NCBI GenBank assembly: GCA_964581795.1 | Contig: CAZOPW010000001.1 | Coordinates: forward strand, 8,359-72,358 | Direction of reading: 5' to 3' | From: an uncultured Thermoplasmatales archaeon | GTDB lineage: Archaea; Thermoplasmatota; E2; DHVEG-1 | Length of the DNA stretch: 64,000 nucleotides | Part shown: one piece after another, positions 1-64,000 of the stretch | Numbering within the stretch: the first letter of the stretch is position 1 | How the letters are laid out: each line of letters starts with the position of its first letter | Program-made: the position numbers and the translations under genes | Notes under the pieces: model-generated | Told to the model about the DNA's origin: nothing | Databases searched by the model: none | The model's input: the letters and a program-made list of their open reading frames with translations, nothing else

Positions 1-1
1 T

Positions 2-1243
2 CTTACTGATGAATCGGATGTTACTATCCAAATTAAAACAAGTAATTCTACAAATCTATCTGTAAGTAAATACTCTGAAAGACCTTCAACAGTAGAACGA
101 AACATTTCAGAATATATAAATCTAGAAAAATATTTTGAAATTACATTAGAAAATCAGTCATTACTGGAATGGATCAATGTTTCATTGTTTTATGATCAAA
201 ATGATTTAAATGATGATATCGATGAAAGTTCGTTAAAAATTTTTTACTGGAACGAAACCACTAAAGAATGGATTAAAGTTTTAAATTGTTCAAACAATGT
301 TTCGAATACAAATGGATACAGTGGATTTGTAAATGCGAATTTATCCCATTTGACTCTTTTTACATTAGGTGGAACCCTTATCCAAGACGAAACAACTCCT
401 CCAACATTACCAACTCTTATTAATTCTTCAAATAACTCCATGTTTTCAATAGCTAATCCAACTCTTAACATTTCATATAATCAAATCGTACCCTGCTTTA
501 CTGCATCATTAAATGGTACAACTTTACCAGTAGAAACAAGTGATAACAAAACATTTTCAGTTTTCGTTAATACTGACCTGAAAAATGGGAATTATAGTTT
601 ACAACTCACTTTAGTAAATGCAACATTAATTAGAACAGACACAATCTACTTTACAATATTTGTGCCTGTAGAAACAAGTCATTCTTCTAGAAGCGTTGAA
701 ATACCTTTATGGGCATGGTATTCTTTTATCCTCTTTTCTGGCAGCTTATTCCTTTGGTATATTGAAATGAAGTTCCATTTTCTTAAAAGAATTATTATTC
801 ATAAAAAACCACTTACTGCCGAAGGAATAAAATCAGCATCTAGACCATCACAAGGATTTGTTAAAGACACGCTACTAACACTTCAGCAATCTATTGAATC
901 AATTGATAAAACTCTTTTCGGAGACTATGACCCATGGGTACAAACAAAGGCAGATATCAATCAAACTATGTATAATATCGATCTATTCACTGAAAAACCG
1001 GACGCATATGTTGGCATTCAACAAAAACTTTTAACAGATGATCAAAATTGTAAAAGAATAGTAAAATTGTTAGAGAAAAATGATTATACTGTGGAACTAA
1101 TCAAGAAAAAGACAAAATTAACAAGTGACGACCTGAGTAATGAATTAACCACACTATTAAAATATGGTCTAATTAAAGAAAAAGAAAAAGATAAGTTTCA
1201 GTTGACAGTACAAGCTCAAAAAATAATGAAAGAAAAAAAATAA
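2..1243 (+). CDS. 5'-truncated surface/membrane protein: sequon-rich extracellular region, single TM helix, cytoplasmic C-terminal winged-helix-like domain
   Basis: Frame 2 is open from window position 2 through the listed ORF, so the CDS continues upstream of the window. Many N-x-S/T sequons. Hydrophobic segment WAWYSFILFSGSLFLWYI followed by a basic stretch. C-terminal region (KRIVKLLEKNDYTVELIKK...LLKYGLIKEK) resembles a wHTH. Confidence 0.45.
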   Translation, partial: LTDESDVTIQIKTSNSTNLSVSKYSERPSTVERNISEYINLEKYFEITLENQSLLEWINVSLFYDQNDLNDDIDESSLKIFYWNETTKEWIKVLNCSNNVSNTNGYSGFVNANLSHLTLFTLGGTLIQDETTPPTLPTLINSSNNSMFSIANPTLNISYNQIVPCFTASLNGTTLPVETSDNKTFSVFVNTDLKNGNYSLQLTLVNATLIRTDTIYFTIFVPVETSHSSRSVEIPLWAWYSFILFSGSLFLWYIEMKFHFLKRIIIHKKPLTAEGIKSASRPSQGFVKDTLLTLQQSIESIDKTLFGDYDPWVQTKADINQTMYNIDLFTEKPDAYVGIQQKLLTDDQNCKRIVKLLEKNDYTVELIKKKTKLTSDDLSNELTTLLKYGLIKEKEKDKFQLTVQAQKIMKEKK

Positions 1244-1260
1244 GTTGATTAGTAATCAAC

Positions 1261-2784
1261 TTAAACTGTTTCTGTTCTTAAGTGATAGTATACATGTGTG
1301 GAATATTTTCCGGCCCATTGACCAAGAGGTATATCACAAGTAAACTCGATGTAATGGCTTTGATCATTTTGACCATTGAATGCTTTTAAAGAATTTGCAG
1401 CATCATCTGTTTCATTATAAAAATTTGGATATAAAGGATCTAAACCATCATCGCCTGCTTCACCAGCATACTTACAAGTACCATTTACTTCATGTGTTTC
1501 ATTTGTCAATGAATTCCCAGTGGTTCCATTACATGTTCCATATAATCCAATCCAGTAGGTTCCAGTTCCTGTATCGCTAAAATTCACCCTACTAGTTCGA
1601 GTTCCACCACGCACCCAAATCGTATTATTATCTAGTATTAGATGAGATGGAGCAGTGTCTAGTGTATAGCTTAGATCTTCAGCTGCTGTGTGTAATAAAT
1701 CATCAATATGCATTACTAAACTGTAATTTCCATTGGATCGAGTGCGAATTGACACATTCTGAGATGTACCACCATTGAATGAATTTGAACTATTTGTTGA
1801 ATATTTCCCACCTGGAGCTCCCTGAATCTCTGCATCACCTGCACTAACGATTTCAGTGTATGAATAAATACCAAATTCATCATTGACCCATGATTTGAAC
1901 GGACCATCAGCATATGTTGATCCATCACCACATTCACCGAAATTTTGAACAGTTACATTTAAATTCCAAGACCATGAGTTATTAAATGCTTCCCAACAAG
2001 TTGTTTCATAATCAAGAATACCCGGTCCATCTGTACTTGGATAACCTCCATCATTTTCAACCGAATAATTAGTCCAGGTATTCCCTGTTCCATCTGGTCC
2101 AGGTGCATATCTGAACTGATAACCTGGTTTAAACTGAAATGTTAAATTATGGGTTTCAGTTGATGAAAGGCCTAGAGTATCACTTACAACTCGTTCAGTA
2201 AAATTACCTTTTGTTAATTCAGTTTGGTTTGTTGGCCACGAAATATTATAATACGGAGTAGTGTTTGATGTGTTATCATAATATAGGAAGAAATTACGAT
2301 TTGATCCATGATTGCCCGAGGTATTATAACCAGTTCCATCGTCATTATCAGTTCCATTGTCATGCCAACCTGTTATATTGATATATTCAATATTATCCCA
2401 GCCTTGATCACTACTAATATTTATGACAAATCGGAGCCAGGTTGCATTATCCACTTCAGTCATATTATTTCTGATTGATACCCAATTATTATCATCATTA
2501 TCTGGAAATGAGGTGTCGTTTTCTGTTTTGACTCCTGTATATCTTTGGATATCATACCATAAAATTCGAGGATATTTACTCTCCACAGTTACATTTAAAT
2601 ACGTGTCATTATGCCAAGCTGAAGCGTTCGTTGAACAATCCTCCCAATTATTCCCTGCTTGCACAATAAACGGTCTTTTCAAAGGCGTGTTTCCAGTAAA
2701 GCTAACAAATGTTGCTGCTATAAGTATAAGGAGAACGAGCGTTGTTATAATCTTTTTTTCCATTATTTTCTTCATATTTTCCAC
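1261..2784 (-). CDS. Secreted, heavily N-glycosylation-sequon-rich cell-surface protein; paralogous to a domain of the 900-aa neighbour
   Basis: N-terminal signal/TM (ITTLVLLILIAATFVSF). More than 30 NxS/T sequons. Shared domain WDNIEYINITGWHDNG... similar to GWSDIDYINIASWYDQG in the 2938..5640 ORF. Hexamer-repeat motif plus TATA upstream. Confidence 0.6.
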   Translation of the reverse strand: MENMKKIMEKKIITTLVLLILIAATFVSFTGNTPLKRPFIVQAGNNWEDCSTNASAWHNDTYLNVTVESKYPRILWYDIQRYTGVKTENDTSFPDNDDNNWVSIRNNMTEVDNATWLRFVINISSDQGWDNIEYINITGWHDNGTDNDDGTGYNTSGNHGSNRNFFLYYDNTSNTTPYYNISWPTNQTELTKGNFTERVVSDTLGLSSTETHNLTFQFKPGYQFRYAPGPDGTGNTWTNYSVENDGGYPSTDGPGILDYETTCWEAFNNSWSWNLNVTVQNFGECGDGSTYADGPFKSWVNDEFGIYSYTEIVSAGDAEIQGAPGGKYSTNSSNSFNGGTSQNVSIRTRSNGNYSLVMHIDDLLHTAAEDLSYTLDTAPSHLILDNNTIWVRGGTRTSRVNFSDTGTGTYWIGLYGTCNGTTGNSLTNETHEVNGTCKYAGEAGDDGLDPLYPNFYNETDDAANSLKAFNGQNDQSHYIEFTCDIPLGQWAGKYSTHVYYHLRTETV

Positions 2785-2873
2785 ATCCCATCCGCGAGTG
2801 ATATATTATTTTCATCCCAATTACTACTTTATACGAAAAAGCAAACGCTATCATTTCTTTTATACCTTTTTTG

Positions 2874-2903
2874 TAGGTGCATATCCTTATACATGTGCAG
2901 GTA
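2874..2903. promoter_or_regulatory. Hexamer array (TAGGTG CATATC CTTATA CATGTG CAGGTA) abutting TATA (AAAGGTATAAAAG on gene strand) of the 507-aa surface-protein gene
   Basis: Same repeat family; located ~90-120 nt upstream of the 2784 start codon on the opposite strand. Confidence 0.45.
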
Positions 2904-2937
2904 ATAATACAAAAAAAGTAGAAAAATATATAATTTT

Positions 2938-5640
2938 TTAGATACGTTCAATTTTTTTAATAATTCTTGATGAATATGTCCCCCATGTGCCATAAGGTAT
3001 TGAAATCTGAAATTGTACACTTACTGAATCACTCGTTCCCTGACTTGAGGCACTTCTATTCTGTAAAAGAACAATGGCATGTTGTTCTCCACAACCAGCA
3101 AATGTTGTGTTGACAAGAAGATCATCATCAACATCTGCTTCTTTCAAAAGACTAAGATTTCCACCAATCCCTATCTCGTCTGGTCCATTATTTTGAGTGA
3201 GATTATCCACAAAATATATCTTTAATCTAAAATCTGCGTTACTAATAAAATCAATCGTAAATATGTTTGATACTTCATTCATCCCTGGTGCTCCAGTTAT
3301 TTCTATTAATTCTGGTGCTTTTAGAGCTGAGTAATAATTTATACCATATTCATCCAGATAATAATTATAATTTGAAAGGTTATCATAAATTGTACAATTC
3401 AAATTCCATGAATAAGGATCATTATAACTATTTTCAGTATTATTCCATGATTCATTACTTGTTGCACAATGTGTTTGATTTCCAGGTATGAATGAAATAT
3501 TGATAATCCGAGTAGTTTGATTAATGATTTTTTCGGAGCAATTAGTTAGTTGTAGGGTTGATTCATCATCAGGCCATATCATAGTAAACTGACCTGTACC
3601 AGTCGTATTTTTGTATTGGAGGAACATATTATAATTTTCACCTGTAGTTTGGTTATATTCTGAAGTATCATCACCTTGATCGTACCAACTGGCGATATTT
3701 ATATAATCAATATCCGACCACCCATTTCGATCAGTAACATTAATTAAAAAAATATACTCCTTTCCTACATCAAGACAGCCTGTTTGATTATTCAATTTAC
3801 TCCCAGAATTATTCTGTAAATCAAATGAATTAATAACCGGATCAAACTGATGAATAGCAAATGAGAAAGTTTCATTAGTCCAATGCGTTCCATCTGTTAC
3901 ATTTATACTCCACCAATACTTGTGATCAAAAAGAGTTGCCCAAGAAGTATTTGTTACCTGATAAGTTCCATCATTAACTCCGTTTCCAGTTCCATTCGTC
4001 ACATTGAATGTTTCCCAGGTTCCTGATTGATTAGTTCTCCAAGTAATATTCATCAACTCAGGATTTGGATCAAAGATTGTTATCTCAAAGTAAGCTGGTT
4101 TTTTTGGAGTGAAAAAATCTTCATCTGATGGTGATGGATTACTAACTGTTGGAGCTGCACTTTCTTCTTTTTCAAGTTTAATAAAATTGCTTTGGTTAAA
4201 TATTGTGTTATATGAAGTTTTTATCCATGATTGATTTCTTTTCAATGTTGAAAGTCTTAACTCATCAAGTCTTCCCTCAAAAAAATTATCAGGGCTTTCA
4301 CCCTCTTCACCAATTGTAAGGTTATCATTTCCAATGATCGAAATATTACCATATGAAGGCGTTGTTTTGAAGGATTGCTCACCATTGATGTATACACTAA
4401 GATTTGTTCCATTCCCAACTCCAGCTACATGAATCCATGTATCCTGTATAATGGTATTATTAAAAGACTCTGCTATCTTAAATTCTCCATCATGAACAGC
4501 AAACTTGATATTATTCGTAGAAGATTCAAATTTGAGAACATACTGATGCTTTCCGGTTCCTTGCCATCGCCCTATAATGCCTCCATCATGAGTTAAATCC
4601 TGTACATTAATCCATGCAGATAATGTCAATTCATTACCTGTGCCACTGAAATTCAAAGTTGAATCGTATGGAATCAAGATTGAGTCATTATTGCCATCAA
4701 AATCAAATCCACCATTTACAACTGCATCAATATCATCATTTATATCCATACCAGAAGTGGTTCCATTGTTTTTATTTTTTGTACTATCACTAATATCTCC
4801 AACTCCTCCATCAATATCTTCTTCCTCCAAATGATGAATCATTACAAAATTATCATCCCATACCATAGATGGATTTTCTTGAATGCTACTATCGCTATTA
4901 TTATAATACATCCATATACTCGTATTTTCAATTGAACTTAATCTTGGAATTTTTACCCAAGCCGTAAGATTTCCTTCCGAATAGGTTTCGATTTCATGAG
5001 AATATTTTGTTGTATTGTCACTATATGAGACAAACGCTATATCATGACCGTCATTTTCTGCTTTTTGATTTAAATCAGAATCAGATATGTTTATTAAAAC
5101 AGGAAAATCTATGAGGGTACTTTGAACTTGGCTTTTATTTATCTCTATTTTTTTTCTAAAACCCCAATTATTATTCCACCAGTTAGTTGCATCATTATAG
5201 GCATATACCGTTTTGTTTCCAAAAGTAAATTCGAGAACATGTTTTCCAAGAGTATTTACCTTTGATATCTCATATACATCCATTGAAGAACTAAAATTTT
5301 TAATGATGACACAATCATCTTTCCAAAGAGTATCAAAAGTTTCTTTTTCATTTCTTATTGAATTAAAAAGGAGATCACAGGTAGAACATTTATGTTTACT
5401 CCAAGTAGTGCCTTCCACAGCTCGAATTGAAAGATCCGCGGTTCCTTCGACCGTAAATGTAACTGTCCAATAGCCACCTTTTTTTGGATAACTTTGAATA
5501 TTTATTATTCGAATTGAAGGTTTTATTTCCTCAGCCTGGGTTGAAAAAAATGATGGAGAAACATAAAAATGAATTGAAAGACTAAGCAAACTGAAAAATG
5601 CTAGTACACAAACGATTTTGTTAACCCATCGTTTTTCCAT
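2938..5640 (-). CDS. Large secreted surface protein with concanavalin-A/LamG-like lectin domain and sequon-rich repeats
   Basis: Signal peptide (IVCVLAFFSLLSLSIHF). LamG-like signature region DGNNDSILIPYDSTLNFSGTGNELTLSAWINVQDLTHDGGIIGRW. Many NxS/T sequons. C-terminal part paralogous to the 507-aa neighbour. Confidence 0.6.
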   Translation of the reverse strand: MEKRWVNKIVCVLAFFSLLSLSIHFYVSPSFFSTQAEEIKPSIRIINIQSYPKKGGYWTVTFTVEGTADLSIRAVEGTTWSKHKCSTCDLLFNSIRNEKETFDTLWKDDCVIIKNFSSSMDVYEISKVNTLGKHVLEFTFGNKTVYAYNDATNWWNNNWGFRKKIEINKSQVQSTLIDFPVLINISDSDLNQKAENDGHDIAFVSYSDNTTKYSHEIETYSEGNLTAWVKIPRLSSIENTSIWMYYNNSDSSIQENPSMVWDDNFVMIHHLEEEDIDGGVGDISDSTKNKNNGTTSGMDINDDIDAVVNGGFDFDGNNDSILIPYDSTLNFSGTGNELTLSAWINVQDLTHDGGIIGRWQGTGKHQYVLKFESSTNNIKFAVHDGEFKIAESFNNTIIQDTWIHVAGVGNGTNLSVYINGEQSFKTTPSYGNISIIGNDNLTIGEEGESPDNFFEGRLDELRLSTLKRNQSWIKTSYNTIFNQSNFIKLEKEESAAPTVSNPSPSDEDFFTPKKPAYFEITIFDPNPELMNITWRTNQSGTWETFNVTNGTGNGVNDGTYQVTNTSWATLFDHKYWWSINVTDGTHWTNETFSFAIHQFDPVINSFDLQNNSGSKLNNQTGCLDVGKEYIFLINVTDRNGWSDIDYINIASWYDQGDDTSEYNQTTGENYNMFLQYKNTTGTGQFTMIWPDDESTLQLTNCSEKIINQTTRIINISFIPGNQTHCATSNESWNNTENSYNDPYSWNLNCTIYDNLSNYNYYLDEYGINYYSALKAPELIEITGAPGMNEVSNIFTIDFISNADFRLKIYFVDNLTQNNGPDEIGIGGNLSLLKEADVDDDLLVNTTFAGCGEQHAIVLLQNRSASSQGTSDSVSVQFQISIPYGTWGTYSSRIIKKIERI

Positions 5641-5859
5641 CTTAATCCACCAATGATATTCATTTTTGCGAGGAGGATTATGTAAAAATCAATAATGACC
5701 AGTACAATAGGGTCGTCAATAAAATCTTCCAGTTAACACTGTTTACATTGAGTAACAATTACTAATTGGTTGTACCCATCTAAACCCATCCTCGTTAAGA
5801 ACTCAATTGGTGCTAGATTATTTAAACCTTACGTCAAAATATATTGTAAATAAAAAAAA

Positions 5860-7641
5860 TTAAACTTCATTAAATGTTGCAATTTCAGCTCTTTCACCCT
5901 GAAAATCACCTGTTTTTACATTTACTTTAACTGGTATCTCATTTTCTTCCTTTGAAAGAAAAACGGTATGATATGAAGCGTCATCAACACCTTTTAACCG
6001 ATTCATATAATGTTGTTCTACACCTGGTAAGCCAGAGGGCCCAACAAAATCAACCAAGTGTTTCCCAACTAGTTCATCTTCAGAATAGCCCAGCATTTGG
6101 GCAAATCGTTTATTAGCCTTTTTAATGCGCCCACGTTGGAGAACTGCAGCTTCTACAGTTAAAGAATTAAACAAATCATCTTTTTCTAAAATGCCTTCAT
6201 CTTTTTCAGATTCGGGGTTTTCTTGTTCAGGTTGATGTGTGTAGGAGGCGGGTTGTTCTAATTCATGTGTTAAAACTTTGTCATATTGTTCATTGAGAAA
6301 TGCTTCCTGTTCTGAAAGAAATTGCCTTCTTTTTTCAATTTCTTCCTCAAGTTTTTCTAGTTTTTCTCGCCAGGTGATAAATTCCTCAATTTTATGTTTA
6401 AATTCCTTTTTTTCTAGAATCATATCCGCTTCAAGTTGTTCGAGTTTGTGTTTTCTATCTGATAATTGCTGCATCATTTGTTGAAATTCTTCTCGCTTTT
6501 TTTTAATCGCTACACTGTCTCTAATAAATCTGAATTTGGAATTGAAAAAGGTTTTAATTTCATTTCTTTTAAATTGAGCGTAACTTAGTTTTTTCTCAAG
6601 TTTATCATTTTCTTTTTTTAATTTTTTATTTTCTTTTTTAAGTTTCTTTATTGTATCTTTTAAAGAATTTGAAGTTTCTTTTTTCTTTTTATCTTTCTTT
6701 AATCCTTTTTTACCATCTGATAAATTTTCTTTTTTTACTAAACGGGGGAGAAGAAATCGGTTCTTTGATTTTTCTTTATTTTTTGGTAAAAGAGTTGAAA
6801 ATCGATTTTTAATATCTAGGTTTGTTTTCTTCGTTGATTCTTCAGATATTTCATTATTAGATTGATCTAATTCCTCTTTAGTTGATTCTGTTGATTTATC
6901 ACTTGATTTTTCTTTGTTTGTTTTTGATTTTTTTGTTCTTTTTTTAATTTTAATTTTTTTCTTTGTTTTTTTTGCTGAATGGTTGTTGGATGTTTCTTTT
7001 TTCTTCCTGTTTGATGATTTTGAAGTTTTTTTAGGTTTCTCTTTGCTTTCTGTTTTTTCCTTTTTAGATGATTTTATCTTATCGCTTTTTTGGTTTGATG
7101 AATTTTCGATATCCTTTTTGGGATGATCATTTGTGCTTTTTTCTTCTTTTTGCTCCTTTTGAGATGTTTTCTGTTTTCTATCTTTATTTGTTGAAGAGGG
7201 GTTTTTTTTAGATAAAGTCGATTTTTTTTTCGGATTTGATTTCTTTTCTTCAGCTGTATTAACATCATTCAATGGAGTACCAACAAGATTCAATTGAGAT
7301 ACTCTACCATCCTCTTCGTTTTTTATTGGAAAGCCGGTCCAAGAAACCACCATTTTTTCTCCATGTGCAGTTTGAAAAGAAGTATCTATATCTACAGAAT
7401 CAGGACTGAATCGAGCTTGGTTAACAAGTTTTTGAAGTTCTTCTGCTGGTATTTGCTTAGAAAAATAAGTTGAAAATGGAACGTCAAGGACCTCTTTTTT
7501 TGATGACCCTGTGAGTTGCTCTAATGTGTCATTAAATCGTGTGATATTCCCTTTTTTATCGATTCCTACAACTAAAGTTGATCCCTGATGTAATGGATCA
7601 GTGTCACGTATGTAAATAGGCCTCTCCATCTTTCTGTTCAT
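5860..7641 (-). CDS. Dual PAS-domain protein with ~230-aa lysine/serine/glutamate-rich low-complexity linker and coiled-coil segment
   Basis: N-terminal PAS-like region (LVVGIDKKGNITRFNDTLEQLTGSSKKEVLD...). Central KKxK-rich disordered region. Heptad-like LKKENKKLKKENDKLEKKL. C-terminal PAS-like region (GRIKKANKRFAQMLGYSEDELVGKHLVDFV). Divergent from the flaC operon. Confidence 0.6.
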   Translation of the reverse strand: MNRKMERPIYIRDTDPLHQGSTLVVGIDKKGNITRFNDTLEQLTGSSKKEVLDVPFSTYFSKQIPAEELQKLVNQARFSPDSVDIDTSFQTAHGEKMVVSWTGFPIKNEEDGRVSQLNLVGTPLNDVNTAEEKKSNPKKKSTLSKKNPSSTNKDRKQKTSQKEQKEEKSTNDHPKKDIENSSNQKSDKIKSSKKEKTESKEKPKKTSKSSNRKKKETSNNHSAKKTKKKIKIKKRTKKSKTNKEKSSDKSTESTKEELDQSNNEISEESTKKTNLDIKNRFSTLLPKNKEKSKNRFLLPRLVKKENLSDGKKGLKKDKKKKETSNSLKDTIKKLKKENKKLKKENDKLEKKLSYAQFKRNEIKTFFNSKFRFIRDSVAIKKKREEFQQMMQQLSDRKHKLEQLEADMILEKKEFKHKIEEFITWREKLEKLEEEIEKRRQFLSEQEAFLNEQYDKVLTHELEQPASYTHQPEQENPESEKDEGILEKDDLFNSLTVEAAVLQRGRIKKANKRFAQMLGYSEDELVGKHLVDFVGPSGLPGVEQHYMNRLKGVDDASYHTVFLSKEENEIPVKVNVKTGDFQGERAEIATFNEV

Positions 7642-7767
7642 ACTCGTTTTCGTTAAAATTTCCCTATCCGTTTTCAGGTATACTCAATTTAATACTTATT
7701 TTAATACTTTTTGTTATTATGTGAGTCAAAGTTCCAATTTCATTTACTTAATAATGTTTTTATAGGG

Positions 7768-7791
7768 GATATGTATTAGTTTATGCAGGTG
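7768..7791. promoter_or_regulatory. Tandem hexamer array (GATATG TATTAG TTTATG CAGGTG) upstream of flaC operon; followed by conserved AGGAGGGGTA leader/SD element
   Basis: Same 6-bp periodic NANNTG/CANNTG repeat family found at six other promoters in the window. Confidence 0.5.
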
Positions 7792-7824
7792 GATCGCTAG
7801 GAGGGGTATCCGATTAAGCTAAAG

Positions 7825-8574
7825 ATGGGAAAATCTGATAGTGCATCAGCTGACACTTCTGACAAGGAGAAAGAAGCACCAACTGAAGATGCTTCAAAGG
7901 CTGATAAGAATGCTGAACAACCTGAAGAGGATGTTGAAAATCTTCGTAAAGTGATAAAGCTTAATGATAATGCTAACGAAGATAAGAAATCTGATGAATC
8001 AAAAAAAGACAACGAGCAAGACGAAGATGATGTAGATGGAATTGATGATTTAGTTGAAGAAGCTGAGGAAGAAGGAACTGCAGCTCCTGCATCAACACGA
8101 GAGGAACTTGAACAAAAAAGAGCGATTTTACAACGTATTAAGGATTTTGATTTTCAAATTAAAAAGAACCAACAAGATATTAATGCTGTAGGTGAAAAAA
8201 TAGCAGCATTATCAAAGGATTTGGATGATCTTGTCAGTTTATATGAAATTGTTTCTGAACAAATGAATCCTTTTGTCGGTCTATCTAAGGTTACGAAAAA
8301 AAGATTGGAATCATTGGAGAATATTACAAATGAAGTTGATACGTTAAAAGAAAAACTATCAACAATCGAGGCAGGTGGTTCTATTCAAACTTTAAAACAA
8401 GAACAACCTTCGACCATCGAACCAAGCTTTGAAATGGATTTATCCGATCAGGAGATGGAAAGAATTATTGAACTGTCATTTTCAGAACTAAATCCTGAAT
8501 TAAAGGTTGAAACCACAATTGATGATGCAATTGATGTTTTTATCGAAAATTTAAAAGCCGGGAAGGTAAATTAG
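7825..8574 (+). CDS. flaC: Archaellum accessory protein FlaC-like (acidic coiled-coil)
   Basis: First gene of the flaCDEFGHIJ-type operon. Very acidic N-terminus and coiled-coil region. Synteny with flaD/E, flaF, flaG, flaH, flaI, flaJ. Confidence 0.6.
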   Translation: MGKSDSASADTSDKEKEAPTEDASKADKNAEQPEEDVENLRKVIKLNDNANEDKKSDESKKDNEQDEDDVDGIDDLVEEAEEEGTAAPASTREELEQKRAILQRIKDFDFQIKKNQQDINAVGEKIAALSKDLDDLVSLYEIVSEQMNPFVGLSKVTKKRLESLENITNEVDTLKEKLSTIEAGGSIQTLKQEQPSTIEPSFEMDLSDQEMERIIELSFSELNPELKVETTIDDAIDVFIENLKAGKVN

Positions 8575-8584
8575 GTATTGGATT

Positions 8585-9475
8585 ATGAGTGAGGATAAAA
8601 AGGAAGGTGGACAGCCTGATGCTACTGATTTTGATTTACAATTAGAATTATCTTCTTTAGTAGCAGACCAAGTTATTCCACAGTCTATTGCTGAGAAGCT
8701 TGAAAAAAAACTTGTTGAAAAACAAGTTGATATTACAAAAGATCAATTATATGCACTTGCTGAGAAAATCCATAATTTAATTCAAACGTATAAAGAAAAA
8801 GGTTCTTTACCTGAACCAACTAGTTCTACAGATTCTGTTAAACCTAATAAACAACAAGATAATGATTCAAATGATGAATCAAAAGATTCATCTTCATCTC
8901 GCTTTGAGGGGGAGATAGATGATGAAACTATTGAAGGATTTATGAGCAAGATTGGACAATTACAACAAAAAATCGATGAATTAGAACAACAAGGTATACA
9001 AGGTGAAGTAACTGATAAAAATCAGCCTTCATCATATAATGATATTAATCTACCGTATAATGAGCCTATTTCGACAAGTCATTTAATTACGGATCCATTG
9101 CAAAATATTCCATCTAATCCAGAGAGTATTATCGTATTAATGAACTGGCTTCAATATCTGGTGAATAGATGTGGTCATGATAATTTAGCTAATGTTTTAG
9201 ATTATTATGTTGAAGTTGATTGGATAACAGACGATGTTAAAATTAGTTTACTCGAATATGCTACAGGTATTACAGAGGGGAATAATTTAAAATCCGATAC
9301 TTCAAATAAAGGTGATGGGAAAAGTTCTAATCTTCATTCTAAAGATCATATTCAATCATATTTATACATTCAACGTCTAAAAGGAAAGAAATTTGAAAAA
9401 CATTTTGTAGAGAGAATTAATGGGGAACTTGCTCGTATTGAAAAAAAGGTTGACACCTATCATCATACACAATAA
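8585..9475 (+). CDS. flaD: Archaellum accessory protein FlaD/FlaE family
   Basis: C-terminal conserved FlaD/E-type domain (IIVLMNWLQYLVNRCGHDNLANVLDYYVEVDWITDDVKISLLEYATGI). Position between flaC and flaF. Confidence 0.65.
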   Translation: MSEDKKEGGQPDATDFDLQLELSSLVADQVIPQSIAEKLEKKLVEKQVDITKDQLYALAEKIHNLIQTYKEKGSLPEPTSSTDSVKPNKQQDNDSNDESKDSSSSRFEGEIDDETIEGFMSKIGQLQQKIDELEQQGIQGEVTDKNQPSSYNDINLPYNEPISTSHLITDPLQNIPSNPESIIVLMNWLQYLVNRCGHDNLANVLDYYVEVDWITDDVKISLLEYATGITEGNNLKSDTSNKGDGKSSNLHSKDHIQSYLYIQRLKGKKFEKHFVERINGELARIEKKVDTYHHTQ

Positions 9476-9566
9476 AAAAAATTTACTAATAATCTAGAAT
9501 TCTCTTCCTATATTGGCGTTGATTTCCTTTAAGGCTAGACTAATAATCAAAAGGATTGGTGAGCAC

Positions 9567-9992
9567 ATGGGGTTTTCAATTTCAGCAACAGCTGCAATTA
9601 TTGGAGTATCATTTCTTATGATACTTGAGATTTCAATGGGAACCCTCTTTCCAGTGATCACTAATATTGATGAAAGTTATGATAACATGAGAGAACGTGC
9701 GATTAATGAACTACAAACAGACATAGAAATACATAATATAAGTGTCCAGGCCAATAGTTCTCTTCATGATCTTTCAATTCAGGTTAAAAATACTGGTTCA
9801 ACAACAATAAAAGTATCGAATGTTGACTTATTGATCAATGGGACGTTATCTTCATTTACCTGTTCTAATCAATATTGGTTTCCTGAAAATACGTACGAAT
9901 TATCAGTTTATGGTTTATCTGGTTCGGGTTTAAAAAAAGTTAAAATAATTACATATAATGGAATTAGTGACTATGATACATATTCAACATAA
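9567..9992 (+). CDS. flaF: Archaellum protein FlaF (N-terminal TM helix + beta-rich domain); ORF track start 9513 likely too far upstream
   Basis: Internal Met at 9567 gives an N-terminus MGFSISATAAIIGV that parallels the MGFSVTGSHVV start of the next gene. Single N-terminal hydrophobic helix. Operon position (F before G in euryarchaeal fla operons). Confidence 0.6.
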   Translation: MGFSISATAAIIGVSFLMILEISMGTLFPVITNIDESYDNMRERAINELQTDIEIHNISVQANSSLHDLSIQVKNTGSTTIKVSNVDLLINGTLSSFTCSNQYWFPENTYELSVYGLSGSGLKKVKIITYNGISDYDTYST

Positions 9993-10049
9993 ACCATTAA
10001 CATGCACTTAAAAAAGAATGAAAAATAAATCTGATGGGATGATTAATTT

Positions 10050-10496
10050 ATGGGATTTAGCGTAACCGGTTCACACGTAGTATTCTTCATTGCTTCAGTT
10101 ATTGCAGCTGGTGCGGTATCTGGAGTTTTTCTTGCAGTGACATTTAATTTGAATACGAGTTTTTCCGAACGCGGAGATCGAGTCCAGGAAGTATTAGATA
10201 CAGAATTTGCCATAATTAACGATCCAGACCATATTCCTACTTCAGGTACCGACTATTTATTTTATATAAAGAATCTTGGGGCAAAACAGTTAGTAACTAC
10301 GGACGAAATTTTTACCATTTTTGTTGATGGAGAAGTTGTTACATCAGATAGTTATAATTTTTCAGTTGAAAAAATCAAACCTGGCGAGATTTCAACGATG
10401 TACATTGATTCAGCAATGATTGGAACAGGTTCACAAACGATTCGTGTTGTTGGACCCCAATCTGTTGTAGATGAATTTATATTCACTACTCCCTAA
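10050..10496 (+). CDS. flaG: Archaellum protein FlaG
   Basis: N-terminal hydrophobic helix (VVFFIASVIAAGAVSGVFLAV), ~150 aa, located between flaF and flaH. Confidence 0.6.
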   Translation: MGFSVTGSHVVFFIASVIAAGAVSGVFLAVTFNLNTSFSERGDRVQEVLDTEFAIINDPDHIPTSGTDYLFYIKNLGAKQLVTTDEIFTIFVDGEVVTSDSYNFSVEKIKPGEISTMYIDSAMIGTGSQTIRVVGPQSVVDEFIFTTP

Positions 10497-10525
10497 TTTA
10501 ATAAATTTATTGGAGATCTATTGGG

Positions 10526-11248
10526 ATGTCTGACTTAAGTAAAACAAAATCATTAGTCCTTGAGCGGAATGGGGAGAAAGATGGTTTTGCTGAACGATTT
10601 GGTCAAGAAATACCTGATGGATCATTCATTTTTCTAGAGGGAAAAGAGGGTGCTGGAAAAAGTATTTTTTGTCAACGGTTTGGTTATAGTTTTCTAAAGC
10701 AGGGGCATACATGTACATATATTTCAACACAGTATAGTGTGAAAAGTTTTTTGAGGCAAACAGCTTCAGTTGGTTATGATACAAGAAAATTTCTTATGAG
10801 TGGAAAGTTATTTTTTATATCTACTGAAGTTACACTCGCTGAACCAAAACCAAAGCATACATTTTTAGATGCTTTAACCACAACTAAAAAAATTTTTGAT
10901 CCAGAAATCATTTTTATTGATTCCCTTTCAACACTTTTAAATGAAAGTTTGAATAGAAAGAATCTCGTCGATTTAACAAGTTTCTTTAACAGATTGAAAG
11001 GGTCGGGTAAAATTATCATGGTGACAGCTAATCCCAATGATTGGGATAAAGAGATCCACAGTACGTTTCAGATGAACTGTGATATTCATTATCGAGTGGC
11101 TCAAGAAAACATGCCAGGTATTGGATTAGTCTATAAATTTTACATTGAAAAATTCAATGGTGCACGTAATAGATATGAACCTGCAACTACATTTAAAGTT
11201 CAACCGGGAGCGGGACTAACCATTGAAACAAGTGGTGTCGCATTCTAA
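10526..11248 (+). CDS. flaH: Archaellum protein FlaH (RecA/KaiC-like ATP-binding)
   Basis: Walker A GKEGAGKS; ~240 aa; immediately upstream of flaI. Confidence 0.8.
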   Translation: MSDLSKTKSLVLERNGEKDGFAERFGQEIPDGSFIFLEGKEGAGKSIFCQRFGYSFLKQGHTCTYISTQYSVKSFLRQTASVGYDTRKFLMSGKLFFISTEVTLAEPKPKHTFLDALTTTKKIFDPEIIFIDSLSTLLNESLNRKNLVDLTSFFNRLKGSGKIIMVTANPNDWDKEIHSTFQMNCDIHYRVAQENMPGIGLVYKFYIEKFNGARNRYEPATTFKVQPGAGLTIETSGVAF

Positions 11249-11260
11249 GGAGATTAGATT

Positions 11261-12892
11261 ATGACTAAGATGGATTCAGATGAGGAAAAACAATTAATTG
11301 AAAATAATCCGCATTTGAAAAAATATATTGATAACATCTCCTTGAAAATGAGTAAACCAACGTTTTATGTAAAAATTCCAAAAGAGGAAAAAGAAAATAA
11401 ATTCCCTAATCTTATTTATCCTACAAAAGGAATAGTATTTATCCATATGTATAGGACTCCAGAAATGGAGCAAATTGAATATCATGCAGTTGAACCAAAA
11501 TTAACTAATGATCAAATAAAAAAGCGTAATGCAGTTCTTGAACGAATGTATGAAAAAGCTCATTTTTATGCAAATATCAAAAGTCCTGACGATTTAAGAA
11601 AAGCTATCAGTACACTACTTGATAATATAACAGTAGTTGATGAATCAGCAACTTCACTTGATGAAGAAAAAAAAAGAGGGAAAATTAGGTTAACAAGTGA
11701 AGATAAAATCGCGATTAAATATGATATAACAAAAGAAATCATTGGTGGAGGACCACTTGAACCATTAATGCGTGATCCCAATATCGAAGATATACATATT
11801 TTAACAGGCGAAGATGTTCATTTAATCCATAAAGTGTTTGATTTAGTCCGAACTAATATTTACATTGATCCGAATTGGGCAAATTCTTTTTCCCAAGATT
11901 TCAGTGAAAAAATTGGAAGTCCCGTTAGTGACGGTGTACCAATCGCTGATGGCACACTTCCAGATGGAAGTCGTGTCAATATTATCCATCCAAATGATGT
12001 TAGTTTAAAAGGACCAAGTATGACGGTTCGAAAATTTAGTGAAACACCGATAAGTATCACGCAAATCATTAATTGGGGGACGATGAGTAGCTACATTGCT
12101 GCATATATTTGGATTGCTGTTCAATATGGAAGAAGTTTTTTTGTGTGTGGTGAAACAGCATCCGGAAAAACAACGACAACAAATGCAGTTATTCCCTTTA
12201 TTCCCCCAGATAGAAAAATTTACTCAGCGGAAAACACTCCTGAAGTTCAAGTGCCTCATCCTGTTTGGCAGCAATTACTTACAAGGACAACTGGGCCAAA
12301 AGAAAGCCATGTTGATTTAAACGATTTATTAAAAGCAGCATTACGATCTCGTCCAAATTATATTATACCTGGTGAAACCAGAGGCATCGAAGGACGAGTA
12401 GTGTTTCAAGCGATGCAAACTGGCCACCCTTGTATCACTACATTTCACGCTGGATCAGTAACAAAAGTTATCCAACGATTTACTGGTGATCCAATTCGTA
12501 TCCCTAAACCTTTCATGGACAATCTTGATTTTGTTATCATTCAGTTAGCAGTTGACAGAAAAGGAAAACGATTACGGCGAGTGATTTCTGTTGATGAAAT
12601 AGAAGGATATAATTCAGCTGTGGATGGTGTGATTACACGGAAAGCGTTCGAATGGAATTCCGCTTCAGATCAACATATGTTTAAGGCAAATCGAAATAGT
12701 TACATTTTAGAAGATCGTATTGCAAAGACTGCAGGATATGAAAATCCAACTGAAATTTATGATGAGCTTGATTTGCGGAAGCGGATTTTAGATCGAATGA
12801 TTGAAGAAAAAATCTTTGATTATTATGAAGTCGTTCAATTTATTTGGACGTATTTTAGAGAAGGCGTTGATGGTCTTCCAATAACCATATAA
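11261..12892 (+). CDS. flaI: Archaellum assembly/motor ATPase FlaI (type II/IV secretion ATPase superfamily), paralog 1
   Basis: Walker A GETASGKTTTTNA; conserved SFFVCGETASGKTT and RSRPNYIIPGETRG regions; 543 aa. Confidence 0.85.
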   Translation: MTKMDSDEEKQLIENNPHLKKYIDNISLKMSKPTFYVKIPKEEKENKFPNLIYPTKGIVFIHMYRTPEMEQIEYHAVEPKLTNDQIKKRNAVLERMYEKAHFYANIKSPDDLRKAISTLLDNITVVDESATSLDEEKKRGKIRLTSEDKIAIKYDITKEIIGGGPLEPLMRDPNIEDIHILTGEDVHLIHKVFDLVRTNIYIDPNWANSFSQDFSEKIGSPVSDGVPIADGTLPDGSRVNIIHPNDVSLKGPSMTVRKFSETPISITQIINWGTMSSYIAAYIWIAVQYGRSFFVCGETASGKTTTTNAVIPFIPPDRKIYSAENTPEVQVPHPVWQQLLTRTTGPKESHVDLNDLLKAALRSRPNYIIPGETRGIEGRVVFQAMQTGHPCITTFHAGSVTKVIQRFTGDPIRIPKPFMDNLDFVIIQLAVDRKGKRLRRVISVDEIEGYNSAVDGVITRKAFEWNSASDQHMFKANRNSYILEDRIAKTAGYENPTEIYDELDLRKRILDRMIEEKIFDYYEVVQFIWTYFREGVDGLPITI

Positions 12893-12921
12893 ATAAAGAA
12901 ATATTACAAATATGCGATGGG

Positions 12922-14598
12922 GTGGACTTGTTGGCTGATGACGACAAAATGACTGAGGAAGAAATTCAAGAATTGATTGATAAACATCCTCATCTTCAAA
13001 CATATTTAAAAAATATTGAAGTAAAGATGAAACGGCCTGAGTTTTTCAAAAAAATTCCGAAATCCAAAGAAAGTGAAGAATTTCCAAATCTAATTTACCC
13101 AACAAAAGGATCAGTTTTTATTCACATATACCGGCTTCCTGAAATGGATGAACGTATTTATCAGTCTATTGAACCTGAACTTGATGATGAAGCGGAAAAA
13201 AAATTCAAAGATATGTTGAAGATAATTGTAAAAAAAGCACCAGAGAAAAAAAGTGCTGTTTCTGACGATGAATTAAAAGAAATTTTTATTGAACTTATGA
13301 ATGAAATCATCGAGATTGATGAAAACGCATACTCTTATGAACCATTAGAAAAGAAAGGGTTGTTTAACAAACAGAAAATGGCAACAAAGATTAAAGCTAC
13401 TTCACCGCAAAAAGAAGCAATGAAATATTCTCTTATTAAGGAACAAATTGGTGGGGGACCACTAGAACCCTTTATGCGAGATATCTACTTGGAAGATATT
13501 CATATTATTGCTGGCGAAAATGTGCACGCAATTCATAAAGTATTTGATATGATTAAAACAAATATTTTGATTCCAAAAGAAGAATCATTTGTTTTTGCTC
13601 GGAAATTAAGTGAAAAGATGGGTGCTGCAGTAAGTGAAGCTCAACCAATTGTAGATGCTACGATGCCAGATGGCAGTCGAGGAAATTTAATTTATCCTGA
13701 ATCAGTAAGTATTAAAGGACCAAGTATTACTATTCGTAAATTTGCCGAAACCCCGATAAGTATCACGCAAATCATAAATTGGGGAACATTAAGTAGTGGA
13801 ATTGGAGCATATCTTTGGCTTGCATTACAATACGGGAGAAGTTTTTTTGTTTGTGGGGAAACCGCATCGGGAAAAACAACGACAACTAATGCAGTCATCC
13901 CATTCATACCTCCAGATAAAAAAGTTTACACTGCAGAAAATACTCCAGAACTTCATGTTCCTCATACTGTATGGCAGCAGTTATTAACTCGAACCGCAGA
14001 TACAGAAGAGGGGAGTGTTGACTTATTCGATTTATTAAAAGCAGCATTACGATCTCGTCCCGACTATATTATCCCCGGTGAAACTCGTGGTGCTGAGGGA
14101 AGTGTTGTTTTTCAAGCGATGCAAACTGGCCACCCTTGTATCACTACATTTCACGCTGGATCAGTAACAAAAGTTATCCAACGATTTACCGGCGATCCAA
14201 TCAATGTTCCAAAATCATTTATGGACAACCTTGATTTTGTGTTAATTCAAATGGCTGTGGAACGGAAAGGTCAACGTCTTCGTCGAGTACTTTCAGTTGA
14301 TGAAATCGAGGGATATAACAAAGCAGTCGATGGAGTAATGTCTCGGACTGCATTTGAATGGAAATCTGCTGAAGATCAACACCTGTTTCGAGCGAATAGA
14401 AATAGTTACATGCTTGAAGAACGCATTGCAAAGACTGCCGGTTATGAGGATCCCGCTGAAATTTATGAGGAATATGAATTACGCAAACACATCCTTGATA
14501 GAATGGTGGAAGAACAAATTTTTGATTACTACGAGGTATGTCAATTCATTTGGACTTTTTATCGAGAAGGGATTGAAGCTTTACCCATTTCGATTTAA
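12922..14598 (+). CDS. flaI: Second tandem FlaI-family ATPase paralog (558 aa)
   Basis: Same architecture and Walker A (GETASGKTTTTNA). About 60% identity to paralog 1 with a divergent N-terminal third. Contains an 80-bp stretch 100% identical to paralog 1 (14110..14189 vs 12404..12483). Confidence 0.8.
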   Translation: MDLLADDDKMTEEEIQELIDKHPHLQTYLKNIEVKMKRPEFFKKIPKSKESEEFPNLIYPTKGSVFIHIYRLPEMDERIYQSIEPELDDEAEKKFKDMLKIIVKKAPEKKSAVSDDELKEIFIELMNEIIEIDENAYSYEPLEKKGLFNKQKMATKIKATSPQKEAMKYSLIKEQIGGGPLEPFMRDIYLEDIHIIAGENVHAIHKVFDMIKTNILIPKEESFVFARKLSEKMGAAVSEAQPIVDATMPDGSRGNLIYPESVSIKGPSITIRKFAETPISITQIINWGTLSSGIGAYLWLALQYGRSFFVCGETASGKTTTTNAVIPFIPPDKKVYTAENTPELHVPHTVWQQLLTRTADTEEGSVDLFDLLKAALRSRPDYIIPGETRGAEGSVVFQAMQTGHPCITTFHAGSVTKVIQRFTGDPINVPKSFMDNLDFVLIQMAVERKGQRLRRVLSVDEIEGYNKAVDGVMSRTAFEWKSAEDQHLFRANRNSYMLEERIAKTAGYEDPAEIYEEYELRKHILDRMVEEQIFDYYEVCQFIWTFYREGIEALPISI

Positions 14599-14617
14599 TA
14601 CTTTTGGTTGAGCTAAA

Positions 14618-16372
14618 ATGGCGAAAAAAAAGGAAAAAAGAAACAAAAAAAAACATGAGTTTCTTGATGAACTCAAGGTTTCTTACCGTTTAATAGAAAA
14701 TAAAAAAAAGTTTTATACGACAGTATTACTTCCTTTCATATTCCTTGGAATATTAGTTTTTACTCTTCCTTTTTTGCTCCCTGTTTTTCTTCCAGTACCC
14801 GTTTCTTTTCATCCTGCTACATTTATTATTGGCGGTATTGTCCCTATTATTCTTGGTATTTTCTATCCTTATATTACATTTAAAAATAAAGAAACAGAAA
14901 TTGATAGTAACATGCATTTTTTTATCACACACCTCCGAGTTCTAGCAATTTCAGATCTTTCTTTAAAAGATATTCTAAACGTACTTGGTGGAAAAAAGGT
15001 ATATCAAAGCTTAGGTGAAGAAATCAAAAAAGTATCAATCCTCTCTACTCAATGGCGTTATCCAATGGCTAGTACACTTCATTTCGTTGCACTTAGGACA
15101 CCAAGTAAAATTCTAAAGGATTTTTTAGATCGATTCTCACAGAGTTTAGATAGTGGAGTTGAACATCGAGAATTCGTTGAAACTGAACAAGAAGCAGTTA
15201 TGCAAGATTATAAAACAATGTATGAAACAAGCAATGAAAACATCGTTATTTTAAACGAAGTGTATGTTAGTATGCTCATTGCGATTATTTTTGTAATGAG
15301 TTTTGGTATTGTATTACCAATAATTATGGGCGCTGAAAGTATGACAACGTATACGTATCTTTCTTCGTTCATGCTAATTGTTGCTGAGGGATTATTATTA
15401 TATTTATTAAAATCAATCATTCCTGAAGATTATATCTGGCATCAATCTGGTGAAAAAAGTGAATTGCAAAAAAAGATGACTAAATGGTTTACAAATTCAA
15501 TATTGCTTTCAATCATAATAGGTTCAGCTTTATTATACGCTAATTTTTCATTAAATCTGCCTGTGATTGCAGATCTCCCATTGGAAATACTTATTGCATT
15601 TGCGTTTTCTCCCTTGTTATTAGTAGGAGTGAAAACTATAATTGAGGAGGAAAATATATCAAGGAAAGAAAAAAATTTTCTTGGATTTTTAACAGGACTC
15701 GGATCTATTGCAACCATGAAAGGAGGGAAAGTGACCGAATCGGTTTACTATTTAAGTAGAAAGGATTACGGCATATTATCTAAATATATTCGCAGTTTAT
15801 ATAGACGTTTACGAACTCGAATTGATGATAATGCAGCATGGCAATGGTTTGGAGTTGATACAAATAGTAATTTCATTCAACGATCGAGTGAAATGTTTCG
15901 TGAAGCAACTTATGCAGCCGCAAATCCAACCAAGGTTACAAAAATGATCGCTGAAAACATGAGGAAAATCCTTGATCTTCGTAAAAAAAAGTTTTCCATT
16001 GTAAACACATCTATTGCATTATTCGGCGGTATCACTTTTGGTATTTCTTTTTCAATTTACGTTTCACTTGTCATTAGCAGACATTTAAATGATATCGTTT
16101 TAGAAACAGGAGACCCTTTTAGTCAACTAGACGGTATTAACATTGGAACACTCCTCTATACTGTTCCTCCTGAAACATATAATTTTATAGTATTAATCAT
16201 TTTTTTAGTGTTAATTATTCACTCTTTTATACTTGCTTACACCATAAAAGTAATCCGAGGAAGTCATACATATCTCACTTTTTTGTATTTTGTTCCATTC
16301 GTATGGATTATTTCTTTAACAAGTTGGGTTGTAGATATCTTTATTAGAGGAATGCTTACAGGCACACCTTAA
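14618..16372 (+). CDS. flaJ: Archaellum polytopic membrane platform protein FlaJ (TadC/GspF-like)
   Basis: 584 aa, multiple TM helices with large cytoplasmic loops; last gene of the operon after flaI. Confidence 0.8.
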   Translation: MAKKKEKRNKKKHEFLDELKVSYRLIENKKKFYTTVLLPFIFLGILVFTLPFLLPVFLPVPVSFHPATFIIGGIVPIILGIFYPYITFKNKETEIDSNMHFFITHLRVLAISDLSLKDILNVLGGKKVYQSLGEEIKKVSILSTQWRYPMASTLHFVALRTPSKILKDFLDRFSQSLDSGVEHREFVETEQEAVMQDYKTMYETSNENIVILNEVYVSMLIAIIFVMSFGIVLPIIMGAESMTTYTYLSSFMLIVAEGLLLYLLKSIIPEDYIWHQSGEKSELQKKMTKWFTNSILLSIIIGSALLYANFSLNLPVIADLPLEILIAFAFSPLLLVGVKTIIEEENISRKEKNFLGFLTGLGSIATMKGGKVTESVYYLSRKDYGILSKYIRSLYRRLRTRIDDNAAWQWFGVDTNSNFIQRSSEMFREATYAAANPTKVTKMIAENMRKILDLRKKKFSIVNTSIALFGGITFGISFSIYVSLVISRHLNDIVLETGDPFSQLDGINIGTLLYTVPPETYNFIVLIIFLVLIIHSFILAYTIKVIRGSHTYLTFLYFVPFVWIISLTSWVVDIFIRGMLTGTP

Positions 16373-16424
16373 CAATTAAGGAATTTTAATTTATATTTTT
16401 TCAAAAAAATAATGTATCTTATTA

Positions 16425-17081
16425 CTATAAATCAATAATTGTTTCTGTATAAGTTGAAGGGGTTGTGAAATCAAAAATTGCTGATATTCCTTGTTCAGGA
16501 ACGATTTTTCCCGAAACTGAGGATCTTGGTGCTATCCCTTCAAAACAAGCAGTTGTATTAACCAAAATACCAATCAGATCATTTCGATTTATGGAAGGAG
16601 TATCAACAGTGCAACTATTATCATTATCTCGAATTACTAAAACACCAAACTCCGTATTGCTTAAATTGCTCGTATTCAATGTTTGAAACAATCCATTTGT
16701 CACAGTTGTAGAAAAACTCTCATTATCAAATAAAAGAATTGGCATTTTTTGAGAATCAGATATTTGAAGACGTGCTTCACTTAAATCAATTGCTTCAGAT
16801 CCTGCAGTTGTTTTAACAAAAAAACAAAGCTGGGCGATCGATTCATTTGAAACATAACCACTCACATGAGTTAATCTCAGACCAGATGAAATATCTTTTA
16901 TTGTTTCCTGGCTTGTCTGCAATGCTTGTTGTTGCATAGAGTCCATTGTTTGAAATACAACAGATGCAGCAACTCCCGCGGAAATAATCATAGCAATAAA
17001 AATAATTAATGATCCAATTCCAATTGAAGCATGATCTTCAGTAGAGAACACACCCCCAGAGTATACTATTACCTTTCTCAC
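16425..17081 (-). CDS. flaB: Archaellin (FlaB family), 218 aa, divergent paralog
   Basis: Class III signal peptide / archaellin N-terminus HASIGIGSLIIFIAMIISAGVAASVVF. Confidence 0.85.
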   Translation of the reverse strand: MRKVIVYSGGVFSTEDHASIGIGSLIIFIAMIISAGVAASVVFQTMDSMQQQALQTSQETIKDISSGLRLTHVSGYVSNESIAQLCFFVKTTAGSEAIDLSEARLQISDSQKMPILLFDNESFSTTVTNGLFQTLNTSNLSNTEFGVLVIRDNDNSCTVDTPSINRNDLIGILVNTTACFEGIAPRSSVSGKIVPEQGISAIFDFTTPSTYTETIIDL

Positions 17082-17273
17082 CTCCTAGCAATGATGTGAG
17101 TGGTTCAATTAACTTATTTTAAGAACCCATCCAATGAGAAGGTAATACAGTAAGCAGGTTATAAATCTATGGTTAAAACAAAAAATAGAACAATAAAAAA
17201 AAATGAAAAAAATCAAAAGGAGGGATGTTTTTTCCAATCTCTTAAAAAGAGAGTGGAAGAAATGACATCTCTC

Positions 17274-18018
17274 TATTATTGTAGTTTATAGATTTGATCA
17301 ACGTATGTCATTGGTGTAGTAAACGAAATCACACCAGGTGACCCAATCTCAGGAATCACACGACCAAACACATCTGTTCGTGGTGGAAGTTGTGCATCAA
17401 ACAAATATGAAGTATTTGTACAAATATACAAAATCGCTTTATCCCCACGATTCAACACGGGATTACTCGCAGTAATCGAACTATCTTCATCCTGCAACAC
17501 ACCAATCGCAAACGTTTCAGCACCAGTCGTATTCCAATGATCTTCACCAATATCAAACATATCACCAGTCACATCACCAACAAAGGAAATATTGCCATCA
17601 CCAGTATCTGTCGCATTAGTATAGTTATAACGTACCAATGATTTTGTAGCACCGTTACTAATCAAGATATAAGTATTATTCAGATCGATATCATCCGAAC
17701 CTGGTCGAACCTTCACCACAACAGCAAGCCGAGACAAATTCTCAAGCTCAGTACTATTGGATTCATTTCGAACCCATCCAGAAACCTCAAAAACAGAAAT
17801 ACCACTACTCACCTCTTTCCGAGTTTTCTGGCCAGTACTCAACGCCTGAATCTGCACGGTATTGCTTGTAGAAACCAAAACCGATGCAGCAATACCTGCA
17901 ACCAAAACCATTGCAATAAACACAATCATTGCACCAATACCAATAGCAGCTTCATGATCTCGAATAAAATTCTTAACAAACATTCTCATTTCTATTCACC
18001 TCCTTATTGCAACTCCAT
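17274..18018. repeat. 745-bp perfect direct repeat, copy 1 (covers flaB-237 gene plus junction to the upstream archaellin gene)
   Basis: Nucleotide-identical to 19933..20677 by direct comparison of both ends and of the encoded proteins. Confidence 0.85.
17276..17989 (-). CDS. flaB: Archaellin (FlaB family), 237 aa, copy 1 of an identical pair
   Basis: AAIGIGAMIVFIAMVLVAGIAASVLV N-terminus. Protein 100% identical to the 19935..20648 ORF. Confidence 0.9.
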   Translation of the reverse strand: MRMFVKNFIRDHEAAIGIGAMIVFIAMVLVAGIAASVLVSTSNTVQIQALSTGQKTRKEVSSGISVFEVSGWVRNESNSTELENLSRLAVVVKVRPGSDDIDLNNTYILISNGATKSLVRYNYTNATDTGDGNISFVGDVTGDMFDIGEDHWNTTGAETFAIGVLQDEDSSITASNPVLNRGDKAILYICTNTSYLFDAQLPPRTDVFGRVIPEIGSPGVISFTTPMTYVDQIYKLQ

Positions 18019-18699
18019 TACATCATCAATATAAGAAGCGGGGGTTGTAAAACCAACAATTCCTGGTGAACCTTCCTCACAGACGACAATACCAGATACA
18101 TCAGTTCTTGGAAGTAATCCACCAAATACTTCGTCTGTATTTATTCCTAAAATCACGTGATCTCCAAAATTAATAATTGGATTGTCTCTTGTGCATGAAT
18201 CATCAGCATCATTTAAAACAATTACACTGAATGAATTTGCACTACCATATGTGCCACTGCCAAATACATCTCCGTTTACATTCGAAGAGTTAGTGTATGT
18301 ATCATCTGATCTCTCGTATGCTAATATATATTTCTCTGATGAATCTGATATTTCAATTATTGTTTCATGTAAATCAATATCTGGAGATCCTGCTTTTGAA
18401 GTTATCTCTATAGCCATTTTATCAATTGAACCAGAAGTATTATGACCTTCAATAGCTTCAACTTTCAATCCACTTGCTACTTCTGCGATAGTCTCCTGAC
18501 CAGTTTTTAACGCCTGCATTTCCAACCGCGTACTTGTTTGGATAAGTACAGATGCGGCAATACCTGCCACAAGAACCATGGCAATAAAAATAATCATTGC
18601 ACCTATCCCAATTGCTGCGGTATCTATCTTTAAATTCTTTCCTAATTTTCTACATCCCATCATCGGAACATCCCTCCTAAAAGTTACGTCTTGTAACAA
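18004..18699 (-). CDS. flaB: Archaellin (FlaB family), 231 aa
   Basis: AAIGIGAMIIFIAMVLVAGIAASVLI N-terminus; close paralog of 20663..21319. Confidence 0.9.
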   Translation of the reverse strand: MLQDVTFRRDVPMMGCRKLGKNLKIDTAAIGIGAMIIFIAMVLVAGIAASVLIQTSTRLEMQALKTGQETIAEVASGLKVEAIEGHNTSGSIDKMAIEITSKAGSPDIDLHETIIEISDSSEKYILAYERSDDTYTNSSNVNGDVFGSGTYGSANSFSVIVLNDADDSCTRDNPIINFGDHVILGINTDEVFGGLLPRTDVSGIVVCEEGSPGIVGFTTPASYIDDVMELQ

Positions 18700-18775
18700 T
18701 TAGGTTGTTTCTATCAACAATAAAACAAACGGTCTTATTATACCTTTTTTTTAGATAGCAATACAAGTGTTAAGG

Positions 18776-18799
18776 CAAATGCATATGCATATGAATATG
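18776..18799. promoter_or_regulatory. Tandem hexamer array (CAAATG CATATG CATATG AATATG) abutting TATA box of the 18699 archaellin promoter
   Basis: Same 6-bp periodic CANNTG-type repeat family. TATA-like GGTATAATAAG immediately downstream (gene strand). AGGAGGG SD before the ATG. Confidence 0.5.
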
Positions 18800-18858
18800 T
18801 TAAAAATCAAGAAATGAATTTTGTCTTGTTATAAAAAGGGTAAATATAGAGTCAATTG

Positions 18859-19843
18859 TGTAGTACGAATATTATTTCGTTTTTTCTTTTTCATATTTTC
18901 AACTCCATAAAATATCCTAAAAGACAACTTGGATCTAATTTTCTCATCAATGCCTCTGCAGGGTTCTCTCCGATCTCTAACCAGAGAGATCCATGTAACC
19001 GATGGTTATACCATTGAAGGAATTCTTCAATGGTGTCAAAACGCCATCGGTGCTTATCATATTCAAACCAGAATCGTTCCACTTTCCCATTGGTTTGAGG
19101 ATTATTCCTGCGAGAGGGAACAAAGTTGATATCATTTTGTTCCAGGAATTCCTGAAATTGTGATTTGCTCTTCGGATGATTTGAGTAAAACTGGGTACCT
19201 CGATCCGTGTTCACATCCTTGATGAATGCATGAAACAGATGACTGTGATCAATCACCTTTTGAAAAGTATCAATACTATGCCTTGCAGTTGCTTCAGGAT
19301 ACTCTGCTCCATGAAAGATGTATCGTGATGCATCATCCATCCAGACAATGGCATGTGGATGATCCACTGAGGTACGATGCCAGTCACCATGGATCAATGA
19401 AAAACTATGATCACGTTCATACCGGCGACGTTTCCGTTTCTTCTGTTTATTCGGATTTGGAATCGTTCTTTTCTTCTTCAGGAAATACTTATGGATCTTA
19501 TGATGTGGAATATGATGCCCTCTTCGTTTCAATTCATGAAAAAGAAGACGAGCTCCGAACCGTGTTTCCTACCAACTTGATCAATGATCTCCTTTTCCGT
19601 TGGAGTAAGTGGTTTTCCTCTTGGTCGTCTCCTCGGGTTCAAACAGGGAGGTTTTCCTGTTTTGCTTATATTCCTTTACTAATTGCTGAATCCTCCGGAT
19701 GCTTACTTCATAATGTCGAGCTAATCGTTCTGTGGTCCAATCTTTATCTTCCACTGCATGTTTGCAGATGTTCCTTATTTTCTTGTCTGTAAGCTTTGTC
19801 ACATCAGCATGTAATCTAAAGCGAAATAATTTTCATACTCTAC
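18859..19843 (-). mobile_element. IS481-like insertion sequence (~985 bp) inserted between the duplicated archaellin units
   Basis: rve/DDE-type transposase ORFs. Imperfect terminal inverted repeats: TGTAGTACGAATATTATTTCG at 18859..18879 versus the reverse complement of GCGAAATAATTTTCATACTCTACA at 19821..19843. Confidence 0.6.
18891..19802 (-). pseudogene. IS481/IS3-like DDE (rve) transposase with N-terminal HTH, interrupted by two in-frame stops
   Basis: HTH segment (TTERLARHYEVSIRRIQQLVKEY). rve motifs TDRGTQF and NPQTNGKVERF. The two ORF pieces are in the same frame, separated by TGA (19581..19583) and TAG (19569..19571). Confidence 0.6.
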
Positions 19844-19932
19844 AAAATATAGAATCAATAAAAAAAGATTTAAAGAAATAAAAAAGTGAAGGGTTCCAAA
19901 AGGATTGGTTTCGGAGTGCCCTTTTTTCAATT

Positions 19933-20677
19933 TATTATTGTAGTTTATAGATTTGATCAACGTATGTCATTGGTGTAGTAAACGAAATCACACCAGGTGA
20001 CCCAATCTCAGGAATCACACGACCAAACACATCTGTTCGTGGTGGAAGTTGTGCATCAAACAAATATGAAGTATTTGTACAAATATACAAAATCGCTTTA
20101 TCCCCACGATTCAACACGGGATTACTCGCAGTAATCGAACTATCTTCATCCTGCAACACACCAATCGCAAACGTTTCAGCACCAGTCGTATTCCAATGAT
20201 CTTCACCAATATCAAACATATCACCAGTCACATCACCAACAAAGGAAATATTGCCATCACCAGTATCTGTCGCATTAGTATAGTTATAACGTACCAATGA
20301 TTTTGTAGCACCGTTACTAATCAAGATATAAGTATTATTCAGATCGATATCATCCGAACCTGGTCGAACCTTCACCACAACAGCAAGCCGAGACAAATTC
20401 TCAAGCTCAGTACTATTGGATTCATTTCGAACCCATCCAGAAACCTCAAAAACAGAAATACCACTACTCACCTCTTTCCGAGTTTTCTGGCCAGTACTCA
20501 ACGCCTGAATCTGCACGGTATTGCTTGTAGAAACCAAAACCGATGCAGCAATACCTGCAACCAAAACCATTGCAATAAACACAATCATTGCACCAATACC
20601 AATAGCAGCTTCATGATCTCGAATAAAATTCTTAACAAACATTCTCATTTCTATTCACCTCCTTATTGCAACTCCAT
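19933..20677. repeat. 745-bp perfect direct repeat, copy 2
   Basis: Identical to 17274..18018; offset 2659 bp. Confidence 0.85.
19935..20648 (-). CDS. flaB: Archaellin (FlaB family), 237 aa, copy 2 of the identical pair
   Basis: Protein identical to the 17276..17989 ORF. Confidence 0.9.
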   Translation of the reverse strand: MRMFVKNFIRDHEAAIGIGAMIVFIAMVLVAGIAASVLVSTSNTVQIQALSTGQKTRKEVSSGISVFEVSGWVRNESNSTELENLSRLAVVVKVRPGSDDIDLNNTYILISNGATKSLVRYNYTNATDTGDGNISFVGDVTGDMFDIGEDHWNTTGAETFAIGVLQDEDSSITASNPVLNRGDKAILYICTNTSYLFDAQLPPRTDVFGRVIPEIGSPGVISFTTPMTYVDQIYKLQ

Positions 20678-21319
20678 CCAAGCATCAATGTATGATGCAG
20701 GAGTAGTAAAACCGACAATTCCTGCTGCACCTTCTTCACATATAACTAATCCAGATACATCAGTTCTTGGTAATAAACCACTGTTTACTGTAAAGACTGA
20801 ACTTGTATCAATGCCTAAAATAACGTGGTCTCCATCATTTATTACAGGTGTTGTACTTGTGCATGATTCATCAGCATCTTGCAAAACTGTAATTCCAAAC
20901 GCAGTTGAGGATCCCCAAGCTCCATTAGTAGATAGGTCTCCATCAATCGATGTTGAGTTTTTATAATCAGATCCATAACCGAGTACATATTTGTTTGTTG
21001 AATCGGATATTTCAATTATTGCCTGTTCTAAATCTATATCTGGAGCGCCTGCTTTTGGTCTAATTTCAATTGCCATTTTGGTAATTTTACCTGAAGCATT
21101 GTATCCTTCAACACCTTCAACAGTAATACCTGAGGATACTTCAGCGATTGTTTCTTGACCCGTTTTTAATGCTTGCATCTCTAAACGTGTACTTGTTTGC
21201 ACCAGCACCGATGCAGCAATTCCAGCAACAAGAACCATGGCGATAAAAATTATCATGGCTCCGATACCAATTGCTGCCATATTTTTTCTATTTGTAAGGT
21301 ATTTAGTCTTTCGTCCCAT
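20663..21319 (-). CDS. flaB: Archaellin (FlaB family), 218 aa, first gene of the array
   Basis: AAIGIGAMIIFIAMVLVAGIAASVLV N-terminus. Strong AGGAGGGGTAAT SD 12 nt upstream. TATA and hexamer array further upstream. Confidence 0.9.
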   Translation of the reverse strand: MGRKTKYLTNRKNMAAIGIGAMIIFIAMVLVAGIAASVLVQTSTRLEMQALKTGQETIAEVSSGITVEGVEGYNASGKITKMAIEIRPKAGAPDIDLEQAIIEISDSTNKYVLGYGSDYKNSTSIDGDLSTNGAWGSSTAFGITVLQDADESCTSTTPVINDGDHVILGIDTSSVFTVNSGLLPRTDVSGLVICEEGAAGIVGFTTPASYIDAWMELQ

Positions 21320-21408
21320 CCTTCTATTACCCCTCCTGACAGTTACACAATTGCAACCTTTCAGAGTGCTACCCCAATATTCCTCTCTGTTTTTATATAC
21401 TTTATTTG

Positions 21409-21438
21409 CATGTGAATATGCAGGTGAATGTGTAGGTG
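21409..21438. promoter_or_regulatory. Tandem hexamer array (CATGTG AATATG CAGGTG AATGTG TAGGTG) immediately upstream of TATA box of the archaellin array promoter
   Basis: Five consecutive 6-bp NANNTG units. TATA (TATATAAA on the gene strand, ~21393..21402) directly adjacent. Confidence 0.55.
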
Positions 21439-21583
21439 CCTATTCGATTGAGTGGCATGGTAATAATGAGGGCGCATACACAAAGTAATATTCAGTTCAA
21501 TAAATGAGAAAGTATGTTTTTCTTAAAGAAAATATTTTAATTTCAAATGAAATATTATTCAAATTGAATGAAATTCACTATTT

Positions 21584-22108
21584 TTATTTGAATATGTCCT
21601 TTTCCATTTTAGAAATCTGTTGTTCTAAATGCATAAGCTCTAAATCAACACCCATCTCTTTTAAAACATTTATAGATTCATCATCTAATTTTTGTGATAA
21701 CTCTTTTAAAAAAAAATGTCCTGCTTCATCGCCCAGGGAATTATTCAAATGAGTGATAATATCTTTTACCGCTGGACCCATTTTATTTATTTTCAATTCA
21801 TTTATATTACCCATGATGGTTATTGGTTCAGAATCTTCTAAATAAGTTGTGTCTTTCACTGTTATATTATCTAAAAATGAGTGTTGTTTTTTTAAATTAT
21901 TTAGTGTTGATCCCAATAAATAGACTGCATGGCTCTGTGTGGTCTTCCTTCCAGATATTAATAAAATCGTGTTTAAAACATCCTTAATAACTTTTATATT
22001 TTCCACCATATTTAGTCCCATTTCTTGATAATTATTTCTAATTGAATATCTGTAGAAATAAATATTGTTTTTCTTAAGAATAGAAATTGATTTTTTATAT
22101 TTTATCAT
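21584..22108 (-). CDS. Hypothetical cytoplasmic protein (174 aa) immediately upstream of the archaellin array
   Basis: Intact ORF; no recognisable motif. Confidence 0.35.
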   Translation of the reverse strand: MIKYKKSISILKKNNIYFYRYSIRNNYQEMGLNMVENIKVIKDVLNTILLISGRKTTQSHAVYLLGSTLNNLKKQHSFLDNITVKDTTYLEDSEPITIMGNINELKINKMGPAVKDIITHLNNSLGDEAGHFFLKELSQKLDDESINVLKEMGVDLELMHLEQQISKMEKDIFK

Positions 22109-22212
22109 TTTTCAATAATAAGGAATTTGGTTAGTATTTTATCAATTTCTTTTTTGTGTTTATTATAAATTATTAAATAATGGTAATACTATTTAGTCTT
22201 GGATGAGGTATT

Positions 22213-22656
22213 ATGGATGCAAAAAAGTATATCTTTGGAATAATGCTTATTATACTCTTCATTGCTTTCTCGGGTTGTGAGGAACAAGGAGTAACAACAC
22301 AACAATCATTTGATCATGTTCAATTCAACTCAGAAGTAGTGGATTTGGCATATGCTAACGTTACGTTTTTTGAAGAAAAGGAGTTTAATGACGAGATGGA
22401 GCCAATAATGGTAACAAAGGAAGTTGAGGTGAAATATCTTTTCCATAATAAATTGGATCGAACTATTAATGTAAGTGTCACAATTGAATTTTACTCTGAT
22501 CAAGACGAATTAATTTACCGAGTCGGGCCTCGAATAATTCATGGATTGTTAAAAGATTATACAGAAAAGCAATTCACAGATGTCAATATCGCCCGATGCA
22601 TTGGTGATAACGCAAATAATGTTTCATATGTTAAGATAATTGCATATGAAGTCTAA
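22213..22656 (+). CDS. Putative lipoprotein / secreted small protein
   Basis: Signal peptide followed by Cys (FIAFSGCEE), lipobox-like. Confidence 0.4.
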   Translation: MDAKKYIFGIMLIILFIAFSGCEEQGVTTQQSFDHVQFNSEVVDLAYANVTFFEEKEFNDEMEPIMVTKEVEVKYLFHNKLDRTINVSVTIEFYSDQDELIYRVGPRIIHGLLKDYTEKQFTDVNIARCIGDNANNVSYVKIIAYEV

Positions 22657-23180
22657 TCTCTATTTTTATTTTTTATGAAAATACCAATGATTAGCAAGAT
22701 CGACAATAGGTAAAATGGTTGAACGAACGGCGTATCATTAGATGAAGTATCTTCATATTCAATCGTTATTGTTTCTGTTCCAGAATTTGCATTTGTTTTT
22801 TGTATGCTAGTGTTGGTAGGACCGTAAGTTATAGTTAATATATGATTTCCTGTCCCAGAAAGAGGATATTCTTCGAATATAAATGTTTTTGTCTCCAAGG
22901 CATCGAATATATATTCCTCGGTTACGGAAAAATCTTCGTCATCAGTTAATTTTAGAGTTATTTGATCTGATGAAATATTTCCACGATTTGCCAAAGTAAC
23001 CATAATATCATATTTTACAACCAATTCTTGTCCAATAGTTTCTTCTTTAATTTTTGAATAATCAGTATTTACCAAGGTTAACTCATAATCCTGTGCCGAT
23101 ACTTGAAGGATCGTTATAAATAAAAGTAAACCAAGTGTTGATAAAATTAGACGTTTTAATATCTTATTTCTACCCCTCAT
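22653..23180 (-). CDS. Secreted protein with C-terminal TM anchor and basic tail
   Basis: N-terminal signal (LILSTLGLLLFITILQVSA); C-terminal hydrophobic helix + KNKNRD. Confidence 0.4.
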   Translation of the reverse strand: MRGRNKILKRLILSTLGLLLFITILQVSAQDYELTLVNTDYSKIKEETIGQELVVKYDIMVTLANRGNISSDQITLKLTDDEDFSVTEEYIFDALETKTFIFEEYPLSGTGNHILTITYGPTNTSIQKTNANSGTETITIEYEDTSSNDTPFVQPFYLLSILLIIGIFIKNKNRD

Positions 23181-23276
23181 CTCTATTCACCATTATTCTT
23201 TTGTTAGTGAACACTTAGAATGGAGGAGCATGTATTTAAGTAAGAGTATTTATTCATTTTATTGAGGTGAAATGAG

Positions 23277-23489
23277 ATGTTGAAATCACGCGGAATAAAA
23301 CGTGGTATAGAAGTATTTGTGAAAGATCCAGTTAATCCCAATGATCCTTTGAGAAAGGCCAGAGTGGTTAACACGTATCCTCATCCAAGTAGCTGGTTAG
23401 TTGTCCAATTTGAAAATGGTGAGATGAAAGAAGTTGACGAAAGTATGGTTACTACTATGTTTGAACGCAATCGAAAGTCCTATTTTTAA
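23277..23489 (+). CDS. Small hypothetical protein (70 aa)
   Basis: ATG ORF preceded by GAGGTGA SD-like sequence. Confidence 0.35.
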   Translation: MLKSRGIKRGIEVFVKDPVNPNDPLRKARVVNTYPHPSSWLVVQFENGEMKEVDESMVTTMFERNRKSYF

Positions 23490-23546
23490 TCGTGATATAT
23501 AAAATATTAAGTTATTTCATTGAATTATCAATCGCATAATTTTCCG

Positions 23547-23576
23547 TATATGCATGTGCATTTGTTGATGGATATG
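23547..23576. promoter_or_regulatory. Tandem hexamer array (TATATG CATGTG CATTTG TTGATG GATATG) followed by TATA-like TTATATATC
   Basis: Same repeat family; upstream of the 23763 ORF. Confidence 0.45.
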
Positions 23577-23762
23577 CAAGTTATATATCTGGTAATTATT
23601 TTTTGTGGGTTTATGTGTAATTATTGTGTAATACATTACACATCACTAATTTTTCAATTCTATAATTAGAGATAATAGTTTTATTTAGGCTTATGTTCCT
23701 TTCATAATAGTGGTATTTTTTCATTATGATCATTTTTTCAACAAGAATTAAAAAGAAGTAAT

Positions 23763-24251
23763 GTGGCAAACAATATCACGATGGAAGGAAAGAAGGATAT
23801 AACTAAGGCAATTACTAAGATACGAAGTCATCCTCATTTCCTTGTTTTTATGAGTATTTTAGTAATTAGTGTCTTAAGTAATAGTATTATGATATCATAT
23901 ATGGGAGTTTCCTCATTTATTGATTCATTATCTAATCCAGAAGAATATAAAATCATCAGTCACAAATATATATTAAACAAACAGCATGAAGCCGATAGAT
24001 TTTGTATTATCGCTCAAAAACAATCACAGACACTATCATCAATTAATACTTCAGACCAACTCTATATTCATTATAGCAATGATTGTTCTTCTTACTATTT
24101 ATTATCAAATCAATCAGAAAAACCAGATCAATCGCTCCAGATTGCGGGCAAAGTGGTTTCCATTATTGAATCTGATCCGCTATCTACTTTATCTTTTATA
24201 TGGTGGCAAAAAAGTATTCAGTTTATTGAAATTTTGAAAAGTAAAAAATAA
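23763..24251 (+). CDS. Small membrane protein (single TM), hypothetical
   Basis: GTG start in ORF track; alternative ATG at 23781. Hydrophobic helix FLVFMSILVISVLSNSIMI. Confidence 0.35.
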   Translation: MANNITMEGKKDITKAITKIRSHPHFLVFMSILVISVLSNSIMISYMGVSSFIDSLSNPEEYKIISHKYILNKQHEADRFCIIAQKQSQTLSSINTSDQLYIHYSNDCSSYYLLSNQSEKPDQSLQIAGKVVSIIESDPLSTLSFIWWQKSIQFIEILKSKK

Positions 24252-24283
24252 TTATATCAACATGTAAAAAATGAAGGAATAAA

Positions 24284-24994
24284 ATGAACCAAGCAACGAT
24301 GTTTATGTATCTCATTGCAATTATTTTTTTGCCCGTTGTTATTCTATTTTCATTATATTTGGTTTATATGTTAATTTTTAATTCGTTGACTTTTTCTTCC
24401 AAAACTTCAATGATGTTAACCATATTTATCATGTTGACCTCTTTTTCTCCATCCTTGCTTTTTCAACACGCTGATGGCATATTCTTGTTTTCAATTTCTT
24501 CATGGAATTTTTATATTCACCCAATTGGATTTCTATTGCCGGTTCTAATTTCTTGTTTATTAATTATGAAAACGAAAGTAAGTTGGCCGTTTTTATTGAG
24601 TAGCCTTATCCCTGTATCACTTACTGCTTATCTCATGACTACTCCAATTATTGAAAAAGGAATTGTATCCCCATTTCCCCTTTGGTTATTTCCACCCTTG
24701 GTTGCTGCTATAATATCGGTTTTAAATAAAGAAGTGCTCCAAAATAAACTATTTTTATATGCTTTTTCTCTTGGTGTTTTTGGCGTGATTATTGGAGCAG
24801 ATCTTGCACATTTACCGACCTTAATACAGCTCTCAACCTCATCATCGATGCATGCAACAATAGGAGGAGCGGGCAGTCTTGATCTCATTTTCTTAAGCGG
24901 TATTTTTTCCGTATTATTTTCAAAATTATTTTTACTTGGAAGAAAACTACTTCATTTTGAACAAATGAATAAAACAGAATATCTGCATATGTAA
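24284..24994 (+). CDS. Polytopic integral membrane protein (6-7 TM), function unknown
   Basis: Highly hydrophobic throughout. Contains GADL and GGAGSLD motifs, but these do not convincingly match prepilin-peptidase GxGD motifs. Confidence 0.4.
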   Translation: MNQATMFMYLIAIIFLPVVILFSLYLVYMLIFNSLTFSSKTSMMLTIFIMLTSFSPSLLFQHADGIFLFSISSWNFYIHPIGFLLPVLISCLLIMKTKVSWPFLLSSLIPVSLTAYLMTTPIIEKGIVSPFPLWLFPPLVAAIISVLNKEVLQNKLFLYAFSLGVFGVIIGADLAHLPTLIQLSTSSSMHATIGGAGSLDLIFLSGIFSVLFSKLFLLGRKLLHFEQMNKTEYLHM

Positions 24995-25034
24995 TTATTA
25001 ATGCGAGCAATAATGCAAATAATACTGTATATTG

Positions 25035-25076
25035 CAGGTGCATATGCAGGTGTATATGTTGATGCTTATTCAAGTG
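25035..25076. promoter_or_regulatory. Tandem hexamer array (CAGGTG CATATG CAGGTG TATATG TTGATG CTTATT CAAGTG) abutting TATA (AGTATAAATAA) of the wHTH regulator gene
   Basis: Best-conserved copy of the repeat family; ~45 nt upstream of the 25134 start. Confidence 0.55.
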
Positions 25077-25133
25077 GGGATTTAGTATAAATAATAGTAG
25101 TTTCATACATTACTAAAGCGGTGAGGGTTTGGG

Positions 25134-25478
25134 ATGCACGAGCCGGATAATGAAAATATTTCAGCAGAGGTAAAGCGCCCTTTGGTAGTTCGGGCGTTAC
25201 GCAGAAGTAACGTACGAAAAAAGATAGCAGAATATCTTTTTGATATTAGTCCAAGTTATAGTTATACTTCTGAAATAGCCTATCATGTAAAAACGACTCC
25301 AACTAATGTGATAGGAGCTATTAGAGGGATGAAATCACGATATCGAGAGGATGAGTCATTAATAGGACTTGATCTTATCGAAGAAAGGAAGGGCGGATCA
25401 AACATTAAACTCTATGGTCTTACTCCTTTTGGAAAAGAGATTCTAGAGTCAATGTTAAAGGAGAAAAATAATCGTTAA
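25134..25478 (+). CDS. Small winged-helix transcription regulator (114 aa)
   Basis: wHTH-like core (IAEYLFDISPSYSYTSEIAYHVKTTPTNVIGAIRGMKSRY). Positioned between the archaellin and che clusters, with the hexamer array in its own promoter. Confidence 0.55.
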   Translation: MHEPDNENISAEVKRPLVVRALRRSNVRKKIAEYLFDISPSYSYTSEIAYHVKTTPTNVIGAIRGMKSRYREDESLIGLDLIEERKGGSNIKLYGLTPFGKEILESMLKEKNNR

Positions 25479-25635
25479 AGATGGCTATTTTATACTGCCA
25501 TCGCTTTATTTTTAAAATAGAAATCCTCACTGCATTTTAAAATCAATGATTAAAAAAAGAAATATAAAAAAAGATGGTATGATACTTCTTGAGTAAGTCG
25601 TGTTGCATTATCCAAAAGAAGAGAAATATTTTTAT

Positions 25636-26481
25636 CTAGGGTTTTTGAAATACTCGTTCCCTAGAATTGTACGGTTGAAATTTCATTCTTGCCTCGCCGA
25701 CAAGCGTTTCGGTTTTCCCCATCACAAAGAAGCCTCCAGAGTTAAGTGCATTATAAAAATCCATATACAATATTTCTTGTAGAGACCGACTGAAATAAAT
25801 GACAACGTTTCTACAAAAGATAATATCGAAATTTTGTTTTTTCGGACCAGAAATTAGATCATGATATTGAAAAGAAACCAAATCTTTGACAACTGGTTTT
25901 ATTTGATAGTTATCTTGATTTATATCGAAAAAATTTTCTGGATTCTTTAAAAAAGAAAGTTGTTTTGACACATCAGTCTGACTAATTCCTTTTCGTGAAA
26001 AATAAGCTCCAGTTTTTGCTCGCTGCAGACAAGCCTGATCAATATCAGTAGCAACAATACTCACTTTTGACTTTGCTTTTCGTTCACCTAACAATTCAAT
26101 AAAAAGCATCGCAATACTGTATGCTTCCTTCCCATCTGATGAACCTGCACTCCATACTCGAACACGGTTTTTATGTTCAGAAATAGAGGGAATTATATCC
26201 TGCTGGATAAACTGGTAAACGCTTTGATCTCGAAAAAATTCAGTGACATTTATTGTTAAATCATTAAGTAACCGTTCTTGTTCCTTTGTATTCGTTTTTA
26301 ATAATTTCCAATACTCATGATAACTTTCTAAATTATAAGCTCTTAATCTTGCATTAAACCTTCTCCCTAAATAGGTATTCTTATATTGATCAGTATTAAA
26401 TCCAAGTAGGCTTTTTACGCCTTTTTTGAGTTCCTCAAAATCGGGAGGATACGTTCTTGTTTGTACCACGTTCTTATTCAC
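25636..26481 (-). CDS. cheR: Chemotaxis protein methyltransferase CheR
   Basis: SAM-MTase motif VWSAGSSDGKEAYSIAMLF; last gene of the che operon. Confidence 0.85.
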   Translation of the reverse strand: MNKNVVQTRTYPPDFEELKKGVKSLLGFNTDQYKNTYLGRRFNARLRAYNLESYHEYWKLLKTNTKEQERLLNDLTINVTEFFRDQSVYQFIQQDIIPSISEHKNRVRVWSAGSSDGKEAYSIAMLFIELLGERKAKSKVSIVATDIDQACLQRAKTGAYFSRKGISQTDVSKQLSFLKNPENFFDINQDNYQIKPVVKDLVSFQYHDLISGPKKQNFDIIFCRNVVIYFSRSLQEILYMDFYNALNSGGFFVMGKTETLVGEARMKFQPYNSRERVFQKP

Positions 26482-26499
26482 CTTTTCATTCTTTTAAAG

Positions 26500-27015
26500 T
26501 TAAATGACTTTAATATTCGGTCCTTCTCCACCTTTTTTCACCATGCGAATGTGTAATTCTTCATTATTTGGATAAAATGTTATTGTTCGACCTCGATCTC
26601 CGCCTACATCCTTTCCAACAATTCGGATATGATGTTGTTTAAGAATCTGTTGAACCGCTTCAGCATTTCTTTTGCCAATCTGCAAGGAGTCATCTTTGAA
26701 AGTAAATAGACTCGCTCCACCAGCAATTTTTGCTTTACAATTGTGTGTATTACAACCTTTCTTTTTCATTTCATCAAGTAATGCTGGAATAGCTGTATCG
26801 GCATATTTGCCGATCCTGTCTTTTTTTGTTCCCATAGTGGGAAGCATTATGTGCGAAAGACCTGCAATTTTTTGTTTGGAATCATAAATGACAATACCTA
26901 TACAACTACCTAACCCTACTGTTGATAAGGGAGAACCATTATCAGATACCGCATAATCACCAATCCCAATGATAACATTTTCCTGCATACTTACTATCCT
27001 TCCAAGATGGTACAA
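26500..27015 (-). CDS. cheD: Chemoreceptor glutamine deamidase CheD
   Basis: GLGSCIGIVIYD motif typical of CheD. Confidence 0.85.
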   Translation of the reverse strand: MYHLGRIVSMQENVIIGIGDYAVSDNGSPLSTVGLGSCIGIVIYDSKQKIAGLSHIMLPTMGTKKDRIGKYADTAIPALLDEMKKKGCNTHNCKAKIAGGASLFTFKDDSLQIGKRNAEAVQQILKQHHIRIVGKDVGGDRGRTITFYPNNEELHIRMVKKGGEGPNIKVI

Positions 27016-27027
27016 TTTTCTTAATGT

Positions 27028-27705
27028 CTATTCAGATAATGAATTGACATATGCATCTACTTCCACATCATTTGTTTTTCCAAATGATGCAATCAATCGA
27101 TCATACAAAATATCCAATGATTGTGGTGACGGAAGTAAAATGAAATATGAAGTAAACTGATTTTTTTTCCCTCGAAACTGTGTATCAAAAATTAATGCGT
27201 GAGATGTTTCTTTTCCAATGATATTAGTGATTTGATCAATAAAGACATCAGGGACTTCTTCAGAATAATGAGGTGGTGACAGCATAATAGAAGTATCAAG
27301 GAAAGTACTCAGGGCATTTGTATAAGCTGAAACAACGACATTTCCCACTTCTGTTATCGCAGATTCGCTCATTTCATTTAATTCAGTTGAAGTACCTATC
27401 GGTTGAAACATAAGCAAATCTGAAAGAATTAACGCACTTTTATAAGGAAATAAAAACAAAATACTTCCAAGAAATTTATCTGTTAATTCCAAGTAAACAC
27501 CGACAAGTTTATTATCATCACCTGAGATTTTTCTAATGCTTTGTTTTAAATCTGGAATTTTTTGTACAAAAATTTGAGGGACATTAATTTCAACTTCTTG
27601 ATTAATCATTTGGGAGACCGCAGTTGCAGCATGAGAGCAGCCAATATTACCTGTTTCTTGTAATGCATCAAGTTGTGTTTCATTTAGTAAGTGGAGTTGT
27701 TTCAT
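27028..27705 (-). CDS. cheC: CheC-family CheY-P phosphatase (paralog 3)
   Basis: NIGCSHAATAVSQMI motif; ~210-225 aa; tandem with two further CheC genes. Confidence 0.8.
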   Translation of the reverse strand: MKQLHLLNETQLDALQETGNIGCSHAATAVSQMINQEVEINVPQIFVQKIPDLKQSIRKISGDDNKLVGVYLELTDKFLGSILFLFPYKSALILSDLLMFQPIGTSTELNEMSESAITEVGNVVVSAYTNALSTFLDTSIMLSPPHYSEEVPDVFIDQITNIIGKETSHALIFDTQFRGKKNQFTSYFILLPSPQSLDILYDRLIASFGKTNDVEVDAYVNSLSE

Positions 27706-27752
27706 TTATCTTACCATCCTATCCTAATTTAACTTATTACCATATATTATGT

Positions 27753-28367
27753 TCAATCCATGCCGAGCTTATGTAGCATAAGATCAATCGTTTTCGGTTC
27801 TGGAATAAGAAACATATTCACATCAAAAGTATTCTTACCTTCTTCAGATACCGCAGTTTCAAATAGCAAAACTGTATCAGCAACCGATCCAACTTTAATT
27901 AATGCATAATCAAGAATTGCTGCAGGCATATCAAAAGCAATTACAGGAGGACCTGGTACCATTGATACATTAATTAGTTCAGTTATACTATCAAAAAATG
28001 AACTCATCATCACATTACTGACCTCCATTAATGCTGACTCTTCCATCTCTGAAAAACTATCTCGCATTCCTTCAGGTTGATTAAGTAACAGATTAGAAAG
28101 ATAAAACGCACTCTTTTTAGAAAGAAGTACCATAACATACAACGGTGTTTCCTCTGCCATCTGTAAAAAAACACCAATAACGGGGTCTGTCTGAGGAACA
28201 GTTTCAACGCTTTTTTCAAGTGGAACAACATCAATACGTGGAATTCCCACTTGTATCGGCTTGCTTACCATTTTGGATAGAGCTGTCGCTGCGTGAGAAG
28301 CACCTATATTAGCTACTTCTTGCAAAGCATCCCGTTGCATTTCATTTAGAGTCAATGTTTCAATCAT
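27753..28367 (-). CDS. cheC: CheC-family phosphatase (paralog 2)
   Basis: ANIGASHAATALSKMV motif. Confidence 0.8.
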   Translation of the reverse strand: MIETLTLNEMQRDALQEVANIGASHAATALSKMVSKPIQVGIPRIDVVPLEKSVETVPQTDPVIGVFLQMAEETPLYVMVLLSKKSAFYLSNLLLNQPEGMRDSFSEMEESALMEVSNVMMSSFFDSITELINVSMVPGPPVIAFDMPAAILDYALIKVGSVADTVLLFETAVSEEGKNTFDVNMFLIPEPKTIDLMLHKLGMD

Positions 28368-28386
28368 CTTTTTCCCTTCAAATAAA

Positions 28387-29001
28387 TTATTTTAAACCCA
28401 TACGTTTAAGTAGTGTATTTACTGAATCTGGCTCAGGTAACAAAAACATGTGAATTTCGAAATTATGATCTTTTTCCTCTTTTAAATCAACATTAAACAA
28501 AAACACATCATTTGATACCTCTCCGATTTGAATAAGGACATAATCAAGAACAGCTTCAGGAATATCATACGCTAAATGAGGCGGACCAGGTACAACACTC
28601 ATGCCTAATAATGCAGATATACTATCAAAAAATGAACAGATCATCACATTTGCTACTTCAGATAATGCAGACATATCCATTTCAGAGAGCACCCGTTCAC
28701 CAGAATGTATCTGTTCTCCTAAAAGTAAATCAGCAAGTGCAAATGCGCTCTTTCTTGGAATTAACATCATCACATAGGATGGTATTTCATCAGATATTTT
28801 TAAAAAAATACCTACAACGATTTGTTCATTTTGAATATACGTTCCTGCTTCAGCTAACGGAATAACCTCTACATGAGGGATTCCCATTTTTACTTCACGA
28901 TTAATCATTTGAGACAATGCAGTAGACGCATGACCTGCGCCAATGTTTGCCAGCTCTTGCAATCCATCCTTTTGTGTTGTATCTAATGTAATTTTTTTCA
29001 T
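28387..29001 (-). CDS. cheC: CheC-family phosphatase (paralog 1)
   Basis: ANIGAGHASTALSQMI motif. Confidence 0.8.
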   Translation of the reverse strand: MKKITLDTTQKDGLQELANIGAGHASTALSQMINREVKMGIPHVEVIPLAEAGTYIQNEQIVVGIFLKISDEIPSYVMMLIPRKSAFALADLLLGEQIHSGERVLSEMDMSALSEVANVMICSFFDSISALLGMSVVPGPPHLAYDIPEAVLDYVLIQIGEVSNDVFLFNVDLKEEKDHNFEIHMFLLPEPDSVNTLLKRMGLK

Positions 29002-29026
29002 ACCTTGTTTCCTTCTAATACAATTT

Positions 29027-31096
29027 TTATTTTACAAGTGTATTCACATCAAGGACTAATATGACCCTTCCATCACCAGTTATAGTTACTCCCGCGATAC
29101 CTTTCGTTCTTTTCATACTGCCGCCAACATTCTTAATAGTTATTTCTTGTTCACCAATTAATTGATCAACGAGTAATCCAAATTTTTTATCTTCTCGTTG
29201 GATTATCACACCATAAACACTTTTTGTCAAATCTTTGCCATCTTTTTCATTCTTAACAAGATCTTTTAATCCTAAAACAGGTAACACTTCATTTCGAATC
29301 ACCGTAGTTTTTTTGCCATCTATGTAATTGATATCTTCTGGTTGAAGTTTGACCGTTTCAATAATATTACTAATAGGAATTGCATATGTCTCCTGATCGA
29401 CACCAATAAATAACGCTTTGAAAATTGCCATCGTTAACGGTAATTTTAAAGAAAATGTACTTCCTTTATCCGTAGAAGACTGAACATCCACGACACCATT
29501 GAGCTTTTCAATAGTGGATTTGACTACATCCATTCCTACCCCTCGACCAGAAATATTAGTAATTTTTTCTGCACTACTTAATCCAGGTAAGAAAATAAGT
29601 TGTAATGCCTGCTGATCGGTCATTGATTGGACCTCTTGTTGCATTTTTAAACCTTTTTTCACAGCAGTTTCTTTAATTTTATCTGGGTTAATGCCTTTTC
29701 CATCATCTGTTACCTTAATGAGAACGTGATTTCGTTTACGTTCTGCAATAAGTTGAACAGTTCCAGCTGATGGTTTACCCTTTTTTTCTCTTTCTTCAGG
29801 TGTTTCAATTCCATGGTCGACTGCATTTCTAAGTAAATGAACTAGAGGATCTCCAATTTCATCTAAAACGGTACGATCAAGTTCTATTCCTTCACCTTCC
29901 ATCTGGAAATCAATCTGTTTTTCATTTTGCTTTGACAGGTCACGAACCATTCTAGGAAATCTATTGAATATATGTTTCATCGGTATCATTCGAATGTTCA
30001 TAATTTTGTCCTGTAGTTGATTGGTTAATCGATCAAAAGTTGAAATGGTTTCTGAAAGATCCTCTAAATTATGATCTGCAGCAATTTGAGTTAATCGACC
30101 TTTACTAATAACAAGCTCTCCTATGAGATTCATGAATTCATCAAGTTGATCCATTCCGACACGAATGCTTTGTGACTGCCGTGCTAATTCTTTTTTTGAT
30201 TTGATCGGTTTTTTGTCACTAGCCTTTTTTGTTTTTCGTTGGTTGTCTGGTTTCTCACTTGGACTATGGTCAGTCACTTCACCTTTTTTTTGAATTTGTT
30301 GATATTCTTTAGGAATTGATATTTTATCATTTTCAATTGAGAGAGGAATAACTTGTTTTTCTTCTAATTCTGAAACGGAATCAACTATTTCATGAACTGA
30401 TTCTTCATTTGCACTCGTGGTATAAAAGAGATCAAATGATTCATCAAAATCTCCCTCCTCTATCATTTTTCTTTTAGGATTAGTGTATACTATTTCACCA
30501 TTATCGCTTAATTTTTTTAAAAGAAGATATGCCCTTATTGATTTCATCCTGCATTGTTCATTAACTGATATATGCAATGCGTACACGGATTGTTCTTGTT
30601 CCAATTTTTGTAGCAAAGTTTCATTTATATCTTTTGGGAAATCTAATGAAACTGTTGTTGAATCTGATGGTTTGTTCTTTGGTTTTTTTTGTCCCGATGA
30701 AGAATTTAAGTAGTTTTCTAATTGCTCAATTAACCCATTAATATTAAAATCAGTTACATCATTTACCGCAATATCCTCCACCATTTCCTCTATTCCATCA
30801 AAACAATTAAAAATTAAATCAACAACATTGCTATCAACTGTAATTTCATGTTGACGAATAAGATCAAGAGTATCTTCAGTTTTGTGAGATAAATGTTGAA
30901 TGGAATCGTAATTTAACGTAGCAGCCATTCCTTTGATTGTATGTGCCGCACGAAAAATTTTGTTTAATGCTTCTTCATCCTCTGGATTTTGTTCAAAATC
31001 TAATAATGATTGATTTAATGTTGTAAGATGTTCCCTTGCTTCCTCAATGAACATCTCTTTGTATTCGCTGTTCTCATCATTCATTATGCAATTCAC
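29027..31096 (-). CDS. cheA: Chemotaxis histidine kinase CheA
   Basis: Hpt motif AAHTIKGMAATL. HATPase region (GRGVGMDVV). C-terminal CheW-like domain. Confidence 0.9.
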   Translation of the reverse strand: MNCIMNDENSEYKEMFIEEAREHLTTLNQSLLDFEQNPEDEEALNKIFRAAHTIKGMAATLNYDSIQHLSHKTEDTLDLIRQHEITVDSNVVDLIFNCFDGIEEMVEDIAVNDVTDFNINGLIEQLENYLNSSSGQKKPKNKPSDSTTVSLDFPKDINETLLQKLEQEQSVYALHISVNEQCRMKSIRAYLLLKKLSDNGEIVYTNPKRKMIEEGDFDESFDLFYTTSANEESVHEIVDSVSELEEKQVIPLSIENDKISIPKEYQQIQKKGEVTDHSPSEKPDNQRKTKKASDKKPIKSKKELARQSQSIRVGMDQLDEFMNLIGELVISKGRLTQIAADHNLEDLSETISTFDRLTNQLQDKIMNIRMIPMKHIFNRFPRMVRDLSKQNEKQIDFQMEGEGIELDRTVLDEIGDPLVHLLRNAVDHGIETPEEREKKGKPSAGTVQLIAERKRNHVLIKVTDDGKGINPDKIKETAVKKGLKMQQEVQSMTDQQALQLIFLPGLSSAEKITNISGRGVGMDVVKSTIEKLNGVVDVQSSTDKGSTFSLKLPLTMAIFKALFIGVDQETYAIPISNIIETVKLQPEDINYIDGKKTTVIRNEVLPVLGLKDLVKNEKDGKDLTKSVYGVIIQREDKKFGLLVDQLIGEQEITIKNVGGSMKRTKGIAGVTITGDGRVILVLDVNTLVK

Positions 31097-31097
31097 C

Positions 31098-32576
31098 TTA
31101 TTTTTTCTGCTTAAGCCATAATGTGCTTTGGGGAGCTATTTGATGAAGTGGAAGCACTTTATCCACTACCCCTAATTCAATCGCAGCTTTAGGCATACCA
31201 AAGATTATTGAAGTTTTTTCATCCTGAGCTATAGTTCTTCCCCCCTTTGCCTTAATTGTTCCCATTGCTTGTGCACCATCTCTACCCATGCCAGTTAATA
31301 ACACTGCAACAAGATGTTGTTGAAAGACTTCTGCAGCTGTAGAAAACGTTACATCCACAGCAGGTCTCACACCATGAATTTTAGGTTTTTTATTCAATGA
31401 AACATATCGTTTTAGTTTTCCATTATCCATTTCTTCCTCAACAGTCATATGATAATCGCCAGGCGCAATAAGAGCAACACCATTTTTGATTTCATCACCC
31501 TCGCTAGCTTCTTTTACATTAATCTCAGATAAGGTGTTTAATCGTTCTGCAAGAGATTTTGTAAATACCGGGGGCATGTGTTGAACAATCAGAATACCAG
31601 CAGTTATATCTCTAGGAATTTGAGGGATAAGTTTAGTAAGAGTTTGAGGCCCACCAGTAGAGGAACCAATGATTAATACTTTTTTTACAGTAGTCAATGG
31701 TTGAAAATGAGTTTTTCTTACTTCTGCAAATTTTGTCTTCATTTGATGAGCAGTTCTAACTTTTTCAAGTAATAACTCACTCATTGTCTGAATACTCGTA
31801 TGTGGTGCCGGTTTTGGAATAAAATCTATTGCCCCAGCATCTAATGCGTCTTTAATAGCAGCCATATTATGCTCAGCTTCGCCACTTATTACTATGACTG
31901 GGAGTGTTCGCTCTTGCAATAATTTTTGTGTAGCTATTACACCATCAACATTTGGCATATTAATATCCATTAACACAACATCAGGATGAATTTCTTGTAA
32001 TTTTTGTAATGCTTCACCACCATCAAGAGCAGTTCCAATAATATTCATATCATGTTGTGAACTAATGATTTCTGAAATCTTTTTCAAAAAAAAGGGCGAA
32101 TCGTCGACCAAAAAAACGTTAATTAATGATTTTGTTGCACTTGCCATCTTCGTTCTTGAATATGTTTCAAAGTTAACATTTGCATGAGCAGATGTTTTTA
32201 CTTTTTCAATTAATTCAGAGCCTATTTCCTTCATATTTAACGATATTGAACCAGATGGTTTACAAATAAAATCAATTGCTCCAGCGTGTAACGATTCAAT
32301 TGTAATCCTTGCTCCTTGAGATGTCAATGCACTTACCATAACTATTGGTTTTGGATTATGTTTCATGATGTGCCTAACAGCATCAATACCATTCATTTCT
32401 GGCATTTCAACATCCATCGTAATGACATCTGGATTGAATTTTTCTGTTTTTTTGATAGCATCAACGCCGTTTTTTGCTGTGCCAATCACTGATATTTGAG
32501 GATCTTGTTTAAGAATATCACTAATCACTTTTCGCATAAATGCAGAATCATCGACAACAAGAACGTTTAGGCTCAC
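31098..32576 (-). CDS. cheB: Chemotaxis methylesterase CheB with two tandem N-terminal receiver domains (REC-REC-CheB_methylest, 492 aa)
   Basis: REC1 VLVVDDSAFMRK...ITMDVEMP...FICKP. REC2 VFLVDDSPFFLKK...VLMDINMP...FIPKP. Methylesterase domain with GSSTGGPQ and HMPPVFT. Confidence 0.85.
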   Translation of the reverse strand: MSLNVLVVDDSAFMRKVISDILKQDPQISVIGTAKNGVDAIKKTEKFNPDVITMDVEMPEMNGIDAVRHIMKHNPKPIVMVSALTSQGARITIESLHAGAIDFICKPSGSISLNMKEIGSELIEKVKTSAHANVNFETYSRTKMASATKSLINVFLVDDSPFFLKKISEIISSQHDMNIIGTALDGGEALQKLQEIHPDVVLMDINMPNVDGVIATQKLLQERTLPVIVISGEAEHNMAAIKDALDAGAIDFIPKPAPHTSIQTMSELLLEKVRTAHQMKTKFAEVRKTHFQPLTTVKKVLIIGSSTGGPQTLTKLIPQIPRDITAGILIVQHMPPVFTKSLAERLNTLSEINVKEASEGDEIKNGVALIAPGDYHMTVEEEMDNGKLKRYVSLNKKPKIHGVRPAVDVTFSTAAEVFQQHLVAVLLTGMGRDGAQAMGTIKAKGGRTIAQDEKTSIIFGMPKAAIELGVVDKVLPLHQIAPQSTLWLKQKK

Positions 32577-32603
32577 AACGTATCCCTCTAAGAACAGAGG
32601 AAG

Positions 32604-33014
32604 TTATCCCATTATTTTTCCAACTTCTTCCAAAACCTGGGGAGCCTGAAATGGTTTTACAATATATCCCTTGGCACCTGCTTCAATTGCTTCCTTAACT
32701 TTTGTCTCTTGTCCTACAGCAGTCACCATGATTATGTTTGCATTCCCATCTTCTGCAACTATATTTTTTACTGCTTCTATTCCTTCCATATTCGGCATTA
32801 CTATATCCATAGTGACAAGGTCTGGTTTATGTTTCTTGTATGCCTCAATTGCTTCCAGTCCATCGGATGCTTCAGCAACAATTTCAAATCCCTTAGGTTT
32901 AAGGATATTTGCTAGCATCATCCGCATGAATTTTGTATCATCTACTAACATCACTTTTTTTCCCATACGACCCTCCTCACCGCAAAAGGTGGTGTCGTTT
33001 ATCAATTTTTCCAT
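32604..33014 (-). CDS. cheY: Chemotaxis response regulator CheY
   Basis: VMLVDDTKFMR...VTMDIVMP...YIVKP. Real start possibly the internal Met (MGKKVML, ~32966). Confidence 0.9.
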   Translation of the reverse strand: MEKLINDTTFCGEEGRMGKKVMLVDDTKFMRMMLANILKPKGFEIVAEASDGLEAIEAYKKHKPDLVTMDIVMPNMEGIEAVKNIVAEDGNANIIMVTAVGQETKVKEAIEAGAKGYIVKPFQAPQVLEEVGKIMG

Positions 33015-33054
33015 ATTTTTTATTTTATTCTTTTGAATTTAGTTTTTTTATATT

Positions 33055-34005
33055 TTACTTAAGATTCTTTTTCATTTGTTCAACAATGTGTTTTGTTCCC
33101 TTTTCTGTTAGTTCATATTCCTGATCACCAGAAACACGAAGTACCTCTTTTGATAAGAGATCATCAACAATACTCTGTAATTCCTCCTCAGAAATCCCTA
33201 GCATCTCTGTTGCCATAGATGCATCAATATCACTAGTATACATCATTTGAACAAGCATGAACTGTTGTTCATTTAATTCAATCGTTTCTGATTCCTTTGC
33301 TTTACTTTCAGAGATGAGTTGAACGTATGAACCCATAAAGGAAATTAATGGACGTTTGCCAGTAATCAAAGTTGAAATAATCGTTCCTTCTTTTTGATAT
33401 TTAAGTGTTAAAGAGGAATCTTGTTTATCTTGTAAATTAATTTCAAAATCATCCAAATTTAGTAAATCGATTGTTTCTTTTTGTTTCTTGCCTAACCATT
33501 CTGCAGCAAGTATAACATTATTTTTTTTAATGAACACATTTCCTTCAACAGGTTTTTTATCTAAAAGGATTTTTCCACCTTTACTAAATGGACTTACGAA
33601 CTCTATTGTTTTTCCATTTGTTAAAAGAATGCATAAAAATTTTTTAATTTTCTTTGCATTCTCATGCGAGGTTGATAATAAACAGGCTTTTTCCTCATTA
33701 TCATCTGAGATATAATGGACTGGTATAATTGTCGTTGAACCTAGAGCTTTTCGCCAGAGTTCAACTTTCCTATCCACATCAGTAATTTTATCATATGGCA
33801 AAATCTTAATATTTTCTTCATCTGGTTTATTATCTTTCTCTGGAGCCAATAGTATTTTTTTCGTTGTTAATGTTAAAAAACCTGGAGTAAGCCTTTTCTC
33901 ATTATTTTTATCCTTTAAATTTGAGAGTTTGTAAATGAATTTTAAATATGAATTTTGGATCAATGCTTTTTCTTCAGCCATCCTACCGTAACCTTTCTTT
34001 TCCAA
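33055..34005 (-). CDS. Putative CheF-like archaeal chemotaxis adaptor (first gene of che operon)
   Basis: Position (cheF-cheY-cheB-cheA-cheC-cheD-cheR is the canonical archaeal order). ~316 aa. No bacterial-type che domain. C-terminal wHTH-like segment. Confidence 0.45.
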   Translation of the reverse strand: MEKKGYGRMAEEKALIQNSYLKFIYKLSNLKDKNNEKRLTPGFLTLTTKKILLAPEKDNKPDEENIKILPYDKITDVDRKVELWRKALGSTTIIPVHYISDDNEEKACLLSTSHENAKKIKKFLCILLTNGKTIEFVSPFSKGGKILLDKKPVEGNVFIKKNNVILAAEWLGKKQKETIDLLNLDDFEINLQDKQDSSLTLKYQKEGTIISTLITGKRPLISFMGSYVQLISESKAKESETIELNEQQFMLVQMMYTSDIDASMATEMLGISEEELQSIVDDLLSKEVLRVSGDQEYELTEKGTKHIVEQMKKNLK

Positions 34006-34252
34006 AGAATTTTCGATTGGAGTAAATCGCGGTGAAAGTAAATGGATTATTCATTTTTTAATTGATTTATCTCTTTATTGGAAATTCTTTTATCAATCCC
34101 ATCTCCACTTATCATTCATCCTCGCATATTCCATCCGTAACTGAAAATAGAAAACTCCTATTTAAAGTTACATCATAAATTATGTTTATTAAAAGAAAGA
34201 TTGTAGTAACTAATCATTTAATGAGATAAAAAGAAAAGGATAATTATCCTGA

Positions 34253-34744
34253 TTATTTATTTTCTCTTTGTTGCTGAATAACCCATAATCCAATTGGCCT
34301 AACATCAGGAGTTGATGCCATCTTTGATTTTGTCCAATCCATTAGCTCTTCTTTTGAAAGATGCTGACAGCAGTGTTCGCAAGCAAAAAATTCATCAGCA
34401 ACAACTAAACCAGACAAATTTTTCCCTAACACTATGTCTTTTTCACAAACATCACAGATTACTGTAGATTCATCTGTGAGTCCAATAACCTCAGAATTCA
34501 TAATCGAAACGGGTTCTGAATTTTCAATATGTGAAATTGTATCTTTTATATTTTGATTATCATTAATTTTTTTGGATTTATTATTATCTTGCTTTTTTGA
34601 GATTTTTTTAGTTTTTTTAGATCCAATCTCAGTACTTTCTTTCGTACTATCATTCATCGAATCATCAGAGGTAGTTTTATTAGAAGTAATTTTCTTAAGT
34701 TTTTGAATATGAGATATAATCTCATCAATATCTTTATTTTCCAT
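34253..34744 (-). CDS. Lysine-rich protein with C-terminal zinc-ribbon (CxxC...CxxC)
   Basis: CDVCEKD...CEHCCQH cysteine pairs; basic low-complexity N-terminus. Confidence 0.4.
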   Translation of the reverse strand: MENKDIDEIISHIQKLKKITSNKTTSDDSMNDSTKESTEIGSKKTKKISKKQDNNKSKKINDNQNIKDTISHIENSEPVSIMNSEVIGLTDESTVICDVCEKDIVLGKNLSGLVVADEFFACEHCCQHLSKEELMDWTKSKMASTPDVRPIGLWVIQQQRENK

Positions 34745-35013
34745 ATGTTCAATCCCCTGAAATTAATGAAAACACTATACCCTCTCACTTTTAAAGATTT
34801 TTCTTTTATAATAAAATTTACTGATTCCTACTAAATTTTAATTAGAATATTCTGATGAGGCAGAGTAATTCTTTATAATCCTTTACATAATAATTTATAT
34901 TAATTTCAAAATTATCATAATGATATATTAAAAATATTGAACAGATTTCATTATTTTTCGACAATTTTAAATAGCTTAATTTTAATTTGTCAAAAAGACC
35001 TAATGCTACTTTG

Positions 35014-35046
35014 GATGTGGATTTGGGATGAATCAATTGCAGGAGA
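35014..35046. promoter_or_regulatory. Degenerate hexamer array (GATGTG GATTTG GGATGA ... TGCAGG) followed by TATA-like AATTATATTTAAA upstream of the MCP gene
   Basis: Weaker member of the same repeat family. Confidence 0.35.
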
Positions 35047-35151
35047 TAAAAATTGTCAATTATATTTAAATTTGACTTAAAGTAATTGTTTTTATTTTCT
35101 CATTTTAGGATTATTCATCTCAATGAAGCTGGCTTTAGATAAATAACAAAG

Positions 35152-37641
35152 GTGAATTGGAAGATGGGATGGAAAGGAAAAAAATTCCAAGACATGAGTA
35201 TAAAATGGAAGCTGTTGATTATATGCGTACTTTTGGTAAGCGTACCCGTTGCTGCTGCTGGAACTATTAGTTACCAAACATCAGAACGAGAAACATTCCA
35301 ACAAATTGAGGATCAACTTACCGAACAAGCACTTGCATGGAAAACAATTGTCCAAGGGCAATCAGATGTTTTAGATAGGGAAGATGAACTCATAAGAGAT
35401 GAATGTATCGCAATTTCTCGTGATGTAAAAAAGATGATTGAACTCATTGTTCAGCAACATGGAACTTCACCAAGTGACTCTGTAGTGAACAATCTCTTTG
35501 ATAAAATAGCTGAAATTACTGTAGGGAAAACCGGTTATGTCTATCTAATTAGTTGTGTAGACGATAATCCACTTGAGACAATACTCAATGATGGAAATGA
35601 CTATAACAAAGGATATTACGTTGTATCTAAAGGACGCGCTCGAGATGGAGATAATATTTGGAGCGCGCAAGATAACGATGGTGTATATTTTATTCAAAAT
35701 ATGGTCAATCAAGCTTTAACTCTTACGGGTGATGAAGCTTTTACTATTGATTATCCCTGGCAGAATGAAGGTGAAACAGAAGCAAGGATGAAACTAGGTG
35801 GAATAACCTATTACGAACCATGGAATATTCTTATTGGTGCTAGTTCATATTATGATGATTTTAAAAGTTCTGACATTCAAGAAGATCTCAAAGATAATAT
35901 CGCAAGTCAAGTAATCGGAAAAACCGGATATATTTTTGTTCTCGACGGTAGTGGTGATGAGCAAGGTAATTATATTGTTTCAAAAAGTCGTGAAAGAGAT
36001 GGGGAAAATATTTGGGACGCAACAGATGCAGATGGCGAGTACTTTATTCAACAAATTGTTACAAATGCAAAGAAAGTGAGTGAAGGAGATGCTCATATAC
36101 AATACTATCCTTGGCAAAACGAGGGTGAATCCTCCTCGAGATTAAAACTAGCCGCATGTACCTATGTACCAGAATGGGATTGGGTAATTGGTGTGAGTGC
36201 ATATCAAGAAGATTTTTTGGATGGTTTAAAAACGATTCAAATGACAACAATAAGCATTGTAGTGATCTCAATAATTCTAGGTAGTATAGTTGCCTACTTC
36301 TTTGCGATGGCGTTAACTAAACCAATAAATAAAGTTGTTGGAGTCGTTAAATCAAATGATCTCTCCCAAAGATGCAATATTTCCTCCAAAGATGAAATTG
36401 GTACCATAGGTGGTGCCGTAGATGGGATGTTAAATAATCTAGCAGTACCCGTTAAAGAGATGGCAGATAAAGCCAATAAAATAGCAAAAGGAGATCTTAC
36501 TGTTGATTTAAATGTTAAAGCCGAAGGGGATGTTGGAAGACTCGTTGATGGTTTTAAGCAAATGATAACTAATTTACAGTCTGTCATTGGAGAAATAAAA
36601 AATACATCAACAACTACTGCATCTACTGCTGAAGAACTTAGTAGCAGTGCTGAAGAAGTAAATGCTAGTATGGAAGAAGTTTCAAGTACAATTCAACAAG
36701 TAGCTGAAGGGAGTCAAAACACGGCAAAAGATAGTGAAAACATGATTAATCAAGCAAAGCAAGCAAGTGAAAACAGTGAACAAGGTCAGGAAGCCGCCAA
36801 AGAAGTTTCTCAGAAAATGCAACTTATTAAAACAACAACGCAAGAAGGGGCAGAAAAAATCGGTTCACTTGGGGAGAAAAGCAAGGAAATCGGCAATATC
36901 GTTGATACGATTAATCAAATCAGTGAACAAACGAATTTACTTGCATTAAACGCTGCAATAGAAGCAGCTCGTGCTGGAGAAGCAGGAAGAGGTTTCGCTG
37001 TCGTTGCGGATGAAGTTCGAAAACTCGCAGAGGAAAGCGGTCAAGCAACTCAAAAAATTAGTTCTTTAATCAAAGGCATACAAACCGAGATTGACAGTGC
37101 TGTCTCTAGTATGAACGAGAATTCAAAGCAAGTCGAAGAAGGTGGTCGAGACGTTGAAAAAGCAATGCAGGCATTCCAAACATTGCCTGAAGTCATTAAA
37201 GCAGTTAATCAAAGTGCTGAAGAAGTGGGAAGTGTAGCCCAAGAGAATGCTAGTGGAGCAGAAGAGGTCAGTGCTAGTATTGAAGAAGTGACAAGCAGTA
37301 TGCAACAGGTAACAAGTTCAAGTCAACAAATGGCAGATATAGCAACACGACTTCAGGAAATTGTTAGTAGCTTCAAAATCGATGAATCAGCTTTAGGATC
37401 TAACCAGTTTGATCATTCGGAAGCAAACAATGATAAGTCAGCTGATTATGGTTCAAATAATCAATTTGAACCTTCATCTTTTTCCTCTCAAGAACCTGCC
37501 ACAACACAAAATAAACAGACGGATGTTAAAGAATTATCAATAGGCAATAAAGCAAAAAAATTCTTTTCCAAAACAAGAAGTAGAAACAATCAATCTCAAC
37601 AAAAAGAAATCTCAGAGGAAGATACAACTAATATCCAATAA
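35152..37641 (+). CDS. Methyl-accepting chemotaxis protein with large repeated extracellular sensor domain, HAMP and MCP signalling domain
   Basis: N-terminal TM. Internally repeated periplasmic module ([21 protein letters not shown] / [21 protein letters not shown]; YPWQNEG twice). Second TM. Signalling-domain core [34 protein letters not shown]. Confidence 0.9.
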
Positions 37642-37656
37642 AGGAGTTGAAATAAC

Positions 37657-38301
37657 ATGCCAGTAGGAACGGACCAAGATGGTTTTGGTAAGCATGGCGC
37701 TGATGACCGGCAACTTGTTATATTCAAAATCGCAGGTGAAGAATTTGGTGTTGACATCAATGAAGTCAAAGAAATCATTCGTTGGGAAGATGTAACTCGT
37801 ATTCCAAATACAGAAAGTTACATTAAAGGCGTTATCAACCTGCGTGGAAGTATTGTTGTAGTTAATGATCTTGCAATGAAACTCGGACTTCCATCAAAGG
37901 AAGTAGATGATGATACAAGAATCCTTGTTGTCGAAGTCGATGGAAATACCGTTGGGATGGTTGTTGATAGTGCTACTGAAGTTTTACGTCTCGAAGGGGA
38001 AAAAGTGCAAGATGCGCCTGATATGATAACAAGTGGTATCGATCAGAATTATATTGATGGTGTTGGCATATTAAATGAAAAACGGTTGCTTACATTATTA
38101 GATCTTACTAAAGTAATGGCTTCAAAAGATTATGAAAAAATATTACAAGTACAGCAGCAGGCAAATAACCAATTTGAACAGAAAAAACAAGGAAAAAATG
38201 CATCTGATTCTCCTAGAAATAAAACTCAAAATACTGATGAAAATGATGAAAATATGAAAGAATCTTCATCAAAAAAAAAGAAAGTTAAGAACAAAAAATG
38301 A
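37657..38301 (+). CDS. cheW: Chemotaxis coupling protein CheW with lysine-rich C-terminal tail
   Basis: CheW-like domain (FGVDINEVKEIIRWEDVTRIPNTESYIKGVINLRGSIVVV). Confidence 0.85.
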   Translation: MPVGTDQDGFGKHGADDRQLVIFKIAGEEFGVDINEVKEIIRWEDVTRIPNTESYIKGVINLRGSIVVVNDLAMKLGLPSKEVDDDTRILVVEVDGNTVGMVVDSATEVLRLEGEKVQDAPDMITSGIDQNYIDGVGILNEKRLLTLLDLTKVMASKDYEKILQVQQQANNQFEQKKQGKNASDSPRNKTQNTDENDENMKESSSKKKKVKNKK

Positions 38302-38433
38302 GAAAAAGAGGAGAAGAAAATCGAATTAAAAGAATGTAAATTTACTAATCAAAATATATGAGACAATTTTTGTCTCTTCTTTTTTTACCAGAAAACATTT
38401 CAACAACTTCTCTTATGTTCAATAAAACATTAT

Positions 38434-38808
38434 ATGGATCTGATCGGGATGGTAAGAAGATATAAAGCTCATTGTAACGCTTGTTCTCAGGAATTTACAG
38501 TTAAATATGGAAGTAAAAATAAAAGAAAAATAATTTATGAAACCTATTCATGTCCTCAGTGTAATAATCTTTTTTCAATTTCTAATACTGATCATCAATT
38601 TTGTTGTCCGGAGTGCGGGAATACTAATCTTATTCGGTATAATATGAACAAGGAAAAAAATATTGCATATTATAAAAGAATGTATGAAGAACATCTTCTT
38701 CCTGAAGACAAATTTAATGAAATCATAGGTTTTTGGGAGACAGTTAAGAGCGACGAATGCCCTAAGTGTGGAAAACATGAACTCACCTGGGCTCCAATAA
38801 ATCAATAA
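38434..38808 (+). CDS. Small multi-zinc-ribbon protein
   Basis: Four CxxC pairs (CNAC, CPQC, CPEC, CPKC). Confidence 0.4.
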   Translation: MDLIGMVRRYKAHCNACSQEFTVKYGSKNKRKIIYETYSCPQCNNLFSISNTDHQFCCPECGNTNLIRYNMNKEKNIAYYKRMYEEHLLPEDKFNEIIGFWETVKSDECPKCGKHELTWAPINQ

Positions 38809-38835
38809 AATGACTTCTATTAATCAAAATCTATC

Positions 38836-39690
38836 TTAATCATTATATGGAATATCTAATGAGAATATAGTTTGTCCTTCAGTACTTTCCACTGATAAAT
38901 TTGCATTATATTTTTCACTTATATCATGAATTATCTGTAATCCTTTTCCATGATGAGCCCCTTTAGTTGAAACTGTTTTCTTTGATTGAATTTTTTTAAG
39001 AATTGAGGAGGATATCTTTTTACCCGTGTTTACAATTTCAATATGAACAAACTCTTTCTTATAAATAAATAAAATGGAAATAATCCCATTTTTACTATCT
39101 AGTTCCTGAATAGCTTCAATTGCATTGGACAGTAAATTATAAAGTAATAATTGAATTTCATAACCACAAACTAATAATTTGCGGGAAGATCCCTTTTTAT
39201 CAAAATGAATGCGTATTGATTCACGTTGATTTTTTTCACCAATGAGGTCCCCATACAATGTTTGTGGATAGCGTTTCAATAATTCTGTAATTGTTGAATC
39301 CAAAACATCCTCTAAATAGAACTTTTCTTCGTATTGTGGGTCCGAAATGATATTTTCAATTCGATCAATATTTTCATAAATCCCGTTCAACATTTCTTGT
39401 AATTCTGCTTTTTTTTCTTCTTCTATTGGCATGTAATCTATATTTTTTTCGATTAGATTGACATCAACTTTAATATGTTTAATATTGTGTTTTGGGTCTT
39501 CTGATTGATCAAAACTTTCAAACTCCTGAATTGTTTTTTCAACAACATCAGCTAAATCTTTTTGTTGCTGATACATAAAATATGTCCACATTAAATTTAG
39601 GCCGCCAATAGAACTATGACCATGTGCACGAATATACCATTGGATTTTTTCCTGAATATTTCCGGTTAGAAGAGGATTATTCATTGTCAC
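38836..39690 (-). CDS. GHKL/HATPase_c-domain protein (soluble histidine-kinase-like), translationally coupled to the CheV-like gene
   Basis: C-terminal ATPase motifs (LLYNLLSNAIEA; GKGLQIIHDI). No TM segments. 4-bp overlap with upstream gene (39687..39690). Confidence 0.6.
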   Translation of the reverse strand: MTMNNPLLTGNIQEKIQWYIRAHGHSSIGGLNLMWTYFMYQQQKDLADVVEKTIQEFESFDQSEDPKHNIKHIKVDVNLIEKNIDYMPIEEEKKAELQEMLNGIYENIDRIENIISDPQYEEKFYLEDVLDSTITELLKRYPQTLYGDLIGEKNQRESIRIHFDKKGSSRKLLVCGYEIQLLLYNLLSNAIEAIQELDSKNGIISILFIYKKEFVHIEIVNTGKKISSSILKKIQSKKTVSTKGAHHGKGLQIIHDISEKYNANLSVESTEGQTIFSLDIPYND

Positions 39691-40685
39691 TCCACTTTTT
39701 TATGTTTTTCCAATACGTTTTCAACTATATTGAGTAGATTTCCAATTTCAGGTTTGCTAATCTGTGCATCTGCACCTAGTAAATCTCCTTTTCTACGTAT
39801 TTCTTCATAAATTAATGAAGAAAAAAGAATAACTGGTAACTGGTTCATAGTTGCATCTTCTTTTATCTTTCGAAGAAGTGAATGCCCATCCATTTGCGGC
39901 ATCTCGATATCGGTAACAACCAGTTGAATATATTCTGTTATTGGACAATTTGAATTAGAAGATTTTCGTTTCCAGTTCGCAATACATTCCCAAGCAAGTT
40001 TTCCGTTATCTACAGAGACCACATCAAATCCGCCATCTTCTAAAATCCCTTTAAGCAAATCTCTAACGATGCTCGAATCCTCTGCGAGTAATACTTTTGG
40101 TGGAGGATTACCTCCATCCAACTGATCAATTATGTGTTTATCAGATTTAATGCTTAAGCTAACTTCCGGATTGATATCAGCAACGATCTTTTCAAAATCG
40201 ACCATCAACATTAGTTTCTTCTCATCTTTCCCAAGGGCTACAATTCCAGTAATACAATTTTTTCTAATATCATGTTGAACTTGGGCAGGGGGAAGAACTT
40301 TTTCCCAACTCATTCGATGAATAGTTTCTATTCGATGAACCAAAAACCCAAAATTATCCTGATTGAATTCCGCAACGATAACATATGTGTTATTATACTC
40401 CTCTACTTCACTCTCGTTCAACCATCCACCTAAATCGATAAGAGGAATTATTTTATCTCGGAGTTTAAAAACCCCTAATACATTCTTATGAGATGTAGGA
40501 ATGCCCATGTATTCTGGAGTTTTAATAATCTCTCTAATTTTAGCAACGTTTATGCCAAAGGATTGATACCGTTCACAATTTTTTAAATAGATACCAAATT
40601 CCGCTATTTCTACTTCATTCGTACCAGTTTCAAGTAATATTTCTTGACGATCAGTTTTATTTTCCATCCCAACCATTTTAATCAT
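39687..40685 (-). CDS. cheV: CheV-like protein (CheW domain + C-terminal receiver domain)
   Basis: N-terminal CheW-like domain (EFGIYLKNCERYQSFGINVAKIREII...KLRDKIIPLIDLGGWL). C-terminal REC (VLLAEDSSIVRD...VVTDIEMPQMDG...QISKP). Confidence 0.7.
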   Translation of the reverse strand: MIKMVGMENKTDRQEILLETGTNEVEIAEFGIYLKNCERYQSFGINVAKIREIIKTPEYMGIPTSHKNVLGVFKLRDKIIPLIDLGGWLNESEVEEYNNTYVIVAEFNQDNFGFLVHRIETIHRMSWEKVLPPAQVQHDIRKNCITGIVALGKDEKKLMLMVDFEKIVADINPEVSLSIKSDKHIIDQLDGGNPPPKVLLAEDSSIVRDLLKGILEDGGFDVVSVDNGKLAWECIANWKRKSSNSNCPITEYIQLVVTDIEMPQMDGHSLLRKIKEDATMNQLPVILFSSLIYEEIRRKGDLLGADAQISKPEIGNLLNIVENVLEKHKKVE

Positions 40686-41057
40686 ATTATAAACCCTTAT
40701 AAATCATTTTCTAAATAATTTATTTTTAATTTTATAAACAATTATTTAATCTAAAAAACTGTGAATACTATCTTATAATAATTAGCACATTTTAAACAAA
40801 TGAAATATAAAAAATATAATCACTATAATTTAACGTAGTTTACCTATCATAATCTTCCAAAAATTTTGTTAAGAATATTCCAATTTTATAAAAATGAAGT
40901 TCGAAGAAATTTATTATCCAATTTTCAAGTTAAGTATTTTCCTGCCAATGAATCATCCATTTAACTTTAAAAATCATGATAACAAATAGAATCAAGGAGA
41001 TCAATCTTATATAGGTAACTAATCCCTTTTCATTTGATAATGTATATATGTTTTTCA

Positions 41058-41435
41058 TTAGAGAATTCTTCTTGCTTTCATTCGAACTATAGGGTCATCT
41101 GATATTTGAGCAACTGTCTCAGCTAACTTATTAAATCCATCAACTTGATTAATATTAAACTTTCCAACTGGTTTACCATTTGCCGTCATTAATTTTAATT
41201 CACCGGTAAATGGTATTTCAGATAACTCGTCCTTCATTCGTGAATTTAGTTCTGTTGTCCCATCCATAGCATCCATTAAAGATATGCCTGTTTTGAATTG
41301 ATCATTCAAAAGATGTGAGATGAATGTGGATCGGTCACCTGTGATATTTTGCTGATCTATTTTATCCACAATTTCTGCAGGCAATTCCAAAAGGATAGTT
41401 TTTTTATGCATGTACGTTGTTAATAAAAATTGCAT
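41058..41435 (-). CDS. Hypothetical protein with possible N-terminal ribbon-helix-helix-like segment
   Basis: Weak resemblance of LELPAEIVDKIDQ...DRSTFISHLL to RHH motifs. Confidence 0.3.
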   Translation of the reverse strand: MQFLLTTYMHKKTILLELPAEIVDKIDQQNITGDRSTFISHLLNDQFKTGISLMDAMDGTTELNSRMKDELSEIPFTGELKLMTANGKPVGKFNINQVDGFNKLAETVAQISDDPIVRMKARRIL

Positions 41436-41522
41436 ATATTAATGTTTATATATGTTCTAAATATGATTTGCAAAAAACAAAAAATACATTTTTGAAATGA
41501 GTTAAAGAAAATGAAAAATATC

Positions 41523-41783
41523 TTATGAAATCATTGGATCGAAATCTGGTTTCCTCTTATGAGTAAATTGCTTTTTTGTTGTTACTATATTTAAAAAATG
41601 TTGTTCAATAATTTTAACCTGTTGAGGTGTTAAATTCTTTTTTTCTAAAACGATTTCGCCTTTATTATTATACACCTTGATTGTTCCTTTTTTAGTATTT
41701 GAAATAACTTTTAATTTTGATCCATCAGCTTGTTTCCAATTCCACGTTCGTTCATTAGACGTTTTCATTGACATCAACACCAA
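41523..41783 (-). CDS. Small hypothetical protein (86 aa)
   Basis: ORF only. Confidence 0.3.
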   Translation of the reverse strand: MVLMSMKTSNERTWNWKQADGSKLKVISNTKKGTIKVYNNKGEIVLEKKNLTPQQVKIIEQHFLNIVTTKKQFTHKRKPDFDPMIS

Positions 41784-42301
41784 TTTTATTAATTTGGTGA
41801 TATATTTTTTCTTTCTAGTGTTATTTAAGAGTTATTGAACAATTATGTGCAATTAAATTGAATTTGTTGATGTGAAAAAAATTTATGTTCTTTTTTTTGT
41901 ATTTTAAGTTCCTTCCTATCTTCATCACCATATATTATTTTATTATCCTAATCCCAAATTTGAACAAATATATTCGTATAACTTACTAATTATTTTTTAA
42001 ATTACTGTGGAAATATTTGAATTAAAAATTTTTTAAATGATCTATTTATAGAAGAATTTTTTGAATTAAGTATGGGTTAACCTAGCCATTTATTCAAAAA
42101 TATATTCTTATATGCCTCAGCTACGTTTCTGTTTCACAAATATTATTTATATTTATGTCAAATATAAATAAAAAACTTTTTTTGTTGCTAGCAATGCTAT
42201 TAATCTTTCTAACAACTTTCTTCTTAAAATTGAAATGAAATGCCAATAAACTATAAATTATAGAACTACTGATACAAGAAATGAATTATTAAAGTTAGAC
42301 A

Positions 42302-43282
42302 TTGAAAAAAGAAGAAGTGAAGAGTTTTATGAAAATTGAAGGACAAGATAAAACAGCGCTTTGGTTTGAAGACAATGCATTATATCTAATAGACCAACGG
42401 AAACTTCCCTTTAAAATCAAAATCGTAGAAGCCAAAACTGTTAAGGAAATAGCAAATGTAATTAAAACAATGGTTGTTCGAGGTGCACCGGCGATAGGAG
42501 CAACAGCGGCATATGGGATGGTTATAGGACAAAAAAATCCAAAAGAAACTGCAAAACTATTAAAAAAAACTCGACCAACTGCGTATGATCTCTTTTACGC
42601 CATTGATTATATGCTTAACGAGTTAACACAAAATAAAAATGCGCTAGATGCGGCAAATCATTATGCAGATACAATCGTAAATAATTGTAGATCTATTGGT
42701 ATACACGGTAACAGGTTAATAAAACAGGATATGAACATTCTTACTCATTGTAATGCTGGAGCTCTTGCAACAATAGATTGGGGGACAGCACTTTCTCCTT
42801 TGCGAATTGCTCATCAGGAGAAAAAAAATATATTTGTTTTTGCTGATGAAACTCGGCCGCGCTTACAAGGATTGTTAACTGCATGGGAATTAGCTCAAGA
42901 AAAGATTGCACATGCTGTTATCGCAGATAATGCAGCAGGATACTATATGAAAAATGGCGATATTGATATGGTGATAACTGGAGCAGACCGAATTGCAAAA
43001 AATGGAGATGTAGCAAATAAAATAGGAACATATGAAAAGGCAGTATTGGCAAAAGAAAACGATATTCCATTTTATGTAGCTGCTCCAAGAAGTACGTTTG
43101 ATAATTGCATTTCTTCAGGCGATGAAATCATAATCGAACAACGAGACAGCGAAGAACTTTTAACAGCAAATTCTCATCAAATTATGCCTATGAATACCAA
43201 TGTAAAAAATCCTGCATTTGATGTCACTCCCTATAAGTATATAACAGGATTCATCACAGAAGAGGGTATTAAAAAAATATAG
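42302..43282 (+). CDS. eIF-2B alpha/beta/delta-like family isomerase (methylthioribose-1-phosphate isomerase / ribose-1,5-bisphosphate isomerase family)
   Basis: Family signature region (VVRGAPAIGATAAYGMVIG) and overall length; real start possibly at Met 42329. Confidence 0.75.
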   Translation: MKKEEVKSFMKIEGQDKTALWFEDNALYLIDQRKLPFKIKIVEAKTVKEIANVIKTMVVRGAPAIGATAAYGMVIGQKNPKETAKLLKKTRPTAYDLFYAIDYMLNELTQNKNALDAANHYADTIVNNCRSIGIHGNRLIKQDMNILTHCNAGALATIDWGTALSPLRIAHQEKKNIFVFADETRPRLQGLLTAWELAQEKIAHAVIADNAAGYYMKNGDIDMVITGADRIAKNGDVANKIGTYEKAVLAKENDIPFYVAAPRSTFDNCISSGDEIIIEQRDSEELLTANSHQIMPMNTNVKNPAFDVTPYKYITGFITEEGIKKI

Positions 43283-43288
43283 TATATT

Positions 43289-45322
43289 TTATTCCTTTGT
43301 TTCCCGTTTGTTATCATCTTTTGTCGGACATTCTGTATCTAAACAGAACTCCCATGGTTTTTTCCCACGTGTTTTTACTTGAATAACTGGAGTGTTGCAA
43401 GCATCGCAAACTTTATCTGTTTTTTTAATCGATCCTCTTTGGGGTAATGGATAGGTATTTTTACAGGTTGGATATCCCGTACAACCTACAAACCGTTTTC
43501 CTCGACGAGACATTCTAATGACAAGGGCTTTACCACATTTTGGACATGTTCCAAGCGTGTTCTGTTTTAATGACGCTTCCTTGATATTGGTTTTAATTTT
43601 TTGTTTATCCTTTTCAAGTTCCTGCATGACTTTTGTGAGCATTTCTCTTGATTCTTCAATAGTTTCTTGGAGGGTTTTTTTACCTTCCGCGATAAGGTCC
43701 ATGTCTTTTTCAAGTTCAGCAGTCATTTTTGGTTTAACTACGTCACAATCGCTCATCGCATCTATAACAGCAACAGCAATCGGAGTTGGAGCGAAGGGTG
43801 AAAATGTAATGTATTTTCGTTGGTATAATTTATTTATTATATCGTGTCGAGTGGATTTTGTTCCAAGTGAAAGTTGCTCCATTTTTCCAATGAGAGTACC
43901 CTGTGAATATCTATTTGGTGGTTTGGTTTCATCTTCTTTCATTGATATTTTTTGAATATCTATATGTTCGCCTTTAATTAACTCTGGAAGCGGTTTCTCC
44001 TTGCTTTTAATATATGTGTAAATAGTTTTCCATCGTGGTTCAATTAATCTATATCCTTTGGCAGTAAAGGATTCGTTTTTAATTTTAAACTGTGCATTTA
44101 TTGTTTCTGATACTGCATCTTCAGAGAGTGTAGCTAAAAATCTTCGTACAATGAGTTCATACACTTTCTTACTTCTTCCCTTAAGTGGCATTTTTGGTGC
44201 ATCTACAGGGTGTATAGGAGGATGATCAGTGGTTTTTTTCTTTCCACGCATTGGTTGACGGCGACGATGGTTACGTACTTGCTTTACTTCATCGGAAAAA
44301 TCAGATTGAGACAACTTATCCAAAATACCACTAACATCAAGTGATTTTGGATAAACAGTATTATCTGTTCGAGGATAAGAAATAAGCCCGTTCATATATA
44401 ATTCTTCAGCTGTTTTCATCGCTTGAGCTGCTGAAACACGGATATACGAAGCTGCTTGGATGAAAGAAGTAGTGTTAAATGGATGGGGTGGACGTTCCTT
44501 ACGAGTATTTTTTTTAACAGAGATAACCGTTGCTTGTTTAGCATCCTTAATTTTATCATATATACTTGATACTTTTTCTTTATCCCAAAACCGTCCGTCC
44601 TGATGATCTGCTTCAAAAATCTCTTGTTTTTTTAATTCTGCAATTATTTTCCAATATGGTGTTGGAGTGAACGCTTTAATTTCTTTTTCTTTTTCTACAA
44701 GTAACGCGAGCGTTGGTGATTGTACTCGACCAATAGATAGAAATTCCTTCCCCGTTTTATTTGAGGTTAAAGAAATAAATCGCGTAAGAACCGCTCCCCA
44801 GATAAGATCAATAATTTGTCGGGATTCTCCTGCTGCTGAAAGATTATAGTCAACTTCGGTTAATTCATCAAACGCATTTTTTATCTCGAAGGGAGTAATT
44901 GCACTAAAATGGGCTCGCTTAATGTTACTGAGATTTTTATTATATTTTTTCACTAAATCAATTGCTTCAACACCAATTAACTCACCTTCACGATCAAAAT
45001 CCGTAGCTACGATGATATGTATAGAATCATTTAACAATTTTTTTAGTGCTGAGGCAATCCCTTTCTGAGTGACTTTTTTCTCAGGATCTACATTAATCAG
45101 GTTTCTAGGTGCAATTCGCCACCAAATTTTATATTTTGAAGGAAAATCTAAATTGATTATGTGCCCCCGTAAACCAATAATCTTCCATTCTACATCTTCA
45201 GACTTAAATTCATATATAGGGACAGAACCAATCTTTGTTTGTTTAGAAGATCCGCTAGAAAGAATTGACGCGATACGTTTTGCTGCAATATTTTTTTCAC
45301 AAATTATTAAATTCATCATCAT
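43289..45322 (-). CDS. topA: DNA topoisomerase I (type IA) with C-terminal zinc ribbons
   Basis: Toprim motif IVATDFDREGELIG; C-terminal CxxC...CxxC zinc fingers. Confidence 0.85.
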   Translation of the reverse strand: MMMNLIICEKNIAAKRIASILSSGSSKQTKIGSVPIYEFKSEDVEWKIIGLRGHIINLDFPSKYKIWWRIAPRNLINVDPEKKVTQKGIASALKKLLNDSIHIIVATDFDREGELIGVEAIDLVKKYNKNLSNIKRAHFSAITPFEIKNAFDELTEVDYNLSAAGESRQIIDLIWGAVLTRFISLTSNKTGKEFLSIGRVQSPTLALLVEKEKEIKAFTPTPYWKIIAELKKQEIFEADHQDGRFWDKEKVSSIYDKIKDAKQATVISVKKNTRKERPPHPFNTTSFIQAASYIRVSAAQAMKTAEELYMNGLISYPRTDNTVYPKSLDVSGILDKLSQSDFSDEVKQVRNHRRRQPMRGKKKTTDHPPIHPVDAPKMPLKGRSKKVYELIVRRFLATLSEDAVSETINAQFKIKNESFTAKGYRLIEPRWKTIYTYIKSKEKPLPELIKGEHIDIQKISMKEDETKPPNRYSQGTLIGKMEQLSLGTKSTRHDIINKLYQRKYITFSPFAPTPIAVAVIDAMSDCDVVKPKMTAELEKDMDLIAEGKKTLQETIEESREMLTKVMQELEKDKQKIKTNIKEASLKQNTLGTCPKCGKALVIRMSRRGKRFVGCTGYPTCKNTYPLPQRGSIKKTDKVCDACNTPVIQVKTRGKKPWEFCLDTECPTKDDNKRETKE

Positions 45323-45429
45323 CCAAACAAGCTCGTGTTTTGTCCTGGAAATAAGAGACTCCTATATAATTGGTTTGTTTTTGAAACGACTAATAACGTC
45401 GAAACTATTAATTAATTAATATCTATACC

Positions 45430-45894
45430 GTGTCGAGGAATACTATGAAAATACAAATAGTATTAGGTTCAACTTCAGACATGCCTATTGCAGAAAAAGC
45501 AAAAAAAATATTAGATCAATTCACTGTGGAGTATGATATTAAAGTGGCATCGGCACATCGAACGCCTGATGTTGTAGAAGATCTGGTAAAAAAGAATAAT
45601 GCAGATGTTTTCATTGGTGTAGCCGGACTCGCTGCAGCACTTCCAGGTACTATGGCAGCACATACCATCAAACCAGTTATCGGCGTTCCAGTCAGTGGAA
45701 AAGTTAATTTTGATTCCATTCTTTCCATTATACAAATGCCTCCAGGTATCCCAACTGCGGCAGTAGGCTTAGATCGAGGGGACAACGCTGCGTTACTTGC
45801 ATTAGAAATCATTGGACTACAGGATAAGATAATTGCAGAAGAATTAAAACAGTATAGAAAAAAAATGAGAGAAAAAGTATTGAATTCAAAATGA
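45430..45894 (+). CDS. purE: N5-carboxyaminoimidazole ribonucleotide mutase PurE
   Basis: KIQIVLGSTSDMP...ASAHRTPD...GVAGLAAALPG motifs. Confidence 0.85.
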   Translation: MSRNTMKIQIVLGSTSDMPIAEKAKKILDQFTVEYDIKVASAHRTPDVVEDLVKKNNADVFIGVAGLAAALPGTMAAHTIKPVIGVPVSGKVNFDSILSIIQMPPGIPTAAVGLDRGDNAALLALEIIGLQDKIIAEELKQYRKKMREKVLNSK

Positions 45895-45900
45895 AGTCAT

Positions 45901-46848
45901 ATGTTTAAAGCAAGTCAGTTTATCCAAGAAGCAACAAAGCAAATCCAAAAAACAGTAAATGGAAAAGCACTTATAGCCTTTTCTGGAGGAGTGGATAGTA
46001 CCGTATGTGCTGCTCTTGTAAATAAAGCAATAGGTAATCAATTAATCGCGGTTCACGTTGATACTGGATTCATGCGAAAAAATGAATCTGAATATACAAA
46101 GAAACTAATGGAAGAAATGAACCTTAATTACCGTTTCATCAATGCACGAGAACAATTCTTTTATTCATTAACAAATGTCACGGATCCAGAGGAAAAAAGA
46201 AAAGTTATTGGGGAAAAGTTTATTGAAATTTTTGATCAAGTAGCCAATAAAGAAAATATTAAATATTTAGTTCAAGGAACAATAGCTCCAGACTGGATCG
46301 AATCGGGGGGAGAGCTGAGGGACACGATTAAATCACATCATAATGTTGGCGGTCTACCTAAAAAAATGAATTTAAAACTTGTTGAACCATTACGAGATTT
46401 ATATAAGGATGAAGTTAGAGAACTTGCTCGTGCACTCAACATATCAGTTTCAGAAAAACAACCTTTCCCCGGTCCAGGCCTTGCAATTCGTATTTTAGGA
46501 GAGGTCACACCAGAAAGAACTGAAATCGTTCGGGAAGCTTGTGCAATTGTTGAAGAAGAAATTGAAAAAGCAGCTGCTGAAAAGAAAATGGCATTACCAT
46601 GGCAATATTTCGCTGTATTACTGCCAATTAAATCAGTTGGTGTACATGGAGATAAAAGAGCGTATGGTCATGTCATTGCAATAAGAGCTGTTGAAAGTAT
46701 GGATGCGATGAGTTGTTCATTTAGCATGATACCACATGATATTCTTGATACTATTTCAAATCGAATTACTAACACATTAGGTAACGATATAAACCGAGTT
46801 GTGTATGATGTAACAAATAAACCACCTGGAACTATTGAATGGGAATAA
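45901..46848 (+). CDS. guaAB: GMP synthase subunit B (ATP pyrophosphatase subunit)
   Basis: PP-loop SGGVDSTV; archaeal two-subunit arrangement with adjacent GATase subunit. Confidence 0.85.
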   Translation: MFKASQFIQEATKQIQKTVNGKALIAFSGGVDSTVCAALVNKAIGNQLIAVHVDTGFMRKNESEYTKKLMEEMNLNYRFINAREQFFYSLTNVTDPEEKRKVIGEKFIEIFDQVANKENIKYLVQGTIAPDWIESGGELRDTIKSHHNVGGLPKKMNLKLVEPLRDLYKDEVRELARALNISVSEKQPFPGPGLAIRILGEVTPERTEIVREACAIVEEEIEKAAAEKKMALPWQYFAVLLPIKSVGVHGDKRAYGHVIAIRAVESMDAMSCSFSMIPHDILDTISNRITNTLGNDINRVVYDVTNKPPGTIEWE

Positions 46849-46881
46849 TAAACCGTGAAAAGATGGAATTTGGAGTAGAAT

Positions 46882-47460
46882 ATGGTTTCAATTTATGTTG
46901 TTGATAATGGGGGACAGTGGACACATAGAGAATGGAGAATGCTAAAATATCTTGATGTAACCACAAAAATCGTCCCAAACACTACGTCCTGGAAAAGTCT
47001 GGTTGAGGAGGGGGTTGATGGACTAATTCTATCGGGAGGAGCTCCTAGAATAGGCCTTGAAAATAAGTTGGGTAACTGTGATGAATATTTGAAAAACGCG
47101 ACTATTCCAATTCTTGGAATTTGTGCAGGGCATCAGTTCATGGCTCGTTTTTTTGGCGGTGATGCAAAACCATCAATAATTCCAGAATTTGGAAAAATAA
47201 CCTTAACTCTTTTAGAAGAAAACAATCCGTTGTTTTTTACGGTTCCTAAACAGTCTATCGTCTGGGAATCTCATAATGATGAAATAACAAAGCTCCCTGA
47301 TTCAATGATAAATGTTGCAAAAAGTGAAAATTGTAAATATCAAGCAATCATGCATAAGAAAAAACCATTTTTTGGTTTGCAATTTCATCCAGAGGTAAAT
47401 AATACTGAATATGGCGAACAAATATTTAAAAATTTCATTAATATTTGTAAAACAAATTAA
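46882..47460 (+). CDS. guaAA: GMP synthase subunit A (class I glutamine amidotransferase)
   Basis: GICAGHQ catalytic Cys motif; HPE near C-terminus. Confidence 0.8.
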   Translation: MVSIYVVDNGGQWTHREWRMLKYLDVTTKIVPNTTSWKSLVEEGVDGLILSGGAPRIGLENKLGNCDEYLKNATIPILGICAGHQFMARFFGGDAKPSIIPEFGKITLTLLEENNPLFFTVPKQSIVWESHNDEITKLPDSMINVAKSENCKYQAIMHKKKPFFGLQFHPEVNNTEYGEQIFKNFINICKTN

Positions 47461-47474
47461 AAAATCAGCCAACT

Positions 47475-48029
47475 TTATTCCCATCTTTTGAATAAGTTAT
47501 GAGAAATTGAAAGTTGATCAAGAATTTTTCCAACAATAAAATCAACAAGATCAGAAAGCGTTTCTGGCTCATGATAAAAACCCGGTGCTGCAGGCAAGAC
47601 AATACCGCCAGCATGATATACCTGAGTCATATTATGAAGGCCTGCCAAATCAAATGGCGTTTCTCGCGGAACGACAATTAGTGTTTTTTTTTCTTTCAAA
47701 ATACAACTAGCACTTCGAGAGATCAGTCGATTCGCATATCCATTTGAAATAGCTGCCAGTGTTTTCATACTACAGGGAACAATGACCATTGCATCTATTG
47801 GAAATGATCCGCTAGCAGGACCAGCAAATAAATCATTATTTTCATAAACGTGATCTGCTAAACTCTCAACCTTTTCAACGGTCGTATTAGTTTCATAGGC
47901 TATAATTTGTTTTGCAGTTGATGATAAAATTAGATGAGAGGTGAAATCATGCTTTTTTAATTCTTGTAGCAAACGAATTCCATAAATGCTTCCAGATGCC
48001 CCGGTTATTCCTACAAGAATGTCTTTCAT
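47475..48029 (-). CDS. ubiX: UbiX-family flavin prenyltransferase
   Basis: ILVGITGASGSIYGIRLL flavoprotein motif; ~185 aa. Confidence 0.75.
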   Translation of the reverse strand: MKDILVGITGASGSIYGIRLLQELKKHDFTSHLILSSTAKQIIAYETNTTVEKVESLADHVYENNDLFAGPASGSFPIDAMVIVPCSMKTLAAISNGYANRLISRSASCILKEKKTLIVVPRETPFDLAGLHNMTQVYHAGGIVLPAAPGFYHEPETLSDLVDFIVGKILDQLSISHNLFKRWE

Positions 48030-48045
48030 AGTTTGATCAAATCCT

Positions 48046-48792
48046 TTATTTTAAGCTATGAATCATAGCTCCAATTTTTTCTTTTACATCTCGTTCTTTT
48101 TCCAAGGCAGTACCTGTTACTATGATATCTGCTCCAGCTATGACTTTTTGTTTCACCGTCTTTACAGAGCGTATACCTCCTCCAACACACAAGGGGATAG
48201 TTATATTTTTCTTTACTGCAGCTATCATCTCATCACTAACTGCTTGAGGAGCACCAGATCCTGCTTCTAAATAGAAAAAATCCATGCCTAAATATTCTGC
48301 AGAAAGCGCATAACCAACAGCTGTTTCAATATCGTTTCTTTTTACAAGGTCTACTTCACCTTTTTTCCCAGCAGTCATTCCCGGTTCAACAATAAGATAC
48401 CCCATTGATATGGGTTCAATACCTGTATGTTTTATGAATGGTGCACCTTTAACATGTTCGCGGATAACATAGCCTAAATTTCTAGAATTAAGCAAACTCA
48501 TGAAAAAAACCGCATCAGCATATTGACTCAAGAATTTCGCTGCTGATGGAAAAAGGATAACGGGTAATGATGATCTTTTTTTAATCATTTTAACGGTGTC
48601 ATCTACTTGTTTTTGGGAGATCAGTGTTGATCCTCCTACCATAATTGCAGTACTTCCTGCTTCTTCAGCTTCAGCGGCAAGCATTCCTGCTTCAGAAGGA
48701 GATTGTTTATCTGGATCAATAAGTGAGAAATGTAAAGGGCCCTCTTGAACTTGAGTTCTAATTTTTTCTGAAAGCTTCATACCAGTAGACAA
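48046..48792 (-). CDS. Geranylgeranylglyceryl phosphate synthase (GGGP synthase, PcrB family)
   Basis: ~248 aa TIM-barrel family with GGGIRS-type motif (CVGGGIRS); archaeal lipid context with GG reductase nearby. Confidence 0.75.
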   Translation of the reverse strand: MSTGMKLSEKIRTQVQEGPLHFSLIDPDKQSPSEAGMLAAEAEEAGSTAIMVGGSTLISQKQVDDTVKMIKKRSSLPVILFPSAAKFLSQYADAVFFMSLLNSRNLGYVIREHVKGAPFIKHTGIEPISMGYLIVEPGMTAGKKGEVDLVKRNDIETAVGYALSAEYLGMDFFYLEAGSGAPQAVSDEMIAAVKKNITIPLCVGGGIRSVKTVKQKVIAGADIIVTGTALEKERDVKEKIGAMIHSLK

Positions 48793-49033
48793 TACAGACT
48801 AACTTTATAATCTTTTTTTTATCTGAGGAAGGCATATGCGAATAATTATATTTTTAACTTAAAATAGCTTTATAAATTTTTGATTCTACTTCTTTAGAAG
48901 CGTATTTAAAAACAACCAATTTATTAATTTTGAAATAATTAATAATTCTTTATTAAAAATTTTTATTTTGCACAAATATTTTAACAAAAGTTATTTATAA
49001 TAAATAATAATTTTTTATTAATGGGAGTCAACT

Positions 49034-49444
49034 ATGAAAAAAATTGTTATCATTTTAATTGCCTTTGTAATAGCTCTGATGGTAACGCCATCATTAACAG
49101 CAGAGTTGCCAATAGAGACAGGACCTAGATTAGAAACGTCAATTCTAACTGGTTTTAATATGTTTATTTTTCAGATTTTTGTCGAAAATACGGGTGATGA
49201 AATAGCAAATAATGTTACATTAACCGATGTAACTGTAGAAGGGAATATACTTTTCAATTTTCAGGAAGCAAACCCTTGGAGCGAAAATATTGCACCGGGA
49301 GAAAAAACCATTCTTGATCCAAACAGTGTAGCTATTGGCTTTGGTAAATTTTCAGTTTCTATGACTGTATCTTGTGATGAAGCAGTAACTTCAACATCTA
49401 CTGTAGATGGTTTAATAGTTGGACCAGTTATATTCATACCATAA
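49034..49444 (+). CDS. Small secreted protein
   Basis: Signal peptide KKIVIILIAFVIALMVTPSLTA. Confidence 0.4.
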   Translation: MKKIVIILIAFVIALMVTPSLTAELPIETGPRLETSILTGFNMFIFQIFVENTGDEIANNVTLTDVTVEGNILFNFQEANPWSENIAPGEKTILDPNSVAIGFGKFSVSMTVSCDEAVTSTSTVDGLIVGPVIFIP

Positions 49445-49492
49445 AAAAATGTGCTTTTTTACAAGCTCTAATAAGTGTAATTAGATATTAGA

Positions 49493-50368
49493 TTATTTTC
49501 TATTTTTTATTAATTGATTAATCAATTCTAAGTTGCCAGTTGCAAGAAAACTGACTCGTTCATCCAACGTAAGTGTCATGTCTAAACTATCCCCATGGAG
49601 ATCAGTGACAAAACCCCCAGCTTCTCTAAGAAAGAGTGTTGAAGCAGCAATATCTGTTACTCTCATGTAATCACGACCAACAATATATGCATCCAATGCA
49701 CCCGTTCCCACAAGACACATTTCCAATGATGCAGCACCAAGTGATCGAACGATTGAATTTTTCACCATATTTATTGTTTTTTCATCACTTCGTTTTCCTA
49801 AATTAACTGAAAACAAAGGGTCACGAGCAGAAACATCTGGAACAAGAATATGATTTTTATTGCAATACGCTCCTCTTCCCGCTTCAGCCTCATAAATATC
49901 TGCTGTAGCTACATTTTTTACAATTCCATATTCAATATCTGAAAGACTATGTCGACCAACCGCCAGGGAAACAGAATAGAACGGGATTCCCCTATAAGCA
50001 TTTCTTGTTCCATCAACAGGATCCAAAATAAACGTATATTCTCCATTATTATCGATAAAACCAACTTCTTCACTCAGTAAATTAACATTTAAATCATTTT
50101 TTTTCAACATTTTAAGAGCGGTTTTTTCCGCTAGTTTATCAATTACTTTCGTTGGAGTGCCATCAGCACCAATGTCCGTCGTTCGACCCATTTTTACAAA
50201 ATTTGCTTTCAGTTCACGACGGATTTTACGATCGATTTTTTTTACCATTTGTTGAGCCAATACCTTCATTGATTCATCCATACAATAAATGGAACAGGTC
50301 TTAATTGAAAAATATTTTTCATAAAAAAAAATTAATTCATGGTATTCATACTTCTTTTTTTCTGCCAT
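49493..50368 (-). CDS. suhB: Inositol monophosphatase / fructose-1,6-bisphosphatase family (IMPase fold)
   Basis: ILDPVDGT and WDxAAG-like (GALDAYIV) motifs. True start probably the internal Met (~50281), which avoids overlap with the neighbouring gene. Confidence 0.75.
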   Translation of the reverse strand: MAEKKKYEYHELIFFYEKYFSIKTCSIYCMDESMKVLAQQMVKKIDRKIRRELKANFVKMGRTTDIGADGTPTKVIDKLAEKTALKMLKKNDLNVNLLSEEVGFIDNNGEYTFILDPVDGTRNAYRGIPFYSVSLAVGRHSLSDIEYGIVKNVATADIYEAEAGRGAYCNKNHILVPDVSARDPLFSVNLGKRSDEKTINMVKNSIVRSLGAASLEMCLVGTGALDAYIVGRDYMRVTDIAASTLFLREAGGFVTDLHGDSLDMTLTLDERVSFLATGNLELINQLIKNRK

Positions 50369-51273
50369 TCGTATAAACTAAAAAAGGTTACGATTAAAAC
50401 ACCTAGACATAATGATAAAATTGTAAAAACTGCATTATCTGGATTATTAATCATCTGTATACCTGGTTTTCTTAGTGCCCCGATCATCAATCCAGTGATG
50501 AATGCAATAGTAACAGATTCATATTTTGAAAATAAATAAGATAAAACCCGGGAAAAACCTAACAAACCAATGAGTCCACCTAATCCATATATTAAGACAT
50601 ATAGTATCATACCAAATTCAAAATGGGTAAGATCACGTAAAACAGATAATAGAAATTCGTATTGACCTAGAACTAGTAAAATAAAAGCCCCAGATAACCC
50701 AGGTAATATCATAGCACAAAATGAAACAATTCCTGAGCCAAAAATCATGACTAAGGAATGATCCAGTTGGATGCTTTCTAAACCAACAATCAAGAATCCA
50801 AAAAGAATGCCTAATGCAACAAAAACTACGGAAGATGAGTTAAATAATTGTTTATGTGTGTAATATACATGGTAAGCTGAAGCAAAAATCAATCCAAAAA
50901 AGAAAGCAAACGTTTGTGTTGGTACGGTTTCTAATAAATAGCCAATAACGTTGGCAAGGGTAAGAAAAGCAAAAAGTATACCTACCATCAGGGGAATTAA
51001 TAATCCAAAATCAATTGAAAAAAATGATTCCTTCGACTTTTTGAAATTGCGTTTATCTTTGAATCCTAAGAAAAAGAAAAGAATAAAATGAATATTTATT
51101 GATTTTAATGCGAATACAAATCGTTCGTAAATACCTGTTATTAACGCAATAGTTCCACCCGATACACCAGGGATAATATCTGCTGATCCCATTCCAAGTC
51201 CTTTCAAAAAAATAAGAAGAGTCTTGGAGATTGATTTCATATTCATTGTTTCATCCGAAGCAACTATCCTCAA
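50332..51273 (-). CDS. DUF368-family polytopic membrane protein
   Basis: IIPGVSGGTIALITG and later ILPGLSGAFILLVLG repeats typical of DUF368. Confidence 0.6.
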   Translation of the reverse strand: MRIVASDETMNMKSISKTLLIFLKGLGMGSADIIPGVSGGTIALITGIYERFVFALKSINIHFILFFFLGFKDKRNFKKSKESFFSIDFGLLIPLMVGILFAFLTLANVIGYLLETVPTQTFAFFFGLIFASAYHVYYTHKQLFNSSSVVFVALGILFGFLIVGLESIQLDHSLVMIFGSGIVSFCAMILPGLSGAFILLVLGQYEFLLSVLRDLTHFEFGMILYVLIYGLGGLIGLLGFSRVLSYLFSKYESVTIAFITGLMIGALRKPGIQMINNPDNAVFTILSLCLGVLIVTFFSLYEWQKKRSMNTMN

Positions 51274-51312
51274 TTAAAAATTCCGGCATTTTCAAAAAGT
51301 AAATAAAAAAAA

Positions 51313-52647
51313 TCATTCATTAGACAAAGGAACCATAGATCCATAACCAGCAGAGACTTGCTGTTCATAATCTTTTATAACTGTTGTACCTCGAATAAAA
51401 ACAGTTGAAGGAAACAATGCATGATATCCTTCATATGGTGACCACCCAGCTTTTGTGTGTAACGAGTCATTTTTTATGTTAATCAGTTTTTTTCTGTCAA
51501 TGACAATGATATCTGCATCATAGTTTGGGGTTATGATCCCTTTTGAAAGTTGAAAAAGATGAGCAGGTCTTTCTGAGAGTAATGATATAACCCGTTGATA
51601 CGTCATTTGTTGTTTTTCTGCTAATGCTAAAAACAGCGGATAGATTGTTTCTACACCAGGTACACCACATGGTGCTTCCTGAAAAGAAACCGCTTTTTCA
51701 TTGAGAGAATGTGGTGCATGATCCGATTCCAGTAAAAAGACATTACCGTTTTTTACGGTTTCAAATAATTGTTGTTGATCTGTTTTTGGTCGTAGCGGAG
51801 GATTCATTTTAAACCAAGATCGAGGTTTTTTATCCATAGCAATATGTAATAAACTATGATGAGGAGTAATGCCATATGTTAAATTAGGAATATTTTTTTG
51901 TAATAAGTTCACTGCTGATGATGATGATACGTGACAGATGTGTGTAGGGATTTTTACAGATTTTAAAGCGGAACAAAGGAGATTAATTGCTGTTGTTTCA
52001 CATTCTGGCGGGCGGGCGTTATGGTGGTCCAAGAGATTTTTTTCAATTATTTTGTGTTTTTGTAAACAATTATTATCTTCTGCATGCACAAAAACAGGTT
52101 TATTTACTGGTTTAATTTTCTCTAAAATTGGTTGGATTAATTCAGGGGGAATAGTAAGTGAATTTGTTGTTTCACCAAGGAATAATTTAAATCCATGACA
52201 GGTTCTCCCAAGTTGAAAGTTTAATTCGTCCTTAGTCAGAATATCTTTAGAAAGTCCAGCATATAATCCAAAATCTACGATGCTTTTTCGATTAGCCATT
52301 CGTTGTTTTTCAATTAATAACTCTGGATTAAGACTCGCTGGATTCGTATTAGGCATATCAAATACACACGAAATACCTCCAAAAGCAGCAGCCACAGATC
52401 CTGAATAAAATGTTTCTTTATGCATCATCCCAGGATCTCTAAAATGAACATGAACATCGATACCTGCTGGAAGGATAAGTTCACGGGTAAAACGAAAATG
52501 TTTATCCCCTGATAAAATTTTTTTAATTGTTGTGATTTTACCATCATCAATTCCAATGCAACATTCTTGAAATGAATGATTGATAAATGCCTTTCCTTCT
52601 ATAACAATGTCATGGCTCATCGAATGTTTTCTCCTTAACCTGACCAA
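51313..52647 (-). CDS. pyrC: Dihydroorotase-like cyclic amidohydrolase
   Basis: Metal-binding DVHVHFRDPG motif; ~440 aa amidohydrolase fold. Confidence 0.7.
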   Translation of the reverse strand: MVRLRRKHSMSHDIVIEGKAFINHSFQECCIGIDDGKITTIKKILSGDKHFRFTRELILPAGIDVHVHFRDPGMMHKETFYSGSVAAAFGGISCVFDMPNTNPASLNPELLIEKQRMANRKSIVDFGLYAGLSKDILTKDELNFQLGRTCHGFKLFLGETTNSLTIPPELIQPILEKIKPVNKPVFVHAEDNNCLQKHKIIEKNLLDHHNARPPECETTAINLLCSALKSVKIPTHICHVSSSSAVNLLQKNIPNLTYGITPHHSLLHIAMDKKPRSWFKMNPPLRPKTDQQQLFETVKNGNVFLLESDHAPHSLNEKAVSFQEAPCGVPGVETIYPLFLALAEKQQMTYQRVISLLSERPAHLFQLSKGIITPNYDADIIVIDRKKLINIKNDSLHTKAGWSPYEGYHALFPSTVFIRGTTVIKDYEQQVSAGYGSMVPLSNE

Positions 52648-53209
52648 ACGGTTGTTCCTCGCTAAAGATTTGACCAGTAAACTTTTTTATAATGGTCTCT
52701 TCCTTTAACCAAGCATCTGGCGGCAAGCCTGCTTTTAAACAAGTGTGTTCTACAAATGTTTTTGTATCCCAGTTTTGTTCAACAGGGACCTGTGGAAGTA
52801 ATAATCCTTTGAAAAATCCGTGTTCAATAATGAGTCCATCACGGCCAACTGATATTTCATCTAACACCTTTTCTTTCTTTTGTTTAATTGGTTCTGGTTT
52901 GCTAAGTATGGTGATCTCAACGATAATATGATCTAGTTCATTTTCCTGTAAAGGCGGAAATCGAGGGTCATGAGTCACTGATTGAGCAGATTCAATAAGA
53001 GCGTCTTTCAAAGTCATGACAGGTTCAGGAATTCCAATGCAACCTCGTAATTTCTGGGAAGGATATGTATGTAATGTTGTAAAAACGCCTTGATGTTCAT
53101 TAAATTCCTTGGGAAACGTTTCAATTGGAATCTTTTTGTTTTTTATGGTTCCTTTAAGAACTTTTCGAACATAATTAATTGCTTTTTTAGCTTGGTTTTG
53201 GTTAAGCAT
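52610..53209 (-). CDS. AMMECR1-domain protein
   Basis: Conserved LRGCIG motif. Confidence 0.75.
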   Translation of the reverse strand: MLNQNQAKKAINYVRKVLKGTIKNKKIPIETFPKEFNEHQGVFTTLHTYPSQKLRGCIGIPEPVMTLKDALIESAQSVTHDPRFPPLQENELDHIIVEITILSKPEPIKQKKEKVLDEISVGRDGLIIEHGFFKGLLLPQVPVEQNWDTKTFVEHTCLKAGLPPDAWLKEETIIKKFTGQIFSEEQPFGQVKEKTFDEP

Positions 53210-53279
53210 ATTATTTGATAAGAATGTAAAGCTTTAAAAAGATGAGGAAAAAAAATTAAAATTTGAGTAGAATAGAACT

Positions 53280-56200
53280 TTATTCCTCTCTACTCAAAGC
53301 GATATTGTAGACTTCTGGTGCTTGTCCAACCTCAATTACGAGCTCCTCTGAATACTCATACGTTACCATAGTTCCTGTTTCATTGACTTCTTGATCCACT
53401 TGTACAATGTAGCTTCCTGGCATAAGGTTGACTGAATACTCTCCATCTTGATTTGATTTTGTCTCTATTTTACTAGCCGTATTATTCTCCACATCCGCAT
53501 CCACAGCGAATCCAATCGTTATATTTGATATGGGTTCATTGTTATCAGCACGTAACGTAACACCACTCACCGATATTTTAGCGTAAGTCATACTAATGTT
53601 TGATGTTATTGTCTTATTCTCTTCAATGGTAATAGAAGAAGTTGTTTGATAATCTGGAAGTTTTGTAGCATTCAATTCATAATCTCCAGGTAAGAACGAT
53701 GATGTTTCATATCTGCCCTTTTCATCAGTTGTAATCGTTTCAACAATCTTATCTGTACCAGTAGTAGTATACACAACATCAATGGTTACATCAGACATTT
53801 CTTCACCTGTATCTATTTCATCATTACCGTTTTCATCAAAGTACACTGTTCCTTCTGCGTTTCCTTTTTGTGGTTTTGTAGTATTATGCCAGTTTTGGCC
53901 TCCAGTCAATGGTATTAACGTATTTTCAATTTGAAATCCATCTTTAGTTTGAACAATTATCTGATAATACCCTGGAAGAAGATCTGAAACGTTATAATAC
54001 CCATTTTCATCTGTGGTTAAATCCTTGAGGTAATCCCAATCATACGCTGTTGGTCTGCCTTGATTTGGATCAAGGGCATCCACACCATACACCAAAACTT
54101 CTGCACCTTCCAATGGTTCATCCACTGATGCATTATAGACTTTCTCAGAATCATCGTTATTATCATACACATAACCTTCTAAAGATGCCGGAGGGATCTC
54201 AATGTCAACTTGTTTTCTATAATTATCACTTGTCCGAGTTGCTTCATCTTCAGTAATCGCTGGATACATCCCATCATCACTAAATGTGACATTGGTCATT
54301 ACAAAGGCATTATCGCCCAGCTCGGGATATCGTTGTACTTGTAATAGAACATCACCAGCTGGAACGATAACTTCATAACTACCGTTTACACTAGTATTTG
54401 TATCATGATCAACAGGTATTTGCGTTTGATAATGAGAGATATTTTGTTTAATAACCACATTGAAATCTTTGTTTTCATCTAAAAATGAGATCGTTCCATT
54501 TACTATTGCACCTTCATAATATTTTGCTATGACAACTGCACTTTGCCCCTGATTATATGCATACTGAGGATATGGTGAGATATACTGAGCATAAAAATGC
54601 TTCATATCCTGACATGGGATCTGATATTGAGGAATTGATTTTTTTCCAGATTGATCTGTTTGAACCACTCCAATGTATGTTTTATAAAACATAGTTTCAA
54701 AATAATCATCCTTATAAACCGTTTTTGTATCAGCTATTGGATCTTGTTGATTTTGTACATCGGTTCGATTCATTACCTCTTCAAACGTTAGCTCCTGTCC
54801 ATTCTGGGTGACATAAATCACTCTAGTGAAATCATCTTCAGGACTGTATTCCCCCATACCTGCAACGAGCAGTAAACTTCTATCAGCAAGAAAAGCAAAG
54901 ATATTGAAAATTTGACGATCATAACCTTCAACACCATAATACCGAATGCTTCGCCCGGTTACATCCTGAATATCACGATATAATTGTGTTAATTGCTTAT
55001 CAGATAATCTACTTGTTAATAAATCCATACCATCTTGGTATAAAGCATTTGTCGGCCATTGTTGACCAATTGGATAATCTTCGCTAAATTCTTCCCCATA
55101 TTGAGGAGCAATTGGATCACCATATGATGGTGAGCTCCTTGGATTTTCAATCCAAGAAACGAAATCATCAGTGTCATTTTCATCTAAATAATTATTCAAC
55201 GTATTAATAAGCGAAGAACTAAGGGCTGCATTTTGGGCTTCACCTTCAAGTAATCGAATAATCCACACAGATACGGCCTCTTGTTCTGTTTTTGATGTGT
55301 GAAAGTTTGCTGCTGGAGGTATTCCGTCCTGAAAGTTATCTGCAACAACAGGATGGCCACCAACTGCAACACCATAAAAACCATAATCCCACCAAGATAT
55401 ATATGCAGGTCGATCTGCAGGATTTTCTATTTCAGTGTCTTGTTGAGCAAACCATTCATATGCATGAACCCAGTATTGCTCTTTTCCAAAACTTGATCCA
55501 AAAGCTCCATTTGGTAAATCGCCGAACACATCTTCTTTTTCAGTCGCTGGAACCGCTGCATCCAATGCAAGGTAAGCATTAGGAAGAATTAAAAGAAACG
55601 CGATAAATAATATACCAAAAACATGTAGAAACGAAATACCCTTTCTAACACCTTGTAATCCACCGACTCGTTTTATACTTTTGATCATTGATGTGTAATT
55701 AATTTTTTCAATTATTAGCCAAATAAACCAAGAACTTAATAGTACAATTGGAGGGATCAGGTCATTAATAAAACGACCTGCGACACCTATGAACCAAATT
55801 TGAATGATGAAGATGAGTAAAAGGAAAAAGTGATCACGACGATGATTCTTTGATAGATAGCGATATCCCAGCATAAAAAACCCAATCCAGGCAATCCAGA
55901 ATAATGCAGGGCCAAAAGACATTACTGTTCTACTGATATCATATGTTCCTGCCTCAGCAATAGTCATCGACACTTTGTTTCCATAAATTCCAGATCCAAA
56001 TAATATATTTGAAAATTTAGTTAACCCGCTAAAAGCAGGTACAATTTCAACAATAGCAGGAAGGAAAAAAAGGAATAATACGCCGCCTGCTCCTAGAATG
56101 AAAATAGTAGGTAAAGACAAGGTCCAAGGTATATTTTTCTTTGTGAATAAATAGTAAATTGCTCCAAAAGCTAACACAATGAGAGTTAAATACAGATTTA

Positions 56201-57134
56201 TTCCGGGTGAAAAACCTCCACGCGACGCTATGACAGGTAGTGAAACAAGATAGCCTGTAAGTAATGTAATGCTAGCTGTGCGAGGGACAGTAAAATCTTT
56301 CTTACCTAAAAACAAATCAATAATCATTTGCACAATTGCATATAATGCTATAATGGTAAAGAGATATTCAGCTTCCACCCATAACATAGTCAATGCAGCT
56401 ACCGGAAGTCCTGCAAGTAACGCATAAAGGCTTGATTTTTTCATATCTAGTGTTGTTATTCCTTTTAGTAGGAAGAAATATGATGTAATAATTAAAAACA
56501 TGTTCAATGAATCATGGTCAAATAATGCATATGCAGATCCATGTCCAGATCCTAAGTGAACCGGGATTAATGTAAGAAATAATGCTGCAAGAAGTCCAAC
56601 TTTGCGACTAAACAAGGTTTTTCCAATAAAATAAATAGGAAAAACAAGCAATGCACCAAATAATGCGGGTAAAAATTGCATTGCAAATCCCACCGCATCT
56701 ACTTCATCCATGAAAGGAGTCAGTAGTTGGCCGAATCCGATAGATAATATATTCATAAATGGACCTCGGCCTCCAGATTGTCCTAATGGATAATTTAATA
56801 GAGGATCATCTGCAGTATAATATGGATAATACCCAGGATTATCTCCATATAATGTATCCTCAACATGTCTCATATTATAATAAGGATCAGGGCCAGCTAA
56901 GTAGTATTTATCAAAACCAACGCCATCTTCATTGAATGGTGCACCACTTGATACATTGAAGTATGAGTTGAGCATGAGAACCATAAGGAAAATTGCAATT
57001 AAGGATCCAGCAACCCACCATTTCTTTTTGATTTTAAATGGCATATTTTTCTTCATTTTGAAATTAAGTGTCTTATCTACTTGTTTTTCAACAGTTTCAG
57101 CTGGTGTATTTTTTCTCTGGGCACGTTTTCGCAT
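53280..57134 (-). CDS. aglB: Oligosaccharyltransferase AglB/STT3 with ~650-aa C-terminal extension of Cna-B/CarboxypepD_reg-like repeats (1284 aa)
   Basis: 13-TM-type N-terminal half followed by the WWDYG motif (YISWWDYGFYG). C-terminal repeats of the pattern G.V.D....P.EGAEV.V......TDENGYY.....LPG.Y.I. Confidence 0.8.
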   Translation of the reverse strand: MRKRAQRKNTPAETVEKQVDKTLNFKMKKNMPFKIKKKWWVAGSLIAIFLMVLMLNSYFNVSSGAPFNEDGVGFDKYYLAGPDPYYNMRHVEDTLYGDNPGYYPYYTADDPLLNYPLGQSGGRGPFMNILSIGFGQLLTPFMDEVDAVGFAMQFLPALFGALLVFPIYFIGKTLFSRKVGLLAALFLTLIPVHLGSGHGSAYALFDHDSLNMFLIITSYFFLLKGITTLDMKKSSLYALLAGLPVAALTMLWVEAEYLFTIIALYAIVQMIIDLFLGKKDFTVPRTASITLLTGYLVSLPVIASRGGFSPGINLYLTLIVLAFGAIYYLFTKKNIPWTLSLPTIFILGAGGVLFLFFLPAIVEIVPAFSGLTKFSNILFGSGIYGNKVSMTIAEAGTYDISRTVMSFGPALFWIAWIGFFMLGYRYLSKNHRRDHFFLLLIFIIQIWFIGVAGRFINDLIPPIVLLSSWFIWLIIEKINYTSMIKSIKRVGGLQGVRKGISFLHVFGILFIAFLLILPNAYLALDAAVPATEKEDVFGDLPNGAFGSSFGKEQYWVHAYEWFAQQDTEIENPADRPAYISWWDYGFYGVAVGGHPVVADNFQDGIPPAANFHTSKTEQEAVSVWIIRLLEGEAQNAALSSSLINTLNNYLDENDTDDFVSWIENPRSSPSYGDPIAPQYGEEFSEDYPIGQQWPTNALYQDGMDLLTSRLSDKQLTQLYRDIQDVTGRSIRYYGVEGYDRQIFNIFAFLADRSLLLVAGMGEYSPEDDFTRVIYVTQNGQELTFEEVMNRTDVQNQQDPIADTKTVYKDDYFETMFYKTYIGVVQTDQSGKKSIPQYQIPCQDMKHFYAQYISPYPQYAYNQGQSAVVIAKYYEGAIVNGTISFLDENKDFNVVIKQNISHYQTQIPVDHDTNTSVNGSYEVIVPAGDVLLQVQRYPELGDNAFVMTNVTFSDDGMYPAITEDEATRTSDNYRKQVDIEIPPASLEGYVYDNNDDSEKVYNASVDEPLEGAEVLVYGVDALDPNQGRPTAYDWDYLKDLTTDENGYYNVSDLLPGYYQIIVQTKDGFQIENTLIPLTGGQNWHNTTKPQKGNAEGTVYFDENGNDEIDTGEEMSDVTIDVVYTTTGTDKIVETITTDEKGRYETSSFLPGDYELNATKLPDYQTTSSITIEENKTITSNISMTYAKISVSGVTLRADNNEPISNITIGFAVDADVENNTASKIETKSNQDGEYSVNLMPGSYIVQVDQEVNETGTMVTYEYSEELVIEVGQAPEVYNIALSREE

Positions 57135-57207
57135 TGTTGCTCACCTTGGGTAGTAACACTCGTAAAACTATAGCCTTATAAATACCTTACCGAAAACCTT
57201 GATAAAA

Positions 57208-58059
57208 CTAGATAAAGAAATCTTTTAAAACTGATGCAACTGATACTGTGCTAAACTGTGTTTCAATTGTATCTGTAGAAATTATTTCTTCACAGTCTGC
57301 TTGCTCTAGTTTTTTTATTGCAGATCCTGCAAATAATCCATGAGTGCAGCATACATAGACGGCATTTACATTTTGTTTATGTAATTGATGAATGGCTTCT
57401 GCCATTGTTCCTCCCGTTGAGATGATATCATCAATTATAGCAACTGTTTTTCCTTTAACCTCTAATTTTTTTGGAGTAATAGAAATTGTATTTCCATCAA
57501 TTCGTGTTTTTTCAAGATAATCAATATCGCACTCTAGTATTTTTGCAGCCTGATTAGCTCGGGCAAATGCTCCATAATCCGGCGCTAAGACTAAATCAAT
57601 TTCTCTACCCTTCAGGTAGTGAGCTATTGATGAAACCGCAGAAACACTTTTTGATGGGATAGTGAAAAAATCTAGAATATGTTCTTTATGTGGATCAATT
57701 GTTATTACAGTATCAGCCATTGTACTAATTAACTTGGCGAGAACAGCTGCGCTAATTGGTTCTCCTTCTTTAAATTGTTTATCTTGACGGGCATACCCAA
57801 AATAAGGTATGATACTTGTTATTGATTTTGCACCTGATCTTTGGACTGCATCGAGAAGAAGAAAAAGTTCGACAATATTTTCATCAGGGTATGTGGTTTG
57901 GATGATGGTTACATCTTCATCTTTTAATGGCTCAAGAATTCGTGTATACAACTCACCATCTGGAAATCGTTTTATTTTTGTCTTAACAAGCGATAGATTA
58001 TGCACTGTCGCAACCTTATTTGCAAGTTGTTTTGAAGCAGATCCTGCGATTAGTTTCAT
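57208..58059 (-). CDS. prs: Ribose-phosphate pyrophosphokinase (PRPP synthetase)
   Basis: MKLIAGSASKQLANKVA N-terminus; PRPP-binding DDIISTGGT motif. Confidence 0.85.
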   Translation of the reverse strand: MKLIAGSASKQLANKVATVHNLSLVKTKIKRFPDGELYTRILEPLKDEDVTIIQTTYPDENIVELFLLLDAVQRSGAKSITSIIPYFGYARQDKQFKEGEPISAAVLAKLISTMADTVITIDPHKEHILDFFTIPSKSVSAVSSIAHYLKGREIDLVLAPDYGAFARANQAAKILECDIDYLEKTRIDGNTISITPKKLEVKGKTVAIIDDIISTGGTMAEAIHQLHKQNVNAVYVCCTHGLFAGSAIKKLEQADCEEIISTDTIETQFSTVSVASVLKDFFI

Positions 58060-58156
58060 TGTAATAATGAAAAAAGCAATTCTTTTTAGTGTTTTCGGAC
58101 GAAAGATTTTAGAATATGAGCGTGATTAGTTTATCTCTAAGTTAGTTGAGGATGTT

Positions 58157-60334
58157 ATGAGGATGCTACGTAATATCACCAGTTTAATTCTTTTGTTTTT
58201 AGGTTTAATCATCATTTTAATTGGGTCAGTGAATGCATCTTCTGATTCCGCTGTAGATAGCGATATTAACATTGAAGTAAAAGAGGGAGCATCATTTTCA
58301 ATTGAATTCTTGGCTGATGTTCAGTATATTACGCTCCCAGCTAACGAAATCCGTTATTCCCAAAAGGACATTGAGCAAGCAAGCCCGGAGATGCTTGGCG
58401 CAATAAAATATGCATTAAAAAGTGATATCGTTTCACAAATCCGTTCATCTTTTCCAAATTGCATTATTGCTTCGATTAACGAATTACCAAAATATAATTC
58501 AGGAGTGTTTCTTGATGAATATACTGTAAGTTTAACTGCTGATTTTTTTTCAATTAATGAATCTTTTTTTTCATCTGATTTAATTAATGGTTTATTAGAT
58601 TCAGGTGTCTTTGTAAATTTATCCTTTTCCTGGACCTCATTACCTGGTTGGAATAACACATATTCCCTAATTCTATCAAATGATCTTGGATTTAAACGTA
58701 CAGATGGGACTGTGAAAAGTGGAAAAATAAGTTGGGATATATTCAATGTGGGAGATGAACAAGAGGTAGAAATAGGTACAATTACATTAAAAGATAATAA
58801 TCCCACAACAAGTGCAAACCAAAATGAAAGCTTATCTTTTCTTTTTTCTTTAGATTGCCGTCAAACTCATAAGGTGAATATGTCATTATATCTTAAAGCA
58901 GAAAGACTTAATATGAGAAAATATGAGTTTTTACCTTCAATTTTAACTTTGCCCTCCTCACTCCCTGCAGATGGTGTTCGATTGTGTGTCGAAAGAAATC
59001 TAACAACACTTGAGGAAATTAAAAAAGAATCATTTTCAAAATATATTGAAGAATTGAAAGATTCTCTAAAGACTTCTACGTTTAATCAATCATTTGATAC
59101 TAAGTTTTTATGGGATGAAAAAACAACCACAAATTGTTCTCAGCCTTATTTGATTGACAATATGGATGAGGCTCCTCCTATCACAGGGACAATTATTGAC
59201 CCTTCTGTTTATCTAAGTTTTCATAATATATCTGGAAAAGCATTTTTTGGGCTTATTAATGCTGGTGGAATTTCTGAAATATCTCATAAAGATGTTAATT
59301 TTGCAGATGTTTTTGATAATTTTCAACATCCTGCGTCATCCAAACTTTATCTACCCACTTCTGTTGTCTTAAATGAATCAGAGATTGTTGAATGGATTCA
59401 GTCAAGCGAATTTAAGGGAGTGTTTTCATCTCAACAACCTATGACCTATGACTCTCAGAAAATCACAAGATCGTATGATATTAATGTGAAAAGTACTGAT
59501 TTGAATTTATTAAGTTTTTTTACTGGAAAAACAGAAGTGAATTTAGGGATTGGGTTTGAAAAAACAAGAAATATTTTTGTGATGAAACGATCTTCAGCAT
59601 TGTCAATTCCTGAAGATATACAATTATCATATGTCAATGCTGATGCTTTTCGCGTATGTACAAAAGAAGAAGTATTTACAGAAGAGGAAATTAATAAGTA
59701 CGTTAATCTTCATGAAATTGAATTGGAAAATTTTTCAAGGCGATTATTTCCATCCATAAAGGGTTCTGCGGTTAATGATGAAACAACGTTAGAGGATTCA
59801 TTAGAATGGGATGGAAATATTACTAATATGAATGCGGACCAGCCGGTTATATTCGCTCAAATAATGGAAAGTACTGCTCCCCTTAGTTGTCAATTTTCGT
59901 TTTTCCCCCCTCATTTTTCATTTACTAATCAGAATCTAACCTTCGTTGGTATCCCCGAGGAAACGGTAACATATAATATGACTTTTCCAAAAGGAATAAG
60001 TGTTAATGTGCTTTCGTCATCTCAACCTGTGGTTGAACAGAGGGTTAATAATGGTCAATCATTGCTTAGTATTACCTTAAATGCTTCTAAAACTGGAAAA
60101 GTGGTCTATGTTGTTCTTTCCATGGAACCTACAATTGTTTACATCATTGGATTATTTGTTCCTTGTATCATTAGTGTTTTTATCACTATTCTTTTGTTTT
60201 TCGTTGTTTATATTATTCGAAAGAAAAGAAATAAATATCGGCAGCAAGGACAAAGACCCCCATCGTCTCACCAAGATGAAGGATATGAAAATGAGGAATA
60301 TTATGTTCCTCCTAAACCGCCCTCTTCGCGTTAA
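58157..60334 (+). CDS. Type-I membrane cell-surface protein, sequon-rich, C-terminal TM anchor and Tyr/Pro-rich cytoplasmic tail
   Basis: Signal peptide; many NxS/T; C-terminal TM (IVYIIGLFVPCIISVFITILLFFVVYII) + RKKRNKYRQQ. Confidence 0.55.
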   Translation: MRMLRNITSLILLFLGLIIILIGSVNASSDSAVDSDINIEVKEGASFSIEFLADVQYITLPANEIRYSQKDIEQASPEMLGAIKYALKSDIVSQIRSSFPNCIIASINELPKYNSGVFLDEYTVSLTADFFSINESFFSSDLINGLLDSGVFVNLSFSWTSLPGWNNTYSLILSNDLGFKRTDGTVKSGKISWDIFNVGDEQEVEIGTITLKDNNPTTSANQNESLSFLFSLDCRQTHKVNMSLYLKAERLNMRKYEFLPSILTLPSSLPADGVRLCVERNLTTLEEIKKESFSKYIEELKDSLKTSTFNQSFDTKFLWDEKTTTNCSQPYLIDNMDEAPPITGTIIDPSVYLSFHNISGKAFFGLINAGGISEISHKDVNFADVFDNFQHPASSKLYLPTSVVLNESEIVEWIQSSEFKGVFSSQQPMTYDSQKITRSYDINVKSTDLNLLSFFTGKTEVNLGIGFEKTRNIFVMKRSSALSIPEDIQLSYVNADAFRVCTKEEVFTEEEINKYVNLHEIELENFSRRLFPSIKGSAVNDETTLEDSLEWDGNITNMNADQPVIFAQIMESTAPLSCQFSFFPPHFSFTNQNLTFVGIPEETVTYNMTFPKGISVNVLSSSQPVVEQRVNNGQSLLSITLNASKTGKVVYVVLSMEPTIVYIIGLFVPCIISVFITILLFFVVYIIRKKRNKYRQQGQRPPSSHQDEGYENEEYYVPPKPPSSR

Positions 60335-60335
60335 A

Positions 60336-61535
60336 TTATTTTTTAAGATGAAGAAGACCAGGCAATAATTTAATTAAGGAAGGAGTATGTTTTACCATCG
60401 GTCTTATTAATTTTGAGGGGTAATCTATATCTCCATGTTCATTTATAGTATTGAGTAAATGGGTTTCATTAAACTTAGCAATATATTTTTCAAACTGTTG
60501 ATCTGAAAGCCCGGCAAATAGCCCATGAAGTTTCATACCGATACTCAATTCTCTTCCTATTGTTTTTTTCCATTGGGTATGATATTTTGAAAGAAGTTGT
60601 TTAGTATATGTTTGGGTTTGTACAGCAGTGTTTATCGTTTGTGCTGCAATTTGTGCGCTGGTAAGACCTGTGAATATGCCCCCTCCTGAGGTAGGTTTGA
60701 CTTGTGCTGCAGCATCTCCAACAAGTAGAACTCTATCATCAACAGTTCGTTTTAATGCGCCCAACGGAATAATTCCTGCCATATATTCTTCTATAGCTGC
60801 ATGATCAAGATATGGTTTGGTATGATCATGATGAAGAAATTTATCAAAATATTCTTTTGGTGATTTATCAAAGGGAACACATAAACCAGCGCGTGCAGTG
60901 GTTCCCTTTTTATTTGTTGGAATAATCCATGCAAAAAATTCAGGGGCAATAGAGTTGCCAACAAAGATTTCAACTGCAGATGGATTAAGATTTGTATCTT
61001 TTAAGGATGCTCCTATTCCCTTTAAAAACTTTTGGGGGGAAGGAAAACAAAAGATATCTCGAACCACCGACTGGGGGCCATCTGCTCCTATAAGCATCAT
61101 ACTATGAATGTTTCTTTTTTTATTGGTATACGTTTCAATGTATGAATCGACTTGTTGAATTGATTGAACTTTCTCATTAGTGATTATTTTAGCTCCATAC
61201 TGTTCTGCATTGTCAGCTAAGGTCTGATCAAATTCGGTTCGATCAATGCTATAAGCATGGATTTTATTTCCACCGATAGTTAAAATATTATTTTTTGGTG
61301 AGTGTATGTTAGCAGTGCTTATACTATTTTGAATTATTTTTTGTGATGAAATATTAAATCTTTCGAACACTCGCGGAGTGATTAACCCTGCACATTGAAT
61401 TGGTTTCCCAATTGTTTTATGTTGTTCGATTACAGTTACACTTATTTCCTTTTTTGCAAGCAATTCTGCTAAATATAATCCACTTGGGCCTCCGCCGACA
61501 ATGGTTACATTAGTTTTTTCACACATAGTTTGCAT
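60336..61535 (-). CDS. Geranylgeranyl reductase family FAD-dependent oxidoreductase (digeranylgeranylglycerophospholipid reductase-like)
   Basis: FAD-binding VTIVGGGPSGLYLAELLAKK N-terminus; ~400 aa. Confidence 0.8.
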   Translation of the reverse strand: MQTMCEKTNVTIVGGGPSGLYLAELLAKKEISVTVIEQHKTIGKPIQCAGLITPRVFERFNISSQKIIQNSISTANIHSPKNNILTIGGNKIHAYSIDRTEFDQTLADNAEQYGAKIITNEKVQSIQQVDSYIETYTNKKRNIHSMMLIGADGPQSVVRDIFCFPSPQKFLKGIGASLKDTNLNPSAVEIFVGNSIAPEFFAWIIPTNKKGTTARAGLCVPFDKSPKEYFDKFLHHDHTKPYLDHAAIEEYMAGIIPLGALKRTVDDRVLLVGDAAAQVKPTSGGGIFTGLTSAQIAAQTINTAVQTQTYTKQLLSKYHTQWKKTIGRELSIGMKLHGLFAGLSDQQFEKYIAKFNETHLLNTINEHGDIDYPSKLIRPMVKHTPSLIKLLPGLLHLKK

Positions 61536-61615
61536 GAAGTAATTAGTAGAGGATTTATAATTGAATCGATAAGAAGTTTTCTTTTTTTATATAGTATACG
61601 GCTTGGTGTTAACAG

Positions 61616-61957
61616 ATGGTTTCATATACTATGATTTATTTTTTGGTGTTGATGGTTTTTAATGGACATTACTCTAGGCAAGGAAAAAGAATCGATAATA
61701 ATAACAATAATAGTCTTATATGTAAATTTGTTTTTGATGGATTAGGTAAGCCTATAGGTGAAAGTATTTGTGTTGAACATGATTTAATAATCGTGAAAAC
61801 AGAAGATTCGTTTTTAGGTATTCCGTTAAAACATGTCGAATCCGATGGGAAAAAAGTTGTGGTTAAGGGATTGGTTGATAAAAAAAATGCAAAAAAACTT
61901 GGCGAACGATGGCGAAAGAAGGAGCTTAAAAAGGATGGTGTTATTTATCGAAAATAA
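61616..61957 (+). CDS. Small basic hypothetical protein
   Basis: ORF only. Confidence 0.3.
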   Translation: MVSYTMIYFLVLMVFNGHYSRQGKRIDNNNNNSLICKFVFDGLGKPIGESICVEHDLIIVKTEDSFLGIPLKHVESDGKKVVVKGLVDKKNAKKLGERWRKKELKKDGVIYRK

Positions 61958-61973
61958 TGCTTTTGAATATAAA

Positions 61974-62315
61974 ATGGTCATTGTTACAAGAAAAGATTTA
62001 AAACTTTCAAAAGGCAAGCTTGCTGCTCAGGTTGCTCATGCTGCAGTAACCTGTGCTCTTGAAACAAAAAAACACAACAACAAGTGGTTTCAAAAATGGA
62101 TGAGAGAAGGAGCAAAAAAAGCGATTGTTAAAACAGATCATGTTGATGATTTTAGTAAATTAAAACAGCTAGCAGATAACCTAAAAATCGAGTCTATCAT
62201 CATTAGTGATGCAGGACATACTGAAATCCCATCAGGAACAAAAACGGTACTTGGCCTTGGTCCTGCTCCAACTAACTTGATTGATCAAATAACCGGAGAT
62301 CTTTCACTTTTATAA
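61974..62315 (+). CDS. pth2: Peptidyl-tRNA hydrolase Pth2 (archaeal/eukaryotic type)
   Basis: MVIVTRKDLKLSKGKLAAQVAHAA and LGLGPAP C-terminus. ORF-track start 61833 is an upstream extension overlapping the preceding ORF. Confidence 0.8.
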   Translation: MVIVTRKDLKLSKGKLAAQVAHAAVTCALETKKHNNKWFQKWMREGAKKAIVKTDHVDDFSKLKQLADNLKIESIIISDAGHTEIPSGTKTVLGLGPAPTNLIDQITGDLSLL

Positions 62316-62339
62316 AAAAAATGAAAAAAAGAGATTTTT

Positions 62340-63089
62340 TTATTCCCTTTTTTTGTTAATAAAGATTATTGCGATAAATGCAATAAAGACCGCTAGGATT
62401 TCAAAACCAGGTGTTCCAGATGGGGGTGGAGTATTCTTACTTTGATCTTGATTGTTTTCATCTTCTTTATTTGTATCTTGATTGGTTTCTTCATCGTTTG
62501 TGTCGTCTCCATTCGTCTCACTTGTATCTTCTCCATCATACATAGCATAATTTTCTGGTGCCCAATCTCCCCACCATTCACTACTCATATCATTGTATGT
62601 AGTATATTCTGCTGCCCATCCCCAAACCTCAATACCTGTTTCAAAGGTTCCAATATTATCAAATGTACCAGTTATCGTATTTCCTGAAGCTGTAATATCT
62701 GGTTCAAAATCCATGTTGTATGATCCTTCTTCAGTGCTAACTGCCCAACCCGTTCCTTCTCCTTCATTCCAAGAGATGAAATAGTTGGAATCGCTGGTAT
62801 TTAAATATGCCCAATATGATATTAACCTGGAATTGGAGATTGTACCTACCACTTTGATTGTTAATGTAACTTGGTTAGCACCGGTTGAATATGAAATTTC
62901 GGTAATATCTATGTCTGGTTTGTTACTTACTGCTTCATCCCATCCATATGATCCTTGATTGAAATGCCAGTGATATACATCTGATGTTTGATCTGTTATC
63001 GCCTCACCTGAAATTGTTGGAAGCACGGATATAAATAATGCCAATCCAAATAGTGCTATCAATATTTTTTTCATACTAATTTTCTCCAT
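62340..63089 (-). CDS. Secreted acidic protein with PGF-CTERM archaeosortase sorting signal
   Basis: Signal peptide; C-terminus ...PPPSGTPGFEILAVFIAFIAIIFINKKRE (PGF motif + TM + basic tail); Asp/Glu/Thr-rich linker. Confidence 0.75.
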   Translation of the reverse strand: MEKISMKKILIALFGLALFISVLPTISGEAITDQTSDVYHWHFNQGSYGWDEAVSNKPDIDITEISYSTGANQVTLTIKVVGTISNSRLISYWAYLNTSDSNYFISWNEGEGTGWAVSTEEGSYNMDFEPDITASGNTITGTFDNIGTFETGIEVWGWAAEYTTYNDMSSEWWGDWAPENYAMYDGEDTSETNGDDTNDEETNQDTNKEDENNQDQSKNTPPPSGTPGFEILAVFIAFIAIIFINKKRE

Positions 63090-63235
63090 TCTTTTTATAA
63101 GAGTATATTTCTCTTTGATTTATATTTGTCGAAAAAAAACTCAGTTTTTTACTTGACATATTCGTTTAAAAAAACCAAAATATTTTTATTCATTCTGTGA
63201 TATTGACTTATGATTCTTACCGGAGGTCGGATGAG

Positions 63236-63619
63236 ATGAGTGATGTCGAAAAAACAATTGGAAATAACGCTGGTCGTATTTGGGATGTTTTAAATGAATA
63301 CGGTCCTCAAGTTCGATCAAAAATCATTGAAAAAACGAAGATGCCTGAAGAAGATTTTTTTGGGGCAATTGGATGGCTCGCTAGGGAAAATAAAATAAGA
63401 AAAGAAAAAAGAACATTTAAAGTTGGGGAAACAAATTTGACTGATAAAATTGGGTTAAATGCTGGAAAAGTATGGGAAGTATTACACAAAAGAAATGACT
63501 TAGATATTTCAGGAATCGCCCGGCTTTCCAAAGTGAAAAAAAGAGACTGTTATTCTGCTATTGGATGGCTTGCTCGTGAAGGTAAAGTCACCGCTAAAAT
63601 TGCTGTACGTAAAAAATAA
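63236..63619 (+). CDS. Tandem-duplicated winged-helix protein (two DUF2582-like repeats)
   Basis: Internal repeat IGNNAGRIWDVLNEYGPQ...FFGAIGWLARENKI / IGLNAGKVWEVLHKRNDL...CYSAIGWLAREGKV. ATG at 63236 preceded by GGAGGTCGG SD; ORF-track GTG start at 63197 less likely. Confidence 0.55.
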   Translation: MSDVEKTIGNNAGRIWDVLNEYGPQVRSKIIEKTKMPEEDFFGAIGWLARENKIRKEKRTFKVGETNLTDKIGLNAGKVWEVLHKRNDLDISGIARLSKVKKRDCYSAIGWLAREGKVTAKIAVRKK

Positions 63620-63732
63620 ATATTTAAATTTAAGTAATATTTTATACGTTAATTAAAACCATCATGGTTTTAACTTATTTTGTAAAGACAAAAACTTAAA
63701 TTAGTTTCTCTTCATTATTTGAATCGTCTCTA

Positions 63733-64000
63733 ATGAAATCTGAGATTAGGATCTTAGGTATTGATGATGCTCCATTTTCTTTTTCAGATAAAACTACTGA
63801 TATTATTGGGGTTGTTATGCGTGGTAATCACTACATAGAAGGGGTATTACATGATACCATAAATATAGATGGTAAGGATGCAACAACCGTCTGTGAATAC
63901 ATGATAACAAAGACACGGCATTACAAACAATTAAAAGCAGTGCTTCTTGATGGAGCAACATTCGGCGGATTTAATGTACTCGATATTGAAGCTATCTGGA
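63733..64000 (+). CDS. 3'-truncated DUF99/UPF0215-family protein
   Basis: N-terminal EIRILGIDDAPF motif; runs off the window end. Confidence 0.5.
   Translation, partial: MKSEIRILGIDDAPFSFSDKTTDIIGVVMRGNHYIEGVLHDTINIDGKDATTVCEYMITKTRHYKQLKAVLLDGATFGGFNVLDIEAIW

What the first reader, a model, noticed from the sequence alone, without database searches (positions are those of the whole stretch)
2874..35046. Recurrent tandem-hexamer (CANNTG-type) cis-element fused to the upstream edge of the TATA box at seven motility-related promoters
At 2874..2903, 7768..7791, 18776..18799, 21409..21438, 23547..23576, 25035..25076 and 35014..35046 there are 4-7 back-to-back 6-bp units of the form NANNTG. Dominant units are CAGGTG, CATATG, CATGTG, AATATG and TTGATG. 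Example at 21409: CATGTG AATATG CAGGTG AATGTG TAGGTG. Example at 25035: CAGGTG CATATG CAGGTG TATATG TTGATG. Each array is followed within ~5-15 bp by an A/T-rich TATA-like box. The downstream genes are the flaC accessory operon, two archaellin promoters, an MCP, a small wHTH regulator, a small membrane protein and a large glycosylated surface protein. I did not find the array upstream of the che operon (34006..34252), cheV (40686..41057) or any housekeeping gene in the window. The placement, upstream of BRE/TATA as tandem hexamers, is the architecture of activator sites such as the Methanococcus EarA sites that turn on fla transcription. The hexamer sequence here is different from those, so this would be a distinct regulon signature. 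It also ties a surface adhesin-like protein and an MCP to archaellum expression.
Basis: partly seen in the sequence, partly recalled or inferred. Interest (0 to 1): 0.85.

Follow-up and report, generated by a model that had tools for sequence, protein, structure and literature searches.

The report
EarA-box arrays at archaellum-regulon promoters
The repeated "hexamers" are real promoter elements, but they are this uncultured Thermoplasmatota archaeon's version of the already known binding boxes of EarA, the archaellum activator, whose gene lies in the same window behind the strongest array.

Summary
The arrays are real at five of the seven sites (18776, 21403, 23547, 25029, 2870). A sixth (7770-7790) is real but assigned to the wrong gene. 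The seventh (35014, MCP) is not a site.

The "small wHTH" gene 25134-25478 is an EarA-family protein (Pfam PF07381, E 8e-26).

I trained a weight matrix only on earA promoters of distant relatives. Its consensus is TGnATATG(C/T)AG(G/A)T(A/G)nATA, and it picks out exactly these window promoters. Its core is the reverse complement of the known EarA boxes (TACATA in Methanococcus, A(C/G)(C/G)TACA(T/C) in Thermococcales).

In relatives the arrays recur, at fixed distances from the TATA box, in four places:
[quoted passage not shown] - in front of homologues of a 162-aa membrane protein,
- in front of homologues of a 507-aa sequon-rich surface protein.

The "flaC" boxes lie downstream of the flaC TATA and have the canonical geometry for the divergent PAS gene.

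Verdict: a new member of a known system. The new details are likely autoregulation, extra regulon members and an expansion of EarA paralogues. No binding or transcript data exist.

The parts
25134..25478 (+). earA: gene for a 114-aa EarA-family winged-helix regulator, the presumed binder of the boxes
   Evidence: Pfam PF07381 EarA-like, E 8.1e-26, residues 18-105 matching profile positions 1-88 of 90. 2165 homologues, some named by NCBI 'archaellum operon transcriptional activator EarA family protein'. It lies between the arl and che clusters, as described for earA homologues (PMC10117864).
25029..25076 (+). Array at the earA promoter (ATATTG CAGGTG CATATG CAGGTG TATATG TTGATG CTTATT CAAGTG). 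Orientation is inverted relative to the archaellin promoters.
   Evidence: Best matrix score in the window, 25.2 bits at 25039-25056. Almost invariant in a relative that is about 82% identical (L003/L005, alignment A1). The same arrangement occurs at nearly all earA paralogues.
25081..25093 (+). TATA-like box of earA (TTTAGTATAAATA)
   Evidence: Read from the sequence. Invariant in A1. The promoter assignment is inferred; there are no transcript data.
21403..21438 (-). Array at the main archaellin promoter. On the gene strand it reads ACCTACAcattcACCTGCAtattcACATGCA, three boxes 12 nt apart.
   Evidence: 22.7 and 18.9 bits. Core boxes at 21405, 21417 and 21429. The same three-box arrangement at -118/-106/-94 with TATA at -79 occurs in L010; L012, L025 and L092 keep the two proximal boxes with the same 6-nt gap to the TATA box.
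21390..21400 (-). TATA box of the main archaellin promoter (GTATATAAAAA on the gene strand), 7 nt after the proximal TGCA core
   Evidence: The promoter assignment is inferred.
20663..21319 (-). First archaellin gene of the cluster (target)
   Evidence: Pfam Arch_flagellin, E 1.7e-27.
18776..18799 (-). Array at the second archaellin promoter (CAAATG CATATG CATATG AATATG), nearly palindromic
   Evidence: 21.5 bits. Lies in native intergenic DNA also present in L001, which lacks the neighbouring IS. L092 has a weaker counterpart of 12.6 bits.
18734..18752 (-). TATA box (GGTATAATAAG on the gene strand) preceded by a run of 8 A, a weak-BRE-like tract. About 32 nt from the array.
18004..18699 (-). 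Archaellin gene (target). The true start is probably 12 codons downstream of the listed TTG.
   Evidence: Pfam Arch_flagellin, E 7.5e-28. The gene call in L001 is 219 aa.
23547..23581 (+). Array upstream of the 162-aa membrane-protein gene. Same orientation as at earA.
   Evidence: 12.8-14.2 bits. Core boxes at 23549 and 23573. All 7 homologue promoters score 12 bits or more, whereas the DUF1614, w70, w174, w147 and w175 promoters score nothing. The TG phase is kept in L003/L005 (A2).
23763..24251 (+). Gene for a 162-aa protein with one N-terminal hydrophobic segment (target). No family assigned.
2870..2902 (-). Array upstream of the 507-aa surface-protein gene. On the gene strand it reads TACCTGCAcatgtataaggataTGCACCTACA, then aaaaagg, then TATAAAAG.
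   Evidence: Core boxes of 13.5, 10.8 and 8.6 bits. The ACCT(A/G)CA-N7-TATA arrangement is conserved in homologue promoters L103, L105, L106, L107 (a different genomic context) and L108 (same contig as L092); L104 carries a 15.9-bit matrix hit about 95 nt upstream of the probable true start.
2857..2866 (-). TATA box of the 507-aa gene (GGTATAAAAG on the gene strand) with an A-run at 2867-2872
1261..2784 (-). Gene for a 507-aa protein (target). It has an N-terminal hydrophobic anchor, 28 N-X-S/T sequons and a predicted all-beta multi-domain fold.
   Evidence: No Pfam or NCBIfam family. Sequon count and hydrophobic segment. AlphaFold model pLDDT 74.5. No PDB fold match at E of 0.001 or better; the weak hits are Ig-like adhesins and pilins. 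The named homologues are all from Thermoplasmatota MAGs; most carry no name.
7770..7791 (-). Two boxes in the PAS/flaC intergenic region. On the minus strand they read CCACC-TGCA-N8-TACA-N7-TATAAAAAC.
   Evidence: Contains the perfect 9-mer TATGCAGGT, which occurs only 4 times in the window, 3 of them in these promoters. The pattern T[AG]CA-N8-T[AG]CA-N7-nATWWAA occurs only here and at the main archaellin promoter. Conserved in L087, L089, L105 and L106; degenerate in L091, L092/L108 and L103.
7757..7764 (.). TATA element shared by the divergent PAS (minus strand) and flaC (plus strand) genes. It reads TTTTTATA on the plus strand and TATAAAAA on the minus strand.
   Evidence: Which direction or directions it fires in is not known.
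5860..7641 (-). Gene for a 593-aa PAS-domain protein. It is the gene for which the 7770-7791 boxes have canonical geometry (candidate target).
   Evidence: Pfam PAS_9, E 5.5e-19. The divergent PAS-flaC arrangement is conserved in relatives.

Best explanation
The arrays are EarA boxes. Each box is about 9 nt (gene-strand form ACCT(A/G)CATA, core T(A/G)CA), repeated two to four times with a 12-bp period.

**Inferred binder.** The boxes are probably bound by the EarA-family winged-helix protein encoded at 25134-25478, and possibly by EarA paralogues encoded elsewhere in the genome.

**Canonical promoters.** These are the two archaellin promoters, the promoter of the 507-aa surface protein, and the PAS side of the PAS/flaC intergenic region.
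- At the main archaellin, 507-aa and PAS-side promoters the proximal core ends 7 nt before a (G)TATA(T/A)AAA box. At the second archaellin promoter (18776) the array sits about 32 nt from the TATA box.
- The intervening BRE position is A-rich at the second archaellin and 507-aa promoters, not on the PAS side.
- By analogy with Methanococcus maripaludis, bound EarA would recruit TFB (or TBP) to a weak BRE and switch the promoter on. This step is inferred.

**Inverted promoters.** At earA itself and at the 162-aa membrane-protein gene the array is inverted. In earA promoters of relatives it sits a fixed 20-22 nt (or 33-34 nt) from the TATA box. This points to autoregulation; the sign is unknown, and positive feedback is my guess.

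**What is shown and what is inferred.** Shown: the motif, its phasing, its conservation, its restriction to these promoter classes, and its identity with the known EarA box core. Inferred: binding by EarA, activation, and transcription start sites.
For: 1. **The regulator is EarA-family.** Pfam PF07381, E 8.1e-26, 90.1 bits against a cut-off of 22. Homologues carry the NCBI EarA family name.
2. **Independent motif model.**
   - In 69 non-redundant earA promoters of relatives, the hexamers TATGCA, ATATGC, ATGCAG and GCAGGT are 17-22 times enriched over intergenic background. TATGTA is enriched 10 times and TACATA 7 times.
   - The matrix derived from these promoters has G8 at 0.95 and A10 at 0.98.
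   - It scores the window's earA, archaellin, w162, flaC/PAS and w507 promoters highest among intergenic DNA. The window has 44 hits of 9 bits or more, against 9.1 +/- 3.1 in shuffles.
3. **Match to published boxes.** Matrix columns 5-10, TATG(C/T)A, are the reverse complement of TACATA. Columns 6-13 are the reverse complement of A(C/G)(C/G)TACA(T/C) (PMC10665913; PMC5512572).
4. **Restriction to promoters.**
   - Hits of 15 bits or more occur at 0.90 per kb in intergenic DNA and 0.054 per kb in coding DNA, across 1.1 Mb.
   - Among intergenic regions not adjacent to earA, 18 have a hit of 15 bits or more against 0.7 in shuffles, and 14 have a hit of 18 bits or more against 0.
5. **Target classes in relatives.**
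   - Archaellin promoters: 16 of 24 score 15 bits or more; in the multi-gene clusters held, the most upstream gene carries it.
   - w162 promoters: 7 of 7 score 12 bits or more.
   - All other promoters: 2.3% of 519.
   - w507 homologues: 7 of 7.
6. **Phasing.**
   - Box spacing is 12, 24 or 36 nt.
   - The box-to-TATA gap is 6 nt in the main archaellin promoters, and 16-30 nt (most often 30) in the others.
   - The gap is 20-22 nt in 37 of 57 earA promoters.
7. **Orientation.** It is opposite to the earA-type orientation at 16 of 16 archaellin promoters.
8. **A-rich BRE tracts.** They sit next to the TATA box, as in the M. maripaludis and Thermococcales fla promoters.
Against: - There are no binding, transcript or start-site data for this organism. 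Every promoter element is inferred from sequence.
- The association of the motif with earA genes is guilt by association. These genomes carry 2-5 EarA paralogues, so which protein binds which array cannot be told.
- The inverted orientation and different spacing at earA and w162 have no experimental precedent that I found.
- The array at 18776 is about 32 nt from its TATA box, not adjacent.
- The flaC operon, which EarA controls in Methanococcus as part of one fla operon, has no upstream array here.
- NCBIfam gave no hit for the protein.
- The AlphaFold model of the protein was too poor to confirm the fold (pLDDT 51.7).
Confidence: 0.8

Rival explanations
1. The arrays are bound not by the EarA encoded in the window but by another factor. 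This could be one of the EarA paralogues encoded elsewhere in the genome, or an unrelated regulator that co-occurs with earA. The local EarA would then play a different role or only a partial one.
For: Related MAGs carry 2-5 EarA paralogues, and nearly all have similar arrays. The closest MAG (GSL_GSL3510_11) has a second paralogue, L045. Box variants differ slightly between paralogue classes: CAGAT is commoner in the KaiC/PdxS-linked class and CAGGT in the arl/che-linked class.
Against: The arl/che-linked EarA sits next to the archaellin and w162 arrays in conserved synteny. In many relatives it shares one array with a divergent archaellin gene. The box core equals the experimentally defined EarA box.
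Confidence: 0.12
2. This is a distinct, non-EarA regulon signature. On this view the tandem CANNTG hexamers are recognised by a different class of protein, and the resemblance to EarA sites is architectural only.
Against: The register is arbitrary. The most conserved positions straddle the hexamer junction, TG|CA. The period is 12, not 6. On the gene strand the archaellin boxes match the Thermococcales EarA motif at 8/8 and 7/8 positions. The motif is the defining feature of earA promoters across 69 relatives.
Confidence: 0.04
3. At earA, at w162 and at the flaC side of the 7770-7791 boxes, the sites act as operators for repression rather than activation. At earA this would be autorepression. 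At the flaC transcription start it would be occlusion.
For: The orientation is inverted and the spacing to the TATA box differs at earA and w162. At w162 the proximal box abuts a TATA-like TTATATAT. With respect to flaC the boxes lie between the TATA box and the ribosome-binding site.
Against: The fixed 20-22 nt gap leaves BRE and TATA free at earA promoters. The known EarA activity is activation. No data discriminate between the two. This rival concerns the sign of regulation at a subset of sites and is compatible with the main explanation.
Confidence: 0.3
4. The arrays are compositional noise or a simple repeat in AT-rich intergenic DNA.
For: The genome is 33.6% G+C, and CATATG/TATATG-like words are AT-rich. 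Look-alikes exist in coding DNA at 6527, 9577 and 56528.
Against: Dinucleotide-preserving shuffles of the intergenic DNA give 0.055 arrays against 7 observed. The arrays are conserved in position, phase and orientation in relatives with 50-80% protein identity.
Confidence: 0.01

Closest known systems
EarA and its boxes at the fla (arl) promoter of Methanococcus maripaludis (Ding et al. 2016, 2017; PMC5512572)
   Same: - The regulator belongs to the same Pfam family.
- Several copies of a short box with a TACATA-type core lie immediately upstream of BRE/TATA of the promoter that drives the archaellin genes.
- The BRE is A-rich and weak-looking.
   Different: - Here the box is longer, ACCT(A/G)CATA, and strictly phased at 12 bp.
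- The archaellins are transcribed separately from flaC-J, and flaC has no upstream array.
- The earA gene itself, a 162-aa membrane-protein gene and a 507-aa surface-protein gene also carry arrays.
- Nothing here is experimentally tested.
Predicted EarA motif of Thermococcales, A(C/G)(C/G)TACA(T/C), one to three adjacent copies 9 nt upstream of the BRE of arlB0 (Stoeckl et al. 2023, PMC10665913)
   Same: - The motif is nearly identical on the archaellin gene strand: ACCTACAC matches 8/8 and ACCTGCAT 7/8.
- There are one to three adjacent copies at a fixed distance from BRE/TATA.
- The motif occurs only at the first archaellin gene of the cluster.
   Different: - TGCA is preferred over TACA (C 0.67, T 0.32 at the variable position).
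- The proximal box is closer to the TATA box (7 nt from the core).
- That paper reports the motif absent from the other arl promoters and does not mention earA autoregulation. Here arrays occur at earA and at non-arl genes.
Ptr2 upstream activating sites of Methanocaldococcus jannaschii (Ouhammouch et al. 2003, 2005, as cited in PMC5512572)
   Same: Multiple activator sites lie just upstream of BRE/TATA and work by recruiting a general transcription factor.
   Different: Ptr2 is an Lrp-family protein with palindromic sites, and it recruits TBP. It is unrelated in sequence to EarA and its motif is different. It is an analogy only.
ArnR/ArnR1 activation of the archaellin promoter in Sulfolobus acidocaldarius (PMC6396743, listed; summarised in PMC13286277)
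   Same: A dedicated activator acts on boxes at the archaellin promoter, while the accessory-gene promoter is not controlled by it. This parallels the situation here, where the archaellin promoters have arrays and flaC does not.
   Different: The ArnR proteins are membrane-bound, belong to a different family and occur in Crenarchaeota. There is no sequence relation.

Membership tests
EarA protein family (euryarchaeal archaellum regulator A, Pfam PF07381) | Sequence match to the family profile above the curated threshold | tested here: met
   PF07381 EarA-like, E 8.1e-26, 90.1 bits against a cut-off of 22, covering profile positions 1-88 of 90. NCBIfam gave no hit at E of 0.01 or better.
EarA protein family (euryarchaeal archaellum regulator A, Pfam PF07381) | Winged helix-turn-helix fold | tested here: inconclusive
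   The AlphaFold model from a shallow alignment had pLDDT 51.7 and was not used. No solved relative was found by sequence.
EarA protein family (euryarchaeal archaellum regulator A, Pfam PF07381) | Gene located next to or between the arl and che gene clusters (PMC10117864) | tested here: met
   earA at 25134-25478 lies between the archaellin genes (16425-21319) and cheR-cheY-cheA... (25636-34005).
EarA protein family (euryarchaeal archaellum regulator A, Pfam PF07381) | Adjacent predicted methyltransferase gene (stated as 'always' in PMC10117864) | tested here: inconclusive
   The downstream convergent neighbour is CheR, a methyltransferase (25636-26481). It belongs to the che operon, and whether it is the methyltransferase meant in the review is unclear.
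EarA protein family (euryarchaeal archaellum regulator A, Pfam PF07381) | Required for transcription of the archaellin operon; binds the boxes in vitro | not testable with these tools
   Needs EMSA, ITC or genetics, or heterologous complementation of the M. maripaludis earA deletion as in Ding et al. 2017.
EarA box (cis-element) | Short box with a TACATA-type core | tested here: met
   Matrix columns 5-10 are TATG(C/T)A, the reverse complement of T(A/G)CATA. TACATA and TATGTA are themselves 7 and 10 times enriched in earA promoters.
EarA box (cis-element) | Several copies immediately upstream of BRE/TATA of the first archaellin gene | tested here: met
   Three boxes at -118/-106/-94 with TATA at -79 in the window and L010; L012, L025 and L092 keep the two proximal boxes with the same 6-nt gap. 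In the multi-gene clusters held (L010, L012) downstream archaellin genes lack them, though L013 and L085, like the window, have arrays at two archaellin promoters.
EarA box (cis-element) | Associated weak, A-rich BRE | tested here: met
   A-runs directly 5' of the TATA box: aaaaaaaaGGTATAATAAG (18004 gene), caaaaaaGGTATAAAAG (w507), gcgaaaaaa...TTTAAAA (paralogue-linked archaellin-like genes). That these tracts are functionally weak is inferred from PMC5512572.
EarA box (cis-element) | Removing the boxes abolishes transcription | not testable with these tools
   No genetic system or transcript data exist for this uncultured lineage.
   The dominant spacing is 12 nt (102 pairs) against 6 nt (19 pairs). 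The two most conserved columns (G 0.95, A 0.98) flank the unit junction.

The most novel reading that the evidence does not exclude
In this Thermoplasmatota clade EarA may no longer be a single-target archaellum switch. It may have become an expanded family of 2-5 paralogues per genome, wired together through a shared 12-bp-phased box.

- Nearly every paralogue gene carries the array at a fixed distance from its TATA box, which suggests auto- and cross-regulation.
- The regulon extends beyond the archaellins to a conserved sequon-rich surface protein, a small membrane protein and a PAS sensor.
- At the PAS/flaC intergenic region the boxes flank a single shared TATA element on the flaC side. 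EarA binding could therefore set the direction of the pre-initiation complex, favouring the PAS gene over the flaC-J accessory operon.
Probability: 0.25. Interest if true: 0.6.

Novelty: new member of a known kind. Interest (0 to 1): 0.38.

Why it matters
EarA is so far the only transcription factor known for the euryarchaeal archaellum. Its sites have been defined experimentally in one species and predicted in one order.

This analysis adds several points:
- The same box is used in uncultured, sediment-dwelling Thermoplasmatota.
- There is now a sharper model of the site: a 9-nt box, a 12-bp phase and a fixed distance to the TATA box.
- EarA probably controls its own gene, plus at least two non-archaellum genes for envelope proteins.
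- The accessory flaC-J operon is not under the same upstream control.
- There is a concrete, testable regulon for organisms that cannot yet be grown.
- The EarA family has been expanded in this lineage.

It is not a new kind of regulatory element.

Tried and rejected
- **Structure of the EarA protein.** The AlphaFold model from a 29-sequence alignment had pLDDT 51.7, too poor for fold comparison. A sequence search of the PDB found no relative. NCBIfam gave no hit.
- **Function of the 507-aa target.** Pfam and NCBIfam found nothing. The model was reasonable (pLDDT 74.5), but Foldseek against the PDB gave no match at E of 0.001 or better, only generic Ig-like adhesin, pilin and Fab hits with TM below 0.25. 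"Surface beta-sandwich protein" is as far as it goes.
- **Rfam on the whole window.** No family matched.
- **RNAalifold on the archaellin leader.** It returned only the 4-bp CUCU:AGGA helix, because the MAFFT alignment misregisters the inner hairpin. Single-sequence folds were used instead.
- **MCP site at 35014.** There is no matrix or core hit. The only relative covering it is the same species, so conservation could not be tested. Rejected as a site.
- **flaC as a target.** Checked in 8 relatives. The boxes lie downstream of the TATA box and are absent from the more distant relatives. I re-assigned them tentatively to the PAS gene.
- **Array as part of the IS element or of the archaellin duplication.** Rejected. 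The 18776 array is present in L001, which lacks the IS. The 84%-identical duplication stops before the promoters.
- **Other genes next to arrays in relatives.** These include EamA transporters, FolE2, an ArsP permease and RNase PH. Most, though not all, are the divergent neighbours of earA paralogues, so they were not counted as regulon members.

Full report
**1. The window**

The window is 64 kb with 33.6% G+C. It carries a complete archaeal motility region:
- flaC, flaD/E, flaF, flaG, flaH, two flaI-like genes and flaJ on the plus strand (7825-16372);
- five archaellin genes on the minus strand (16425-21319), interrupted by an IS;
- a few small genes;
- a 114-aa gene at 25134-25478;
- the che operon (25636-34005, minus strand);
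- an MCP gene (35152-37641) and cheW.

The closest sequences are metagenome-assembled genomes labelled Thermoplasmatota, Thermoplasmatales or Thermoplasmata. A 68-kb ENA contig (L001) is 99% identical over most of the shared region (96.7% across the flaI-to-archaellin part) and lacks the IS.

At 18776, 21403/21409, 23547 and 25029/25035 there are four to six consecutive units fitting NANNTG. The sites at 2874 and 7768 are much weaker in that description, with two perfect units each. The site at 35014 has two units followed by non-periodic sequence.

Such runs are far above chance in dinucleotide-preserving shuffles:
- Whole window, four units with at most one miss: 10 places against 0.89 expected.
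- Whole window, five units with at most one miss: 3 against 0.02.
- The 5.5 kb of intergenic DNA alone: 7 against 0.055.

So this is not AT-rich background.

**3. The key finding: the "small wHTH regulator" is EarA**

The 114-aa protein matches Pfam PF07381 (EarA-like) with E 8.1e-26 and 90.1 bits against a gathering score of 22. The match covers almost the whole profile. It has 2165 homologues, and NCBI names several of them [quoted passage not shown].

EarA is the activator of the fla/arl operon in Methanococcus maripaludis. [quoted passage not shown] The box is quoted as TACATA. In Thermococcales a MEME motif A(C/G)(C/G)TACA(T/C) occurs in one to three adjacent copies 9 nt upstream of the BRE of the first archaellin gene (PMC10665913).

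**4. An independent motif model**

I fetched 80 loci around earA homologues from one genome per species. All are Thermoplasmatota MAGs, and many MAGs contribute two to five paralogous loci.

Nearly every one of these earA genes has an array of the type (C/T)ATATG CAGGT(A/G) upstream of a TTTATTAA/TTTATAAA box.

I built the model from 69 non-redundant upstream regions, leaving out the window and its close relatives L001-L010.
- The most enriched hexamers are TATGCA (19-fold), ATATGC, ATGCAG (22-fold), CATATG, TATGTA (10-fold), TGCAGG and GCAGGT. TACATA is enriched 7-fold.
- An iterated matrix from 150 sites reads T G n A T A T G (C/T) A G (G/A) T (A/G) n A T A. The strongest columns are G8 (0.95) and A10 (0.98).

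Three consequences follow.
The CANNTG register is therefore arbitrary.
- Columns 5-10 are the reverse complement of T(A/G)CATA, and columns 6-13 are the reverse complement of the Thermococcales motif. The element is thus the known EarA box, not a different one.
- Same-strand spacing of the 9-nt core peaks sharply at 12 nt (102 pairs), 24 nt (40) and 36 nt (12), with only 19 pairs at 6 nt and 11 at 18 nt. The unit is a box repeated every 12 bp.

**5. What the independent model says about the seven sites**

- earA promoter: 25.2 bits.
- Main archaellin promoter: 22.7 and 18.9 bits.
- Second archaellin promoter: 21.5 bits.
- 162-aa gene: 14.2 and 12.8 bits.
- PAS/flaC region: 12.8 bits, containing the perfect 9-mer TATGCAGGT.
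- 507-aa gene: 11.5 bits, with core boxes of 13.5, 10.8 and 8.6 bits.
- MCP region: maximum -2.6 bits, with no core box at all.

The window has 44 hits of 9 bits or more, against 9.1 +/- 3.1 in shuffles. The exact 9-mer TATGCAGGT occurs four times on both strands of the window, three of them at 7782, 21417 and 25043. No intergenic hit of 12 bits or more lies outside 2.8-25.1 kb.

**6. Conservation and target classes in relatives**

Across 1.1 Mb of loci, hits of 15 bits or more occur at 0.90 per kb in intergenic DNA and 0.054 per kb in coding DNA. When the earA promoters used for training are left out, 18 intergenic regions have a hit of 15 bits or more against 0.7 in shuffles. Fourteen have a hit of 18 bits or more against none in shuffles.

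By promoter class:
- Archaellin genes: 16 of 24 score 15 bits or more. In the clusters with several archaellin promoters the most upstream gene carries the array. In L010 and L012 the downstream ones do not, but L013, L085 and the window have arrays at two promoters.
- Homologues of the 162-aa gene: 7 of 7 score 12 bits or more.
- The neighbouring w174, w147, w175 and w70 genes: 0%. The two DUF1614 promoters available also score nothing.
- All other promoters: 2.3% of 519. Most, though not all, of these are the divergent neighbours of earA paralogues.

For the 507-aa protein I fetched further homologues. L103, L105, L106, L108 (the same contig as L092) and L107, which sits in a different genomic context, all have ACCT(A/G)CA-N7-(G)TATAAAAG or an equivalent. 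In L107 this takes the form of three TGCA cores 12 nt apart followed by N7-TATTTAAG. In L104 the array lies inside an ORF call that is over-extended at its 5' end. That makes 7 of 7.

In a relative that is about 82% identical (L003/L005), the earA array, TATA box and leader are almost invariant. The w162 array is partly changed but keeps its TG phase.

**7. Geometry**

On the gene strand the main archaellin promoter reads ACCTACAcattcACCTGCAtattcACATGCAaataaagTATATAAAAA. Boxes lie at -118, -106 and -94 and the TATA box at -79. L010 has the identical three-box arrangement, and L012, L025 and L092 keep the two proximal boxes with the same 6-nt gap. The proximal core ends 7 nt before the TATA box, so the box abuts the BRE position.

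The 507-aa promoter has the same layout: TACA-aaaaagg-TATAAAAG, with a distal box 24 nt upstream.

The second archaellin promoter has a palindrome-like CATATGCATATGCATATG array about 32 nt from GGTATAATAAG, which is preceded by eight A residues.

A-runs in the BRE position recur in relatives. They recall the seven-adenine weak BRE of M. maripaludis.

Relative to the archaellin genes the matrix orientation is "opposite" in 16 of 16 cases. This means the gene strand carries the T(A/G)CATA form, as the published motifs are printed.

At earA and w162 the array has the other orientation. In earA promoters the gap between the proximal core and TTTATWAA is 20-22 nt in 37 of 57 cases, with a second mode at 33-34 nt, one period further.

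In six relatives (L034, L035, L038, L042, L064, L086) earA and an archaellin-like gene are divergent and share one array. This shared arrangement explains the two orientations. In the window the two promoters are 4 kb apart, yet each keeps its own array, which argues that both uses are under selection.

**8. The "flaC" site**

With respect to flaC the only TATA-like element (TTTTTATA, 7757-7764) lies upstream of the boxes.

On the minus strand the same DNA reads CCACC-TGCA-N8-TACA-N7-TATAAAAAC. The pattern T[AG]CA-N8-T[AG]CA-N7-nATWWAA occurs only twice in the whole window, here and at the main archaellin promoter.

This arrangement is conserved in L087, L089, L105 and L106, even though the bases between the cores change. 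It is degenerate in L091, L092/L108 and L103. More distant relatives (L095-L098) have no box in front of flaC.

I conclude three things:
- The boxes are probably real.
- Their canonical target is the divergent PAS-domain gene (5860-7641), or the TATA element is shared.
- The flaC-J operon is not under an upstream EarA array.

Whether EarA bound there also hinders flaC initiation cannot be told.

**9. Mechanism proposed**

- Shown: the motif, its identity with the EarA box core, its 12-bp phasing, its fixed distance to the TATA box, and its restriction to earA, first-archaellin, w162 and w507 (plus PAS) promoters across relatives.
- Inferred from M. maripaludis and P. furiosus: EarA binds the boxes and recruits TFB/TBP to a weak BRE/TATA, switching on the archaellin genes and, here, the w507 gene.
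- Inferred from position only: EarA regulates its own gene and w162. The sign is unknown.
- Not resolvable: which paralogue binds where.

**10. Targets outside the archaellum**

- The 507-aa protein has an N-terminal hydrophobic segment and 28 N-X-S/T sequons. Its predicted fold is all-beta and multi-domain (pLDDT 74.5). It has no family assignment and no significant structural match. A cell-surface protein is a reasonable reading; "adhesin" is not shown.
- The 162-aa protein has one hydrophobic segment and no family.

**11. Novelty**

The protein family, the box core, the position next to the BRE and the weak-BRE logic are all known. As far as the searchable literature goes, the new points are:
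- the occurrence and exact form of the element in Thermoplasmatota,
- the 12-bp phasing,
- arrays on earA genes themselves,
- the additional targets,
- the absence of an upstream array at flaC,
- the expansion of EarA paralogues.

I rate it a new member of a known kind, of moderate interest.

Noticed in passing
window 21325-21375 (minus strand), leader of the archaellin gene 20663-21319: The 5' leader is conserved. An outer helix pairs CUCU with the Shine-Dalgarno AGGAG, and it encloses an inner hairpin whose sequence co-varies between relatives (GGUUGCA/UGUAACU in the window, GGUUGC/GCAACU in L010, GGUUAUA/UAUAACU in L012 and L092, GUUG/CAAC in L085). This may be translational or stability control of the major archaellin mRNA. 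No Rfam family matches.
   Followed up: partly
window 23625-23642: A perfect palindrome, TGTGTAATACATTACACA, lies about 45 nt downstream of the 23547 array, in the roughly 190-nt stretch before the 162-aa gene. It is conserved (TTGTGTAAT-N-ATTACACA) in L003, L005, L008, L010 and L013 and is unique in the window. It may be an operator for a second regulator, or an RNA hairpin.
   Followed up: partly
L011-L086 (earA loci of related MAGs): The EarA family is expanded to 2-5 paralogues per MAG (for example five loci from CSMAG_2770). Two contexts recur. In one, two KaiC-like ATPase genes and a DUF7504 gene lie upstream and PdxS/PdxT downstream, sometimes with a divergent archaellin-like gene. In the other, earA is followed by genes for a radical-SAM protein, the proteasome alpha subunit, SBDS and Rrp4. 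Nearly all paralogues carry the array. CAGAT-type boxes are commoner in the first class, and CAGGT-type boxes in the arl/che-linked class.
   Followed up: partly
window 18848-19844: An IS of about 1 kb with an rve-type integrase (18891-19532, minus strand) is inserted between two archaellin genes, 48 bp from the 18776 array. It is absent from the 99%-identical contig L001. Its terminal inverted repeats start with TGTAG.
   Followed up: partly
window 11261-12892 and 12922-14598: Two tandem FlaI/ArlI-like secretion ATPase genes sit in the fla accessory operon, where archaella usually have one. The pair is conserved in most relatives that extend far enough (L090, L091, L092, L095, L096, L098, L099, L102); L094 has a single copy followed directly by flaJ.
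   Followed up: no
window 17274-18618 versus 19933-21277: A pair of archaellin genes is duplicated in tandem at about 84% nucleotide identity. The duplication ends before the two promoters, whose arrays differ: the array at 18776 is CATATG-rich and the one at 21403 is CAGGTG-containing.
   Followed up: partly
window 56526-56551, inside the 53280-57134 (minus strand) AglB/STT3 oligosaccharyltransferase gene: A look-alike array within coding DNA (TGCATATGCAGATCCATG, 16.4 bits; GATCTG GACATG GATCTG CATATG on the minus strand). It is probably chance, though an internal or antisense promoter was not excluded.
   Followed up: no
window 2938-5640 and 1261-2784 (minus strand); L103, L105, L106, L108: The gene order PAS, then a 900-aa LamG/DUF2341 protein (42 sequons), then the 507-aa protein, then a convergent NosD/PKD protein of about 1150 aa, is conserved next to the fla operon. 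Part of the 900-aa protein is similar to the 507-aa protein (29% identity in L092). This looks like a surface-protein module linked to the archaellum cluster.
   Followed up: no

Follow-up and report, generated by a model that had tools for sequence, protein, structure and literature searches.

Beside the archaellum operon of an uncultured Thermoplasmatales archaeon, and read away from it, lies a gene for a 593-residue protein with a PAS domain at each end and, between them, a lysine-rich linker and a long predicted coiled coil. To judge from its sequence relatives and their gene order, this PAS-helix-PAS protein probably serves the archaellum as a regulator or accessory part that has yet to be described, and it is the invariable head-to-head pairing with the archaellum operon that makes such a role at the motor probable. 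It shares with its relatives an N-terminal PAS, a variable linker, a W-R-E-K-L...E-I-E-K-R-R helix, a C-terminal PAS and divergence from arlC, and a new, unnamed family is proposed for them: the archaellum-locus PAS-helix-PAS proteins of Thermoplasmatota. In the literature searched, no PAS protein is described as being encoded at an archaellum locus. The whole stretch of DNA analyzed, 64,000 nucleotides, is referred to as the window, and the pertinent features are as follows.

5848..5859, minus strand: T8-containing tract directly 3′ of the stop codon, candidate archaeal terminator (read from the sequence)
5860..7641, minus strand: whole gene, PAS, disordered linker, coiled coil, PAS, 593 aa (open reading frame list and translation)
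5863..6180, minus strand: C-terminal PAS, aa 488-593, reaching the protein's C-terminus (Pfam PAS_3, PAS_4, PAS_8; TIGR00229)
6181..6255, minus strand: short acidic linker, predicted disordered, aa 463-487 (net charge -7 over aa 471-495; pLDDT <50 at 464-485)
6256..6531, minus strand: helix 2, aa 371-462 (block-mean pLDDT 77-93; invariant columns)
6535..6681, minus strand: helix 1, leucine zipper, aa 321-369, Leu at heptad spacing (AF2 helix; single heptad register 321-368)
6682..7266, minus strand: poly-lysine/serine region, predicted disordered, aa 126-320, specific to the window's clade (composition, pLDDT, no Pfam match)
6928..6963, minus strand: short basic-hydrophobic motif KKKIKIKKRTKK, aa 227-238, inside the linker (recurrence in homologs)
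7267..7584, minus strand: N-terminal PAS, aa 20-125 (Pfam PAS_9 and PAS above threshold; AF2)
7699..7714, minus strand: candidate A-rich BRE and TATA element ACAAAAAGTATTAAAA, ~57 nt upstream of the PAS gene's ATG
7800..7807, plus strand: GGAGGGGT, 18 nt ahead of the arlC ATG, at the core of a GGAGGGGTAC-type element that is conserved in the arlC leader
7825-8574, plus strand: arlC (Pfam FlaC_arch), first gene of the archaellum operon, divergent from the PAS gene
8585-9475, plus strand: arlD/E (Pfam Arch_fla_DE), second gene of the operon, its product a proposed partner together with ArlC

Gene order and transcript signals

The reading frame is genuine and opens with ATG, with Met5 at 7629 as a possible true start since several homologs begin at its equivalent ('MERP...'). 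Its start codon and that of arlC are 183 bp apart on opposite strands. The same head-to-head arrangement is present in 24 of 24 independent related loci having upstream DNA, in addition to the window, and persists down to 27% identity, including members found only by a profile of the helices. Downstream neighbors of the PAS gene vary while the arlC arrangement stays, and in distant members the PAS gene is located between the arlC operon and an archaellin gene. A sequence-only reading of the window had described a 593-aa protein encoded divergently from flaC/arlC and had raised a link to motility; the first is upheld and the second is now strongly backed by synteny. It had also asked whether relatives occur only next to fla loci, and all 24 with upstream DNA do adjoin arlC.

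The ACAAAAAGTATTAAAA element is conserved among close relatives, and the hexamers AAAAGT and AAGTAT are present in 20-21 of 23 intergenic regions where 8-9 would be expected. It is a candidate for the promoter of the PAS gene, just as the T8 tract is a candidate for its terminator, in which case the gene would be monocistronic. A gene with a promoter-like motif to itself and a T-tract behind its stop codon is more what one would expect of a regulator than of a structural subunit made in stoichiometric amounts. On the arlC side, core hexamers of the GGAGGGGT element are present in 20 of the 23 intergenic regions (0.8 expected). The EarA site TACATA has one copy in the window, beside the arlC TATA, but across the 23 loci it is not enriched (11 versus 8 expected), and the idea of EarA sites in the shared intergenic region was rejected.

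Extent of the family

A profile of helices 1 and 2 (aa 326-466) retrieves, at E<=1e-3, just 100 of 1.84 billion representative proteins, and these are essentially only this family, so the helix is not a generic coiled coil. One retrieved protein (P0118; 1014 aa, no PAS, unrelated context) was set aside as a coiled-coil false positive. The family amounts to ~95 clusters among those representatives, with the same PAS-helix-PAS layout, and the profile search encountered it in no other context. PAS was detected in 91 of the 94 members scanned and an output domain in none. Where homologous contigs have names, all are Thermoplasmatota-type MAGs. The combination had earlier been called unusual for archaea, which is right insofar as this is a small family whose named contigs all come from such MAGs. 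The window also has a complete che set and an EarA-like regulator, neither of which had been mentioned.

Two PAS domains and a long conserved helix

At the N-terminus, aa 22-114 match PAS_9 (68.8 bits) and PAS (47.3 bits) above Pfam gathering thresholds; at the C-terminus, aa 502-557 do so with PAS_3, PAS_4 and PAS_8, and TIGR00229 finds two matching stretches in the protein with its thresholds passed. AF2 models both ends as PAS folds (block-mean pLDDT 81-88 for aa 21-120 and 81-90 for aa 491-593). With profile scores above curated thresholds, and modeled secondary structure that fits the fold, both ends belong to the PAS superfamily. Foldseek comparison with solved PAS domains gives a target-normalized TM of up to 0.82, the PAS domain of an HTR-like protein of Haloarcula marismortui (3bwl) being among the best matches, and the N-terminal PAS has a profile match to the PAS domain of RpfR (6dgg, E=1e-5). 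Sequence and fold searches of the PDB gave generic PAS matches only, with no clue to the helix or to a ligand. For nine family members there is a PAS_12 match as well (best E=1.2e-6), which probably reflects the PAS fold alone. Neither PAS domain has an invariant Cys or His across the family of the kind that would mark a cofactor (LOV Cys, F-alpha heme His, PYP Cys): H544 is Tyr in the distant clade, and where the N-terminal PAS of distant members has a Cys, near-clade members, the window's among them, have Leu. With no such signature conserved, the redox, light or ligand input suggested in the sequence-only reading is speculative, though the PAS domains may still bind a ligand.

The helices at 321-369 and 371-462 are modeled with block-mean pLDDT 69-93 and together make up ~140 aa of heptad helix. 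The heptad register is unbroken across 321-368 and again across 377-452, and 62-75% of a/d positions are hydrophobic. A second AF2 model from a deeper alignment again has confident PAS domains and helices with low-confidence linkers between them; on these two independent models, the PAS domains would not be rigidly coupled to the helices. Conservation is highest in aa 383-460 (79% identity in the near clade, 38% in the distant clade) together with the C-terminal PAS (81% and 41%). Among the positions invariant in a 35-sequence alignment are W424, K427, L428, E432, E434, I435, R438 and R439, and the invariant charged and aromatic positions of helix 383-460 and the C-terminal PAS fit a binding surface. 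The helix was considered as a possible homolog of ArlC or ArlD/E and rejected, there being no Pfam FlaC_arch or Arch_fla_DE match and only E>0.5 in BLASTP against the window's own ArlC and ArlD/E.

No output domain was found in the 593-aa protein by Pfam and NCBIfam scans. HisKA/HATPase_c, GGDEF, EAL or similar domains are lacking in the window protein at E<=0.01 and among the families listed for the 94 members, and the MCP signaling domain (PF00015) and HAMP are absent from all of these proteins. The sequence-only reading had thus been right about PAS folds at both ends, which pass the profile search that it had suggested, about a coiled coil, which turns out to be much longer than it had noted, and about the lack of an enzymatic output domain.

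The lysine-rich linker

Over aa 126-330 lysine makes up 30% and serine 15% of the residues, the pI is 10.1 and the net charge +37; the K background in the 37 window reading frames of at least 200 aa is 7.5%, and the highest K count per 100 aa is 36 in this linker versus at most 19 elsewhere in the window. The linker has 12% hydrophobic residues and no Pfam match, and pLDDT is below 50 over aa 126-321 (26-30 in most blocks). Residues 126-320 are accordingly predicted to be an intrinsically disordered polybasic region. The K/S-rich disordered stretch had been put at ~230 aa: its richness and predicted disorder stand, and its length is nearer 195-205 aa.

Whether such a stretch might be an assembly or annotation artifact, absent in related strains, had been raised as a concern. 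It is present in all 37 near-clade homologs of the alignment, and the 585-nt region encoding it, though 57% A, has no in-frame stop where ~15 would be expected (none of 2000 shuffles is stop-free); conserved presence and a frame kept open both argue against an artifact. Near-clade linkers have only 20% identity to one another (6% to the distant clade), and yet K of 18-36% and net charge of +15 to +61 are found in 37 of 37, so composition is kept while sequence drifts. In the distant clade the linkers are 35-185 aa with net charge -10 to +8. The K-tract is itself 26% GC, with 49 AAA versus 11 AAG codons, but AT bias as the only cause of lysine richness is ruled out by comparing clades at similar GC (37-39%), where linker K is 25% in the near clade and 11% in the distant one; at 27% GC, the lowest of any genome compared, the linker is short and its net charge zero.

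The poly-lysine region is limited to the window's clade. The earlier proposal that it is the functional core, for nucleic-acid binding or as scaffold, is not supported in that form, since distant members keep the PAS-helix-PAS layout and arlC synteny without it, and constraint falls on helix 383-460 and the C-terminal PAS. What does recur within the linker is the KKKIKIKKRTKK motif, as KKKIKIKR in near-clade members and VKKI(L/M)FAREKK in most distant ones. Its pLDDT reaches only ~40 (35-42 in the second model), and in that second model it is not packed against any domain.

Possible mode of action

In the absence of enzymatic or DNA-binding output, the protein would have to act through protein-protein contacts. 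The best reading, advanced tentatively though quite possibly correct, is of a coiled-coil PAS adaptor that would bind the cytoplasmic ArlC/D/E-ArlH complex of the motor. ArlCE and ArlD are the proteins that receive signals at the motor of Haloferax volcanii, and their docking is through ArlH (PMC7534055). The protein would be a cytoplasmic accessory or regulatory archaellum protein whose helices (aa 321-462, ~20 nm if fully extended) may form a coiled coil, most simply a parallel dimer. Helix 2, by its strongly conserved face (aa 383-460), could then dock together with the C-terminal PAS on the cytoplasmic ArlC/ArlD-E 'switch' assembly, or on ArlH, at the base of the motor. The two PAS domains, on flexible linkers, might bind an intracellular ligand or partner, and such binding would tune assembly, rotation or switching alongside the CheY-CheF input encoded in the same locus. 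In the window's clade the linker bearing the basic-hydrophobic motif would have been expanded to a polybasic tail (+20 to +60), which most plausibly would serve as a tether, either to anionic lipids of the membrane or to the acidic disordered regions that ArlC and ArlD/E carry.

Those acidic regions have net charges of -23 to -35 in ArlC and -10 to -35 in ArlD/E. Net charge of the PAS protein is anticorrelated with that of ArlC (rho -0.43) and of ArlD/E (rho -0.61), but the controls ArlH (-0.67) and ArlI (-0.58) trend alike, in samples that are phylogenetically non-independent, and near-clade Arl proteins are more acidic overall. The anticorrelation thus points to no specific partner, and charge co-variation was discarded as evidence for ArlC/ArlD-E. 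Other considerations also count against an adaptor. With CheF, CheY and an MCP already present, the organism has no need of a further input; the protein resembles neither ArlC nor ArlD/E in sequence, and no cofactor signature is conserved in its PAS domains; and divergent placement beside an operon is typical of transcription regulators too.

This last point leads to an alternative that is somewhat unlikely, in which the protein controls expression of the archaellum operon, either by binding the shared 183-bp intergenic DNA or arl mRNA in bZIP-like manner through a basic stretch and the polybasic tail, or by sequestering or activating a factor such as the EarA-like protein, as NifL does with NifA. 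A divergent, separately promoted gene beside an operon is the classic regulator arrangement, a tail of net charge +37 would be suitable, and an EarA-like gene is present in the same locus at 25134-25478. Eukaryotic bZIP and bHLH-PAS factors have a basic stretch followed by a leucine zipper, plus PAS, and here too a basic stretch comes directly before four Leu at heptad spacing, with a weak bZIP_1 match to helix 1 (E=0.035). The likeness is a resemblance only: the match is below threshold (14.6 bits, cut-off 27.6) and covers just the zipper (profile positions 31-57), and family members do not have the basic stretch in common, so bZIP-like DNA binding was rejected. Neither the window protein nor the 94 scanned members yielded an HTH, wHTH, ribbon-helix-helix or other DNA-binding domain, nor was there a match of the PAS protein to the EarA winged-helix domain (PF07381). 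Moreover, the distant clade keeps the synteny without basic stretch or polybasic tail, and the strongest constraint is on helix 2 and the C-terminal PAS and not on any basic segment.

A purely structural scaffold or polar organizer is decidedly unlikely. The coiled coil and disordered spacer would then link motors to the membrane or to a polar-cap-like structure, with the PAS domains as interaction modules and not sensors. The beads-on-a-string layout, in which a long disordered spacer adjoins ~140 aa of heptad helix, is in keeping with it, as is the lack of a cofactor signature; ArlCE and ArlD have been suggested to interact with polar factors yet to be named, and what the polar cap consists of is not known (PMC7534055). 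Against it, the PAS gene is transcribed separately from the structural operon, and two well-conserved PAS domains are more typical of signaling proteins. Polar caps have been described in Thermococcales (PMC7534055), so a family that the helix profile finds in no other context, and whose named contigs are all Thermoplasmatota-type MAGs, cannot supply a general polar-cap protein. An ordinary PAS signaling protein with no archaellum tie, in a neutrally inherited neighborhood and with a K tract that is low-complexity drift in an AT-rich genome, is already disfavored and very improbable, for while the locus is AT-rich and the tract poorly conserved in sequence, the arrangement holds across 24 independent loci as downstream neighbors change, lysine content differs between clades at similar GC, the linker is short and without net charge where GC is lowest, and the frame has stayed open.

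Chemotaxis genes in the window

The window encodes CheR, CheD, three CheC, CheA, CheB, CheY, CheF, a dCache-HAMP-MCP, CheW and a CheW-REC protein. Its genuine MCP is at 35152-37641 (154 bits), and the EarA-like reading frame at 25134-25478 has the PF07381 winged helix at 90 bits. That the PAS protein replaces chemotaxis in a Che-less lineage was considered and discarded: with a full che cluster and an EarA-like regulator in the window, it is no substitute for chemotaxis.

A survey reported Thermoplasmatota to be without chemotaxis systems (PMC9680633). The complete che system of the window, in a lineage of that phylum, contrasts with it.

Relation to known systems

The closest analogs of the proposed adaptor in mode of working are ArlC/ArlD/ArlE (FlaC/D/E) and CheF of Euryarchaeota, which pass signals to the motor (PMC7534055). 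Like the PAS protein they are cytoplasmic and without an enzymatic domain, ArlC contains a coiled coil, and arlC, arlD and arlE are in the archaellum locus. They differ from it in being without PAS and in lacking detectable similarity to it, and the window encodes its own ArlC, ArlD/E and CheF besides. Aer-type or soluble MCPs and haloarchaeal Htr transducers likewise use PAS as an input to motility control, but the PAS protein, having neither HAMP nor an MCP signaling domain, cannot feed CheA/CheW arrays in the usual way.

Some EarA/Arn regulator genes are near the arl locus. EarA of Euryarchaeota and ArnR/ArnA/ArnB of Sulfolobus are, as proposed for the PAS protein, products of non-structural archaellum genes, and control archaellation (PMC10665913, PMC6396743). 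Their domains (wHTH, HTH with membrane anchor, FHA, vWA) are unrelated to it.

For the linker with its KKKIKIKKRTKK motif, the resemblance is to polybasic membrane-targeting tails. The K-Ras C-terminal region and the MARCKS effector domain are lysine-rich disordered segments of this type, with interspersed hydrophobic residues. The tract here is far longer (~200 aa) and has no lipid anchor, and membrane binding by it is putative. UPF0242 proteins pair a PAS_12 domain with a coiled coil, and share that C-terminal PAS-like domain with the nine family members matching PAS_12; they are bacterial and are not known to have an N-terminal PAS or an archaellum context.

Implications

At its most ambitious, the proposal is of a hitherto unrecognized, lineage-specific archaellum input module: a coiled-coil PAS sensor, bound directly to the ArlC/D/E switch ring, would govern rotation or assembly without going through CheY-CheF. 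Where the linker is polybasic (+20 to +60), as in the window's clade, fuzzy electrostatic association of this tail with the acidic disordered regions of ArlC and ArlD/E, or with anionic membrane, would enrich the protein at the base of the motor. In this complete form it is a long shot. The lineage is uncultured, so experiments would need heterologous hosts. Clades with and without the poly-lysine tail provide a natural comparison for what long polybasic disorder adds to a motor-associated protein. The list of known archaellum regulators is short (the Che-CheF-ArlCDE route, EarA, CsmR and the Sulfolobus Arn network), and a family that has stayed with arlC over deep divergence, with two sensor folds and no output, is a concrete candidate either for a scaffold associated with the motor or for a signal input that reaches it directly and not by way of Che.

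Architecture of the PAS protein

The ORF at 5860..7641 (-) is real, by the ORF list and its translation, and encodes a 593-aa protein for which the sequence-only reading had proposed PAS folds at both ends and no enzymatic output domain, and profile and structure searches bear out both proposals. Residues 22-114 match Pfam PAS_9 (68.8 bits) and PAS (47.3 bits) over the gathering scores, residues 502-557 match PAS_3, PAS_4 and PAS_8, each over its gathering score, and TIGR00229 is matched in two stretches. The AlphaFold2 model, with 35 family sequences as the input alignment, has a PAS fold at each end, and Foldseek against the PDB returned solely PAS domains (target-normalised TM up to 0.82). 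For an output domain, Pfam and NCBIfam came back empty, also at permissive thresholds on isolated middle segments.

Layout of the PAS protein (AlphaFold2 pLDDT), with regional identity to the window protein in the near clade (close homologues sharing its clade) and the distant clade (diverged family members)
aa 21-120, N-terminal PAS fold, block-mean pLDDT 81-88; identity 69% near, 26% distant
aa 126-321, disordered tract with no predicted structure, pLDDT <50, most blocks 26-30; 20% near, 6% distant
aa 321-369 and 371-462, two long helices, block-mean pLDDT 69-93
leucine zipper; 52% near, 29% distant
hinge; 56% near, 9% distant
helix 383-460; 79% near, 38% distant
aa 464-485, acidic linker, short, low-confidence; 46% near, 5% distant
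aa 491-593, C-terminal PAS fold, block-mean pLDDT 81-90; 81% near, 41% distant

The heptad coiled coil suggested earlier also stands, with one register over residues 321-368 that contains the leucine zipper then pointed out and a further one over 377-452. In the 35-sequence alignment the invariant residues of helix 2 include W424, K427, L428, E432, E434, I435, R438 and R439. A profile built on the helical region only (aa 326-466) and scored against 1.84 billion representative proteins retrieved just 100 at E<=1e-3, the match lying nearly always mid-protein in proteins of 400-700 aa; since so few are retrieved and nearly all bear PAS domains, the helix is a family-specific element rather than a generic coiled coil. 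The one long PAS-less match whose context was examined, P0118, has an unrelated neighbourhood and was set aside as a coiled-coil false positive. For a distant family member (82-sequence alignment), AlphaFold2 predicts the same beads-on-a-string layout, in the order PAS (pLDDT >93), disordered, 50-aa helix, disordered, 74-aa helix (pLDDT >91), disordered, PAS.

The protein belongs to the PAS superfamily and is also a coiled-coil protein. In function it comes closest to two groups, the motor-signal relays ArlCDE and CheF and the taxis receptors that carry PAS domains; assignment to either was rejected, as the defining domains (FlaC_arch, Arch_fla_DE, CheF, HAMP and MCP) were each tested and none is present. 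bZIP membership was likewise rejected (14.6 bits against a cut-off of 27.6).

Gene surroundings

On the opposite strand the archaellum operon starts 183 bp from the PAS-gene start codon, so that the divergence from flaC (arlC) described earlier is as stated.

Features of the window around the PAS gene
1261-2784 (-) and 2938-5640 (-), two large proteins whose N-termini resemble signal peptides, 3' of the PAS gene on its strand, one with Laminin_G_3 and DUF2341 domains
directly 3' of the PAS-gene stop codon, T8 tract, putative terminator, its role inferred from sequence
7699-7714, A-rich BRE/TATA-like motif ACAAAAAGTATTAAAA, ~57 nt upstream of the PAS gene, kept in relatives, putative promoter
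7825 (+), arlC
8585 (+), arlD/E
9513 (+), arlF
10050 (+), arlG
10526 (+), arlH
11261-12892 (+), arlI, T2SSE ATPase
12922-14598 (+), second arlI paralogue, T2SSE ATPase
14618 (+), arlJ
16425-21319 (-), five archaellin genes
25134, EarA-like regulator
25636-34005, complete che cluster (cheR, cheD, three cheC, cheA, cheB, cheY, cheF)
after cheF, dCache-HAMP-MCP, cheW, GHKL ATPase and CheW-REC gene, the EarA-to-che region in all spanning 25134-40685

With its own putative promoter and terminator, the PAS gene appears to be a transcription unit of its own. As arl, archaellin, EarA-like and che genes lie together, the window amounts to a single large locus for motility and taxis, at whose edge the PAS gene sits. 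The complete che system, whose cheB has two receiver stretches, contrasts with a published survey in which Thermoplasmatota had no chemotaxis system (PMC9680633).

Several other features of the locus are pertinent in their own right. A GGAGGGGTAC-type element at 7800-7807 (+), 18 nt 5' of the arlC start, has equivalents at the same position in related loci; its core hexamers are present in 20 of the 23 intergenic regions compared, the expectation being 0.8, and both its length and its distance from the ATG exceed what a simple ribosome-binding site needs. The tandem arlI copies are 64% identical with Walker A (GETASGKTT) intact in both, the duplication is seen in all related loci long enough to show the pair, and a literature search for it gave unrelated papers only. 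A second copy of the archaellin pair 17276-17989 and 18004-18699 lies at 19935-21319, the DNA being 88% identical over 1364 bp and two of the encoded proteins 100% identical; an rve-integrase (IS) ORF at 18891-19532 separates the copies, which suggests an IS-associated segmental duplication.

A family kept beside arlC

A word-indexed search gave 38 relatives, mostly of 525-628 aa, and a survey with a single genome for each GTDB species gave 28 loci, all in MAGs titled Thermoplasmatota, Thermoplasmata, Thermoplasmatales or, more broadly, Euryarchaeota/Methanobacteriota; two of these MAGs encode Arl proteins as much as 92% identical to the window's, which makes a shared lineage most likely. A Pfam scan of 94 members placed PAS domains in 91 and showed no enzymatic, MCP or DNA-binding domain in any of them, and neither Pfam nor NCBIfam has a dedicated model for the family.

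Window proteins were compared by tblastn with the 28 loci, and contigs were looked up for five more distant members. In every locus with enough upstream DNA (24 independent loci and the window) the PAS gene is head-to-head with arlC, the order thereafter in informative loci being arlD/E-F-G-H-I-I2-J; in the remaining eight the contig ends <=370 bp from the PAS-gene start. In one locus, L026, the gap to arlC is 2.1 kb. That locus (27% GC; 2976-10373) is atypical in further respects: arlD/E is followed by a second PAS-helix paralogue, a partial one, and the 20 kb fetched contain no arlF-J. Downstream neighbours vary by clade, with LamG/DUF2341 genes in close relatives and a convergent archaellin gene in distant ones, which puts the PAS gene of the latter inside the archaellum cluster. 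The sole constant neighbour is arlC, at identities down to 27%. On this gene order, the PAS-helix-PAS family is a small, unnamed one that a Thermoplasmatota lineage has kept next to arlC throughout. Full-text searching turned up no PAS protein tied to an archaellum locus, the papers covered including a recent type-IV-filament census for archaea and a comprehensive archaeal-motility review; an earlier mention elsewhere may exist.

Laminin_G_3/DUF2341 proteins recur near the PAS gene in more distant loci (L029, 16314-19421; L037, 11801-18391), with a 2196-aa version in L037 beginning 81 bp past the PAS gene, on its strand, and may be archaellum-associated surface proteins. The PAS gene's other neighbours in L029, at 13870-15919, comprise one gene for a Volactin/MreB-like actin and one of CdpA_N type; these cytoskeleton or cell-shape genes adjoin the motility cluster.

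The lysine-rich tract

Residues 126-330 are 30% Lys and 15% Ser (pI 10.1, net charge +37), in keeping with the low-complexity centre first remarked on, and most of this is predicted to be disordered. The 36 other window ORFs of >=200 aa average 7.5% Lys, and their peak per 100 residues is <=19 against 36 here. The tract DNA is 57% A and has no in-frame stop against ~15 expected from shuffles (0 of 2000 shuffles were stop-free), the remaining frames having 6 and 22; a frame kept open in this way argues for a maintained coding region, neither spacer nor assembly artefact. The concern that it might be such an artefact is further eased by Lys-rich linkers in 37 near-clade proteins, mostly of 185-243 aa with two of 99 and 157 aa (Lys 18-36%, net +15 to +61). 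A small intermediate group (P0035-37 and L017) has a 109-aa linker of net charge +21 to +24, most of the distant members one of about 105-185 aa at -10 to +8, and two members one of just 35-40 aa. By this comparison the poly-lysine tract is clade-specific. AT bias was rejected as the cause of its Lys richness: at 37-39% GC, linker Lys is 25% in the near clade against 11% in the distant clade, and in the 27%-GC genome the linker is short and of zero net charge. More widely shared is a short basic-hydrophobic motif in most linkers, whose near-clade form is KKKIKIKR and whose distant-clade form is VKKI(L/M)FAREKK.

The window gene (5860-7641) has 12 runs of >=7 A, which leaves the A-rich tract open to slippage or to sequencing errors in homopolymers; in L003 (4848-6583) the homologue is broken across two frames inside the A-rich linker.

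Possible function

What is established is two sensor-type folds, a family-specific, highly conserved helix and the absence of an output domain, in a gene separate from the archaellum operon yet strictly paired with its first gene. The observation made in the sequence-only reading is confirmed and its interpretation partly supported, the link to motility being upheld by the arlC pairing and the poly-Lys tract losing its place as the key feature.

In Haloferax volcanii, ArlCE and ArlD take the CheY-CheF signal and dock via ArlH, and they have unknown polar factors as further binding partners (PMC7534055). Our preferred reading, tentative and a little short of probable, is that the coiled-coil PAS protein would bind the ArlC/D/E-ArlH assembly in a ligand- or partner-dependent manner via PAS and so modulate the motor. 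The helices would pair into a coiled coil, probably a dimer, with helix 2 and/or the C-terminal PAS docking on the assembly; the PAS domains would make docking dependent on an intracellular ligand or partner, and docking would modulate assembly, rotation or switching in parallel to the che pathway. As the linkers between PAS domains and helices are predicted to be flexible, the N-terminal PAS is unlikely to act by classical through-helix allostery, and regulated binding is the better fit. The linker motif, with the polybasic tail in the window's clade, may tether the PAS protein to the anionic membrane, or else to disordered acidic stretches in ArlC and ArlD/E. Window ArlC (net charge -33) has a strongly acidic low-complexity N-terminus of ~90 aa (7825-8100, +) and ArlD/E (-21) an acidic Ser/Asp-rich central stretch (about 8790-9060, +); their charges are -23 to -35 and -10 to -35 in the window's clade and far less acidic in the distant one (about -7 to -16 and -2 to -8). 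The anticorrelation in a charge co-variation test of the tethering to ArlC and ArlD/E is common to the controls ArlH and ArlI, and so does not discriminate the partner.

Control of arl expression by the PAS protein, to which the divergent arrangement and a basic-zipper look lend some plausibility, is unlikely given that a DNA-binding domain is absent and the basic parts are not conserved and, with lesser weight, that a dedicated EarA-like regulator is already present. A non-sensing scaffold or polar organiser is quite improbable, and a neutral neighbourhood with drifting low complexity scarcely credible.

The preferred docking mechanism rests on synteny and conservation. The protein may be classed as an output-less PAS protein, a putative accessory or regulator of the archaellum. 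The interesting object is the PAS-helix-PAS family beside arlC rather than the poly-lysine tract itself, and for such a role the PAS protein is a clear, testable candidate.

Follow-up and report, generated by a model that had tools for sequence, protein, structure and literature searches.

Two motor ATPase genes of the ArlI/FlaI family stand in tandem in the archaellum operon of an uncultured Thermoplasmatota archaeon, between one arlH and one arlJ. According to reviews, the archaellum has ArlI as its sole ATPase, and the first-pass annotation of this DNA, which had called a single FlaI canonical, agrees with the literature on this point; no earlier report of a two-arlI archaellum operon was found in that literature. 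We regard as probable an account in which arlI was duplicated in tandem in an ancestor of the clade, the copies have exchanged sequence by gene conversion, and both would serve one chemotaxis-controlled archaellum motor whose tasks they split. The archaellum is a known machine, and the tandem-arlI operon is a novel form of it. In canonical archaella, such as those of S. acidocaldarius, P. furiosus, H. volcanii and, within the Thermoplasmatales, O. meridianum, there is one ArlI/FlaI, whereas here there are two in tandem, conserved across a clade; the gene set, the arl1 order with separate arlB genes, the ATPase family, and the single ArlH and ArlJ are the same.

Two FlaI-family genes in one archaellum operon

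The window, by which we mean the whole 64,000-nucleotide stretch that was analyzed, carries the operon on its forward strand in the order arlC, D/E, F, G, H, I1, I2, J, with one arlH, one arlJ and one arlCDE set. The first gene of the accessory operon encodes an ArlC/FlaC-like coiled-coil protein (7825 to 8574; Pfam FlaC_arch, 40.1 bits against a cut-off of 27.8), followed by an ArlD/E (FlaD/E) switch-complex protein (8585 to 9475; Pfam Arch_fla_DE, 88 bits) and two stator proteins, one ArlF-like (9513 to 9992; best NCBIfam model ArlF at 84 bits, below the 110-bit cut-off; Pfam Arch_flagellin) and one ArlG-like (10050 to 10496; best NCBIfam model ArlG at 84.3 bits, likewise below its cut-off). 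The single ArlH/FlaH, the KaiC-like partner of the ATPase, lies at 10526 to 11248 (NCBIfam ArlH, 177.9 bits, below the 215-bit cut-off; Pfam KaiC), and the single membrane platform protein, ArlJ/FlaJ, at 14618 to 16372 (NCBIfam ArlJ, 477.7 bits, below the 550-bit cut-off; Pfam T2SSF). Because F precedes G, the cluster is of the arl1 type. The archaeon belongs to a clade that includes Marine Benthic Group D (Thermoprofundales). The single-copy rule for arlI, arlH, arlJ, arlF and arlG is broken here by arlI, which is present twice.

Five archaellin (ArlB/FlaB) genes on the reverse strand (16425 to 21319; Pfam Arch_flagellin, 97 to 102 bits) converge on the operon, with open reading frames at 16425 to 17081, 17276 to 17989, 18004 to 18699, 19935 to 20648, and 20663 to 21319; an rve-integrase frame (18891 to 19532; Pfam rve) interrupts the array. 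Farther along, Pfam matches mark out a reverse-strand chemotaxis cluster (25636 to 40685) with CheR, CheC-like, CheA, CheB, CheF and CheW-REC proteins, inside which a Cache-HAMP-MCP receptor is encoded on the forward strand (35152 to 37641). The che cluster indicates that the archaellum motor is taxis-controlled.

The two FlaI reading frames of 543 and 558 amino acids, adjacent between flaH and flaJ, were found as first annotated, both on the forward strand. ArlI1/FlaI1 (motor ATPase paralog 1; 11261 to 12892) starts with ATG and has 543 amino acids. ArlI2/FlaI2 (paralog 2; 12922 to 14598) has 558 if read from the GTG; its true start lies somewhere in 12922 to 12949, where a GTG, two TTG and one ATG are all in frame, and the called lengths of homologs run from 555 to 558 amino acids. 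Against the equivalog model of the ArlI/FlaI family (NCBIfam NF058587, arCOG01817; cut-off, 550 bits), FlaI1 scored 665.9 bits and FlaI2 674.2 bits, and the next-best model for either, BasE, reached only 153 to 174 bits against its own cut-off of 1000. The structure of S. acidocaldarius FlaI (PDB 4II7) matched FlaI1 at E = 1e-109 over residues 26 to 530 and FlaI2 at E = 9e-109. Both proteins contain GETASGKTTTTNA, and GETASGKTT, ENTPE, IIPGETRG and TTFHAG occur in both and align to the S. acidocaldarius protein. Indeed, the Walker A GxxxxGKT, the E-x-TPE Asp box, the Walker B PGE, and the TTFHAG His box are kept in 42 of the 42 clade sequences that cover these motifs, which bears out the earlier impression that no inactivating substitution is evident. 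These scores and motifs identify both predicted products as FlaI-family proteins with intact catalytic motifs. In the main clade, FlaI2 carries derived residues beside the catalytic motifs (GGTACGKT, AEGTPE and DGSRGN), and altered or regulatory ATPase behavior could follow from them. Between orthologs, dN/dS is 0.03 to 0.06 for each of FlaI1 and FlaI2 and dN is nearly equal (for example, 0.066 versus 0.069), values that indicate equally strong purifying selection on the two copies.

The paralogs are less alike than had first been estimated. An overall nucleotide identity of about 75 to 80% had been claimed; the measured value is 69% (1124/1629), with 73 to 82% reached only in the C-terminal two-thirds. 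The proteins are 65% identical over their full length, but this figure averages very different regions, with 27 to 43% at alignment codons 76 to 165 (27 to 47% for the N-terminal domains) and 73 to 97% in the ATPase core.

An old duplication kept in tandem

Related loci (L001 to L026 and the Marine Benthic Group D contig AOSI01000157) were compared with the genome of the window, W, whose arlI copies are called W_1 and W_2. A tandem pair between arlH and arlJ is found in all 19 of the related loci with two full-length copies, namely, 18 of L001 to L026 and the single-cell contig AOSI01000157, and six further loci, which either run off a contig or have a frame break in one copy, are compatible with it. 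Copy 1 of L021 and of L025 has frame breaks, which may reflect pseudogenes instead of faulty assembly. No single-FlaI locus was seen among the related loci examined, which represent about 25 genomes sampled via FlaI1-derived peptide patterns, a sampling that clade members having lost one copy may have escaped. In every locus, the FlaI1 ortholog occupies position 1 and the FlaI2 ortholog position 2, arlH is present once, and arlJ follows arlI2. The paralogs had been described as long diverged, and this holds: the pair occurs in distant relatives whose FlaI1 is merely 66 to 70% identical to that of the window, the best match of copy 1 is always FlaI1 and that of copy 2 always FlaI2, and synonymous sites are saturated.

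It is hardly conceivable that the tandem pair or its identical block is an artifact of a metagenome-assembled genome (MAG). Repeats do disturb assemblies, and two contigs of a single MAG end exactly here. However, more than 20 independent assemblies, as well as a single-cell genome, show the arrangement, each with its own sequence and tract boundaries, and the arlI copies of the window differ in 31% of their bases.

The phylogeny proposed in the first-pass annotation was carried out by neighbor joining. FlaI1 and FlaI2 together formed one clade with 100% bootstrap support against 22 outgroup FlaIs, which are representative FlaI sequences, several of them named FlaI by their source or lying in arl operons. 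As regards a grouping with pilus ATPases, this FlaI-only tree is an indirect test; the NCBIfam scores complement it and speak against such a grouping for either copy. Within the clade, FlaI1 was monophyletic (86% bootstrap). FlaI2 was not recovered as monophyletic (26%), probably owing to conversion and rate effects, and this result weakens the picture of two clean orthologous groups. The same three subclades nevertheless appear in each of the FlaI1 and FlaI2 subtrees, and at ten residues each group is fixed for a state of its own. The classical single arlH-arlI-arlJ arrangement is seen in both of the nearest outgroups that were examined. Sister groups within a single clade, together with nearest outgroups that have one FlaI, point to one old duplication within the clade and away from a borrowed pilus ATPase. 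On this evidence, arlI/flaI was duplicated once, in tandem, in the clade ancestor, with both copies kept adjacent since.

One option raised at the outset was that one paralog serves another pilus-like filament; akin to it is the option that one copy was acquired horizontally and only happens to sit in the archaellum operon. Two-ATPase pilus loci are known in the Thermoplasmatota (CdiPE1/E2 of Cuniculiplasma, and Aciduliprofundum). We reject both options as very improbable here: both copies exceed the FlaI equivalog cut-off while pilus and bindosome models stay far below theirs, the copies are each other's closest relatives, sister at 100% bootstrap, and in every locus the two sit between arlH and arlJ.

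Short-tract conversion between the copies

The two genes share an exactly identical tract of 80 bp, at 12404 to 12483 in arlI1 and 14110 to 14189 in arlI2 (both forward strand), which is the maximal exact match between them and encodes FQAMQTGHPCITTFHAGSVTKVIQRFT, from just past Walker B to the His box. The identity reported earlier was confirmed base for base, as was a shorter 23-nt block at 12047 to 12069 and 13753 to 13775, and another exact block, of 33 nt, was found at 12322 to 12354 and 14028 to 14060; the latter is possibly an older or shorter conversion remnant. The tract is identical at 80/80 positions, against 73 to 81% in flanking windows of 90 nt. Elsewhere in the C-terminal domain, identical residues other than Met and Trp use the same codon in 108 of 210 cases, which gives a chance of about 6e-8 for 25 consecutive shared codons (10^-8.6 when calculated from operon codon usage). 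A Sawyer-type permutation of the polymorphic sites gave p of at most 1e-4. The low chance value and the permutation together place the identity beyond chance.

In the tract, the two copies of W, W_1 and W_2, disagree at 1/81 positions, and either differs from any other genome's copies at 10 to 16; the paralog pairs of L002, L004 and L020 likewise differ from each other at only 2 to 4 of 81. When W is compared with L002, 13 sites in the tract agree within a genome and differ between genomes and none shows agreement of orthologs, against 13 and 140, respectively, in the N-terminal domain. Other genomes have tracts of their own. In L001 to L004, these lie at columns 274 to 291, 393 to 423, about 430 to 465 (L002 and L004), and 533 to 546, and in L017 and L023, they lie in the N-terminal domain, at columns 21 to 34, 72 to 83, and 174 to 191. 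No tract of at least 26 nt was present in the 12 main-clade genomes. The original proposal of ongoing conversion is thus upheld, with tract paralogs grouping by genome, and the pattern indicates repeated short-tract gene conversion between the adjacent arlI copies, with different tracts in different genomes. The 80-bp block is the latest such event in the W genome. Repeated conversion accounts in part for the likeness of the C-terminal ATPase domains, and divergence resides mostly in the N-terminal domain.

Extreme protein conservation with codon bias, or a functional element in the nucleotides themselves (an RNA structure or a binding site, for example), might produce an identical block with no recombination at all. 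The tract indeed encodes the pair's longest run of identical residues, it lies in the catalytic core, and the genome is AT rich (33 to 36% GC at the locus). However, every difference in the tract between related genomes is synonymous, which leaves no conserved nucleotide element, and a search of the window against Rfam gave no matches. Main-clade paralogs provide a control for codon bias: they are only 3 or 4 residues apart in the tract peptide yet differ at 12 to 23 of 81 bases. With the chance value given above, these observations leave this explanation next to no probability.

A possible cause for a conversion hotspot is offered by inteins. In distant FlaI homologs, inteins are inserted between the Q and T of FQAMQ/TGHP, corresponding to 12418/12419 of the window, inside the tract; a homing endonuclease cutting the empty site would be followed by repair from the neighboring paralog. 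In six of the seven genomes with a long exact block, the block is at this site or a few codons from it, and in W, L001, L004 and L023, the site is inside the block. Against this, no allele with an intein was seen in the clade (the 120 closest homologs are all 540 to 561 amino acids long), and none is present in arlI1 or arlI2, which have normal lengths and align end to end. The site is off-center, with one end of the tract just 15 nt away, and the P-loop, where further inteins of distant FlaI homologs are inserted, has no long identical block. Overlap is expected in any case, because inteins favor the most conserved motifs, where conversion is easiest and least harmful. We consider endonuclease-triggered conversion improbable, if somewhat less so than the other alternatives above.

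Short-tract conversion and concerted evolution of duplicated genes are familiar from tufA and tufB of Salmonella and from multicopy archaellin and flagellin genes. The arlI pair resembles these in its patchy near-identity between diverged paralogs and in grouping by genome within tracts, and differs in that conversion is confined to short islands (26 to 92 bp) and the genes as a whole are not homogenized. The locus offers a clean archaeal case of mosaic concerted evolution. The contigs L019 and L026, from one MAG, break exactly at the arlI region, and the conversion mosaic explains such breaks.

Two ATPases in a proposed shared motor

How a single ATPase can build the archaellar filament and also rotate it both ways is a central question about this machine. 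Presumably, ArlI1 and ArlI2 act in the same motor, on the single ArlH and the single ArlJ, and would split or specialize the jobs of a single ArlI, which builds the filament and rotates it both ways. Published models place the N-terminal protrusions of ArlI toward the membrane and ArlH on the opposite face of a hexamer that has 2-fold asymmetry; because of this geometry, we propose that the diverged N-terminal domains may provide two different membrane-facing surfaces while the homogenized C-terminal domains may provide one common ring and ArlH-binding surface.

A mixed ring of ArlI1 and ArlI2 seems to us the likeliest arrangement, at somewhat short of an even chance. The hints are indirect: the genes share an operon, are strictly retained together and evolve at equal rates, and their C-terminal domains are homogenized. 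Heterohexamers have also been proposed for the secretion-ATPase superfamily. A more specific version, advanced tentatively, is that the Thermoprofundales-related motor is an obligate ArlI1/ArlI2 heterohexamer in which the asymmetry of two open and four closed subunits, dynamic in the homohexamer of a single ArlI, would be hard-wired, the N-terminal domains would divide assembly from rotation or one direction from the other, and conversion would keep the ring and the ArlH interface compatible; if true, no archaellum before it has had two ATPases.

The alternative is that separate ArlI1 and ArlI2 homohexamers alternate on the same ArlJ/ArlH platform, one for assembly and one for rotation or one per direction, much as bacterial PilB and PilT swap at the base of the type IV pilus. 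Several observations favor it: assembly and rotation by the single ArlI of S. acidocaldarius are separable via its first 29 residues, the N-terminal domain is where ArlI1 and ArlI2 diverge most strongly, a che cluster with CheF implies a direction-switching motor, and dedicated ATPases arose by duplication in bacterial type IV filament systems. On the other side, the genes lie only 29 to 56 bp apart in one operon, so that the proteins are presumably made together, and repeated conversion holds the ring-forming C-terminal domains alike. Paralogs derived from homomers also usually stay able to coassemble. On balance, we judge separate rings less likely than a mixed one.

The lineage, whose members are abundant in sediments and which has had two intact ArlI copies since before its radiation, is a natural experiment in division of labor. 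The lasting differences between the copies, mainly the N-terminal domain and the ten fixed paralog-specific sites, point to the parts that can be specialized, and the parts homogenized by conversion point to what must remain common. Since ArlI1 and ArlI2 can be expressed recombinantly with a single ArlH and ArlJ, the question can be tested without cultivation.

Three further known systems come close. Cuniculiplasma divulgatum has a Thermoplasmatota type IV filament operon with two paralogous assembly-type ATPases, CdiPE1 and CdiPE2, beside the platform gene (ISME J 2025); there, however, the filament is an Aap-like adhesion pilus rather than an archaellum, the ATPases are homologs of AapE, and that paper takes archaella to have a single ATPase. 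The bacterial type IVa ATPases PilB, PilT and PilU are also duplicated hexameric members of the secretion superfamily, specialized as motors on one platform protein, but PilT and PilU power retraction, are missing the N-terminal domains of PilB and diverged anciently, whereas the proteins described here are full-length FlaIs, 65% identical and still exchanging sequence. Finally, more than one FlaI per genome is found in Methanosarcina (fla2A and fla2B) and in M. burtonii (fla1 and fla2). In those archaea, the entire cluster is doubled, each FlaI having its own FlaH, FlaJ and archaellins, whereas here arlI alone is doubled, within one operon.

Two motor ATPases in one archaellum operon

The first ATPase gene, arlI1, occupies 11261..12892 on the forward strand and encodes a 543-aa protein, FlaI1, from an ATG start. 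The second, arlI2, follows on the same strand at 12922..14598 and encodes the 558-aa FlaI2 from a GTG, although this start is uncertain and may be an in-frame GTG, TTG, or ATG anywhere between 12922 and 12949. In BLASTP, the two proteins align end to end with 65% identity and 81% positives, with identity of 27 to 43% over codons 76 to 165 and 73 to 97% in the ATPase core. The first-pass annotation had described adjacent genes sharing an exact 80-bp block, and this description stands, but its overall nucleotide identity of 75 to 80% was too high; a codon alignment gives 69% (1124/1629). The NCBIfam FlaI equivalog model, with a cut-off of 550 bits, scored FlaI1 at 665.9 and FlaI2 at 674.2 bits, and all other secretion-ATPase models fell far under their own cut-offs for both proteins. 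Both copies also matched the Sulfolobus acidocaldarius FlaI (PDB 4II7/4IHQ) with E values of about 1e-109, and both align with it at the Walker A motif (GETASGKTT), the Asp box (ENTPE), the Walker B motif with its catalytic glutamate (IIPGETRG), and the His box (TTFHAG).

Profile matches identified the surrounding genes as an arl1-type operon. On the forward strand, genes for FlaC-like (from 7825), FlaD/E (from 8585), ArlF-like (from 9513), ArlG-like (from 10050), and ArlH (from 10526) proteins lead directly into the two ArlI genes, which are followed by ArlJ (from 14618). Five archaellin genes on the minus strand (16425 to 21319) converge on this operon. The archaellum genes are adjoined by a complete chemotaxis cluster (25636-40685) encoding CheR, a CheC-like protein, CheA, CheB with two receiver domains, CheF, CheW-REC, and a double-Cache/HAMP methyl-accepting chemotaxis protein, which implies a switchable motor. 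Judged by its gene content, the locus encodes a swimming apparatus under taxis control that has a single ArlH, a single ArlJ, and two ArlI proteins. A Thermoprofundales genome paper placed FlaI, FlaJ, and FlaB on PlasFlow-predicted "plasmids" in 19 genomes (PMC9585477). Here, the archaellum locus lies amid chromosomal-type housekeeping genes, including those for DNA topoisomerase, the ATP-pyrophosphatase subunit of GMP synthase, phosphoribosyl pyrophosphate (PRPP) synthase, and an IF-2B family protein, and the plasmid prediction may thus be a composition artifact.

Makarova et al. (2016) reported FlaI as single copy in all archaellated archaea, and both Beeby (2019) and a 2022 review word it as the sole archaellar ATPase. 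A 2025 study of Thermoplasmatales likewise describes one multifunctional ATPase as being encoded by every archaella operon known, and it regards a pilus operon with two ATPases as an outlier. Previously described duplications are of whole clusters in Methanosarcina, or of flaG, flaD, and archaellin genes, whereas here it is arlI that is present in tandem. Thermoprofundales genome papers, including PMC9585477, either only touch on FlaI, FlaJ, and FlaB or leave motility out, and the tandem is not discussed in them. No report of tandem arlI genes was found in the literature searched, an absence that is no proof that none exists; within that literature, the pair appears to be unreported. The component proteins are typical of known families, and it is their arrangement that makes a new form of archaellum.

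A GTDB scan using one genome per species yielded 26 loci, all from uncultured Thermoplasmatota metagenome-assembled genomes (MAGs), in a sample that was seeded with FlaI1 peptides and may miss one-copy members of the clade. Searches of these loci by tblastn with the window proteins detected arlH, FlaI1-like and FlaI2-like genes, and arlJ in each locus whose length allowed a judgment. The arrangement was kept even where FlaI1 was just 66 to 70% identical to that of the window, with FlaI1 always the best scorer for the first gene and FlaI2 for the second. [quoted passage not shown] The tandem arrangement was therefore already present, unremarked, in public data, and it extends to bona fide MBG-D/Thermoprofundales; matches to the MBG-D homologs suggest that the window itself belongs to the order Thermoprofundales. 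An assembly artifact is ruled out by the recurrence of the arrangement in independent assemblies and in the single-cell genome. Two of the loci (L021, 8743-10252, and L025, 5468-7094) have a frame break or small deletion in FlaI1, with copy 2 intact, and these could be sequencing or assembly errors or real pseudogenes.

Origin and functional state of the two copies

A bootstrapped neighbor-joining tree combined 44 sequences of the clade with 22 intein-free representative FlaI proteins from an exhaustive HMMER search. FlaI1 and FlaI2 together formed one clade, with bootstrap values of 100% for the full alignment, 99% for the N-terminal domain, and 100% for the C-terminal domain. Within it, FlaI1 was monophyletic (86%), and monophyly of FlaI2 was not recovered, its sequences being unresolved or paraphyletic (26%). 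The same three sub-clades appeared in both halves of the tree, and the two paralog groups are fixed for different residues at ten alignment columns. Most of the nearest single-copy FlaI sequences are metagenome proteins, and the two nearest outgroup representatives that we looked up have a classical arlH-arlI-arlJ operon with one ATPase. The simplest history would be one tandem duplication in the ancestor of the clade followed by co-divergence, and such an origin excludes a recruited pilus ATPase as one of the copies. The first-pass annotation had proposed checking the grouping of each copy against pilus ATPases; both pass the FlaI equivalog cut-off, and the copies are sister in a tree whose outgroups were FlaI proteins. 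NCBIfam scores and phylogeny together rule out that either is a pilus ATPase or was horizontally acquired.

Comparison of orthologs gave dN/dS values of 0.03 to 0.06 for each copy, with synonymous sites saturated (dS > 1.2) even among "close" genomes, and dN was nearly equal between the copies (0.066 and 0.069 for the window's genome against L002, a related locus). The catalytic motifs are kept in all sequences that cover them, which speaks against an inactivated copy and agrees with the earlier observation that no inactivating substitutions were evident. There are derived residues beside the motifs. In the main clade (copy 2 of L005-L025), which makes up most of the clade, FlaI2 has GGTACGKT versus GETASGKT at Walker A, AEGTPE versus AENTPE at the Asp box, and DGSRGN; both copies in the window's sub-clade have the canonical Walker A and Asp box residues. 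FlaI1, in turn, has a derived EGR at the position of EGN in the outgroups and in S. acidocaldarius. Neither copy resembles a pseudo-enzyme, and both have, on these alignments, gained lineage-fixed changes near the active site.

Gene conversion between the paralogs

The maximal exact match of the pair is the 80-bp tract at 12404-12483 and 14110-14189, and further exact blocks of 33 nt (12322-12354 and 14028-14060) and 23 nt (12047-12069 and 13753-13775) were found. When the tract was compared as 27 codons, the two copies in the window differed at 1/81 bases, and each differed at 10 to 16/81 bases, all synonymous, from either copy in any other genome. Paralog pairs within L002, L004, and L020 differed at 2 to 4/81. 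Between the window and L002, there were 13 tract positions at which paralogs agree within a genome and the genomes differ and 0 at which orthologs agree and paralogs differ; for the N-terminal domain, the corresponding counts were 13 and 140. Other loci have identical blocks of their own: 92 bases in L004 (columns 432-462), 65 and 47 nt in L002, 52 nt in L001 (columns 274-291), and blocks within the N-terminal domain in L017 and L023.

No exact block of at least 26 nt was found between paralogs in the twelve main-clade genomes. Their paralogs have almost the same tract peptide, yet 12 to 23/81 bases differ, which argues that the identity does not come from codon bias or protein constraint; the cross-genome comparison and these main-clade controls together rule out that explanation. 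The tract identity had an estimated chance probability of about 6e-8, and a permutation test gave p <= 1e-4. An RNA or DNA element as the cause is likewise ruled out, as the window has no Rfam match and the tract has no nucleotide conservation between genomes. In the main clade, the tract peptide is paralog specific, with V/I/K in FlaI1 and C/M/Q in FlaI2, versus C/I/K in both copies of the window's sub-clade, which shows transfer in both directions. Gene conversion between tandem paralogs is a well-known process. The first-pass reading, of ongoing gene conversion between long-diverged paralogs, is borne out and broadened to an old duplication, conserved in the clade, with conversion that recurs and differs by lineage. 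At the level of sequence, the ArlI pair is a clade-wide, intact, and co-retained feature of one operon, with diverged N-terminal domains and C-terminal domains partly homogenized by recombination.

In the MAG CAZWQV01, the assembly breaks inside the arlI pair; one locus (L019) ends at FlaI1 residue 437, the other (L026) starts at residue ~399/414, and about 117 nt are common to the two ends. Such a break fits the effect expected of an identical paralogous tract confusing an assembler.

The two proteins share their longest stretch of identical residues in the region beginning FQAMQTGHP. Conversion would be concentrated here because homology-dependent repair is easiest, and its products neutral, where identity is longest. 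We also considered intein homing as the trigger. Distant FlaI genes (P0121, P0124-P0126, P0131, and P0145 among the homologs from the protein search) carry inteins at FQAMQ/TGHP and, in the P-loop, at GK/T and GE/TASGKT; the Methanosalsum natronophilum FlaI is one intein-bearing example, and some proteins hold two inteins (1271 aa). These sites map to window positions ~12418/12419 (FQAMQ/TGHP) and ~12150-12170, and the former lies within the region homologous to the tract. However, no intein was found in the clade homologs, and overlap with the tract is expected from motif conservation, making homing a very improbable trigger.

Possible roles of the pair and neighboring genes

ArlI is regarded as the only ATP-hydrolyzing component of the archaellum, and rotation, but not assembly, requires its first 29 residues (2022 review). 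In crystals, the ArlI hexamer shows 2-fold symmetry, two protomers being open and four closed, and in situ the N-terminal protrusions face the membrane, with ArlH on the opposite face (2022 review). We propose that the two paralogs act in one and the same motor. The homogenized C-terminal domains would keep one ring-forming, ArlH-binding surface, and the two N-terminal domains would present different surfaces toward the membrane, ArlJ, or the switch complex. A mixed ArlI1/ArlI2 ring is a possible, tentatively held form of such a motor; alternation of ArlI1 and ArlI2 homohexamers seems somewhat less likely.

Divergent from the archaellum operon, a minus-strand gene (5860-7641) encodes a protein with PAS domains at either end and, between them, a low-complexity stretch of several hundred residues with an extremely high content of Lys, Ser, and Glu; this protein could be a regulator. 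A 1284-aa STT3/AglB-type oligosaccharyltransferase with C-terminal CarboxypepD_reg/SdrD_B domains (53280-57134, minus strand) may be relevant to archaellin N-glycosylation. Within the archaellin array, a 745-bp exact duplicate (17274-18018 and 19933-20677) spans a whole 237-aa archaellin gene (17276-17989 and 19935-20648, minus strand). The adjoining archaellin genes (18004-18699 and 20663-21319) are just ~77% identical, and an integrase-core (rve) open reading frame lies between the two copies of the duplicate (18891-19532). The duplicate could reflect a very recent duplication or conversion in the five-gene array, possibly mediated by an insertion element.
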